Below are positions 1 to 64,000 of a stretch of DNA of 64,000 bases, piece by piece. This DNA comes from Cycas panzhihuaensis (taxonomy: Eukaryota; Plantae; Cycadophyta): assembly GCA_023213395.1 (NCBI GenBank), contig CM041465.1, positions 34,727,741 to 34,791,740 on the forward strand, read 5' to 3'. A program made the translations under genes and the position numbers. The notes under the pieces are model-generated. The model had not been told where the DNA came from. It saw only the letters and a program-made list of their open reading frames with translations, and did no database searches. Position 1 is the first letter of the stretch, and each line of letters begins with the position of its first letter.

Positions 1-1013
1 TTGCACCTCAACTTACTTAACAATAACTAAAAATACCATATCACATATGGTTTATCAATAAATTAATCTCTTCAGACTATCTCTCTAAATGACCGGCAAG
101 TCTTATACTATGTAATGTATGATAGATAATTGTACATGTATCATCACTAGCTCTTATCATAATGAGGTTGTGTATTTCATACTATATTGGCTCTCACCCT
201 AAAGAGATTATGATTCCATACACTACAAGCATTACTCATGCCTACGAGAATAATAACAAGGAGGGGATTTGCTTAGCCCTTGAGGGGACTTGCTCAAATC
301 TCATAGAAAAGGGGACTCACTTAGCCTAAATTCCTAATATAATCTTAGATGAAAGGGGACTCAGTCAACCCAAATTCCTTTTAAAATCACAAAGGGAACT
401 TATTCAACCTAAATTCCTTTCAAAATCACAAAGAGAACTCACTCGACCCTCAAAGAATGAGAACTTAGCCTAACATCATATATTAATTGAGTTTTAACAC
501 CATCAAAATAATCTAAAGATATGACACAGTAATAGAAACATATATTCATGCCACTTACAAAACTTATCTATTCCAATGGATGGAGATAAACTCTAAAAGA
601 TCCCATTGAAAGCTAATTTATCTATCTTAAAATTCTACCTTAGGGTATGATCTTACTTAACACATTCAAGCCCTCTTCTATAAAATTGAACCATGAGATA
701 TTTGAAAAAGCTCCTTTATGAGCTTCATAAATCATCTTACCATCATTCTTATGAATATTAGGCTCAAAGACCCAGTCTTAGTCTCCCAAAAATCTATTTT
801 TTCTCTTTATATTTAACCTCCTCTATTCATCCCTCTATCTTTTTAGTTATTCTCAATAATTTTTTCTCCCAAAGGATGATGATGTAAGAAGATGGAGGAA
901 GATTTTAAAAGATCCCGTTTTGTTCTTATTTTGACTAAATCACTCATACTTGGTGAGATAATTTATTATCATTAATACCATCAAGCCTTGGTGGGTGGTT
1001 ATGCCCTATGATG
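1..1013 (-). mobile_element. LTR segment of Gypsy C family (truncated by window start)
   Basis: Colinear, same-orientation similarity to 31370-32317, e.g. 1-80 ACTTACTTAACAATAACTAAAAATACCATA vs ACTTACTTAACAATAGTTAAAAATACCATA. Similarity ends at 1013/32317. Confidence 0.85.
260..450. repeat. Degenerate short tandem repeats inside the Gypsy LTR
   Basis: Recurrent GGGGACT(C/T)(A/G)CT(C/T)A(A/G)CC motif. Three ~39-bp units (AAAGGGAACTTATTCAACCTAAATTCCTTTCAAAATCAC-like) at 352-450; fewer units in the copy at 31600-31780. Confidence 0.7.
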
Positions 1014-1998
1014 GCTGCATTAAAGTCTTCAGTGACTATAGTTATAGTGACTACCCTCTTTTTCTCATCTAGCTTAGTAGAATATCTTTGTGTATGATGT
1101 CCTTACATATCTTCTTCTTTCCCTAACATTCTAACACCTTTAATTGGCACCCTTTGGGTGTGACCTAGCATTATTCTATTCATTAATGAGAATGTTTTGG
1201 TGAATTTGTAAATGGATGACAGTTATGCCCCTGCTCTGCCTCATTATATAACATATACTTTAGGATAAACATGTGCATCATATTTACATATAGAATTTAT
1301 CAATTAATTTTATCTAAAAATATTGGTATGCAATTGAGGATTCCAATGCATCCATAATTAATTAAATCCATCCTCTGATGAGTGAGTTATAGCTAGTCTT
1401 ATGGAGCACAAGAATCAAGAATTTACTTTTGAATTTTTTACATTTCTATTTTTATAATATTATGTACTTTTATTTAGGTTCAATGACCCATTTGGAAAAA
1501 ATATGACATAGAGTTCTTTGTTTGTGCCTCTATTTTGCTTCTTTCTATTTGTTCATATATATTTTCCACTCAGTAGCTCATTTGCAACATTATAGAAAGA
1601 TTTATTTTTTACCTATAATTATTTCATTTCACTGTTTTAGAACTCAATCTTTATTTCTACACCCAATAACCCACTTGCAAAATTATAAGGAACTTCCTCT
1701 CTTAAGACTTATTTCACAACTTCATGACTTGATTAGCCTTCACTTATATTCTTTGGTGCATATGTGTATTTATGAAAGATGTGTTACTGGTGATATCACT
1801 TTGCAACTTTGTAAATTGCTCAATGCCTTCATGTGTTGGTCCATTTATAAAATTTTGAGGACCTTACTACCTATATCCTTTATTTCTGTAACTTTGTAAA
1901 TGAATATTTGAATGGTTCCACTCGCTAGCTCATTTGTGAAAATACAAAATGTTCTCCTGTTATGTCTTTTATTTTGTAACTTCAAAGTTAGATTTTCG

Positions 1999-2331
1999 TA
2001 TAATACTATTAAAATAATAGGAATAGAGATTTAATAAAGTAAGGATTAACTAATCAATGACATAAAAATTTAATTTCAAATAATTGATAAAATCTCAAAC
2101 ATGAATTATCTTTTATTTCTCTCTTTTTACAATGCCCTATACATGCATAAATATAACTCTAAAATAGAATCTAAATTCTAACCAAATGACATATATGAAG
2201 TGATTGCTGTAACCCCCAATGACTCATCACTCACATAAACATTAGAAAAAAATCTATACCTAATATAATAGAAAAAATAGAGAGTCTCATAATCTAAAGC
2301 TATGAGTCATAAATAAACATTAATGTCGACA
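1999..2331 (-). repeat. 3' LTR of Copia A
   Basis: Direct repeat of 20854-21168; ends GTCGACA next to the PPT complement. Confidence 0.88.
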
Positions 2332-2349
2332 CTCCTCCTTAATGTTTAT

Positions 2350-3091
2350 TTTATTTTTCTTTATACCTAAACCATTCTTGAAAGTCCAAAATTTATTAAG
2401 TGCTAGTGGCTTGATGAAGATATTAACCAACTATTTTTTTGTCAACTTGTACACCATCTCAATTGTACCTTTCTTAAATTAATTCTAAAATAAAGTGATG
2501 GTGTAACTTAATATATTTGATTCAAGCAAGGGACATAAGATTCTTCATAATATTTAAAGTACTATGATTATCACAATACAAGACTATTACTTCTAATTAT
2601 AGTAGTCCCATGTCCTCCAAAATCTATTGTAACCAAATGGATTTAGTAGTCAATGAAACTATAGCCTAGTACTCTACTTTAGTTAAGAATAAAGTAACAT
2701 TTTATTACTTTTTATTGCTCCAAGTGATGGTATCTAAACCCAAACTAAAATAGTACTTAGAAGTCGACTTTTTGTTATCTACACAATTACCCTAATCAAA
2801 ATTTATGAATCCTGTCAACTTAAAATTATTATTATTCTAGAATTTAAGTCTATATTGAATTGTCCCTTTTAAGTATTTGAGAATCCTCTTTGCAACTTCT
2901 TAGTGACTCTATTTTAGCGCTGGGATAAATATAAGCACTAATCCAACTATAAAAGATACATTACGTCTGGTAGTAATTAAGTATATTAGACTTCATGATA
3001 GTTGCTATATAATGTTGAATCAACATTTGTGCCACCATCTTCTATTGTTAATCTAGAACCTATCTCCATAGGGATAAGCATACATTTATAA
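2350..3091 (-). pseudogene. Copia A pol remnant: RT C-terminus and RNase H
   Basis: Minus-strand VNIFIKPL (ADIFTKPL motif) at 2403-2427, with many stops. Joining across the TSD restores ILKKFRMDDYKCMLIPMEIG. Confidence 0.85.
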
Positions 3092-3096
3092 TCATC

Positions 3097-5650
3097 TGTT
3101 TCCCAGCTACTAGGAATGGACTTGAGGCGCATCGACGCAGGTTTGTTCAGGTATATTTTCTTACTTTTCTTGCCTATGTTAATTAAGGTAATTTAGAGTA
3201 GGTTGCTTGACATCTGCCTGCTTGTACGCGTTGATTGCCTGCTTGCTCATAATGCATGTGCCTAATGATACGCCTTCAGCCTATGATGACCCATAGCGGG
3301 GGCATTCTTCAGCGAATGCTACACCCCGTATGGCATACAGCCACCCATGATGTCTCCACAGTTTCCTGGGATTGTTTCCGCCAGTTTATTTGCTCATGTT
3401 GCAACATGTCGTTTGCGTTGCCATCCTTTCTAAGTCAAACTCGATCCTTAGTTAGGACTTTTTGGGTTGTTTTGGGTACTTGCCCACTGCCTGGGCATTC
3501 CCCCAGCTGCCCTAATTCATGTTTGGCCCCTGATTTTGCTTCAAAACTTGATTTTGCTGCTTGTTTTTCTCTTTTTCTAGTTTCAGTCGTCTGCGGTAAA
3601 CTAAGCGATGCGATTGAGTTTGCGCAGATGCAGAGAATTTACCGCAGACGATCGCTTGAAATTTAAAAAAAGAGAACCACGTGACAGTTTCCGTTTTTTT
3701 CGCGAAACTGCCACGTGGCTTCGTTTGATTGGAGGTGCCCTGACATCCCCAACGTTCACCTGCTATGAACAAGGGATAAAGGGAATTTTCCTCCCCATTT
3801 CCAGGACTTTTTGCCCATTTTCTAAATTTTCAAGAGAATTTTTCAAGAGACTGCACACAGGAAAAAAGATAGAAAACAAAACAACCTCATGTACAGCAAC
3901 TGAAGAGGGTGAAACGGGTTGTGGTGGCAGGGCCATTACTGCCCCTTATAACTCTCCACAGCCAGCTCTACTCCCTTTTGCAAGTGCTCAGAGATTCAAG
4001 GGTCTCCTTCAACCAAGAAGCTGCCCTAAAAGTTTATACCATAGCTCCAAACTTGCAAGGAGCCTCTTCTATTCATACTCCAGCAGAAAGAGTTCATAAC
4101 CAGCCTCTGTTTGGCCTCCATTGCTGCTGATCTAAGTGGCAGAAGGCATGCTTAGTCTCTTTACACAAGGTACCCCTTAGTTTTCACTTGCAATTTCTTA
4201 TTTTTTGTACTTGCACTTTCTTTTCTTTTTTTGCTTGCAATCCCTTGCCTATATTTGTAATTTTCTTGTTTTTATCAACAAGTAGCCCATTCATTTCTTT
4301 TGTGTTGTCTCTTTTACTTCCAAATGAGAGTGATCACCATTGGCCATAGCTACCCTGTAGTGCTCTCTTGAACCAAAGCCACTTTCCCAGTTTTTCTTGG
4401 AGCCCTTCCTTTTTCTTTAGACCCTCTTTTACTCTTTCCTTAGTCAGCCAGTGCAAGGGCATATACACGAGGATTCGAGGGAGGTAGGTGGGGTTCCATC
4501 CCCCATTGTTGTCCTTCTCCCCAAGGGTTCCATCCCTTGTCCTCTGCCCCTTACTATACATGCTATCTCAAGGAATGAGTCAAGGAGGTCTAGGGGACTT
4601 TGGCTAGGGCATCCCGACCAGTTTGAGGTAATTCGCATCCACCTTGTTACCACTTGGCGTTTCTTTCCTGCACTCTATGGAGATCTCCCGTGGGTGAGTT
4701 AGCCATCCCGAGGCTATACTCAGTTCCGTTTCGCGTGTTCGTGGTATTTGGTAGTGTGAGAGTTTCTTGTGAACTTTCATTTCGTTTTTCTACATTCTAA
4801 TGCATAACTTAAGTTATTTAGCTTAGTTGATTTCAGTTTACATACATATACATATATCTTTTACTGTACTTTGTAGCCTCTCCCCCTGAGAGGAAGGTGC
4901 TTTTCACACTTGTTTACAGGATCGCGTTGGAGGAAGTGGTGCGTGAGATGAACCCGCTGCCGGTTAGCTCCCACACGGTATTTCTCTTCTTTAGTTTCGA
5001 GTTCCTTTTTCGTCCTTTCATTTTATCTAGTTCTTGCATGCTCAAGGGGAGGTAAGTGAACCCCCTTTACCACCGTCGACCGACATTGCATGCGCGGAGA
5101 AAGGAGGGAAGGAGCGCAACCTAGAAGGAGAAGCTGTGCTTCTACTTGAACACTGGATCCAGGTATTCCTCTCGTTTCTTCCGTATTTCCCCTTATGCTA
5201 TTTTTGTCCTTTCGCATTTGCCTGAATAGATAAGGTGGGATAAAAGAACATAAAGAAAAAGGGAGAAAATAATCGTTTCTTTGCATTTACTTTCTTGCAC
5301 TATTTTCTTGCTTTACATAGCATAGGTGTAGAAAGCCCATTTATATTGTACCCTTCAGCCACACCTTGCTTCACATCTGTTTGCACGTTAGATTTGTTGC
5401 CCCCTCATTGCCTTCTCATTACCTTGAGAAGCCGTGATGTCTTGAGGTTTCCTTTCCTTCCGGCCATCAGAAGGGTAGGAAGGCCTCGTTTTGCTACACA
5501 GGAAGCAACCAGGCATCTTGCAGCCCCGAACCTGCGCTCCGGCGCACGAACGTCCTACGAGGTGAGATCCTTGCTGCCTAGCCTAGTTAGTTTAGTGTTT
5601 TTATATCCCTTTGCTAGACGTAGGATCACTGCCCCGCAGAGAGTATTTTA
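3097..5650 (+). repeat. 5' LTR of Tat element
   Basis: Near-identical to 14829-17384. Starts TG after the TSD and ends GAGTATTTTA (3' LTR: GAGCGTTTCA) one base before the PBS. Confidence 0.95.
3677..3719. promoter_or_regulatory. Paired G-box (CACGTG) elements within an inverted repeat in the LTR U3
   Basis: CCACGTGACAGTTTC ... GAAACTGCCACGTGG (14/15 inverted). Palindrome GCCACGTGGC at 3710-3719 is conserved in the 3' LTR at 15430-15439. Function is inferred. Confidence 0.5.
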
Positions 5651-5651
5651 C

Positions 5652-5669
5652 TGGCGACCATACTGGGGA
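5652..5669 (+). other. Primer binding site, tRNA-Arg type
   Basis: TGGCGACCATACTGGGGA directly after the 5' LTR. Resembles TGGCGACTCCACTGGGGA, the tRNA-Arg PBS typical of Ogre/Tat elements. Confidence 0.85.
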
Positions 5670-5921
5670 CTGCCAGTAAGGGAGCTAAATTCGCTTCCCC
5701 TTCTTTTCAACGTTCTTGCCTCTAGGTAGTTTCGTATTCCATGTTTTCAGTTGGGCAACCCCCAACGTGCACGCTTCACTTCCCTTCTTTTCTCTTTTTG
5801 TTTCTTCTAACAACGCTCGCAAAGGCGTTGCATGCGACGTTTCTCGCCGCCATGAGGTTTGCCTCCGTTGCTAGAAGACCAATCACCCCGTTCCCTTCCG
5901 TCGTCGAACCCTGGATCGACA

Positions 5922-8530
5922 ATGGAAGGTTACCCGTCCGATTGGGCCTACCATATTATGGTTTCGGGAACTCAAGAGTTCCCTGCTTCTATTCTGAAAT
6001 CCGCCCATGAGGGTGATGATTCCATCTACTACCCCGATGACCAATTCCATCCTAATGATTTTCGCCCTTCTGCCCATGCAGTGGAAGATCTGCTCCTCAT
6101 GAGACTCACCATCCCACAGGTGAACCTTACGAGGAGCGTCCTGAGGGATCCCCTACTTTCGAGATCCCTTCGACTTCATATGGCTACGAGGACACCCCTC
6201 CTGCCGATGTAGTCGAAGCGCTTAGCGAGTATTTTCGAACAACTCGCCACCAGCCACATCCTAGATGGTTTGAAGAAGTGTTGCACAACGTAGCATATTC
6301 CTCGTCCATCCCCGCGCCTTCTACAACGATCGATGCCTCTAACCGTGCACACTCATCCTATCCCGTATCTACCCTGGCTCCCAGGGCAAGCGTTGCGCTG
6401 CCTGTTCCTAGCCGTGGTCCTACTTCCTCAGGACCTGCTCGTGGCATGTCCTTTCCCTAACTCGGGGTCAGCATGCCACTCCCGAGTCAAACGCACGCGC
6501 CACCTTCGAATGTGGCACATGCGTTCTCTAGTAGGCCTCGAGGTCCTACTAGTGCTGCCACCGTCAACTATGTAGGACCTACTCCTACATACATCCAAAG
6601 CTCTGCTGGTGGTCCTTCCTTTTACGTGCCCCCAGGTTACACATTTCAACCTTGGGGACAAGCTAAGGGAAACCATCTTCTTGTCTATGGGGTAGACCCG
6701 TTGCACCCATATGGAGTTGCGCCACCTACGGGTGGCCCATATTGGCAAAACCTGGTTCCACACCCGTTGTTCCCGTCATCTAGCGCCACTCCCATTCCTG
6801 CATCATTGCAAGGGAGTATACCTCCTTTCCATAGCGTTTACCCGCAACCCCCTTTCCAACAAGGGGCATTTCCCTAAGGAGGGATGGGTCTACCACCCCC
6901 ATCCATTCCTTTGCCGGTCGTCGATCCTTTAGCCTAAGCTAGGGCATGTCCTTTCATGGACTATAGGTCGATGCCATTGTCTGTTGAGGCACTAAGGACC
7001 AACTTGCCGCCTCATCCTCCTGAAGTTCCCAAATTCGACGGAACTTCGTCGCAAGACCCAACCGAACATGTACGTAGTTTCTCTATGGCGTGCATCGATT
7101 ATTGGGCTTATGACCATATCCTTATGAAGCTATTTCCGCGGTCCTTGTAGGGTGACGACCTCAAGTGGTTTTACCGCCTTCCCGCTCATTCGATCTCTTC
7201 ATTCCAGCAATTGGTGGATGAGTTCGTCAACTATTTTGACGTAGCCCGCCCATTCGAAAGCAGAATGAAGGCGCTTCTGTCGCTTAAACAAGGTCACGAC
7301 GAGATGAACTGTAACTTTGTGCGACGCTTTCACGATCTTCTTCACTCCACCAAGGCGACGTTGCCTGAGGAGTTGAAGCGAGATCTCTTCGTCAACGCTT
7401 GCCATACAAGTGCATGTGGAAGTCCTCAAGATGGGGGTAACCACATGTGACTCCGCGATTATGAGGTGCTTGGAGCTGGAGGCCATTGAGATCCAAGTTG
7501 GACTCAAGAAACCTCCTAAGCCCTCGCAGCGTCGCGAGGCGCCTCCGCCGGCGAAGGAGACCAAACCTTCGCAGCCCGCTAAGTCCGCCTCTCATCTGAC
7601 TGAGAGGACCCTAGATCCTCTTACTTCCGCTATTCACTCATTCGAGTGAACGATGAAGGAGCTAAAACTCCAACCTCTTTCATCGCCAACCTCCCATAAA
7701 CCTGTTCAGCAGACTTCTCATGCGATGCCCCCCAAAGGGGGTAACACCCAGCCTTCTCAAGTAAGGAGGACCGATCCTCCCCTTGAGAAGAGGTGGTGCT
7801 CCATCCACGGGGAGTGTTTCCATGACAATTCGCGTTGCTGGGCACAGCATCCTCGCGATGCCCCACCGCGCGACTCATCCCCTAGGCAAGCATCGAGGCC
7901 TAACCTCGTCATAGAGACCCGTTCCCCAAACATGGGGAACGTGGTCGCGTTGTTCAGCAAAGGAACAATCAGAATCGGGATAGATCTCCTGATCCTCACC
8001 CTCCGCATGGTAGAGGGAAGGGTGTGCGAAGGTCACCTTCCCCTTCGTGCTCCCTTGACTACCGTGCTCCATCACCCTCGCGTTCCTGCAACAAGGGAAA
8101 GAAGGTGATTCAAATGCTCGAGACTACTTCGCTTTACGCGTTAACCTGGTCTCAAGCCGCGAAGGAGGCAACAGGTGCCTCCGCGTCTACCTCGCAGCTC
8201 GATCCCCCTCTGGAAGCTACTCCTCCAGAGATTCCTGCACTTCCCAAGAGTATTCCCATCCACCCTGGTCGATTCGACTTTAGGAGAGCCCTTACCCAAC
8301 CCACAGGGAGGGGTAAGCCTTTCTCCGTAGTCGAAGAGCTTCTTACTGTGGCTGCCGGGATGTCCATCATGGATGTCTTGAGAAGTTGCCCAGAGCAACG
8401 AGCGCTCCTCTTGGAAGCTCTTGGATCGAATGACACGTTCATTCATGCCTTGGGTACAACCCCAAGCGGTGAACCCGTTATCTCCTTCAATCCCAAAGAT
8501 CTTCCTGCTTCTAGTGGAAGGGAACGCCAA
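5922..8530 (+). pseudogene. gag: Tat gag (Pro-rich N-terminus, retrotransposon gag core, CHHC knuckle), disrupted by stops and frameshifts
   Basis: PKFDGTSSQDPTEHV...KLFPRSL*GDDLKWFYRLPAHSISSFQQLVDEF...LKQG (6956-7400); C-x2-H-x4-H-x4-C knuckle WCSIHGECFHDNSRCW at ~7794-7841. Confidence 0.85.
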
Positions 8531-8900
8531 CGGAATTTCCCTTTCACTATTACTATAGATACTCCCGATTGCACGTTGTGAAGAACTATCGTGGACAACG
8601 GTTCTTCCGTCAACGCCATGCCTTTGCGCGTTATGTAAGAGCTTGGCATTTCCACCTTAGAACCTGTTCCTTGGCATTGTCAGGGTTATGACGGTAGCGA
8701 GAAGACTCCCTTAGGATCTGTCTCGATACCCCTTACCCTCGAGGACAAGACTGTCGTTACCGACATCATCGTCCTTGATGTTGATGTTGATTACAACTTG
8801 CTTCTAGGTCGACCATGGCTTGACCAAATGGGAGCTGTGTGTTCCACCCGTTGGAGGCAACTTAAATTTGTCCATAATGGACAAATGAAAGTTGTCTTCC
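8531..8900 (+). pseudogene. Tat aspartic protease (two in-frame stops)
   Basis: L*RTIVDNGSSVNAMPLRVM*ELGI...GYDG...YNLLLGRPWLDQMGAVCSTRWRQLKF. Confidence 0.9.
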
Positions 8901-9691
8901 ACGAGCAATCGCTCGCCAAACCAGCTAGACCTTCCGCCCAGGCAAGCCATGGCCATACGAAGGGAAACAAACGCCCTTACGACCATGCCTTAGCTTGCTC
9001 CATTGGAATCCCTAATTCCTTGTATCAAGAAGACGATCCCATGCCTTCTTCTCCTAGTCTGATGCATTTTGCTCCTATTGGTGTCGGGAGCTATAGGTAT
9101 CTTGCCGTATTTGATGATGACGGATCCCATAGTGAGGACGAGGATCGTCCTCACCCAGTCTCGCTCCTACGCACCAGTGTGGGACGTCTTCCTAGCCCTA
9201 GGCTCCCTCCTAGGGCCTCTTTTGTTGTAGAGCCGGGCCACTTTCACATGTCACATGACATTGCGCATGTCGATCATCGCGTTCCTGGCTCTTCTGTCCT
9301 GTCACCTCCCGTAGGTGATGATGTTGAGAGTTTCCCTCTTGCTTTTTACGAGGGACCTCTCCTTGACTCTCCTTCAGAGTCCCTGAGGGATGATGGGCAG
9401 TTTTTAGGCCATACCGGTCCTATTGCTCCCACGCTATCACGTGCCTCACCCATTCGAAGTCAGGTCATCCATGGGGTGGACTACTTCGAAGACGACGAGG
9501 CTTTGCTAAAACACTTAGCTGGTTCCATGCCGAGTTTACCTCCTGGTCACCACAAGCTTGGCCACCAGAAGGTCTTAACGATTGGGTCCACATTAGCCAA
9601 CCCAATCCCCTCTTTCGTTTCCTCCCTTCCAGTTGATCTTGCCCCCCTCCATTTCGAGGAGGGGAATGCCATATGCATGGGGGCAACTTAG

Positions 9692-10231
9692 GACGTAGTC
9701 CTTGCCCTGGACAGGGTCATCAAAGTAGGAGCAGAATGTACCCCTAACGAAGTGAGGGAATACACCCTCCTATTCCAGGAGTTCTGCGATGTATTCGCAT
9801 GGGACTACTCGGACATGAAGGGCATCGACCCCTCCATCATTTTGCATAACCTTACGGAAGTGGAGATCCCTTCTCTTCGGGTTTCTCTTCGAGGCCTCGT
9901 TGATAAGGAGTCTATTCGCCAGGCTCATCTCTTAGACCTCGAAGCCCTGGATGAGAAGCACTTAGAGGCTTATCAAGCGAACCTCGCTTCGAAAGCCCGC
10001 TTACAAAGGGCACACGATAAACGTCTTCGTACTCGTCCTTTGTGTCCCGAGGACCATGTCCTCAAATTGGAGTACCTTTACGATCGCTTAGCCAAATTCG
10101 GGCCCAAATGGGTAGGCCCCTTGGTCGTTCTCGAAAGCCTCGATAACGGCGCATATAGGATCGCCACCTTAGATGACTTGGAATTTGAGAAACCGGTCAA
10201 TAGAAAGTTCCTCAAGAAATTTTACACGTGA
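9692..10231 (+). pseudogene. Fused pol remnant: RT N-terminal segment joined in frame to the integrase C-terminal (GPY/F) region
   Basis: EFCDVFAWDYSDMKGIDPSIILHNL (start of Tat RT) is followed directly by TEVEIPSLR...KFGPKWVGP...GAYRI...VNRKFLKKFYT* (Tat INT tail). No YxDD or DDE motifs lie between them. Confidence 0.9.
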
Positions 10232-10905
10232 CCTTTCCGCTCTTTTCTTCGCCATGCTCCGAAACGAGCCTAAACTACCATCTTAAATTGTTCCCATTCC
10301 TCCCAACCATGGGTAGGATGGCGATTTAAGGTGGATTTTCGGTTCTTCTTCCAGTTCCTCCCGCGGAACCCGCGTTCCCACGTGCTCTTGGGAACCTTTG
10401 TCCTCCTATTTGGGCATTCCCTAACTAGGACGATGCTGTGGAGTATCGTTACTCCCTTCTCATGCTTGTCGTTTCCTTCGCATATTCCGCTATGCTCCCC
10501 TGTAGACGTGCATGTCGCTCTATTTTCTAACCTCACACCTCTCGGTCACCTCTGCTTATGGTGGATGTGTGTGCTCCTGTTAGATATATGGCCATACATG
10601 GAAGGAAACACATGCATATATTGCAACAAAATATTTACAACATATTCACATATTTACATATTTACATACAAACATTTGCAACATGCAAAAATATCCATTT
10701 ACAAAAATAAATCATACATGCTATCTCTATTATACATGATACACACCATTTCATGTCAAAATGGGGTATCAATTACCCCGTGTGTGTATATATATCAAAA
10801 TGTCATAGTACATCGTATATGTGGGAAGCCAGGATCCTTGCAGGGGGAGTACAATCATGTGAGTCTAAATATGACCCCCTGGAGGCCCGCACTTTCCCGT
10901 CAAAA

Positions 10906-13449
10906 TCATACGTATGCATCTCCTAGTCTCTTGCCGTCACGATCACGGGGTCCTGCCCACAGTGCGTGTGATCCCTCTCCTGGGGACCACATCCCTACGA
11001 GGCTCCTCCTGGGCCTCCGCAAGCTGCCTGCCTCACTCTCCTCGTCCCGAGGCCGTCTCAGAGTTGTAGCCGCTGTATGCGTGTGTGTCCGGCTCCTACT
11101 CGACCTCGAGACCATCTGCGCCACCAGCTGGTCATAGCGGACCTGGATGCGATCCCTCTCGCCTCGGAGTCCCTCCTCTATGGCTCTAAACCTCTCCTCC
11201 GATGCCTTAAGGCGCTCCTCTAGGACTGCTAGGTGAGTGCTGCTCCCTGTGTCCCCTCCTGGCCCGCTCTGGCTCTCTAAGACCTGGACCCGGTCAAGCA
11301 GCCTCATCCCGCCGCCCTTGGTCATGTCAAGCTCTCATTGCACCGCCCTTGAATGCAGGTGCTCACGGGTCTTCTGACCCAGATGTCTCTGACTCTCGCC
11401 AGTGGGGCGAACGCTTGCATGTAGGCTCCCGCCGATCTGGGCGCATCCTCTGCCTAGATGGGCGGTTGCCCCTCTGCGTAGACCTGAGGGAACATCTCCC
11501 TCACCATGGCCTCGACTAGCCTCTGCACCTCTGCTACTCCTGCCAAGGCAACATGCCATGTGTCAGTGTGTATCCTCAATGCATATCATAAAATAAAATC
11601 AAAAAATCTATCTAGATGTCAAACGACTAAGGAAACGATTAGGTCTCACCTGTCGTGGCTACCGGATCCTCTGCTCGAGCGACATCCTCCTCTCCTGGCC
11701 CTCCGCCAGCTGCTGGTACCTCATCCTCATGTGCGTCCTCTGCCTCTGCCTCATCTCTGGTAGGGACTGGCTCGACCCTCACCTCTCTGGATCTCCTCAC
11801 GATCTGTAGCCTGTGCCCCCTGGTCTCGGCCGTCCTGCTTGTCTCGGCAGCTCCAGATGGGCTTGCTCCTCCTATGACAGCCCCGGGTGATCCTGCTGCT
11901 CCCTCCGATGACTGCGATGGACCTACCTCTCTTGCAGGTCGTGATGGTCCAGCTCCATCTCCCCCGTCATCGCTGTCGTCACCCCCATCGTCGTCGTCAT
12001 CGTCACTGTCATCATCGGTGGGTGCTTCTGCTCCTCCTGCTCCGTCATCACTCTCCCACCTCACCGCTCTGTATGGCTCTACTATGTAGTCAGTCAGAGT
12101 GAGGAGGTCAAGTGATGTCGCGTCGACTGACCGACGGACATGGGCCTGATCCTCTGTCCCTCTGAGCCGCGTCTGCCACCTGTGGACCATCGGGGCCCAC
12201 CTCGCTATGGGGAATGGCCCCCCTGCCGGTGCCACTACCACAAAATGATCAAAAAACCAGCACTGTAGCAACGTGCTGTATGAGAATCCTCCTCACCCCG
12301 ATCGCTTGATAGTGCCTAGTTGGGCGACGAGGTTTGCCACAACTAGCATGGCCTAATCCATCCTCTCGCCGGCCTCACACCGGCGTGCTGCGTCCACCCA
12401 TCCTCCTGGAATCTCCCTGTAGTTCTGTTTCCAGGAGATCCGGAATAGAATGCATAGTAAAATAAGTTTCCTCATCTGAGGAATCCCTGACATGAGCACT
12501 GTTTGGAGGGGGGCTCCCCTCTGCTGCCACCTATCTGCCCCCGTGAGGAACTGAGCTGCCTCCCTGTGTGCTGCCTCGGTGCTAGGCAGCGTCCTCAGTC
12601 TCATGGGTCTCCCTGTCGCTGGCACCCCTAGGATCCGTCTAATATCCCCTAGGGTGATAGTAATGTCCCCTATTTGAGGCAAGTGGAATACATGCCTCCT
12701 CACATCCCAGTCGTCTGATGTCCACCAAGAGCCGTTGTTCCGATGCGAACTAGGGGGTCTTTAGGGCCTTGTACAGGCCGCATCTCTTCAGGGTCGCCCT
12801 GTCCTCCTCGGTCGCCATCTCTAGGTAACTCAGGATGGGCATGCCGATGTTTTCGCGGTTATCCACTGCGATAACTGCCTGCATTCATCAAAGTCAGTCA
12901 AAGTTAGGCTCCTAGCAGTCATCTAGGCTCCTAACTGCTTGTCTTGTTATCTTTTCTGGTTTTCAGGGGCTGTTTGGCCCCTTGTTTATTTTACGATTTT
13001 CTACTTACCACTCCAAATTTAGCAGATTTAGCTAAATTTGGGCCAATCTGCGATCGCTCCTTCCCGGTAATCTGCAGACAAGATCGCGGTCTTGCGATCT
13101 TGGCCGCGAAGCACCCTTTGGCCCAGAAAATTAGAAAATTTTTGTGGTGGACCCCATGTGGGGCCCACCGGGACTAAAGGCCGCTAATGCCTGGTCCCGC
13201 CTCTTCTGGGTCAATTCAGACTCCGAGAGGCCCTCCAATTGCCCATAAGGGGCATAAAAAGCATTAAAAATTAACTGAAAAGCAATAAACTTTAAATTTC
13301 AAAATGACGAGGGTTTCGTTAGATCCACTCACTGGATCTGGCCTGATTATCGCCATCTCGTCTCTGGGGTCATGACGACTGTCTCTGCGCTCGAATCTAA
13401 CAGTCGGATCGTCTCCCGCATGCCTCTGAAGTTGGGTAGCACTCTGCAT
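10906..13449 (-). pseudogene. Antisense three-exon Plant Mobile Domain (aminotransferase-like PMD, MAIN/MAIL-related) gene with acidic linker and coiled-coil C-terminus; several stops and frameshifts
   Basis: PMD motifs WDVRRHVFHLPQIGDITITLGDIRRILGVPATG, MD*AMLVVANLVAQL, LLQCWFFDHF and LDLLTLTDYIVEPY. Predicted exons 13449-13333, 12878-11650 and 11539-10906, with GTGAGT..TGCAG (phase 0) and GTGAGA..GGCAG (phase 1) introns whose phases match. Confidence 0.85.
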
Positions 13450-13514
13450 CGTAAAGGAAAGGCTCTGGTTTTGCACGAGAGCCGGTGAAAATGAATTTGA
13501 TTTTCATCGTTTTT

Positions 13515-13525
13515 CCTTATATAGG
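13515..13525 (-). promoter_or_regulatory. TATA box of the antisense PMD gene
   Basis: Minus-strand CCTATATAAGG about 65 nt upstream of the ATG at 13449, in GC-rich context. Confidence 0.65.
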
Positions 13526-14051
13526 CGGGGGCCCTGATGGGCACTTCTTCCGTTTCTGGCTCCGCGACAGTCGTTGGGACCATCTCGTTGCCCTCATAGC
13601 CTTTGCCTTCTGGCCTTGTCACCTATTGTGCTCCATGGACGCCCTTTTTGCCCTCTCTTGTAGGGGCATTTATGGCGCCTCATTATCGCACTTTTCGCCA
13701 GGGCCCTTCTGCATCATTTTGCATGCTGCTCCTGTGTGTGCCCGAGTTTATACTCATTTAGCTCGTTTCGCTGCCCTAGACTCGTTTTTGTAGCCCTTTC
13801 TCGCTCTTAGGGTCCCCAAAGGAAGTGCTCCCCCGTCCGGGGGCATGTTTTGCTTTCTAAAGTAACCTTTGGCACCCTAGGGCGTCTTTTCTCCGCCCAC
13901 TTTCAGCTGGTGGCCGGATTACTTGCTTCCATTCTTAGGTAACCTCATTGCTAGGTCCTCCTACCCTTCTTGGCCATACTTTTTCCTACTATTCGAGTCT
14001 TTGCTCTGCTTTCATTACTATTTGTTTACTACCAGAGCTTAGTACCCAGTC

Positions 14052-14474
14052 ATGTCTCTTCTCATTTTTACCGATGGTGGAAGTCGCGGTAACCCCGGAC
14101 CTTCCGCCGCTACGTGGATTCTTCGCAGTCCTTCTGGACACGATTACTTGCGTTCCAGAGTCTTTCTTCCCGAGGCTACCAATAACGAAGCTGAGTACAC
14201 GGCCGTTATTGAGGCCCTGACTGATGCTCTCCATTTTTATCGCGGGTCCATTGTGTTGTTTTGCGATTCTCAGGTCGTGGTGTCCCATCTCACCTAGGTT
14301 TACCAGGTGCGATGCCCTCACCTGAGAACCCTCGCGTCTACCGCCAGGACTCTTCTGGCTTGTTTTTCGTCAGTAGATATTCAGCATATCCCAAGGCACC
14401 TCAATGCTGAGGCTGACAGTCTCGTCTGCCTCATCCTTGAGCATCACCTCCCTCTTTTAGATGACAACCCTTGA
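14052..14474 (+). pseudogene. Stand-alone archaeal-type RNase HI (aRH), 140 codons with one internal TAG
   Basis: MSLLIFTDGGSRGNPGP...ATNNEAEY...CDSQVVV SHLT*VYQV...QHIPRHLNAEADSL. Catalytic D8, E48, D72 and D122 are present; own ATG and TGA. Confidence 0.92.
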
Positions 14475-14828
14475 GGCTTGCCTGGCCAGCCCATGCCCAA
14501 GCCTCCGATTACTGTTAGTTAGACTGCTTGCCCTATTTGCTGGATGCCCTCTTACTTCACGTTGCACCATGGCAACGGGGGGCATCCCATTTCACTTGCT
14601 TATTTCAGTTTCAGGTCGATGTTTAGACGACGCGTAGGCAGCCCCCACGTTGTCCTCGTCTCCGTCTCCCTTGTCCACGCATTCCGCCACGACACTTGCC
14701 CACGCCCTTGGTCCACATGCTACTCTTTATTATTTTATATATATATGCATGTGCTACTCATATTTTTTTGATTGTCAGCATTCGCCATCACATTATGCTT
14801 CGGCAATGAGGCTCTCTTGCCGAGGCGA

Positions 14829-17384
14829 TGTTTCCAGCCTCGGGAATGGACTCGGCCTTGTCAGCCGAGTTTGTTCGGTATATTTTCTTACTTTTCTTGC
14901 CTATGTTAATTAAGGTAATTTAGAGTAGGTTTCTTGACATCCGCACCGCACGTGTTGATTGCACCTTGCTCATAATGCATGTGCCTAACGACGCCTTGAC
15001 TATGACGACCCACAGCGGGGGCATTCTTCAGCGAATGCTACACCCCGTATGGCGTACAGCCACCCATGATGTCTCCACAGTTTCCCAGAATTGTTTCCGC
15101 CAGTTTATTTGCTCATGTTGCGACATGTCGTTTGCGTTGCCATCCTTTCTAAGTTAAACTCGATCCTTAGTTAGGACTTTTTGGGTTGTTTTGGGTACTT
15201 GCCCAGTGCCTGGGCATTCCCCCAGCTGCCCTAATTCATGTTTGGCCCCTAATTTTACTTCAAAACTTGATTTTGCTGCCTATTTTTCTCTTTTTTTAGT
15301 TTCGGTACGTCTGGTGGTAAACTAGCGATCTGCGTGAGTTTGCGGTGGTACCACGAATTACCGCAGATGCATTGTTTGAAATTTAAAAAAAGAGAACCAC
15401 GCAATAGTTTCTGCTTTTTTCGTGAAACTGCCACGTGGCTTCATTCGATTGGAGGTGCCCTGACATCCCCAATGTTCACCTGCTGTGAATAGGGGATAAA
15501 GGGAATTTTCCTCCCCATTTCCAGGACTTTTTGCCCATTTTCCAATTTTTCAAGAGAATTTTTCAAGGGACTGCACAAAGGAAAAAAGACAGAAAATAAA
15601 ACAACCTCATGTACAGCAACTGAAGAGGGTGAAACGAGCTTCCACCAGTGGATTTTGTAGGGCCATTGCTGCCCCTTACTACTCTCCACAGCCAGCTCTA
15701 CTCCCTTTTGCAGGTGCTCAGAGATTCAAGGGTCTCCTTCAACCAAGAAGCTGCCCTAAAAGTTTATACCATAGCTCCAAACTTGCAAGGAGCCTCTTCT
15801 ATTCATACTCCAGCAGAAAGAGTTCATAACCAGCCTCTGTTTGGCCTCCATTACTGCTGATCTAAGTGGTATAAGGCATGCTTAGTCTCTTTACACAAGG
15901 TACCCCTTAGTTTTCACTTGCAATTTCTTGTTTTTTGTACTTGCACTTCCTTTTCTTTTTTTGCTTACAATCCCTTGCCTATATTTGTAATTTTCTTATT
16001 TTTACCAACAAGTAGCCCATTCATTTCTTTTGTGTTGTCTCTTTTACTTCTAAATGAGAGTGATCACCATTGGCCATAGCTACCCTGTAGTGCTCTCTTG
16101 AACCAAAGCCACTTTCCCAGTTTTCCTTGGAGCCCTTCCTTTTTCTTTAGACCCTCTTTTACTCTTTCCTTAGTCACCCAGTGCAAGGGCATATACATGA
16201 GGATTCGAGGGAGGTAGGTGGGGTTCTGTCCCCCATTACTGTCCTTCTCCCCAAGGGTTCCGTCCCTATCCTCTGCCCCTTGCTGTACATGCTGTCTCAA
16301 GGAACGAGTCAAGGAGGTCTAGGGGACTTTGGCTAGAGCATCCCGACCAGTTTGAGGTAATTCGCATCCACCTTGTTACCACTTAGTGTTTCTTTCTGGC
16401 ACTCTATGGAGATCTCCTGTGGGTGAGTTAGCCATCCCGAGGCTATACTCAGTTCCGTTTCGCGTGTTCATGGTATTTGGTAGTGTGAGAGTTTCTTGTG
16501 AACTTTCATTTCGTTTTGCTACATTCTAATGCATAGCTTAAGTTATTTAGCTTAGTTGATTTCAGTTTACATACATATACATATATCTTTTACCGTACTC
16601 TGTAGCCTCTCCCCCTGAGAGGAAGGTGCTTTTCACACTTGTTTACAGGATCACGTTGGAGGAAGTGGTGCGTGAGGCAGACACCTTTCTGGGTTAGCTC
16701 CCACACGATATTTCTCTTCTTTAGCTTCGAGTTCCTTTTTTGTCCTTTCATTTTATCTAGTTCTTGCATGCTCAAGGGGAGGTAAGTGAACCCCCTTTAC
16801 CACCATCGACCGACGTTGCATGCGTGGAGAAAGGAGGGAAGGAGCGCAACCTAGAAGGAGAAGCTGTACTTCTACTCGAACGCCGGATCCAGGTATTCCT
16901 CTCGTTTCTTTCGTATTTCTCCTTATGCTATTTTTGTCCTTTTGCATTTGCCTAAATAGATAAGGTGGGATAAAAGAACATAAAGAAAAAGGGGGAAATA
17001 ATCGTTTCTTTACATTTACTTTCTTGCACTATTTTCTTGCTTTACATAGCATAGGTGTAGAAGGCCCATTTATATTGTACCCTTCAGCCACACCTTGCTT
17101 CACATCTGTTTGCACGTTAGATTTGTTGCCCCCTCGTCGCCTTCTCATTACCTTGAGAAGCCGCAACGCGTGAGGTTTCCCTTTCCTTCCCGGCCATCCG
17201 AAGGGTAGGAAGGCCTCATTTTTACACGGCTACCTGGAAGCAACCAGGCACCTTGCGACCACAGACCTATGCTCCGTAAGCGGACGTCCTACAAGGTGAG
17301 ATCCTCGCTACCTAGCCTAGTTAGTGTAGTGTTTTTATATCCCTTTGCTAGACGTAGGATCACCACCCCGCAGAGAGCGTTTCA
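14829..17384 (+). repeat. 3' LTR of Tat element
   Basis: Direct repeat of 3097-5650; TG...CA termini; followed by TSD TCATC. Confidence 0.95.
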
Positions 17385-17389
17385 TCATC

Positions 17390-19510
17390 CATTCTAAATT
17401 TCTTCAAAATTCACCAAGTGTACTTCACCTGTAAAATGAAGATATGCTTATAGCTTTGCCATACTTCCATTCCAAGGAAGTAGTGCAAAATTCTTAGATC
17501 CACCATCTCAAATAAATGATTAAGATCCCCCTTCAAGTTTGATATCACATTGATATCATTACGTATGTTTAGTAGATCATTAATGTACAACACAACAAAC
17601 ATGATTTTATCATTTTCTACTTTGATATATAGATTTTAATAAGTTAGAGATATCTTAAATCTATTCTTTAGAAAGTATTAATAAATCTTTCTATACTATG
17701 TTCTAGGAGCCTATTTTAGGCTATATAAGGTCTTTTTAAGTTGGCATACCAAATGCTTAAGACCATTTCAATAAAGTTAGATGGATGCTCCATGTATACT
17801 TCTTTGTTTAAATTCCCATTCAAAAATGTACTCTTCATATCCATCTAGTGTAGCTACCAATTAAATTATGTACCTATTGTTAAAATGAAATGAATGGTAT
17901 TCATCTTTATAATAAGAGTGAATGTTTCTTGGTAGTTGATCCCTTCTTTCTACTTGGAACTTTTTACTACAAGTTGAGCTTTATATTTATCTATAGATCT
18001 TTCAAATTTGAACTTAGTATTGTAGATCCATTTACATCCAATTATATACTTGTCAACAAGTAATTCAACAAAATCCCATATGTGGTTTTTCCTAATAACT
18101 TAAATTTTAGTCTCTATAATATCATTCAACTTTTGCTCTTTAACTTCTTTTTCAACTATAGATAGTTCATCTACATCTAACACATGCTATAAGAAATATG
18201 TTCACCTATTATAAGGTTGTATTTCTGACTTTCACTTTCCCTTAATATCAAGTAGTAACTTCTCAATATCCTCTATAGTTTTCAAATACTATTTTAGAAG
18301 CTTCTTCTTTAAAGATGAAGGTGAAAGATTAGATAGTTTCTTTGGCTTTGGCTCTGGTTTTAACTCATACTCTATCTTTAGCTTTTGCTCATATTAAGCT
18401 TTTAAAAACTAAAAGGATATTATCTCTACTACGTCACCAATATCAAATGACTTATATTCAGGTTGAATAATATCACATGAAGAAATGTATTTAGGTGGCT
18501 TTTCTACCTAGTCCTCAACATTAATTAAACCAATATTTAGAGTCTCATCATTATGAAAAATAACACCACGTATTGTATGAACATTTTGAGTCGATAATTG
18601 GTATACTAAGTATGCTTTGCTTTCATCAAAATATGTAATAAGGATGCACTTCATACTTTTATCATCCAGCTTTCATCATTTCTCCTTGAAAATATGCATG
18701 TAAGTTGTGCACTCGAAGAATCTTAGATGACTTACAGTTGGCTATATACTTGACCAAGCCTCCTTATGTGTTATGTTCCTAATAGCCCTTATATTGTCTA
18801 TGTTCATCAGATATACAACTTTGTTCATAGCTTCTACCCATATGAAATTTGTAACATCCTTGTCCCTGATCATTACTTTGGCTTTTTAACCTAAGTTTTA
18901 TTCATCCACTAAATAACTTTATTTTACTAAGGTATAAAGATAGTAGAAAACTACCTCAAAATTCCATGATCCTTATAGAATTAGATGAATTTATTTAAAG
19001 TATACTCTCCACTATTACTAATCCATAATACATTGATCTTCTAACTACTTTCATTCTCTACTAATTCCTTAAATTATTTGAAGTGAAGGTTTGCAATTTT
19101 TTCCTCAGTGGAAAAAACTAGACTTTTTGTAAAATGTCATTAATGAAAGTGACAAAATATCTTGCTCCACCTAATAAGATGATATGCATTAATCCATAGA
19201 TATTTGAGAGAACTAATCTTAACTTTTCTCTTACTTTACATGCTTTCTTCTTCATAAAGGTTCTTTGTGCCACTTTCTAAATATACATGGTTCACATAAC
19301 TAATCTTTATTATTTATCATAAGAATATCATGTACCATTTTTAATTTATGCATCAATTGGAGACTATTGTAGTTTAGATGAACCATTTGCTCATGACATA
19401 GCTTATGTTTTGGAGATATAATAAGGAATACTTTTTGTACTTTTGAGTATTCTTGTAATGTGTACATATTATTCTCTCTAATCCTTATGGCTACAATCTT
19501 GCCTCTCCAT
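17390..19510 (-). pseudogene. Copia A pol remnant: integrase and RT N-terminal part
   Basis: VLYINDLL (ORF 17411-17602). LDDKSMKCILI at ~18640-18672. RT start motifs at ~17800-18090; many stops. Confidence 0.85.
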
Positions 19511-20853
19511 CCTTCTTATTAGGTTTAGGCAATTGTTTGTGTAATCACTTTTGCATGATGAGTAGAACTTGCTTCAGTGTCTATATCCTTCATGAGTTTC
19601 ATTCAATGTGATTCTTAGTTGAATGTTAGGCCTGAAGTATTTGTATTTTAGTGTTTCTACTAGTACACCTCTAACATCCTTAGTTGGCAATCTGATACAT
19701 CCTTCAATGTTTTTTTTTTTAACCTTAAAATGGATGATTCTATCACTAAGTTTATTTCTCCTATGGACATCTCAAACTGATGGAACGAATATGTATAGCT
19801 TAATGATGACATCAAAAAGTGAAATTTTCAATGTTTACTCTCTTAAATAGTTGGGTGACTCTTTAGTAGTGATTGATAATTCAAATCAATATTAAACAAA
19901 GATGATCTTGCTCATTTATATTCATGTAGGTTGTAAATTTTGTTGCAGGCATAAATATCTTTATTTTTCTATAGTTTTAAAACTATAACTTATATGTTTT
20001 AGAATATTCTTAATGAATATTCTTCTTTTAATTTGAAGTCTTTTTGAAAGGTTAAAAAAAACTTTTAATACCCTTAATCCTAATAATATTTAACAAATGT
20101 CTTTTATAATGCCCTTTAATACTTCATTTCTAGGGGGACCCATCAACATTATTAATGCCCCCTTTCAACGCTTTTACATAGTGTTTTTAGTGGAGGTGTT
20201 TTTAGTCTACATGTAAACTTGTTTGCTATCCTAACAGGAGTTTTAAAATTGTCATTAATGTGAGCTATCTTCCTTCTCTTTTCTACCTGTATATATGTCT
20301 ACACATTTGTATGTATATGTCTTTAGTAGTTTATTAAAAGAGGTGTTAAGATGCTCATCAATATGAGTTGTCTACCTACAATAGAGTGTGTATGCACATC
20401 TAAATACAAGTTAGTAGGACCTCATTACATGTTACATTGATTTTACAATATAATTTTATGTTTTTAATGCTTAATAATGAACAAAATCATACTTAAAAGT
20501 ATGAGAAGATTTCTTTAGACTATAAAGACTATACTATAAATCTTTGAATAAGCATCTACAACTTGTTATTTGGCTACCCCTCCTTGAAGAAAATTACTAG
20601 TTTTTCCTGCTTAGTAGCACTTAGATGTATGCATTTGAAAATAGACATTATACAGAGTGCCTCTATATGAACACCTGTAAATTTGCTCCAACATATCCTA
20701 TAACATCTCCCTAATGCTATAAAAAAATTGAATATCTCAACCCAAGAAATAGAATTATAGCATGTAACTAAAGTTCATCCTATAAACACACAAGAACTAG
20801 TATAATAATTAATAATTGCAATTGATATTACATCCTAATCAACTTTGATACCG

Positions 20854-21168
20854 TGTAAAATTGTTAAAATAATAAGAATAGAGATTTAATATGGGAAGGA
20901 TTAACTAATAAATCACATAAAAAGATAATTTCAAACTTAAATCATCTCTCATTTCTCTATTTTTACAATACACTATATATGCATAAATATAATTCTAAAA
21001 TAAAATCTAAATTTTAACTAAATGACAAATGTAAAATAAGAATTGTAACCTCCAATGACTTATCACTCACATAAACATTAGAAAATACTAAACCTAATAT
21101 AATACAAAAATTAAAAGGGAGGATCATAACCCAAAGTTATAACCCATAAATAAACATTAATGCCAACA
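20854..21168 (-). repeat. 5' LTR of Copia A
   Basis: TGTAAAATTGTTAAAATAAT...TGCCAACA next to the PBS complement; matches 1999-2331. Confidence 0.88.
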
Positions 21169-21727
21169 CTACAAATACCCATATGTAGTAGACAAATTAT
21201 GAGTTTGTGAAGGTCTCTTCACTTACATTTTAACATTGTGCTTTTATCACTTAATCTAAGTCCACCTTTAGTAACTCACTTATGAAAATGTGAGAAGCCT
21301 TTCACTTGTAGTCTTTCTTCCTAGTTTCATATTTTAACTTCTCTATAGCTTCACTTGATAGTTCAATTACGAGTTTCTGAGAAGTATTTACTCATAAAAT
21401 ATCAACTTGTATACCCACTTCACATTTTCGTAACTTCATCCTTTGTTATCTATTTTTAGCATTCTACTATTTGTTGGAAAGCTAAAAATATTATCTTTTA
21501 TCTAATGGATTCATACTCTATAAATTATGTAAAAAGTCAAATGAATTTTTATATTCCAAAGAAGTTATAAAGGTTTGAGTACTTAGCATTTATGCTTACA
21601 TTAGTTTTTTGCCATATTCTTCCCTTATTCATATGATGTCCTTCCATGTTTATACTTTCTATCTGAGTAATCTAATTACTTTTGTTTTATGTAAGCAATA
21701 AGCATGGAGTGATTTTTAAATTAATTG

Positions 21728-24700
21728 GGTTAGAAAACACTAAATAAATAGACAGGATGCCATGATCATTTATGTACACAATAGACACAAATAAAATAAT
21801 CACATAGGATAACAAGTTTAATGTGGGAAACCCTTTCGAGAAAAACTCACCACAAGATTATAAAATTACATTGATACAAATCTACTATAATGTTACAATG
21901 GACTTAGATCTTAATTTATAGATCTATAAGTGCCTTGAATAATTAAATTTAGATTACATCTGTGGGTATATTTACATCACATATTACATCAAGAATATTC
22001 GTACAATATCTTCACATTTATATTAGTCGATAAATAGATATAATGCCACTCTAACATCCTCTCTTAATATAAATGTGAGGTGTTAAAGCCTTCCTAGGGA
22101 TTGGTCTAACTCTTTATCCTTGTTGATAGATCCCCCCTTAAGGATAACCTTGTTGAATATCAAATTTACATGAATTTTAATGAAGCAATCTTTAGTAAGA
22201 GTTTGATAAACATGTCCTCAAGTTAATCTTCACTTAGATAAAACTCAACTTGCATCTACCTTGATCTAATCATCTCTCAGAAATAGTGGTGCTTTGCCTT
22301 GTATCTATGTGATTCTTTGGAAATATCTCTAAAAGTCTATACGACCATATAACTCCTCTCACACTCACACTTAGTCCATGATATTCATGCTTTTTCCTTG
22401 ACTAAACCAAGAGGTTGAGTATTGTAGATCTCCTTTTCAAGTCTTTGTTAAGAAATGTTGATATCCTATTCATTTGATATGACTCTCAACTATATGCAAT
22501 TGCTAAAGTAAAGATCAATCAAACTGATAACAATATTGAAACTAGTGCAAATGTCTTTTCATAACTGATTCCTTATTTTTATTTGAAATTTAGTGTATTA
22601 AGTCTTACACTTGCAATCTTGCATGTATCACTCCTCCTCTATTGCAACTTTTTATTATGAATATCCTTTTGTTAATATTATTTATGTCGATCCTTGTTCT
22701 TCAATCATCCTTTAGGTCTTTAATCATCATTCTAGATTCCTCAATAGGCTATAATAGAACATGAGTTACAATCTGTACCTCTTCTCATAATGGTTCATCA
22801 TTAATACTCCCACTAGGTCTCGCTTATGTCTCATAAATAATGTTAATTAAAAACTTCTATACCTATTGAATCATGGCTTGGAAAAGGAAAGGAATGAAGG
22901 ATAAAACCTATTTTTATATGACACCTCAACATGATATGGAAATAACTCATTTAATTAACACCTAGACTAATAACAATGCTTTCCCCCTATAGATCACATA
23001 ATTTATAAGCTTTGTTCTAAACCCCATATAAATATATTTTAAACTTTTGCAATCCTATTGTTATGATTTTTGTCTAAGATATATGCAATTATTGCACCTA
23101 AATAATCAGTGGAATGTTTTGTCGATCCAACATAATTCAAGGGGATAAGGCCATGAATAGCCTTAAAAGGGATCCCATTAAATAACTATTGTAATATCTT
23201 CTACCCAAAAGCATAGGAGGTAAATCCTTATAATGCACTAAACACCTCCACATCTACATCATAGTACCATTCTTCATTTGCAACATAATCTTACTAGGGT
23301 ACACGGGATAACCAACATCCCTATTTTATACCATAATCAAGGTAGAACTAATTTTAAGTCATTCTTGTAATACACCTTTAATTTCAATACAAACATATTA
23401 TTGAATCTACATTAGACTTGTTCAAATATACACACATGTTGAACCAACATTTGACATGTAATAAACCCCATGCTATCATTTGTTCAACCGCTTAAAATAT
23501 AATAGTCCACCACGATCTAATAATCAATTATATAAGCATGCCAATAAATAGCAATTTTGAACCACTCCACTTCATATATCTGATGTAAAAGTACTACTAT
23601 ATATAAAAAAACACTACTTTCTTATAACAAATCACACATTTTAATAATGAATGTAATAATCAATTACCATTATTTATTTGCCCTATAGCTTAATATCTCC
23701 ATACAACACGCCCCTTCTATCAATCAATGAGCATATACCGATGTTGATAGGTTGCCCATTAATCATTCCCTCTTATCAATCAGTGAAAACCACTGCCATT
23801 GATATCTCACCCATTAATCATTCCCTCTTATCAATCAATGAAAAAACCACTGATATTGATAACTCACCCAACAAACTCTCTCATGTAAACACATGTAATA
23901 AAAGCATACTATCGCCTCATATTGTAATTATATCACTCACTTTGCGATTAATATGTCACCTCATGCATGTCATTAAATCTTTAAGACAATGTCATAGACC
24001 TCACAATACACCCACTTAAAAAAGAAAAAAGGCTAGATCTCATCCAATGATTTCTTTATATATCAAAGGTCACTTACAACATGAAATAAAGAAGGCCACT
24101 TAATATTTCAAGATAACTTAAGGTTATTAATGACTAATATCAAAATAAGCTCTTAATATATTGATAAAATTCTAATCAAAAAATTAATATATCAATAGCC
24201 ACGATTGATACCAGTTATGAAAAACTAACCAACAACCTTAATATATTAATCAAAAGACAAAATGCATTATATATTAATAAAAAGTGATTTCCATTAATCA
24301 AGGCAACTTTATATTAAAGGTGATTGATATATATCAAATATCAAACACGACTTTATATTAATCAACGGTGAACTCAACCATCCATTATCAAAATATATCA
24401 TCACATAATGAAGAACAAGCGATTAAAACGTCACACTAGCAATAAATATTAACTGGCAATTTAATAATATACTATTAGCAATTAAATTGATGAATACTTA
24501 GTATTTTAATCATAGATATATTATGGCTAACCTACAATCATTAGCACTACAGTTGACTTAATTTTATTCATTTAATTATGATTAAAGATATATCAACAAG
24601 CAATTGAATATTTAATCATTAGGCAACATAATGTATCAAACGAAGGGTGATTTAATAAATTTATCGAAATACCTTTAAGTATTATCACACAGTATTCATT

Positions 24701-25855
24701 CTGACTTACATATATTATTTGTGCAACTACATTCAAACTTAGTAACCTATGTATGTGTAATGCTTCTGTGCATCCCTTCCAGAGTTTGTGATCACCCATG
24801 ACAAACTCTTGTAGCCTCAATGACCCTCTATAAATGTGACCTATGGGAATTGCATAATATTCATGTGAAGAAGATATGTGGATACTTCATTATATGTGTC
24901 TTCCATAACTCTCCACATAGTGCAACCTATGTCTCTCCAAAGTCACAACTTTAGACTCAGAGAAATCTATTATTGTGTCTTTGCAAATATGATAGTTATA
25001 ATGTAGATTCTCTACTCATAAGGGATTTGAGTCTATGATTGCTTCATCTTAGTGATGAACTATGAACATGTTACCCAATCCTTCAAACCAGTGTCTTATT
25101 TTTAACAAATCCTCTTTTGCAAATAACTATCATGGTCTCTTAGTGGTAAACATAATGGAAACTTAAATAAGTAGATTTGGAACCTTCCACAAGTTCAAAA
25201 TAGACATCAACGACTAATAATTGACCAACTAAGGATTACACATTTTAAAAATAGTGGGTACCAACATTCGCTTCATACTTAGACACTTGCATAAAATAAA
25301 ACAACCTCTTCTATTCCTCTACATACCTTTGAAGACCATCAAATCACTACAAAACAAGTAATAGAAGGCACCAGAGATATGCATGATCATTACACCATTG
25401 TATTTGTTCTTTTGATTATCAGATAAGTCGATCCTCAAGGGGTGAGCCAATATTACCTAATAACCAATGATCGAATAATTCGTTTAACATTTGCCTACTT
25501 ATGCATGGCCATCAACTCTAATACCATTTTAGAAAACACCAAATAAACAAACAAGATATCAAGAACATTTATGTACATAATAGACACGAATAAACCAAGC
25601 ACATGGGATAATAGATTTGATGTGGGAAACCCTTTCGAGAAAAATCCACCATAGAATTATAAAATTACGTTATTACAAATCTGTAGTAATGTTACAATGG
25701 ACTTGGATCTTTATTTATAAATTTGTAAGTTCCTCAAATAATTACATTTGGATTACATTCGTCAACCTATTTACATCACATATTACATCAAGAATAATCA
25801 CATAATATCTCCACATTTATATTAGCCAGTAAGTGGATATAATACCACTCTAACA
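21728..25855 (-). mobile_element. Non-autonomous ~4.1-kb Copia-derived LTR element B
   Basis: LTRs 21728-22056 and 25527-25855; PBS rc ACTCTAATACCA 25515-25526; PPT rc TCCTCTCTT at 22057; TSD AATTG/AAATG. Interior holds only short eroded pol fragments. Confidence 0.88.
23711..23870. repeat. ~55-bp tandem repeat, ~3 copies
   Basis: Unit CCCATTAATCATTCCCTCTTATCAATCAGTGAAAACCACTGCCATTGATATCTCA starts at 23755 and 23810, with a more divergent partial copy before them. Confidence 0.85.
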
Positions 25856-26169
25856 AAATGAAGTGTTAAAAGAATATAGATAAATAACTTAAATCCATAT
25901 GAACTACAAACTATTTACAAAACCACTTATTATTCTAAGAGATCAAAATGGTGCATCCCCATACCTAGTGAAGCATAAATTGTCCATCCACCTCATATAG
26001 GAAGAACAAAATTAGAAGGAAAAGATATGCTTTATATATTTGACAATGTTATGGATTGATTAAGGTAGGTTAAGGAACTAACTCCTTATATCCCCATCCT
26101 CATAAAAAAAATTATCCTTAATGCAACTTCATCCTATCGTAAATAGGTGAGGATGTTACCTAAAGCTTT

Positions 26170-29100
26170 TGTTTTGCAATATTTTCCCCTTTTAATTTAA
26201 TATTTTTAAGGTTTTTCTTTTTCAAAATTAGTTTTAAGTTAGCTACAATATTAATATATTCAAATGCATGATTTAAATTTGGTACATACTTCTTTAGCAA
26301 TAAAACATTGAACACATTATAAATTTAAAGATTTGGCGATAAAGTAAGATTATAAGTAACCTACCTAATTTGCTCTAAGATCCTAAATGGGCCATAGTAT
26401 CTTAGTGAAATTTTCTTATATATGCCTAAGTTGAGTGAGTTATGCTTCAGTCTTTCCAAAAGAATACATGTTCACCAACCTAAAATTTCTTCACTATCCT
26501 TTTTATGTCTACAAAGCTCATCTATCTATCTTGGGTTACCTTCAATTGCTTTCTAATGTTGACTACTTGCCTCTTAATTTCTTGTAGCATTTTCAGCCCC
26601 AACATGTACCTTTCTAGATTTTTTTAGCTAAGGGGTGTTATATTTTCTAATGCCTTAAAAGGACCCATACCCATGGAGGAATAAGTTCCATTATTATAGG
26701 CAAATTTGGTAAAAATAAGTAGTTTTCCTAGTTAGTTGGTTATTTTATTATATATATCTAAAATAAGTTTTCTACTGCTTAGTTCACTTTCTTTATTTGT
26801 CCATCGATTTTAGGATGATAAGTTATGCTAAATTTTAACTTTATACCTAATTTTTGAAACATAGATCTCTAAGACTTCAAAGTGGAATTATCATCTTTAT
26901 TTGACATAATGGGTTTAGATATACCATGTAATCTTACTATCTCCTTCATAAAGATAGCAATAACATTTTAAGTAGTATGAGTAGTATAAATTAGGATAAA
27001 ATATATAGTCTTTCTTAGCTTGTCTACCACCACCATGATGGCATCATGTAGCCAAGAGATCTTGGGTAATCCTATAATGAAATAAAAGGTGATTATTTTC
27101 TATTTCTACTTCAGAATCTCCAATGGATGTAATAACCCTCTAACATGTTTATGTTTAGCCTTAACCTTTTAGTGTGTCAAACATTTAGCTATAAAGCTTA
27201 TGACATCTCTCTTTATGCTTGACTAATGAAATTATTTTTCCACTGCTATATAAGTATTGTGATAACCTAGATGCCCTACATATGGTGTGATATCAATGAC
27301 ATGAATTACTAGTTTCTAGATTTTTGAATCATGTAGTATATAGATTCTCTATTAATATATTAGCATACCATTACCTCTTATTTGGTAGTATACATATTTT
27401 CATATAAGTTTATCATCTTCTTGATTTTGAATTTATTAGTTTTATAAGTCTTCCTTTGCTTGCCTATAATACTCATCATTCACATAAGCCTTTTAGATAA
27501 AATTTGTAATATTAAACTATTGCACACTTATTATAGCAATAGTTTTATGTGAACTCAATGTATCATCCACCTTCTTCTCCTTTCCTTTGATATACTTTGG
27601 TTGAAAATTAAATTCATATAAGTATTATATCTATTTGTGTTATCTTGAATTTAGGTCTAGTTATGTGAATATGTATTTGAGGTTGTCATGATCTATATAT
27701 GGTTTAAGTCTTTTTCCAAGTAGGTAATATCCATATACCTTAAGTATATATACAACTATTTTAAGCTCTAAGTAATGAGCGAGATAGTTCTTTTTACAGT
27801 ATTTTCTTTTCCTTGATTCATAAGAAACCACCCGACCATCCTATATCAAAATTACCCCTAAACCTTCAACAGAAGTATATTTGTAGACTAAGAAGTTTGA
27901 ATTTGGATTAGGTCCTATGAGAACTAGAGTTGTAGTAAGCAATTTCTATAGTAGCTAAAATCTTTCCTTACATAAATCTATTTATATGAACTTAGTACCC
28001 TTATTTTGTAAATAAGTAATAAGGCTTGTAATTCTAGTGAAGTTCTCTATATATCTCTAGTAGTAATCCATAAGTTCCATAAAATTGTACACCTCATGTA
28101 TATTTTTAGGTGATGGCCATTCTATAATGACTATGTTTTTTTGTGGATCAATTAAAATTCTTTCTTATGAAATAACATGTTCTCAATAGTACACATCTTC
28201 TTTGTAAATTTCACACTTACTTAGCTTAACATATAGCTTGCACTCTCTAAGTAATTATAATATAATTTACATATACTCTTCATGCTCTTTATTAATTTTT
28301 GAAATAGATCAAAATGTCATCTATGAACACTATGATGGATATGATTAATTTGTCTAAGTACTTTTCAAACACACTATTCGTTAAGCACATGAATGTTATG
28401 AGTACATTGGTTAATCCAAATTACATTACCAAAAAATCATAATGACTATATTTAATATTAATGGTAGTCTTAAAAACAACCCCTTCCTTGATTCTAAATT
28501 AGTAGTATGTTAATATTAGCTATATCTAAGTGAATAATTTAGCTCCCTTTATTTGATCAAATAAATCTTTAATTCAAGGAAAGGGATATTTATTATTAAT
28601 TATTACCTTGTTTAGTTATCAATAATTTATGCATAATCTTAAAGTCCCATCTTTCTTTTTCATAAATAAGGTTGGTGCTCCCCATTGTGAAATGATGGGC
28701 CTTATAAGTCCTTTATCAAGTAGGTCCTATAGCTATATTTTTAATTTAACCAATTTTAAAGTAGCCAAATGATATGATGCCTTATAGAGTGATATTGTTC
28801 CTTGAACAAGTTTGATTACATAATCCACTTCTCACTTGGATGGCAATCTTAGAAACTCATTTAGAATGCATCTTTAAATTATTTTATTACTAGATGATTC
28901 ACTTGGTGAGGTTCTATAAGGGTCCACTCTTTATTTACATGGAATGTAAAGGCTTGACATCCTTTCCTTAAGCATTTCTTTTCCTATATTACTAGAATCT
29001 ATTGAATACTAACTAGAAATTTCTTTCCTTGAATGAGAATAGGATCTCCATTATTGTTCAAGCACTCAACTAACTTGTTATAGCTACCAATATTTGGTTA

Positions 29101-30678
29101 GTATTTTACTAACCATTCTAAACCAATGATGGTATCATAATCCTCTAATGGTAGGATCTGAAATGTGGTAAAAGTAGATTATGATTCCTACTTTAATAGA
29201 TAGAAGGGTACATATCCTGTTACCTTCCCCTTGTTACTATTTTTTATATATGTAGTCAACTTTTCCTTATGAGTTTTAGCCTTAATCTTGCATTATTTTA
29301 CAACTTTGGGATTCAAGAAGTTGTGACTACTCCCAGAGTCAATGAGTATAATAAGATCTTGCCATGCAATATTATGAGTTGCATGTACCATAATGAATTG
29401 GTTGTTAACTTGTCTTCCCTAAATCATTGGATGCACATACATGTACCATGTATCTTGGGATTCATATTCTATAATGGGTTGTAGCTTTATGTTATAAGCT
29501 TCTCCTCTTTGTCTTAGACTTCATAGACAATTAAGAGCATAGGGTCCTTACTCATTATGTCAATGGCATCTATCTTCCCTAATTTTCTAAGGATACTTAG
29601 GGGTAATGGATTAGGAATTGGGTTGTGTAGTAGACAACTGAATTTTCTCCTACCTTGATTAAACCTTTGTGATCTTAAATCCCTCCATAGTGGACCTAGC
29701 CTTAGTTTCCATCTTCTCTTTAAACCAACTTACTTGTCTTGCGGTTTTGCCTATTAGTCTTTACAATATCTAGCTTTATGAATTGCTTCTTCCAAAGTCT
29801 TAGGCTTAAGAATCCTAATTATGTTTTGAATATTATCCTTCAATATACTAATGAACCTATGAGTCTTTAATTTTTATTCTTATATGTAAGGGGCATATTG
29901 GATAAACTCAATGAATTCCATCTTATATTCATCTAATTTCATTCTCCCTTGCTTTAACTCATAGAAGGTTGATGTCTTCTGATCATAGTATCACTCTTAA
30001 TGCTAATTCTACTTGAAATATCTAACTACCTTACTCCATCTTATGTCTCTATCTCAAATCTCGTAGACCTACTTGTGATGTTCCCACCATAAAGATGCTT
30101 TACCTACTAAATAGTAAGTAATAATCCTTACCTTCTCATTATAACTAAAGTCATTTAATCTGAAGTAATTCTTAATGTTAAGAAGCCATAACCCTAATTT
30201 ACCTTCACTCTTAATTTCTCCATTGAAAATTGGTGGCCTCACCTTCCTCATCCCAAATTAGATTATATTCTTTTTAATTTTTCACTCACCTCATTTAGGA
30301 GTGTTATTAGAGGACTCAATGCTTATTGAGTATACTACTCACTATGTTCTCTAGCCCTTTTCTTAGTTTTTTTACTTGAATGCTCGTGAATTGATGATTC
30401 TTGGAGCCTACCTCTTCTTCCATTAATTTTTTAGACTCTTTTAATCCTTTTTTACTCAATAGTCTATTGAATGTTATGGAGAATCACCTTATGGCTTCTT
30501 AGAATTCTTTCATTATCTTTATTATAGATCTATAATTACTCTCATAAGCTATGATCAGTCTCCACTTATGCAATTGGAATGTTATTTTTTGAGTTCCCCT
30601 TATGCCTTGGAATATCTTTATAATTTATGTATTTAGAGATAAAGTCTCTTTGGCCTTATTTTACCCTTTAGGTATCAT
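26170..30678 (-). pseudogene. Gypsy C gag-pol remnant
   Basis: gag RKVRPPIFNGE...ASLWWE (30069-30251); RT VFIDDILIY (~28340-28305); INT tail YYGPFRIL and NVFNVLLLKKYVP (~26400-26280). Most of the chromodomain appears deleted; many stops. Confidence 0.85.
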
Positions 30679-30867
30679 CCTTAAATAACATTCTTCCCAT
30701 CCTCATGTTGTCTGGGTATGATTTTCCCTAAGGCTAGTTAATATTCTACTAATATAGTAGAGTTTAACTTGCTCTCTCAGTAGGCTCTTATTGGTGATAC
30801 TAGCTCCAACTTTGAGGCTTTAATAAGTCAATTATGAGTTTCAACCTTGAAGCTCTAATACCACCTC

Positions 30868-32317
30868 TATCATGGCCCTCTCCCTACTGAGGGTTAGTTG
30901 TGACCTTACTTAGTTATAACTTACTTGAGTCTACTAACTAAGCCAACACCTTCTAAACTACTTAAATCACAAAAGTTTAAAACTAAGTATTGTACATGTG
31001 TATAGTAGAAAATATATACCTAAAAGATGTATTTAGTTTAGGAGAATAAAGAGGTCTCAAAAAATGCACCTAAAACACATTCCCAATAGTGGTATTTTAG
31101 AAAAAAATACAAATATTATAATAATACCATTAATCATTAAGCTATTATACATATACCTTGAATGTGAAATAAACCAAAGTAGATTACTTAGATAGATTCA
31201 CCACCCAATCAACCAAATTCCTAAAGAGGAGAATGCCCTTGAATTTCAACACATAATATATGCATTTGAGTACTAGTATGTCACTCTATACTCAACCCTA
31301 TAATATACCCCAATGACCTCTTAGTTATATACTAGTACACATAGCTAAAATATATTTGAGCCTTCTCATTATACCTTAACTTACTTAACAATAGTTAAAA
31401 ATACCATACTATATATGGTTCATCACTAAATCAATCTCTTTAGACTATATCTCTGAGTGACCTACATGTCTACATGTATCATCACTAGCTCCCATCATAA
31501 TGAGGGTATATATTTCATACTACATTAGCTCTCACCTATGAAGATGTTATGATTCCATACCCTAGAGGCACTACTTATGCCCACAATAATAATAACAAGG
31601 AGAGAACTCCCTCAACTCTCAAGGAGAGTCACTCAACCCTCATAGGAAAGGGCACATGCTCAACCCAAATTCTTAATATAATCTCAGAAGAAAGGGGACT
31701 TACTTAACCCAAATTCCTTTTAAACTAACATAGGATATTTTGTCAACCCTTAGGGAATAGGGTTTAGCTCAACCTAAACCACACATGCCAACAAAAATTT
31801 AGCATCATCAAAATAGTCTAATAAGATTAACATAATAATAGAAATATATATTAATGCCACTTACCAACTTGTCCCTTCCTAGGGATGGAGATAAACTCTA
31901 AAAGATCCTAAACAGAGTTGATTTATTTATCTTAGAATTATGTCTTTGGGTATAATCTTAATACATTTAAGCCCTCTTTCATAAAATTCAATTGTAAAAA
32001 TTTTAAGAAAGCTCCTCTATGAGCTTCAAAAATCATCCTATCATCATTCCTATAAATAATAGGCACATAGACCTAGTCTTGGTCTCCTAAGGATCTCTAG
32101 TTTCTCTTTAGCTCTAACCTCCTATATTCAACCCTCTAGCTTTTTAGTCATTCTCAACAATCTTTCCTCTTGAAGGATGATGGTATAAGAATATAGAAGA
32201 ATATAAAAAAAATACTCTTCTTTTTCTTCTTTTTTTGACTAAATCCATCACCCTTAGTGAATTGGTTTGTTATCACAAGCACTATCAAGTCTTAGTAGGT
32301 GGCTCTACCTTGTGGTA
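30868..32317 (-). repeat. 5' LTR (or PBS-proximal part of it) of Gypsy C
   Basis: Adjacent to the PBS; homologous to 1-1013. Confidence 0.8.
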
Positions 32318-33928
32318 TCTTAAAAAGAATGTCTAATTCCTTCCTATTCTTTTCCTTGAGTTAATGAATGTGTTAGATTAGGTATATTCTTTTGAGAGTT
32401 ATATTCCTATTCTTCCCCTCACACATGCAAGAGTATGCATGAGTTGTACCTTAGTATTTTCCTACTTTATAATTTTATTCCTTGTTCATAGTCTCATTAA
32501 AAGGAAGAGTGGTCTTGCTTTCATCAATTGATTGATTCATTGAGAGTAGATTGAGCCATTATACTATTTTATGATCTAATGCAAGATTATTTTTTATAAT
32601 CATTATGCAATAGTGTTTGTCTTATTGCTCTTATTTTCTTATCAAATTTTAATTTAGTTCTCTCATATTTCTAATATGGTATCAAAGCCCACGGTTCATT
32701 AAATGGGACTTTTTGAAGTTTTTCCATATACTTCAATATGTTTACATATTATTCTTGTAGTTTATATCTTTATTATTGATTCTTGTTATTTTCAAATAAA
32801 TCTATAAGGGTTTTCTCAGTTAGAAGGCCATTATTTTTGTTATAAGGGTACTTTTGATAACATTGGTCACTTCAAATCTCTAATTTTGTATTTCTTTTAC
32901 TTATGGGTTTGGGCACTAATTTTTGTGATGAGTTATTTTTGTTATAATTTTCTTCAGAAATCCAAAGGAGAGGATAACTCTCTAAATCCCATTTCTAGAT
33001 CTAAATTTATAAATTTTGACTCATTTTCTCTTTGTTTTTTATTGTAAATGCATTAATCATTTTGATATTAACCTATTTCTACCTTTAGATAATAGAAATC
33101 ACTTCGATTTAGATCAAAATTACTTGAAACTCATTAACAAAGTCACATGTGTGACATTTTAGCAACAACAATCATGATGGGTTAAAAAAATTTCAAACAC
33201 AGATTTATTTTTTTCTTTAATTTTCTTTTCTACTAATGCTTTAGTGATATTAAAGTATGCTTCAATCTATTTTATGCCTATAACCTTTGTTTTAAGAAGT
33301 TGATCATATGGTGTAAGGACCTTAGACTTGAAAAAAGGATAAGCACTATAACTCATATATTTGATATTTATTTTCAATGATTTTAGCTTTTAACATCTTA
33401 TTTTTTATTGATCTTTCATTCTACAAGTCCAAAATTGTAATTAGATATTGCAGCTATTGAGTCTCTTTATAAACTCATACTTGGGCTCTTAGTTTTTTGT
33501 AATAATTCTCACCATATCTAATTTAAACATTATTAGTTGTGTTTTATCAAATATACACAAACTAAATGATAAGAACTATTTAATCTAAAAGTTTAAATTT
33601 TTTAACATTTTGGCACTTAAAATATTAATGAAAGCCATAACCAGATCTACTCTAATTGTGACCAACAAAGATGTTGAAAATTAAAAATATCATAATAGAA
33701 AAGTTTTGGCTATCATTGGGCCTTCCATTTCCAATGACCTCATCACTCATTTTCGAGGGAAGACTTCATCAAAGGATGAATGGTGGATACTACAAAATAT
33801 GTATCAAATTAATGATTAAACTAGATTATTATACTTACTAAACTTACTTTATTCTTGTAAAATAATTATTAATGACTTAATATCCTTATATTTATAGAAA
33901 TCAAATAGATTAGAGATTAGTTGATTGT

Positions 33929-34258
33929 TGTTAGCATAGTAGTTAAAGACTAATCTACCAATTTAATGATAAATGTGGTTTAATTAATATTAAATAAAAA
34001 GATATGATTATTTTAGAGGGTTATAACTATTCATATTGGACATACCATTTGGATGACCATATATAAACCTAGAAACTATTCTAATTTGATAAAAAAATCA
34101 TCAATTTGATCCTACAATTATCTATGGTGGATGTTTTCTAGAAAAGGTTTTTCCACATAAACCCTTTGTCTTATGTACCTATGCTCTTATTATTGGTTGT
34201 CATATATGATCAAGATCTTATAGCTCAGAATACATACATGTTTTTATATTTCTTCATA
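33929..34258 (+). mobile_element. Solo LTR (Copia type) in the gag of D
   Basis: TGTTAG...TTCATA, flanked by ATTGT/ATTAC (both derivable from ATTGC). Removing it restores gag QLIAMGEKF. Contains AAGGTTTTTCCACAT, like the LTRs of B and I. Confidence 0.7.
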
Positions 34259-34435
34259 ATTACAATGGGTGAAAAATTTGAGGATAGGGAGCTTGTAAAT
34301 ATTACTCTCAATAATCTGTATGAAGGTTATTATATTTATATAGTTAGTTTAAATCTTATTGAGAGAGATCAAAAGCTTACTTTTAAGGAGCTTGTTAAAT
34401 TTGCCTTACATGACGATCAATGTATAAGAGGATAT

Positions 34436-37400
34436 TAATGGAAATATGGAAGTCAAAGGGAGCGACATAGTGCAACAAAGGGAAAATCAAATCTCTAGAA
34501 TAATTATGGAGTTGATGAACATTAGGGTCTTTAGATATCTTGAATAAATAGATAGGAGTTAAGTGGGAACTTAACATCTACTGCTAACTAGTATTTAGAG
34601 AAACCATTAAGAAATCCAGTTAAATAATAATAATATTTGGCTAAGTCGGTTGCACCAATCCATATGTTGTTATATGCTGATATGTGATGATATTAGCCCT
34701 AAGGATAATATCTAATATTTCTCCCCCATAATGCCCATTTGGGGAGACTTCAAACTTGTCTTTGAATTTATTAAACTTAATTTTTCTAAGTGCCTTAGTG
34801 AAAATATCAGTGACCTATTCTTCTATGTTGTAATAGGTCAACGTAATCTCGTATGCTTAAACTAATTCCCTGATGAAATGATATTGAGTTTTAATGTGTT
34901 TCATTATGCTATGAAACACTAGATTCTAAGTCATTTGTATGGTACTTTTATTATCACATAATATTTGTTTAGAGCCATCATGTTTTACCTATAAATCCTG
35001 GAGTAGTCTTCTTAGCCAAACTATTTCACAAGCTTCTACTACCACTACTTTGTATTCTACTTTTGCAGTAGATAATGATATTGTTCTTTGTTCTTTGAAT
35101 TTTAAGTTACTATTTCCAAACCCAAACTGAAGGTGTAGCTTAATAGAGATTTTCAGTCATCTATACATCCTGCCTAATCTGAATCTATGTACCCAATTAA
35201 TTTAAAATCTCCTGATGACCTATAATGAAGTCCATGACTAACTTTTCCTTTCAAGTATCTAAGGATCCTCTTAGTTGCTTGCTGATGTGTCATCTTAGGC
35301 GCATGAATAAACCTAAAAACTATATTAACTGCATACATGATGTCTAATCAAGTTAAAGTTAAGTAAATCAAGCTATCGATCAATTACTTATAAAGAGTAG
35401 GGTCAACAAATGTAGATTCTTCATACTTAAATAATTTTACCCCAACTTCAGCTAGTGTAACAAGTGCCTTATAATTACTCATGTTCAACTTATATAATAA
35501 GTCCAAAATGTACTTTCTTTAGGAAATAAATATCTTATTCTCATTTTGCCAAACTTTCAAGCCTAAGAAGTAGCGTATAAGTCTAAAATCATTCATTTTA
35601 TATTTCTTATACATATCTTCTTTGAATTTTTGGGACAAGTGAGGAGAATTTCCTATATAAACAAGGTCATCAATGTATATGATCATAATGAGTATCAATC
35701 TTCCTTCTATCTTGATATACAAGTTGGGATCAGATTAACTCCTTTAGAATCCTTTATCTCTAAAGTACTTATCAATCCCAGAGTAATAAGATGTAGGTAC
35801 TTGTTTAAATCCATACAAGACTTATTTTAGTTTATAGACCTTGTGTTCTTCCCTATTTACTTCAAAACCTTTGGGTTATTGAACATAAATTTCTTCTTCT
35901 ATGTACCCATTCAAGAAAGCACTTTTAACATCCATTTGTTGAACTGTCCAACCCTCTTGTGTGGCTAAACCTATCATTAGATGAACTGTCTTCATTTTTA
36001 CAACTGGTGCAAATGTCTCATTGTAGTTAATACTTCTAACTTGTACATATCTTTTAGCAACTAATATTACCTTATATTTATCAATTATTCCATCCAATCT
36101 ATATTTGGTCTTATAGACCCACTTTATTCTAATTACATTTTTATTTGGTGCCAAATCAACTAACACTCAAGTATCATTTTTAACTAAGGCATTGTGCTCT
36201 TCCTTCATGGTATCTTTCCATTTATCTTTTATATTAGCCTCTTTAAAATTATGAGGCTTATTTAATTTTATTACTTGACTCATCAAGGTAAAGTTAGCTC
36301 TTTGAGAGTGAGTGGTCCTTCTCTCAAATTTGTTGTCTAAAATATTCAGAGGATCATGATCCCTTTGAATCCATTTTGTAACCTTTTGATTAAATGTGGA
36401 GAGTCTTTCTTCATTTGGAATTGGAGTATTTGTGGACTTTAGATTTGAATCAACTTCAACTATAATCTTATTTCCTTTATCTTTTTCAACTTCTTCTCGA
36501 TAGCATTCATCTTCCTTGAAGATAGCATCCCTAATTACAATTATCTTCTTTTCTTTTACGTCATATAATTTATAAGATCCAGAAACATCACAATATCCTA
36601 TAAAGATGCACTTGGTACTTTTATCATCTAACTTTGTTGTTCTTTGTTGTGGAATATGGACATATGCTATAAGCATTAAAAAATCTTTAAATGTTATACG
36701 CTTGGCTTATGACATGACCAAGCTTCCTTTGGTGTGATCCACCTAATAGCCTTGGTGGTATGCCTCTTTTATAATTAGATTGTTTTATATACTACTTTTA
36801 CCTAAAATTCATGTCCAAGTTGCTTGTCCTTAAGCATACTTATGGTCATTTCAACAATAGTTTTATTTTTTCTTTCTACAACTCCATTTTGTTGTAGAGT
36901 ATAAGGATTGGTGAGTTGCTTCCTTATATCATAGTAGTTATAATATTCCTTAAATTCATTTGAAATAAATTCTTCCCTATTATCTAATCTAAGTGTAAGA
37001 ATTCTAAGACCACTTTATTTTTCATCCAAAGTTTTGAAGTCAATAAAACATTAAAAGGTATCTGATTTGAACTTGCTAAAATATACCCAAGTATTTATAG
37101 TAAAGTCATCAATGAAAGTCATAAATTATTTTGCACCATCTAATGAAAATATATCCATAGGTCCACATAAGTCTTTATAAACTAATTGAAGAGGGTCTTG
37201 AGCTCCATAATTATGATTTGGAAAACTTTCTCTTTATTATTTCCCAAGTATGCATCCTTCATAAATTCCTTTACTTGCTTCTATAGAGAGGAGTCCAATC
37301 ACCTTCTCCATCATTTTCATCAATTCCAAGATATTATAATTTACATGGCCAAACCTTTTATGCCATGTTTCACTATCAACATTAGTTAAGGCTTTTAAAG

Positions 37401-40400
37401 CATAAGCATCCAATGGGAGAATGACTAGTTTAAATAGTCTATCACTAGTCATTTGTTCTTTTGTTACAACTACTTTGTTCCTTAACTTATCTTTGATTAT
37501 ACATTCACCATTATCAAAGATGACCTTATAGTATTGCTCCATCATTTGACCCACCAAGAGTAGGTTCTTCTTAAGAGTAGAAACATGTAAAACATCATTA
37601 ATATTTCTTGTCTCTCTTGATTTAGTAGTTATAGATACATTGATCTTTCCAATAGCAATATGGATAGTATTATCCCCAAATATGATTTTTCCTTTCTTAT
37701 AATTATCAATTTCTTTAAACAATTCCTCTTTATGAGTCATATGAGTTGAACATCTCGAATAAATGTACCAAGTATCTTCTTCTTTACTAGCTACTAGACT
37801 TGAAAGAAAAAGCATATCATTGCCTCTATCTTTGATTACTGTGTTGGCGGTTCCCCTTTGAGTACTTGTATTTTTAGCAAAACAATTTTCTTCTAAGTGT
37901 CCCATTCTATTACAAAAGGAACATTAGATGGTTCCTCTTCCTCTTCCTTTTTGAATTTTAACTTATTCTTCTTAAAGTTCCTCTTCCTCTTCCAAAGTTT
38001 TGGCCTTATCCTTGGCCTTAAAAATTCCTTTGTTCATAACCTTGATAGCTTTGATTTGATCCTTGAAAACTTCTTTGATCTTAAATGTTGTCTTGTCCTT
38101 GGTAATTTTGAATGTTTTATAAAACTTGCTCTTGGTTTCTTCCTCTTTCTCTAGGGGATTGGCCCATTCTCCTAGAACTTTATCCTTAAAAATTTTATCT
38201 TATTCTTGCCTTGGTGGCAAAAGAATGCTTAAGTGACTCATTGCCCCCTTTCTTTTCCTCAACAACTATGAGCATAACACTTAGTTGATTGATTCTAAGA
38301 GTGTTTAAGGTCTTTGGATACTTCAATGATTGTTGTCACTATTTCAAATCTTTTAATTTCTCTAGCACATCTCAAAATCTTTTCCATAATTCTTTGTTCA
38401 CTTATCACTTCATCTAAAGACTTCATTTGATTCACTAAATCTTACTTGGTGATGAATTCATTTACTTCTTCCCTAGGTGTCATCCTTAGATTCTCAAACT
38501 TGCTCCTAAGTGTTTATAATTTAGAGGATGTTTCTCCTTCATAAGTCATTTTAAGGGTGTCCTAAACTTTCTTAGACATTATAGCTTCATTTACTTTAGG
38601 AAAAATATGATGATCTGGATCACAAAATATAAGTGTGAGTGCTTTGTTATCCTTCTTGGCATTCTCCTTATATCTCTTCTTTTCATCTTCATTAGTGGTT
38701 TTGTCAATTCCTTCATATCCTGTATGAATAATCTCCCACATGTCTTTTATAATAAAAATAGGCCTCATACATCAACTCCAATTGAGATAATTTGATCCAT
38801 CAAACTTAGGTAGAACAACATTCCTAAGATTTGTTGCCATTATGAAAAGAAAATTGCCTTGAAATATAACTAAAAAATATAAAGTGCTTGAAAATAAAGA
38901 AATGTAACCAAATTATCAAAGAAAGGCAATATAAGTGCACTAAACAAACACATAATATATCCCATTTTACCTATAGGACATGCAAAAATGTCCTAGTTGG
39001 GACTCCAACCACCTCAAAAAGTAATAATTTTCATTAATGAGTGTTTACAATATGTTTTTTCACTAATTTATAAAGGGTCATCATGTAGGAAGCCCTTCAC
39101 TAGTGTCCTTTTGGAGATAAAAATCAATACATAAAATGATTTAAAAAAAAATTTGATTTCACACCCTTGTAGACAATAAAAAATAGAGTCCAATACTTTA
39201 GATGGAACTCAATTATGATATTGGATTATAAAGTTATGGATTAAAACTTTTATAAAAAAATAACTTTTTAACAAAGAAGGCTAAAAATTATAATTCTTTA
39301 AATTTACTCCTAAAAAAGTCTATCAAATTGAATCCAAAGATGGCTGTGCAACCATACATTTTGGCTAAGAATGAGTGTACTTTAATCTAGTGTAGATAGA
39401 ACCACCTTTAAACCTTACTGGTAAACGTGCACTTGCCCAAAGCAAAGGTAGGTATTGATTTTCACTAGGCTATCCTAAAAAATGCACTTAGCCCCCTTTA
39501 AAAACAATAATTTTGATCACTTTATTGCTGCATATGTCTTGTAATGGATACTATGGAATTACTAATTTACACAGAATACTTAATACTCATATGTAGGGCC
39601 CACATACAAATGGCTCTTTTGAAACTTTATGAAATAATTAGTAATGCAATCACTAAAGAGGCTTCTTATAAGAGTTTTTAAAGTTGAAAACTATTGTATT
39701 ACATGTTATACAGGCAAAGAGAGTAGTTGAAAGGTCTATTCAGTAGAAACTAGCTCAAAGAAGCTCAGAAAACATGCAAAAACTGATCAAAGATTGCAAA
39801 TGGAGGTCAAACGACTCTGTAGATAGGGGCATAAGTGCAAATGTGCTCTATACAAGCCACACAGAAGTAAAATAATATAGTAGATAGTCTATACAAGTTG
39901 GGCAACCAAGAGGAAGATACAAATATAAAAGATTAAGGTTTTAAACTTTAAAACCTTAAAAAAATATTAAAAATAATTGGTTTGAAATGACTTTAGCATA
40001 AATACAAGTGCACACTTTTCTATATTACAGAAAATAGAGTCATACTACTAAAAAAGAGTGCCAAAGTAAATTATTTCAATGTTTAAAACTTTAGGCTTTA
40101 GAAAACATTAAGAAAAATAAAATTTTGAGGGCAACAATGACACGCACAAAGCTATTTAGAGGGAAATGAGCATAAACATTCAATAGAGGTGTAGAAACTT
40201 TAATAAGGACACAAAAGTTAGCCCCAAAAGTAGTCAACAGAGAGTAAAGACTTCAGCAAAGGGTGCAAATGCTTTAGATGGACGATTAAGGAGTAAAATA
40301 TGGATGTATATGGTTATATTCACTTCATTTAAGGCAAACCAGAGGCTCATACACTTGTTCGGGCCAACAATAGACATAAAACTAAGTGCAAAATAGATAT

Positions 40401-40976
40401 ATGACAATAAAGATGCAATAGTAATTGTAATGGGATACAAACTCCTTCAATGGTAATATGAAATACTCATGAATAACATGCAATGAAGGGTATTTTCTTC
40501 AATTGAACTCTAAATAATTGGAAACTTTTGAAATAAGCTTATGAAAAAGAAATATTGACTAATAATTTAAATGTATTAAGTATGTATAACAAAAGAGCTC
40601 TTCACAAGACTTTGAATGTATCTTTAGGTGTGTGGATCACTTCTATAATAAGACAACTCTTGAACAACATTCTAACAACACTCTGATACCAAATAATAGA
40701 AATATAGAAATCAATGAGAATGGTAAAGTGCAATAAAGGGAAAATCATATCTCCAGCATAATGGTGGTATTAATGAAGAATAGGGTCTTCAGAGCCCTTG
40801 AGTAAATAGATAGGAATTAAGCAAGAACCCAATGTCTACCATCGATTGGTATTTAAAAACACTATTAAGAAATCCATTCAAATGATGATAATATTTGACT
40901 AAGTTGATTACACCAAGCCCTATACCATTCTATACCAATATATGTCGATATTAGCCCTGATGGGTATTATCCAATA
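34436..40976 (-). mobile_element. Full-length degenerate Copia element E
   Basis: LTRs 34436-34717 and 40694-40976; PBS rc ACTCTGATACCA 40680-40691; PPT rc TTTCTCCCCC; TSD GATAT/TATAT. Confidence 0.92.
34750..38840 (-). pseudogene. Copia E gag-pol remnant
   Basis: ATG at 38840 (MATNL..PKFDGSNY); WYIYSRCSTHM protease; WHKRFGH; KLDDKSTKCIFIGY; KWVYKTK..LVAKRY..QMDVKSAFLNG; IYIDDL; DIFTKAL. Confidence 0.92.
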
Positions 40977-41459
40977 TATATATTAGTAGAAACAATAATA
41001 TAGTTGTGACTTTTCAATTTAGAATGAAGCTCCAAATTAATAATTTTAAATAAACTCTACCTCTTTATCATAATACAAATAAGCCCTATAATATGCCTAA
41101 AAATGATATCATATGCTTATATTATAATAAGAAAGGTCATCTTGAGAAGAACTATTAGAAAAAGAAATCAGATAAAAAGAATGTTAGAAATACAACTACA
41201 AGATATAATAACCTAGGAATATCAAAGTAATGTCATAATGGACCTAAACCATAATTATAATCTCTTACATCTCATCATGTAGGAATACATATAGTCAGGT
41301 TATGAGCATATGTGGGATTATTTTCCACACTTATAACTAATCACATTTGGCCTTTATATTGACTAATTATACATGACTTATTAGTTAACTAATTACATTG
41401 AATGTGCATTATCTTTCAATGCTCCTCCATAATATATATTTAGATATATACTTAGATAT

Positions 41460-44400
41460 TTTATGAGTTAGAAACACTTATCCTTTAATAATGCTTTGGT
41501 GAGGATGTATACAACTTGGTCTTCTATTTTGTAGTATTAAAACTAAACTTATTGATTCTGAATAAGTTCTCTAATATAGTGATGTCTTAGGTCCATGTTC
41601 TTCATTTTATTATGTATAATTAGATTCTTAGTCATCTGGATTATACTTTAATTATTACAAAAAATTATTGTTGGTTCTTATTAAGGTTGATAAAGGTTTT
41701 TAAGAATACTTCTAAGCCAAATTACTTGTCTTCTTGTTAATTCAACTACTTTGTATTCTACTTTTACTATACATAAAAAAATTGATGGTTGTTTCTTTAC
41801 ATCCCATGATACTAATGTTGAACTAACATTGAATACATATTAAAAAATTAAATTTTGATCTTCAATATCATCTACTTAATCTGCATCTAAATAATCAATC
41901 AACTTAAATTTATTTAATAGAGTGTACTAAAGTCTATGGTGCATTCTTCCTTTGATGTATCTCAAGATCTTTTTTGTTTCTTCCTAATGCTTTTCATTTG
42001 GTTTTAATAGGTATCTTGAAGTTAAGTTTACTACATATGATATGTTTAGTCGATTATTCATCAAGTAAATCAGGTTTCCTATCAATTAATGACACATAAT
42101 AGAATCAACTAAAATAGAATATTTATTTTTACTTAACTTTAACCTAAGTTTACCAGTAATAGTACTTGACTTATATTCTCCCATGTTAAATTTCTATAAT
42201 ATGTCCATAATATATTTACTTTAAGACATATGGATGCCTTATTCACCTTGCTAAATTTCCATGCTAAATAAATAATGTAATTTCCCTATATTTTCCATCT
42301 CAAATTCTAAATTCATGGCATCCTTAAATTCTTAAAATATTTCATCATTGTTTCATATATAAATAAGATCATCAACTTAGATAGCAATCATAAGAATTAA
42401 AGTTTTTGTAATTTTGACATACAGATTTAGATTTGATGGGATCTTCAGAAATTCCTTATCTTGAAAGTACTTATCAATTATGGAATACCAAACTCTTGGA
42501 ATATGTTTTAGTACATATAAGGCTTTTTCTATCTTGCATACTAAGTGTTCTTTTACCTGACTTTTAAATCTTTGAGTATATGTAACATAAATTTCTTCAT
42601 CAATACATCTATTAAGAAATATAGATTTAATATCCATTTGATATATAGTCCATCTTTAATATGTAGTTAAAAATAAGATACTTCTTATTGTGTTCATCTT
42701 GGTAACTGATGCAAAGCTTTTTGCATAATCAATTCCTTCTTGTTAAGCATAACCTTTTGCCACAAGTCTAGCCTTATATTTATTAATAATTTTATTAAAT
42801 TTTTACTTAGTTTTATAAGCCCATTTTATACCTATCACTTCTTTGCTAGTAGACAGCTCAACCAAATTCCAAGTTTAATTTTTTATTAAGGAATTATATT
42901 ATGTTTCCATGGATTTATTATATATATTATTAGTAATAACTTCTTCAAAAAATTATGGTTTATCATTTTTTTCAACTTTGAGAGCCATTAATGCAAAGTT
43001 AGCTTTAGCTTGAGATCTAGTTAATCTTTTGTTAAAATTTCTATCAAGTATTACTTTTAGATTATGACTTCTTACTAGCCATTTCGGTTCTACAACATGT
43101 TTTTGACTTAATGATGATGAACTTAGAGAGGAACTTAACTCTTAAGTTCAATTTAGAGATAGAGTTAATGAAGATAAATTTTGAAATAGAAATGGTTCTG
43201 AATCTATTTCAATGACAATTTGTCTTCCTTGATTTTCTTCATATTTAAAAATTACATTCTCATTAAAAATCACATCTCTACTTATAAAGAATTTCTTTGT
43301 AATTGGTTTAAGTAATCTATAAGCCTTTTACTTACTTGAGTAGACTATAAAAATGCACTCAATACTTTTACTTTCCAACTTGGATCTTTTCTCATTAGGA
43401 ATATGTATATAAGCAACATAACCAAATATTTTTAAATGTGAAACCTCTGGCTTATAATCTATCCAACATTATTTAAGAATTAAGTCCTCAATTTCTTTTG
43501 TAAGACTTTTGTTTAGCAAATATATAGAAGTACTTATTACTTCAACCCATTATTCATTGCTTAACTATTTTTTCTTAATCATATATCTAGCCATTTAAAT
43601 AATAATTTAGATTTTCCATTTAACAACTTCATTTTATTAGGGTGTGTATAGAGTAGTGAATTATCTTCTTATACTAACTTTGTTATAGAAATCTATGAAA
43701 TCATTTGAGATAAATTCATCACCATTATCTGAATGAAAAATTTATAATCAATAACCATTTTACATTTCGACCATAACTTTGAATTTAATAAATCTAAAAA
43801 ATATTTCATATTTTTCTTTAAGGAAACATACCTAATTTTTTCTTATAAAATTATCAACAAGAATTAAGAAAAAATTAGCATTTCCAAAAGATAATGTTCT
43901 TATTAGGCCACATAAATATACATGTATTAATTGAAGTGGATAGTTGGATTGAAAATCTAAATTAGGAAAACTTTCTCTATGTCCAAAAATATAATGCCAA
44001 AGTATGTTCTCATTTGAAATTAAAGTATTCAATACTTATAAAGGTGAAAAAAGTATATAAGTTTGAATAATCTATCTTTTATCATTTGGTCTTTTGCAAC
44101 TATAATATCATTATTTAACTTGTCACTTATTTCACACTTCCCATTGTTAAAGACTACTCTATATTGTTGTTTCATCATTTGATCAATACATAATAAGTTC
44201 CTTCTCAATCTAGGTACAAATAAGACATTCTAAATATTCTTATTTAATATAATTTCAATTTAAATTATTACAACTCCTTGTCCTTGAACTTTTTATATAT
44301 TATCATTTCAAAAAATGGTTTTCCTTTAGTTGTTTTCTTCATGAATCTTAGAAAATGCATTTTCATTATAGGATATATAAGTTGAACAACTAGAATCAAT

Positions 44401-45490
44401 ATACCATTCAACTGTCTTATTAGAATATTGAACATTTAAACTTGTATAAAAAACACTTTTATTTTATTAGTTGTTGTTTCAGATATGTTATCTTTATAAC
44501 ATTTATATGAACAGTGTCCATCCATTTCATGCTTATAGTAAAAAGTAATGAAACCTCTTCTTCTTCCAATTCCTCTTTATAGTATTCTACCTCTTCCTCT
44601 TGATGAACTTCTCCCTCTTGGTGTAGTAAGATTCTTTCCTCTTGAATAACTTCTTCCTCTCAATCTTCTCCTACCTATTTGAAATTGTCCCTCTTGTCCT
44701 TGTCTATATCTATAATTACCTTATCCATAATTTGACATTGGTATAGATGTTGCTACTTGTCCTAGTCTATATGTATAAGCTAGTGATGGTGTTATTTCTT
44801 GAGCTATCCTTGATGGTTTTTTATACTTTTCTCTCATGGATTCCTTAGAAGCAAAGACTTATTCTAATTATCAATTGAACTCTTCTTTTCTTCTTCTATG
44901 AATAGAATTAATAATAACTCATTAAACTTTAATGTAGATAAGTCCTTTATCACTTGTATTATTGTAGTAATTATTTCAAATTTTCTTATCTCTCTAGTGC
45001 TTCTCAAAACATTCTCTATAACTCTTTGTTTAGGTACTTGTTCACTTAATGAATTTAGTTGGTTTATAAGATCCTGAACTCTAGTGATAAATGAATTAAT
45101 AGATTCTATAGAAATCATCTTGAGATTTCCAAAGTTTCTTCTCAAGTTTTGAATCCTAGTATTAGTACTTCTTTCAAATGATATTTTCAAAGTAATTCAA
45201 GCATAATGTGAGGTAGCAAGATTACCAAATACAAGGAAATATAACATCATAAATAATAGAAAATATGAAGGAAAGTGCTTCATTATCTTTCTCGTATAAT
45301 TCTTCTTTCAACTTCTAATTATCAAAAGTCAAATCAGTTGTAGGAGAAATAGGAATGAGAGCAATATAACCTTCAAAAATAATGTTCCACCATTATCTAG
45401 CTTATAAAGTAGGCTTTATTCTTCTTGACCACATAAAATAATTTTGTCCATTAAGCTTAAGAATCACCAATAAATTTAAGGTAATAATTG
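41460..45490 (-). pseudogene. Copia F gag-pol remnant
   Basis: gag ORF 44864-45190; WYIDSSCSTY at ~44408-44378; INT ORF 43832-44032; RT ORF 42377-42637 followed by *VDDL; ILTKAL at ~41490-41510. Confidence 0.9.
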
Positions 45491-46979
45491 ATGAAAAATC
45501 CCTTATAAATAAAAATTAATAGCCAATAATTACAAAATCAACCACAAATATAAATCAAGCATGATCAACCATGATCATAATTAGGAGAGAGCATAACCAA
45601 GTACATAAATATCCCTTCAAAATATGATATGTACTAGCATGACCTATCCCTTCAATTAGGGCCATCTTCTACCTCCTTTAAACTTTATTAAGGAGCTTAA
45701 TTAGGTTGCCACTAGGGTTTTAAATAAATTTCCCCTAGGGCCAAAAAGTAAGCTTTAACATTTATGAAATATTGCTAAAAAATTACATTAAATGATCATC
45801 AAATGCTTATAAAAAAATTCTTTATTGGTTACCACATAGAGATCCAAATAAAGTATTAATTTTGACTAAAAATATCTCAATGGAAATAACTCTAAACTGC
45901 TTCAAATTATATATTAAAATGATTGTCTTTGAATTACAATTCTAATAGTTTAGATGGCTCACAAAGTAAACTCCTCATTGTAAAAATTATAGGCAAAAGA
46001 ACATAGATACCTTCAAAATAAAAAAAAAAAGAATTATGAGGGATTTAGCCTCTTTCACCTTATAGTGCCTGGTCACTTAGTAATAGCACGTGACCTTTTT
46101 CTTGACTAAAGAGGACTCTATAAACTTGAATGAAATATCTAAAATAGTTTAATGTACTAAAACTTTTATTTTAAAAAAATAAAGGAAAGTTAAATATTTG
46201 CAAAGTAATTAACCATTAATGAATAATCTGTAGCAGCACAATCTCTGTGAAACCCAATAAAATCTTCTAAAGAAATCAATGGAGGATTGAAATCTTCTTC
46301 ATGATGTAATTATTCTACTTGGGCAAGCTTGGATCTTACTAGACGTGGTGATCTTTGTACTTGGAGGCAATGCACAAGCAATGAACACAACCCTTCAAGG
46401 AATAGAGGAGTGTGTATAGAGGCATCAATTTATGATTTATCAATGTAGAGTAAAAGTATAGGTAGAGGAGGTAGAGAATTATTTATAGACTAGAACATCT
46501 CATGGATTGAGGAGAGGTCTTGACAAGGCTTGAAACAAAGGTATCTCAATTACCAACTCATATGTAGGATATGAAAACACAAACAGGATATAAAATATCT
46601 CTCTTATAATGCAAAAAAGAAATCAAAGACAATAAATAACTATTCAAACCAAATTTATTGATCATAATAGGAAGGGTAAATTAATTATCGCCTTTATTTT
46701 TTATTTCAATAGAGTTTCACTTAGCTACAAAAATTCAATATACATGAAGAAGGGTTTGAGCTATATTTATAAGTCTCAAAGCACCTCAAATAATTACACT
46801 ATTGGCAACATAATAGTCTAACATAATTGGCCCATTATTCAAGATAGGATAGACTAGACATAAATTTATAATATGATTTGATTATATAATAATACAAAGA
46901 TGGTACAAGGGTACATTTATATATATAAATGTCATTATAGTTTTAACATCCTCCCTTAATGACAACCTCATTTATCTCG

Positions 46980-49900
46980 ATGCCAAGGTCATGTCAAAAC
47001 CTTTCAAAAATTGGTTTACCAAGTGCTTTGGTGAAGATATCTATAATTTGGTCCTCAATAGGTTGGTATACTAAATTAACTTCTTTATTTTGCGCATGTT
47101 CATAGATGAAGTGATGATGGACCTCAATGTATTTTGTCTTAGTACAAAAAATAAGATTCTTTATCATCTTTAATACACTTTAATTATCAAAGAATACAAG
47201 AGTGGATTGAGTCTATTTAAGACCAATTTCTATAAGAATCCTTCGTAGCTAAATTAACTTAGTAGTAACATGAACTCCTACTTTATACTCAGCTTCCATG
47301 GAGGAGAGAGCATCATTGGATTATTTCTTACAACTCCAAGAAACTATGATTAAGTTCATGTTAAAGCAATATCTTAAAGTGGAGTGGTGAGAATTCTAAC
47401 AACAAGCCTAATAAACATTTATGAATCCTTTTAAGATAGGAATATCAACGTGGTTGTAATCAAGAACAAGTTGAAATGTGCCACAAATGTACTTAAGAAT
47501 TCTTATGGTGACTTTTCAATGAGATGCCTTAGGCTGTGATATATATCTAAAGCAGATCCTAATTGCATATGAGATGTCTATGCAAGTGTGAGTAAGATAA
47601 ATCAAACTCCCTACTAGTTATCAGTATAAAGTGGGATCAAAAAAATTGCCATGTTCATCCAATGTGAGCTTGGTCCCTATTTCCATTAGTCTTAGAGAAG
47701 GTTTATAGTTTCTCATTCTGAATCACTACAAGAGTTTATTTGCATACTAAAATTATGAAAAAAATATGTGTCCAAGTTCCTACCACATCTCAATACCAAA
47801 GAAGTAGTAGAGCAACCTAATTTCAGTCATCGTAAAGTTGCTTTTGAGTTTAGACTGGAGACTAATTATTCTTTCATTATCATTCCCTATGATTGCCAAG
47901 TCATCAACATATAAAACAATGATGGTGAACATATTATTTCAAACTTGAATGTAGAGATCAAGATTAGAGGATGGATGAATAAATCTATGTTGTATAAAAA
48001 AAGGCATCAATTTTGACATATTGGGCATGAGGTGTCTTCTTAAGTCCATAAAGAGCTTTCTTGAGTTTATAAACTAGGTGTTATTTTCCTAGAATAACAT
48101 ATCTAAGAGATTGTCTTAAGAAAATTTCTTCTACAAGCTCTCTACTAAGGAAGGCGCTCTTCACATCCATATGATATGCATGCCAATTAAATTATATTAC
48201 AAGTGACATAACCAGACAAAAAATGGTCATATTAACAATAGGAAAAAAGGTTTCTTCATAGTCTATCCCCTCTCATTATTTAAATCCTTTTACTACAAGT
48301 TGAGCTTTATGATGCTTAATAGAGCCATTAGCTTGAAACTTGGTTTTATATAACCATTGATGATCAATCATCTTCTTGTTAGGTGGAAATTCTATGAGCT
48401 CCCATGTGTTATATTTTATAATAGAGTTTATTTTTTCATCTATGGTAGCTTTCTACATTTGGTCTATGATTACCTTCTCAAATGTGGAAGGCTCAAAAGA
48501 ATTAAGAACACGTGCTATTAAGGCATAATTTGTTGAATGCCTAAGTATTGATTCTCTCTTGGGACTAGGAAGAGGAGGAGATGTATCTTTTATTACTTGT
48601 AGGTACCGCTTAGGGAGTTTCTGGATACTTGATACTTCCACTTAGAGATCATCTAGTGAAATAGGTTGCACTATAGAGGTGGCATCTAAAGTTGAAGGTG
48701 AAGTAAGTAGAGTTGAGAATGGACTTAGAGTGTAAGTTGACGATGGTGTAGAAGGCTCTATAATTAATGCAAGAGACATTTCTGGCACAACAACATCATC
48801 ATCTATGATAAACTAGATCTAGGAGGGGTCCAAGTGTAGAGTTTCCTATGTAAAGATAACATCATGAGTTATATATATTTGTTTTGTAATAGGGTCATAC
48901 ACCTTATATGATTTGTATCTAGGTGCATAGCTAATGAAAATGTATTTGAGGCTTTTATCATCTAATTTCCTTTTATTTTCCTTGGGAATAAACTTATAGG
49001 CAGTACAACCAAATGTTCTGAGATGTGAGATAGTGGGATTTTGTCATGTCCAAGCCTCAGGTGTTATGTCTCTAATTACTATAGTTGTATTTCTATACGT
49101 GAAGTAGGCAGCATTAGAAATAACTTTAACCCAAAATGTAGTACCAAGGTTGTTAACATTCAACATTACTTTAGCTTTATTCACCAAATTCTGATTCATT
49201 CTTTTAGCTACACCATTCTATTGGGGTGTGTAAGGAGTGGAGAATTAGCATTTGACTCTAAATTCTTAACAAAAGATGGTGAATTTCCTAGATGTGAATC
49301 CTCGACTATTATTTGATCTCAACACTTTAATAATAATGCCGACCTCATTTTCTACTTTGGCTTTGAAGTCCTTGAAATTTTTAAAAGCTTCAAATCTGTT
49401 CCAAAGAAAGTAAACTCATACTTTATTGGAATAATCATCAATAAAGGTAATAACGTATAAACTTCTATTAAGGGATGGTATTAACATGGGTCCATATATA
49501 TTTGAGTGGATTAACCCTAATGGTTTGGAGGTACGCTATGCTCTTTTTGAGGGAAATTGCTCTTTATGTTGCTTCTCAACTATGCAAGCCTCACAAATGC
49601 AATTATCTTTTTAAATCTAAGGAAACTTATGCATCATTTAAAGCCCATATATGAGGTTGACACTCTGTATATTAAGGTGACCTAGGTGTTGGTGCCATAG
49701 TTGGTCTTTGGTGTATTTTGAAGGGGGTTGCTCTTCATTTTAGGAATATTCACCTTGGGTTTGTTTAATAGGTGGGTCTTCAACTATGATTGCTTTGCCT
49801 TTATCAAGATGAGTAGTTTATATTATAGCACATGCATCTTGATGTAGAGCAATGGAGAGTGGAACACCATCAAACTTATAAAGACCACTACCCTCATTAC

Positions 49901-50772
49901 CTATAGCAATTAACTAACTAGTTACATAATTAGTAATAGTGCAAACACCCTAACTAGAAATAAACATCTAGGTTCTACTTATCTATTTGGCTAACTAAAA
50001 GTAAATTCTATTTCATGTTAGGTACAAATAGAATATTATTGATGTGGTGATGACTATTAGAGTTCTTTTGGGAAATAGGTGCTCTACTAATATTAGTCAC
50101 ATGTTTAGAGAGATTATCTCTAAAAGTAATTGTTTGAGCCCTTATAAGATGAGCCTCTTCAAGTAACTCTTCTATACCAATTACATGCTAAGAGGCACTA
50201 GAATCTATAAACCAAGAATTTTCATCATGATAAGAAGATAATGTTGTGAAAAACAAGTGTTGAGAGTTAAACTAAGAATTAGCTATATGGCCTCCTTATT
50301 GTGAGTTCTTGTTATTCCTTTGATTTCTTAGTTGATTCCTCTATTGTTATTACCTATTATTTTGTCCTTGATTTTGGTTCTTTCCTTGGGTTCTATTTTG
50401 TTGGAAGTTCTGCCCTCCTTTTTTGCCACTTTGATTTGGTATGAGCTATAAGTTAGATTGTCTTCTCTTACAATCTACAATGATATGCCTAATATTGCTA
50501 GAATATAGGTAGGTGATAGTCTATCATGACAATTTATTTCTAAAAGGTTGTCATTATTGAGATTGTTGATTTATGTTTAAGGAACCAAATTGCTAAGCTA
50601 TAGGCTATTGTTGTGGATTATTCCTCCCATAATTCCTAGTTGTGAATATAGGAGTAGAGTCAGAAGTAGATGTTACTCTTTAACGATTCAGTATGCTCTC
50701 TTCCCTAAGCAATAATCCTTAAATAAGTGAGAGACAAAATTGTTATATTCTAGAGGAAGGATGTTGACTATA
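46980..50772 (-). pseudogene. Copia G gag C-terminus and pol remnant (gag N-terminus at ~57391-57870)
   Basis: DIFTKAL at ~47020-47042; VLYVDDL at ~47897-47917; WFIDSSAS at ~50190-50216. Removing H restores gag NQLNTLGAPLSNHDLTLSIVNILP. Confidence 0.9.
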
Positions 50773-50777
50773 CTTAA

Positions 50778-53700
50778 TATTAGAGAGAGTGTTATAGAGT
50801 AAAAAAATATAAACAAATTAATCATACACAGTGCACAAGATTTGGTAGGTGGAAAACCCCTTTAGATGAGAAAAATCCACCTCATAATAATAATTTATAA
50901 TATGAAATCAATAAGTAAATACATGAAGGAATTTTAGAGAAAAATGATCTTATCCTCTCTTATTTAGAAGTTAGTCAACCCTACGTACAATCTCCACTTG
51001 TTTAACCAGATCTTTGACTAAACTTTCTTACCTATCTTGACTAACTTCCTCGAATCTAGGAAGAGATATTTAAGAAGATGAAGGTTTGTTGAAATAGGCG
51101 GTTATCCATTTCAGTGAATCACATAACTAATATAGAGTAACATTAATATGATAACATTAATATTTGAATCTAACATTAATAAAAGGAACCTTATTTAAAG
51201 AATATAAAGCTAACATTAATAATTTAGAACATCCCCCTTTAATGTTAGCTTTTGTATAATAGATGATATAGAAGATAGAGGAAAGAAAAGAAGATGAAGA
51301 AGAAGACTTCAACATGGTGATATCCCTTTGATGAAGTCTTATTCAATCTTCAATAATTCTTATAGTTTAACAAACTTTGCTTTGGTCAATGGTTTTGTAA
51401 GAATGTCTGCAATCTGCAAATCTGTACGACAATAAAATAAATTAATAGTATTATCATTCACAAGATTACATATAAAGTGTTGATGTAATTCTATGTGCTT
51501 TATCCTAGAATGTGCAACAAGATTAGTAGGAATGGATATGACACCTTGATTATCAACATTAATTTTAATAGACGAGTTAGGAAATAAACCAAGTTCACTT
51601 AAGGTAATAAATTTGAAATATTATAAAGAATATTTTTTAAATAAAAACACGTACTTTGAGTTGCCTGGTCTTAAACAAAGACTTAACTTTAGATGTGAAT
51701 TTGTAAGTCAAAATGGCATCGAAATAGATCAAGTGAATAGTCGATACGTTTGCATCTGAATTAGGATTTCGATGCTTCTTTCAGAATTGAATTTGGACTC
51801 CAGATAAGAAAGTTATTAATAAAAAAGTATAAATACCCTCTTTTTATAAAGAATAAAAAATAAAATAAGGGTGAAGCCCCTTTTTATAATTGGACTAAGG
51901 TCACATAGGAGACAAAGGTGATCGAGGGACTAGTGGGTAGGGGACTAGCACCTTGCAGACCTAAAATAATGATATAATATAATTTAATTTAAAATAAACA
52001 TTAAAAATAAATAAATAAAATAATAAAATAATGGTGGTAGACCTAGATTAGAAATAAACTAAATTGAAAAGTTTTTACATACATAAAAACTTTATTTATA
52101 ATGGAACTAGTTTCACATCTACCAAAGATAAAAGACATTTGATTAACCCTAAATAGGTTTTAAACTATTTTCTGCATGCAAGGGGTTGAGGGCAGTGGGT
52201 GTTTGAGTCTCCTTCTATTTCTCTGGTCTTCCTCATATGTCTATAGAGAATGGCATTACAGATAGGCTTTAATCCCTATTTGCATTTCTACTTTACATAG
52301 GTATTTGTATGGAATGCATTGCAGATAAGCTTCAATCTCCATTGACATCTTCTATTTGGGTTTTGTCCTCTAAAATTCAACAAGATGATGGCATTTGCCT
52401 CTCAGGAAAATGGAAAAATGATGTTGCTTCCTGTCAATGATCTCTGCTAGCAGTGTGGGAATAAACCTTTGTTGGCATCATCTCATTGTTTAAATACTTT
52501 CTACAAAGTTTATCACCATGGGATTGCTACTTCTTTCACAACAACAAACATTAGTAAAAATAATTATATTAATTTTAGAAGTGCCTTTCAAGGTTTTATT
52601 TTATATATTTTATTTCATCATTACATGTGGTGGTGATCTTATTTTATTTTATATTGTAAGGTTTTAATACTATTCTAGAGTTTAAGCCTTGGCTAGATGT
52701 TTAGCTTGAATTTTAGCAGAGGGAGAGAAGGAAGCAACCTTGATATCTAATAGGATTAGTAGGCAAATAAGAGATAGGTAATTAGGTCATGGAAAACAAG
52801 TGTAATAGGGTTTTTGGTACCTATTTAAGTTTTGTAGATATATTGGTCTTATTTAGACCTTGAACAATATACAGTTTTATTTTTATAAATACAAATCTTC
52901 TAAGTACTTTGCATTTTAATAAATATTTGTTAAAATATATGACCATACCACCTAATGTAAAGTGGGCCTCCTATTTTTATGCCTAATTATGTGGAGGAAT
53001 ATTCTTAATTATGGTGACCTAATGGATGTATTTATAACTATATTTGGTACTTTAGATCTATAAATATAGATAAAAGTCCATCTTTATAATATATCATTTT
53101 GTCATAATGTGAATATTATTTATTTGTGGGTTTTCACCTATAAGGGTATCCCATGGTAATATGGTATCCTGTGCAATCTGCTTCTGCTTGTTATCTGCCT
53201 GATGTGAAAGATCTTGTTGACCTTGTTTGCTTTAATTGCATTTTCTAACATGGTACCAGAGCATGTAGGTTATGCACATGTAGATGAACATTGTTAGAGG
53301 TCTAATCGATGGTTCCAGGTCATGCTAGCTAGCTTGCCCTTAGCAGATTGGCATTCCTGATAAACTTGTAGAATAGCCACAGTAGTGAAGATGATCGCTG
53401 AGGATCCTGTGAGTCCTTTATCCATTGTTTCCAAGTACTTTGAGCCACATGGAGGTGTGTGGATGAGCGTTGACTCCATTGCCAGCCATACGAGTGTCAT
53501 TTGAACCTGCTAAAGGTGTCATATCCCTATTTGACATTACCATTGAGTTTGCATATTGTAGAGTTGATTGTCAGTGCCTATTGCTGGTGGGAGAGTGTAG
53601 AAACCCTAGTGAGCCATTGTAGTACCGTGAAATGATACTATGGTAATAAAACAAAGGTATGCTCATCATATAATAATGTTGTTGATATTTTAGGGTTTTT

Positions 53701-56700
53701 GATTTATATTATCACCCATATATTATATTGCTGGTTAGTTTATACTTATTACTAGTGATTGATATATTGAGTGTCTAAAATCTCACCACCCATATCCTCT
53801 GTGTTATTATATTACACTGTATGGTATATTACACCATATATCATATATGTCAGTTGCCATTATTTTTTATTAATCCTCTTATTAATATATTGCCTACATT
53901 AATAAATATTCACTGTGATGGAATCTTTGTTGGCCATCTATATTCTTATTACCCTTTATGTTCCACTCGTGTTGTAGTTTTACATTCACCTCAAGTATAT
54001 TTATGATGTTTGAGTTGTCATTTTTATATATTGAAGCTTGTATATATATTTTGTAGTCATGCAAGTATGTTTACTATGTCCAATCACCATTTTGTGATAG
54101 ATGCACATGCATTTTCTATATTTTGCAGTAGTCTTAATCCTTGGGTTGGGTGTAATCTACGTTTAGTATGCAGTAGCCCATAGTGTGATGATTACTATCC
54201 ATCCATATTCGTTGATATATATTCGCCATTTCTTGCAGTTATTTACATATTTGTGCCATCAGTATACCATATCATTGATTGCTAATTATGTATTTTATAT
54301 TTGTAGTCTGCATTGTTAATTATTTATAGTCTATGATTGATTATTCAGTTGCTTAGATTGCCGTGGATGTACACAATTTTTTGCATTGACTGTGTGTTAT
54401 TAATATACATCTTTTCATATATATATTTCATATATATTGAGTCACCAAAAGTTCGTTGCCATTCACCCTTCATATATCATTTATATTAATGTTATTTAAT
54501 ATTAAGTTACCTTTTGTGTTATCAATGTCATCTTTTTATTGAATCACTTTGATATTATTTTAAAGATGTTTAGAGCCATTGAGATGTGATATTGATATTT
54601 TATCCTTTATTTATTCACCCATGACCTCTCTCATATGAAGTAGCTCACATTTGACAGTTGCCCTTCAATGCGATACATATTAAGGCAACTATTTGAGGCT
54701 CTCTTGAGTGTATTACATGGAAAGACTGGGTAAGAGTTGGGCATGTTTTAAGAGCACTTTTGATGGACTTGTAGAGAGCCAATTTGAGGGTGATGATGGG
54801 AGAGACTAAGTGAGAAATTAGTCATGCTTGTAGGGCGAGATGAGGCATCATGTTACCTCCTTGAATGTGTTTTACGTAAGAGAGGTTGAGGGCGATGTCA
54901 AGTAAGTTTAATGGGTGAGATTGGGTGAGAGGAAGAAAAAAAGAGCATGTTTGAGATACCTTAACTGCAAGTTAATACAAACTCTATTACTGTTTAGTGT
55001 GGCATAAATCATTACAAGATTTATGTGATTATTTAGTGAAATATAAGTGGTTGATTCAATGAAAAAGAGTGATTTATTCATGATATATATTCTAGTTCAG
55101 TTACATTAGATGTATATAAGGTGAAGTTTATAATTTACTTGTATGATTGTCATTTTAGATCATTATACTTTTAATTAGTTAGATTGTTAGCATGAGCTTT
55201 GTGGCCTGGTTAAATGTTGGTTCAATATGGGTGCATATCTGAACAAGTCTGATGTGGAACCGAGATAGTGTGTTTGATAAAAATAGAAGTGTGAATGGAA
55301 AGGTCTAAGACAAGATGCCTTAAAATCAGTTATGCCTTGTCATGGTATGTATAGCTGGCCTATTAGGTTATATTATAGGTGAATATCATGATGCAAATGG
55401 TGAGGTTTGGTGCATGTTAGTGTTTGCCTCCCATGGTTTGATGGTAGAAATTGTAGCAGACAGGTATGGTACCCTTGTTGTGACTATTCGTGGCATATTT
55501 TCCTCTCGTGTGTTGTGTTTGGATCAAGTCGAAAGCCTTCCATTTATTTCCCTTGGTGCATTGGAGCGCACACATCTTAGACAAAGATTACAATAAGAGG
55601 ATTACAAGTGTTTGAAGCATATCGGTTGTTTAGCTTACAAACAGTGTGATCTATAGGGGAAATGCATTATGATTAATCTAGATGTTATAGAGTTGTTGAC
55701 ATATTATGCTGAGTGTCATTTGGTTACAGGTTATATCCTTCATTGGTTCACTTTTCTAAGTCGTTATTCAGCAGGTGTGGAGGTTTGTTTGCCTAACATT
55801 ATGCTTGAGACAGAAACAGGACTCAGTGACAGGTTGATGATGAAGAGTTGTTAGTTGAGTAGACATGGATTGCAGTCCCATGTTCCATTAATAGTTGAAG
55901 ACCTATAAGATGATGTAAGATTGTGGATCAACATGCTAGTCAAAACTTGAGATATATACCAACATTCCAATGAGTACAGATTCATGATGGAGAGTTGTAT
56001 TGAAGCAAAGAACCTTCTTAATTTGCAAGTTGGTAAGCTTATTATGCAGGATCTAAAGCATGAAGAAGGATTAAGGTATGATGAGATGTTTAACACCAGT
56101 CTCTATGTTTATGGTCCATTTGATCCTTACTTTAGCACCTTCAGATAATTGGGTATCGTATCATATCATATCAATGTTCCTTAACAAAGACTTGAAGAGG
56201 AGATTCACATGGTTTAAGTGGCTCAAGCTCTTGGTTTAGTCAAAGGAATATGTTTGAGTTAAATGGACAAAGTGTTAGGTGCAGAGAGAGCTATATGGTT
56301 ACAGGTCTATTGGAGCATTTCTAAAGAATTGAGCACATACAAGGCATGGCACCATTACATCTGAGTGATGATCGCTACATTGATGTTCATGCATATTGGG
56401 TTAAGTAAGGTTATCCTTGAGAGGGCATTTGTTCCCAATGATAATCCTTATTTCCCCACATTTACATTAAGAGGGGATGTTAAAATATGTGACCATACCA
56501 CATAATGTAAAGTGGGCCTCCTATTTTTATGCCTACTTATGTGGAGGAATATTCTTGATTATGGTGACCTAATGGATGTGTTTATAACTATATTTGGCAC
56601 TTTAGATCTATAAATATAGATCAAAGCCCATCTTTATAATATATCATTTTGTCATAATGTGAATATTATTCATTTATGGGTTTTCACCTATAAGGGTTTC

Positions 56701-57385
56701 CCATGGCAATATGGTGTCCCATACAATTTACTTCTGCTTGTTATCTACCTGATGTGGAAGATCTTGTTGACTTTATTTTCTTTAGTTGAATTTTCTAACA
56801 ATATTCTTATTTTATTTATTTAAAAAAAAAAGTATGTATGAGGGTTTGATAAAAACCTTATTTCATCTTCAACTTTTGTTTGAAAAATGCATGTTTGAAG
56901 ACCCTATAATTTAGATACCCTACTTTGATACCATGTTAGAGAGATGGTTATATAGTCAAAAATTATAAACAAAATAATCATACACAATGCATAAGATTTG
57001 GTAGGTGGAAAACCCCTTTAGAGGAGAAAAAACCACCTCATAATAATAATTTATAATACAAAATCAATAAGTAAATACATGAAGGAATTTTGGAGAAAAG
57101 GATCTCATCCTCTCTCGTTTAGAAGCCAACCAACCCTATGTACAATCGCCATCTATTTAACCAAATCTTTGACCAACCTTTCTTGACTATCTTGACCAAC
57201 TTTCTAGAATCTAGGAAGAGATATTTGAGAAGGTGAAGGTTCATTAAAATGGGTAATTGTCCATTTCAAGAAATCATATAACTAATATAAAGTAACATTA
57301 ATATGATAACATTAATATTTAAATCTAGCATTAATAAAAGGAATCTTATTGAAAGAATATAAAGATAACATTAATAATTCTAACA
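50778..57385 (-). mobile_element. Non-autonomous Copia derivative H (~2.7 kb native), interrupted by I
   Basis: LTRs 50778-51231 and 56934-57385; exact TSD CTTAA; PBS rc ACTTTGATACCA 56922-56933; PPT rc TCCCCCTTT. Only the RNase H C-terminus is recognisable (DNQG...KHIELHQHFI...QIADILTKPL, ~51350-51605). Confidence 0.9.
52928..56800 (+). mobile_element. Non-autonomous ~3.9-kb Copia-derived LTR element I
   Basis: 323-bp LTRs 52928-53250 and 56478-56800 (TG..CA); exact TSD ATATT; PBS TGGTACCAGAGC 53251-53262; PPT AAGAGGGGA 56469-56477. Interior is homologous to B. Confidence 0.93.
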
Positions 57386-60300
57386 CTTAATGTAAGGTCA
57401 TGGTTTGAGAGTGGGGCACCAAGAGTATTAAGTTGGTTCCTAATGGTCTTTACTTTAGTTAGGTGAGAGGCAATAGAATTAGAAAAAGGGATGGTAAATA
57501 AGTAAGCTTTTAATGTGATAAATCTTTACTCATATTTCCTCTCATAAAGGGAGTATATGGTGCTCCATGCTTCATGTGAGGTACCCATGGTTTCAAAATT
57601 TTGGTCGACATGATCTTCAACCACAAGATAAATAAAGGAAAGGATAATATTATCTTTAACTTAAAATATAGTTAGGGTAATAGGATCATATGGGATTTCT
57701 CGATTCGGATTATTGGAATCCTTAGTGGGTGTAAGTTTGACAATGTCCCCATTCAAATACAGTCAAAAGTCATTCATAATCAATAAGTTTTTGATTTTTT
57801 CTTCCAAGCCAAAAGTCATTGCTTCCACTTAGTTTAATATTGTTAAACACTAGTGTATAAGCTATCATGTTTTATGATTTTCTTATCTATTTACTTGATG
57901 GGATACTAGTCTAAACTATTAAAGTCTTAAAGGGTCTCTAAGAAGCCCTCATTTGATATTATATATAGTGGCACTTGCCCACACATGGAAGTTCAAGGAC
58001 TCAATATACTTTGGTACACGAACAAATTAAGCTCTATATACCTAAATATATGAGTATAAAAGGTAGACTACCCCCTTGATAATGTTTGTTCACCTGCATC
58101 AAATTTATGTCAAGTGACAGATCTCGTGAAGGACCATAATCTAAGGTACTCACCTCCTCTGGGTCTAACTTAGTCTCTAAATAATAAAGAATGGGTTTGC
58201 ACATCAACTTGCCATTAAATATGACTTATAGCTAATGTCTTTCTCTATTGTTTGTAGATTTCAAGAAAGAGCAAAAGCATATGCGAAGTGGTAACTTTAG
58301 GGTTCCTATTCATTCCCCTCGCAAGGTTGGAAAAGTCTTAGTAATTCAATTTGAGATTATCTTAATTAATCTTTCGACTTTAAATTCCTTTTAATGTGAT
58401 CTTGCTTAAGGTGATTACTCTCTTTTATTCAAAGAAAGAATAAAGGAGAACAAAAGAAGTACAAATAAATGACAAAGGATTGGGTTTAGAATACTCAAAG
58501 GAAGAGACCATGCTTGTTAATAAAGAGTAGCCTTTCTCATATAAGTAGAGAACTTACAACCATAATGCAATGTAAACATGAGTCATATATCAGATATAAA
58601 AGCCAGTCGAATGATAATAAGTAGCAAATAGTAATAAATTCCCTTTATAAAGTGTGAAATGAGTCTTTAATTAATGAAATAGGTCTTAAATAACACATAA
58701 AAAAAGGTTAATTTTAGGAGAGTAAAAGGTCCTAAAAAACTTTCCAAAATGGTCTAAAAATAGCTCCATCTTATAATGCTCTAAGTCAGGAATCTAGTGA
58801 ATTTTATGATTTAGAAAATAAATGCTCCATTACAAAGTTATGATAGAAATAATATCATCACCTCTTTATGAAGTAATAAAGGAGAAGGGATGGTATTAAG
58901 CCCCCTTAACAAGTTAGCCCCTGGTCGCTAGTCTTCTGCACATGATCGCCCACTAAAGAGAGGAAAATGCTATAGACATTACACTGAATTTTAATTCAAT
59001 TTAATTGATCAAAACCTTTGTAAAAAAAATATTACAAAGTTAAAATTTAAAAACCAAATGTCCATTAATCGAAATATCAAAGGTGTAATAGAATGAAGAA
59101 ATTTAATTGTAATCAAGTATAGATAGCATAATCTGCTTGGGGATCATAACAATAGCTCCCATAGGGCAAGGGAGGATGATTACACTCCATGTAGACCTTA
59201 TTTAGAACTCACACAAGCACCACAGAGTTGATAGAGGATGGGAGGTCTAACGACAAGCAAGCCAAGGAGTAATGAGTAAATCAGATGCTAGTCATGGCTA
59301 CTAAATACCCTCAATAATATCATTCAGGTTCTATGCACCTCGACAAAGATGGAGAGAGATAGGGGGTGAAGGACCAATTAAAAATGCTAGCTGTAAAACT
59401 AAGTGAGCATGGAGGCAATAAAGTATGAGGGTAGTTATGGAGAGTTAGTCAAGCATGAGGTCACACAAATGTGAGGGCTATTGCAGGTGACTAGATCAAA
59501 GTGCTCAAGTGAAGCAACATGGCACAGAACTATAGGTAGGCAAAAAAAATAGTAGTGAATGATAAAGATCAAATGGCATAGATAGAGTTCCTAATGATCT
59601 GAATGAATTTTGAATAGAAAGAGTGTATATTTAGAATGGATTTGAATGGGTTTCATCATGTTTCAAAATAATCTATCAATTGGGTCAAATGAAAATTCCA
59701 TTTTTGCAACGAAATAGAACTAGACCTTCTCTGATATGATACACCTACAACAAACTTAGTGAAAACAAGAGAACAGATTCTAATACCATATGAAAACATA
59801 AATAAGATATAAAATATCTCTCTTGAAATGTAGAAAATAAATCAAAGAGTGTAAATAACTATTCAAACCAAATTGATTGATCAGAATAAGAAAGGAAGGT
59901 TGATTATCACCTTTAGTCTTTATTCTAGTAGAGTTTCGCTTAGCTAAAAAATTCAATATGTATGAAGGAGGGCTCGAGCTATATTTATAAGTCTTGAAGT
60001 ACCTCAAATAATTACATGATTGGCTGACATAATGATCCAATATAATTAGCCCATTATTTGGCAAGGGACAAACCTAATACACCTTTACAATATAATTTAA
60101 TTATATAATAATACAAAGATGGTACAAAGGTACATTTACATACAAATGTGTCATTATAGTTTTAACATAGGATTCACATACACATCACTATTGGAAGGAT
60201 AGGTGTTTGTTGTGGCAAGTACATCACTCAATCTTTAATAGAGGAGAAATCAAGGGTTTTATACTTGTGACTTATAGATTAGTAATGATAAATAAATGTA

Positions 60301-61498
60301 GGTTTCTTTTCCCACATGTGAACTAAGTAGGCTATATAGGGTTCACTAGTACAAATAAGGTTTAGACAAAAATCATATTATGAAGTAGCAAGGATGGAGC
60401 TCAACAATGGAGGCAAATAGAAAAATTTGGAATCAAACAAAGTCGATCATATTCAAAACAAAGATAAAAGTAGAAATAAATGGGCTAAAATAGAGTCAAA
60501 TAGCTAAAACAATCTCTTTTATTATTTTATATATATACATAGAATGGAATAAAATAGATTCAAATAACTTTGTTGTTTTCATAAATAGAATTAGGTATCA
60601 ATCATAAAACAAGCTCTTTAACAAGCTATGGAACCTTCAACAACAAACTTTAAGCAACAATAGACAGTCAAGAAGTAATTAATTAATCAAAATTAATAGC
60701 TTTATGACTTATGGAATAGGCCCGACATGACAATAGAAATTGATAATCTTCAATTGAGTAGAACTTCATTATAAAACTTCGTTTTAACTTCTTGTATTCA
60801 CCATCATCTCTAATACCATGTTAGAAATGCAACCACGTGATATAATAACCAAGGAATATTATAATAATGCCATAATGGACCTCAACCATAATCATAATCA
60901 TAATCATATTACATCTCACCATGTAGGTATACTTACAGTCATGTTGTATGCATATGTGAGATTATTTTCCACACTTATAACCAATCACATTTGGCCTTTA
61001 TATTGACCAATCATATATGACCTATTACTTAGCCAATTACATTGAATGTGCATTATCTTCTAATAAAGAAAGCCCAAAAAATAGTTCTCTTTTTCTAATG
61101 ATTAAAAGGTCTTTGTGTTTAGTTCTCTTTTTGGTATTAATGGCACCTAATACATTGACTTTGGGGCCTCACACTATATTACTTTCCACAAAGAGTAGTT
61201 TAATGAACTTAAAGATGGATGTAATCAAACCATTATTCAAGGTGATGATAATCAATATAAAGTAGTTGAGCAAGTTATAATTGTTCTTAATAAGCTTGGC
61301 GATAAAATCAAGATCTCTAATATGCTATGTATACCATCATTCAAGTGCAACTTTCTTTCAGTAAGTTGTGTGACTAAATATAAGTTGAAGGTTGAGTTTG
61401 ATGCCATCTAATATATGATCATGGATGATGATTTTTTAATATCTTAAGGAATTGAAAAGAATGGCTTGTATAAATTCTTTGGTACACCTGAGCATGGT

Positions 61499-61871
61499 TG
61501 TGAATTTATGAATGAAAATGAACTAAATATCAACATATATAGAAGATAAATATCAGGTGGAATTAGTTTACCATTAATTATTTCTCATTCATTACAAATG
61601 AATCTTTCCCTTATACAATGCAACCCATAATATACACACAAAATCAATAATGGTCTAAAGTATGACCCATGACTGCCATGATATATACTATAGGTCCATT
61701 GGGGACTATCATAACTCCCATGACATGTGTCATCAACCTTTATAACTCATTACTACTGTGTCCATATATGAACATTAATCTAACACTCCCCCTTAATATT
61801 CATACCAGGCTTTAACGTCGATACAAAATCTAAATTTATCAAACTTATCCTTAAATAAACATTAGTGAAAA
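61499..61871 (-). mobile_element. 3' LTR and RNase H tip of Copia J
   Basis: TGTGAA...TCTAACA (61499-61785) followed by PPT rc CTCCCCCTT and a DKFDKF / IFTN-like remnant. It interrupts the D reading frame; no partner LTR in the window. Confidence 0.65.
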
Positions 61872-64000
61872 TATTAGAATATAATGTTTTATCTAAGAAG
61901 ATTAAGAGTCATATAAAACACTTATTCATGTAACATAGGCATGTGTATGCCACGTGTCAACCAGATACATGGTAGTTATATAGTTCATCTCTCATAATAA
62001 AGACATAAGTTCTTCTCCAATATGTATTAATATCCTAACATGGCATTAGAGTGGGTTATCTAGCCTATCTGATAGAGGAAGTCTTAGTTGAGGGAAGCTA
62101 TAATCTCCTATCAAGTGAAGACATTAATCTTCAAATCAAATCAATCAAGAGGAACATTCATTAAAGAAGATTAGAGGAGGCAAATATCATTTACAAGAGA
62201 CATACAATACAATCATATGGATAAGAAAAATCCAAGTATTCATATTCTCACCAAACTTTTATAGACTGTAGATCTCAATATCCTCATCATTTTTTCCTTC
62301 TATGTCAAAGTGATTGGAGCTCTTTTTTAGGTGTTTTTGCCTCTTTTTTAGTGCACATGTTTGAAGAAGGAAACTCATATTTCTAAAAAACTAGGATCTA
62401 CTTTCAAGTAAATACCATTGAATCACCTCTCCTCTATTAATACAAATTTGTTAAGACCTATTGTATAGAGTTTTTCTACATATTTTTAAGATTTGAGCAT
62501 TTGTTTATAAAACCCTAGCCACTCTAGGGATTTTGAAGAAGATTGCTCTCAGACTATAAGGAATGTACTAAAACCACTTATATATTTATATTTCTCCTGA
62601 TATTAGCTTCAGTTTGAGGTACTTTTTACCCTAGATCTATACACTTAAATTTTATACAAAAATCCATATAGCTATATAGATAGTCATTTTCCAGTCAAAA
62701 TCAAGCATGCTTATCATTTCATTAATAGTTGTATGATGGCCTCTTCTATTCTAACTCTCAACAAATAAGATAAATTGACTAAAAATAATTATCATACTTG
62801 GAAAATTAAAATAGAAACTCTATTAAGGGCTAAAAATGCCTTGGGTATAACGATTGGATCTGAAGCCAAACCTACAAATGCTAGCACTAAGCAATCCATT
62901 TGGGAAGAAAGGGATAATGTAAGGGTAATAGTGTTAAAGTTGTAGTCTTTGATCCTCTTCTCATCTCCGTTAAGAAACTAAATTCCTCTTTAGTGATTTA
63001 GAAAACATTTAAAAATATGTATAGCTAAAAAATTGGGCAAGAATCATTGCCCTAAAAGAAGAGTTATTTAAGCTATACATGAAAGATACTTAAATAGTTT
63101 TAAAATTTATCCACAAGGTCATATTAGTTAGAAATGACATGCTAAGCATTAGAGTAAACATCTCAAAAAAGGAGATTATGGAGATGATAGCCAACAAACT
63201 TCCAAAGTCCTTTGATGTCATAATAAATACAATAACCAACAATGATCAAATAAATATGATAACACTTGATACTCTGACAGACTTATTATTGAGATAAGAA
63301 TAAAGAAATAAATGATACGAAGATGTAACAAAGGTAGAAGATGCATTTATAACCAAACTCCATCTTAGACCTAAAGGAAGGGGGCAAGTTCATAGTTGTG
63401 TATGTGGCCTATATGTTAGCATTCCATCCCATGGAAGGTGGTAAGAGAATCAAGGATGAGGACACAATGTTTTACCTAGAGAAGTAAGGGTATGCTTCAA
63501 TTATGGAAAATTAGGGTACTTTTCAAGTAGTTATATGGCTTTTGATGTTTGTTATAACTATGGCCAATCTAGGTATTATCCCTATCAATGCTCACAGAGA
63601 AAAGCTAAAATCTAGAGAGGGAAATTCCCTATAGGAACTTATAGCAAAGAGCAAGATGAAGAAGATGAAGAAGAAACTGCATCCATTGTCACTCTCACAA
63701 CTAGTCTCAAGGATTAAGAGGTGTGGTACATTGACTATGAAGCATCAAGGTATATGACAAGATGTGAGGATTAGTTTAAACTCCTAAAACCCTACTCTTC
63801 TAATAAATCTATTACGTTAGGGGTTAAGTACCCTTTAAACATCAAAGGAGTTTGAACCATAATAGTCAAAGTAAAAGGTATTGTACAAAAAATCAGTAAT
63901 GTGCTTTTTATAACTAGGTTAAAAAAGAAACTACTTTCTATCTCCTAATTAGAAAAGAAAAAGATGAGGATAATTTTTTATGAAGAAGGATGCTATTACA
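61872..64000 (+). mobile_element. 5' part of Copia K (LTR, PBS, gag, protease), runs off the window
   Basis: Putative LTR 61872-62040 (TATTAGAATA...TATCCTAACA) and degenerate PBS TGGCATTAGAGT 62041-62052. gag from ATG 62733/62736 (KLTKNNYHTWKIKIETLL); protease WYIDYEASRYM at ~63723. Confidence 0.8.

What the first reader, a model, noticed from the sequence alone, without database searches (positions are those of the whole stretch)
2311..61804. Conserved stem-loop enclosing the PPT/3'-LTR junction in all eight Copia-type elements, with family-specific arms
Seen: sequence just upstream of the PPT is complementary to sequence just inside the 3' LTR. A: AAATAAACATTAA 2311-2323 / 2339-2351 (13/13). 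B: TCACATTTATATTA 22012-22025 / 22065-22078 (14/14). E: 34728-34738 vs the 5'-LTR copy ATGGGTATTAT 40960-40970 (10/11). F: 41401-41412 / 41429-41440 (9/12, transitions only). G: TGTCATTA 46930-46937 / 46957-46964 (8/8). H: AAAGCTAACATTAA 51206-51219 / 51239-51252 (14/14). I: 56455-56469 / 56503-56516 (14 bp, one bulge). J: 61767-61778 / 61793-61804 (11/12). The arms share a (C/T)ATTA core but differ outside it while staying complementary, and they persist in non-autonomous B, H and I. Inference: a selected cis structure that presents the PPT and LTR end for plus-strand priming or strand transfer. From memory, a similar junction inverted repeat was reported for Sireviruses; these elements show no env-like ORF or multiple PPTs, so the feature may be more general.
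Basis: partly seen in the sequence, partly recalled or inferred. Interest (0 to 1): 0.8.

Follow-up and report, generated by a model that had tools for sequence, protein, structure and literature searches.

The report
Hairpin framing Copia second-strand primer site
Six of eight old plant jumping genes here carry a short inverted repeat around the site where their second DNA strand starts; this feature was published in 2010, but three of them carry it twice, and related elements pair the same stretch with an upstream partner instead, which likely means that a helix at the edge of the primer is what is selected.

Summary
All eight arm pairs are at the stated coordinates. Six of 8 junctions (A, B, G, H, I, J) beat chance in cis. 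E's 3' LTR has lost its arm, and F is at chance level. Arms covary across elements: 48 of 64 pairs outside the ATTA core against 31 permuted, P=5e-5. B and I are one family. The elements group with a Ginkgo-labelled Copia protein, not with Sireviruses.

The generalisation is not new. Bousios 2010 reports this repeat in 14 classic Copia elements and proposes a role in PPT processing.

Two additions were not found in print. First, B, H and I carry a second tract-plus-stem module at the ancestral end of pol. Second, of 49 outside Copia junctions, 15 have this stem and 16 have a hairpin wholly upstream that ends at the PPT; 2 have both, and controls give about 2.5% each. Best reading: a selected helix at the PPT's 5' edge aids plus-strand priming; the function is inferred. 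This scan earlier noted only a related U3 hairpin in microsporidian Ty3 elements.

The parts
2339..2351 (-). A left arm, abutting the PPT (2332-2340); lies in the last codons of RNase H
2311..2323 (-). A right arm, +9 to +21 of the 3' LTR (LTR about 1999-2331; 5' LTR about 20854-21168; an 14-kb element with 2.5-kb LTRs is nested at 3141-17377)
22065..22078 (-). B terminal left arm (PPT 22057-22066)
22012..22025 (-). B right arm, +32 to +45 of the 3' LTR (LTRs about 21728-22056 and 25527-25855; TSD 4/5)
22114..22147 (-). B upstream module: arm 22140-22147, purine tract 22131-22139, arm 22114-22121 (8/8); sits 71 nt after the RNase H 'TK' codons, no TG after the tract
34718..34738 (-). E left arm (34728-34738) and PPT; the matching arm is lost from the 3' LTR
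40960..40970 (-). E right arm as kept in the 5' LTR (10/11)
41401..41440 (-). F junction: right arm 41401-41412, LTR start 41421, PPT, left arm 41429-41440 (9/12, at chance level). F spans 41182-61065 with TSD AAGAA and holds G, H and I nested
46930..46964 (-). G junction: right arm 46930-46937, LTR start 46948, PPT 46949-46957, left arm 46957-46964. G spans 46570-60167, TSD TAGGA
51206..51252 (-). H terminal junction: right arm 51206-51219, LTR start 51231, PPT, left arm 51239-51252. H spans 50778-57385, TSD CTTAA
51299..51344 (-). H upstream module: arm 51332-51344, purine tract 51321-51329, arm 51299-51311 (score 10; fold z -2.87); 72 nt after the RNase H 'TK' codons
56406..56450 (+). I upstream module: arm 56406-56419, purine tract 56419-56427, arm 56436-56450 (score 8; fold z -2.39)
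56455..56516 (+). I terminal junction: left arm 56455-56469, PPT, LTR start 56478, right arm 56503-56516. I spans 52928-56800, TSD ATATT
61767..61804 (-). J junction: right arm 61767-61778, LTR start 61785, PPT, left arm 61793-61804; a truncated fragment without a 5' LTR

Best explanation
These decayed gymnosperm Copia elements carry an 8-14 bp inverted repeat whose left arm ends at the 5' edge of the polypurine tract (PPT) and whose right arm lies 8-45 nt inside the LTR, and it is likely a selected helix that helps the short PPT RNA become the plus-strand primer. Shown: position, excess over chance and covariation. Inferred mechanism: after RNase H clears the RNA around the PPT, the two arms would pair in the single-stranded minus-strand DNA. 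That would evict the RNA just 5' of the PPT, fix the primer's 5' edge, and give reverse transcriptase a duplex next to a hybrid of only 8-10 bp. The upstream modules of B, H and I are likely ancestral junctions left behind when these non-autonomous elements acquired another family's left arm, PPT and LTR as one unit.
For: 6 of 8 window junctions score >=8 against 2.3% of controls and 0 of 8 PBS junctions. Without anchoring, 17 of 21 strong stems end within 6-15 nt of the LTR start (about 11% expected). Outside the ATTA core, 48 of 64 cognate pairs against a mean of 31 over all permutations (P=5e-5; P=0.0004 with B or I removed; P=0.0014 with B and E removed); positions 6-9 show 2-3 Watson-Crick pair types each, including transversion swaps. 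In 49 outside junctions the PPT-adjacent stretch is paired in 29 (15 with the LTR, 16 upstream, 2 both) against 4.5% of controls. The upstream form covaries (82.5% of cells paired, 11 double changes, 0 of 500 shuffles) and survives synonymous-codon randomisation in 9 of 11 elements of the Ale-like clades. So the conserved feature is a helix edge at -7 to -12, not a loop. For the DNA level (weak): no G.U excess on the sense strand (6 G.U vs 7 A.C; 0 vs 3), and B's stem has pair probability 0.92 as minus DNA against 0.19 as RNA. Upstream modules lie 71-72 nt after the RNase H 'TK' codons in B and H, close to where the single junction lies in A, E, F, G and J (75-78 nt). Bousios 2010 proposes a PPT-processing role. 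A T-rich sequence just upstream of the PPT matters for Ty1 priming (as cited in PMC10085805).
Against: No functional data. E has lost the stem and F is at chance level (neutral decay after insertion can explain this). G and F are not predicted to fold. 20 of 49 outside junctions have neither stem at threshold, and whole small clades lack both. Related elements are not independent, so the mutual-exclusion P of 0.016 is optimistic, and the shuffle ignores relatedness. C-to-T and G-to-A decay turns G-C pairs into A-T on both arms, so transition-type compensation is partly free (B differs from its own 5' LTR in this way). The wobble counts are small. In alignment A3 the G.U cells outnumber what one search suggests. 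The upstream modules lack TG after the tract, so they are not proven former LTR starts.
Confidence: 0.5

Rival explanations
1. The stem works in the genomic RNA. [quoted passage not shown] Stem edges at -7 to -12 roughly fit the ~13 bp site spacing of Ty3 RT (PMC5371799 passage). A PPT hairpin is reported in HIV RNA (PMC3601003 passage). The upstream topology is a natural roadblock.
Against: In the LTR-spanning form the enzyme has already unwound the stem before it reaches the PPT (inference). No G.U enrichment. B, G and F fold otherwise as RNA. The spacing comes from a Ty3/gypsy enzyme, not a Copia one.
Confidence: 0.25
2. The repeat is a by-product: fold-back or template switching near the priming site copies one arm from the other, with no selected function.
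For: Near-perfect Watson-Crick arms without wobble are what copying would give. The site is where RT and RNase H stop and restart. About 40% of junctions lack it.
Against: Fixed register within clades, with pair swaps that change amino acids and synonymous choices that keep pairing. Two topologies share one fixed edge. 3' LTR arms do not consistently pair better than 5' LTR copies (B and H better, E and F worse, A, G and I equal).
Confidence: 0.12
3. The stem is selected for another RNA job (packaging, 3'-end formation, strand transfer, or translation termination at the end of pol), and only the T-rich ATTA core matters for priming.
For: The left arm overlaps the last pol codons in A, E, F and G. 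The ATTA core is invariant in 8 of 8, like a T-box.
Against: It persists in non-coding B, H and I. Its edge tracks the PPT even where the linker is long.
Confidence: 0.11
4. Chance complementarity in AT-rich DNA.
For: The window is 34.5% GC. E and F are at chance level. H's LTR repeats the core.
Against: Combined P=6e-9, permutation P=5e-5, positional enrichment.
Confidence: 0.02

Closest known systems
[quoted passage not shown] 2010, PMC2829016; sections 8, 18 and 24, passages and Suppl. file 2 read)
   Same: Left arm borders the PPT; right arm a short way inside the LTR (18 nt on average in classic elements); element-specific arms; left arm may lie in pol; same proposed role.
   Different: Here a gymnosperm lineage with shorter arms (8-14 against 19 nt). 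Covariation is tested. Upstream tracts in B, H and I do carry a repeat, whereas Sirevirus upstream PPTs lack one. The upstream-only hairpin is not described in the parts read.
PPT-containing hairpin noted for Sire LTRs and HIV-1 (Benachenhou et al. 2013, PMC3601003; passages)
   Same: Stem between U3 start and sequence upstream of the PPT; the authors call for a systematic search.
   Different: No data for other Copia lineages there.
T-box/U-box upstream of the PPT in Ty1 and retroviruses (as summarised in PMC10085805; passage only)
   Same: A functionally important stretch immediately 5' of the PPT; the ATTA core sits there.
   Different: Described as a sequence, not as a stem arm.
LTR/internal-region reshuffling by template switching in non-autonomous elements (PMC13570524; passages)
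   Same: Would produce hybrids like B, H and I.
   Different: No doubled PPT-plus-stem module in the passages read.

Membership tests
Ty1/copia LTR retrotransposon | Direct LTRs, tRNA-Met-type PBS, PPT, TSD | tested here: met
   LTR pairs 75-91% identical for 7 of 8; PBS motifs (tRNA type recalled); 5-bp TSD exact for F, G, H and I, 4/5 for B, none found for A or E; J has one LTR only
Ty1/copia LTR retrotransposon | Copia-type RT with gag-PR-INT-RT-RH order | tested here: met
   RVT_2 in A, E, G and F; Pol_BBD and gag_pre-integrase upstream in E; H and B have RNase H remnants only; I and J gave no RT/RH hit
PPT/3'LTR junction inverted repeat (Bousios 2010) | Left arm borders the PPT | tested here: met
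   Inner end at -8 or -9 in A, B, H, I, J and G
PPT/3'LTR junction inverted repeat (Bousios 2010) | Right arm a short way inside the 3' LTR | tested here: met
   Starts at +8 to +32 in 6 of 8; lost in E, degenerate in F
PPT/3'LTR junction inverted repeat (Bousios 2010) | Role in PPT primer formation | not testable with these tools
   Also only proposed in the paper
Sirevirus (SIRE) | Multiple AGGGGGAG octamers in the linker | tested here: not met
   0 copies in 7 elements, 1 in J
Sirevirus (SIRE) | AT/TG attachment site after the octamer | tested here: not met
   TG follows the tract directly
Sirevirus (SIRE) | RT/RH in the SIRE clade | tested here: not met
   A, E, F, G and H join Gb_07759 (support 0.97), apart from the clade of loci with the Sirevirus signature (support 1.00)
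Sirevirus (SIRE) | Long linker or env-like ORF | tested here: not met
   RNase H 'TK' to LTR is 75-78 nt, or 145-161 nt in B and H
Gymco lineages (REXdb) | Placement with REXdb Gymco reference domains | not tested
   No reference set at hand; Gymco I-IV are gymnosperm groups of unstable position (PMC6317226 passage). Membership is plausible only

The most novel reading that the evidence does not exclude
Copia retrotransposons follow a general rule that the 8-14 nt just 5' of the PPT must be base-paired, solved in two lineage-exclusive ways: pairing with the start of the LTR, or with a partner 30-50 nt upstream at the end of pol. The helix sets up plus-strand priming on the minus-strand DNA and also creates a template-switch point. 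That would explain why non-autonomous B, H and I swapped LTRs just beyond an arm and kept two modules in tandem.
Probability: 0.3. Interest if true: 0.65.

Novelty: new member of a known kind. Interest (0 to 1): 0.4.

Why it matters
What, besides the purine tract, tells Copia RNase H where to make the plus-strand primer is still open; the 2010 proposal was not tested in what I read. The finding itself only extends a published feature to a gymnosperm lineage and adds covariation evidence. If the two topologies are one rule, they give a natural swap experiment and a marker for PPT annotation and for LTR-swap breakpoints.

Tried and rejected
No whole genome is held for this window, so the genome-wide survey could not be run. 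Two scans of viral contigs gave no Copia relatives. MAFFT did not put the window arms in register, so covariation was tested by permutation, with the first TAAT of each LTR as a rule-based register. Whole-junction folding z-scores are modest as RNA (-0.3 to -2.1) and were not used as the main test. Contig depth peaks over I's terminal arm and PPT, but the tool says depth cannot rank parts, so it was not used. No RNA holder was listed; no inference drawn. B's upstream stem is not in its predicted RNA fold. The synonymous-codon control is uninformative for clade c3, whose arms are mostly non-coding (P=0.06-1.0), and was not passed by L077 or L069. Sirevirus membership was rejected. PMC4032725, PMC3185511 and PMC11381356 (passages) gave nothing on this stem beyond a low-probability pairing of the Ty3 PPT. 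Nine paper searches found no description of the upstream-only hairpin or the doubled module. The library lacks most subscription journals, and figures and one picture page of the 2010 supplement were not visible.
Full report
Setting. The window is a nest of old LTR retrotransposons, 34.5% GC. Seven Copia elements have both LTRs (75-91% identical). F contains G, which contains H, which contains I, each with an exact 5-bp TSD. J is a fragment with one LTR. A, E, F and G keep decayed RT; B and H keep only RNase H remnants, and I and J gave no RT/RH hit. The best named homologues are labelled Gb_ and PITA (which I recall as Ginkgo and pine gene prefixes) and Taxus. On an RT/RNase H tree of 145 rows, A, E, F, G and H form a clade with Gb_07759 (support 0.97), apart from loci with the Sirevirus signature. 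So this is a gymnosperm Copia lineage; it was not tested against REXdb.

Observation. All arms are as stated. With the left arm anchored at the PPT, A, B, G, H, I and J exceed shifted and shuffled controls, while E (cis) and F do not; combined P=6e-9. E pairs only with its 5' LTR copy. For F, contigs of related copies in 4 runs show the pairing transition at all three mismatches in 23-56% of depth, which fits a decayed stem, but the variants are unphased. The same scorer gives 0 of 8 at PBS junctions. Covariation holds: with the right arm set by rule at the first TAAT, 48 of 64 positions outside the core pair, against 31 on average over all permutations (P=5e-5; P=0.0014 for six elements without B and E). 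E used its 5' LTR copy in this test. B and I are one family.

What is known. Bousios 2010 describes this repeat in Sireviruses and in almost half of classic Ty1/copia elements, aligns it for 14 of them including Tnt1, Copia, BARE-1 and Art1, and proposes that it exposes the PPT to RNase H. Benachenhou 2013 repeats this, cites HIV, and asks for a systematic search. Bousios 2016 shows it only as part of the Sirevirus map.

Outside set. One search returned the best 80 of 576 confirmed Copia stretches, from 2 of 64 parts of the metagenome collection. 49 had a usable junction. The other 31 were dropped because the contig ended early, no RNase H end was found, the PPT call was unreliable, or the locus was a duplicate. 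14 of the 49 had an LTR pair to check the call; several calls were adjusted by hand after I had seen the sequences. The LTR-spanning stem reaches score 8 in 15 of 49 (controls 2.3%), and 14 of 49 pass shuffles. Without anchoring, 17 of 21 strong stems end at the PPT edge.

Second topology. I saw by eye that one clade without the stem has a hairpin wholly upstream whose 3' arm ends at the PPT, and then tested all junctions. The result was 16 of 49 against 2.6% of controls, or 12 of 43 without the six loci of the clade that suggested it; 2 have both forms and 29 have either. It occurs in two separate parts of the tree (Ivana-like and Ale-like; these names are recalled from peptide tails). In 8 aligned Ale-like junctions, 82.5% of cells pair, one position shows U-A, C-G and A-U, and slid registers drop to 25-46%. 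Randomising synonymous codons lowers the score in 9 of 11 Ale-like elements (P<=0.015). The test was post hoc and relatives are not independent. None of the 8 window junctions has this form.

Doubled modules. B, H and I each have a second purine tract with its own flanking stem 50-90 nt upstream (scores 8, 10, 8; control 1.6% at 8); A, E, F, G and J have none. In B and H it lies 71-72 nt after the RNase H 'TK' codons, about where the only junction lies in the others (75-78 nt). I has lost that coding stretch but kept the module. The one pyrimidine in I's tract is a purine in 97-99% of laid depth. No TG follows these tracts. I read them as ancestral junctions bypassed when another family's arm, PPT and LTR were acquired together. 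This is inference; LTR reshuffling by template switching is known. Sirevirus upstream PPTs lack the repeat, so this differs.

Mechanism. Shown: a covarying helix with one edge fixed at -7 to -12 from the LTR start. Inferred: it serves plus-strand priming (about 0.75 in either the DNA or the RNA form). I favour the minus-strand DNA form, because an LTR-spanning RNA stem is already unwound when the enzyme reaches the PPT, there is no G.U excess (small counts), and B folds as DNA but not as RNA. An RNA pause model, a copying by-product and another RNA role remain open.

Verdict. Real in 6 of 8, selected, and already described as a class; this is a new lineage for it. The two extras were not found in nine searches of a library that lacks most subscription journals. 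They raise the interest modestly, to 0.4.

Noticed in passing
L004, L008, L010, L011, L026, L034, L041, L046, L047, L050, L055, L065, L068, L078 (last 60 nt before the 3' LTR; e.g. L065:5036-5071, L008:2143-2177): Hairpin wholly upstream of the PPT with its 3' arm ending at the PPT, in Copia clades that lack the LTR-spanning stem; covaries and survives a synonymous-codon control.
   Followed up: yes
window 22114-22147, 51299-51344, 56406-56450: Second purine tract plus stem in non-autonomous B, H and I at the ancestral end of pol.
   Followed up: yes
window about 31373-64000, + strand: A ninth, plus-strand Copia (PBS at 32677; protein hits at 61151-61477 and 62757-63993) appears to host E, F and J; its 3' junction lies beyond the window. 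Its putative LTR resembles 5-998 (72%).
   Followed up: partly
window 3141-17377: Element with 2.5-kb LTRs (92% identical) nested in A. Its long ORFs have no Pfam hit except a weak plant mobile domain (11642-12292, below cut-off); probably a non-autonomous gypsy-type element (recalled pattern).
   Followed up: partly
window about 51140-51220: H's LTR holds at least four tandem copies of a TAACATTAA-like motif, the core of its right arm.
   Followed up: no
window 34720-34747: E's PPT can itself pair with a pyrimidine run just upstream in both RNA and DNA folds.
   Followed up: no
window 56385-56530: The non-autonomous I family is very abundant: 1941-3397 contigs laid per run in 4 runs labelled as three organisms.
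   Followed up: no
L053, L059: Sirevirus-type loci with four octamers score for both stem topologies; the upstream pairing may involve the repeated linker units.
   Followed up: no
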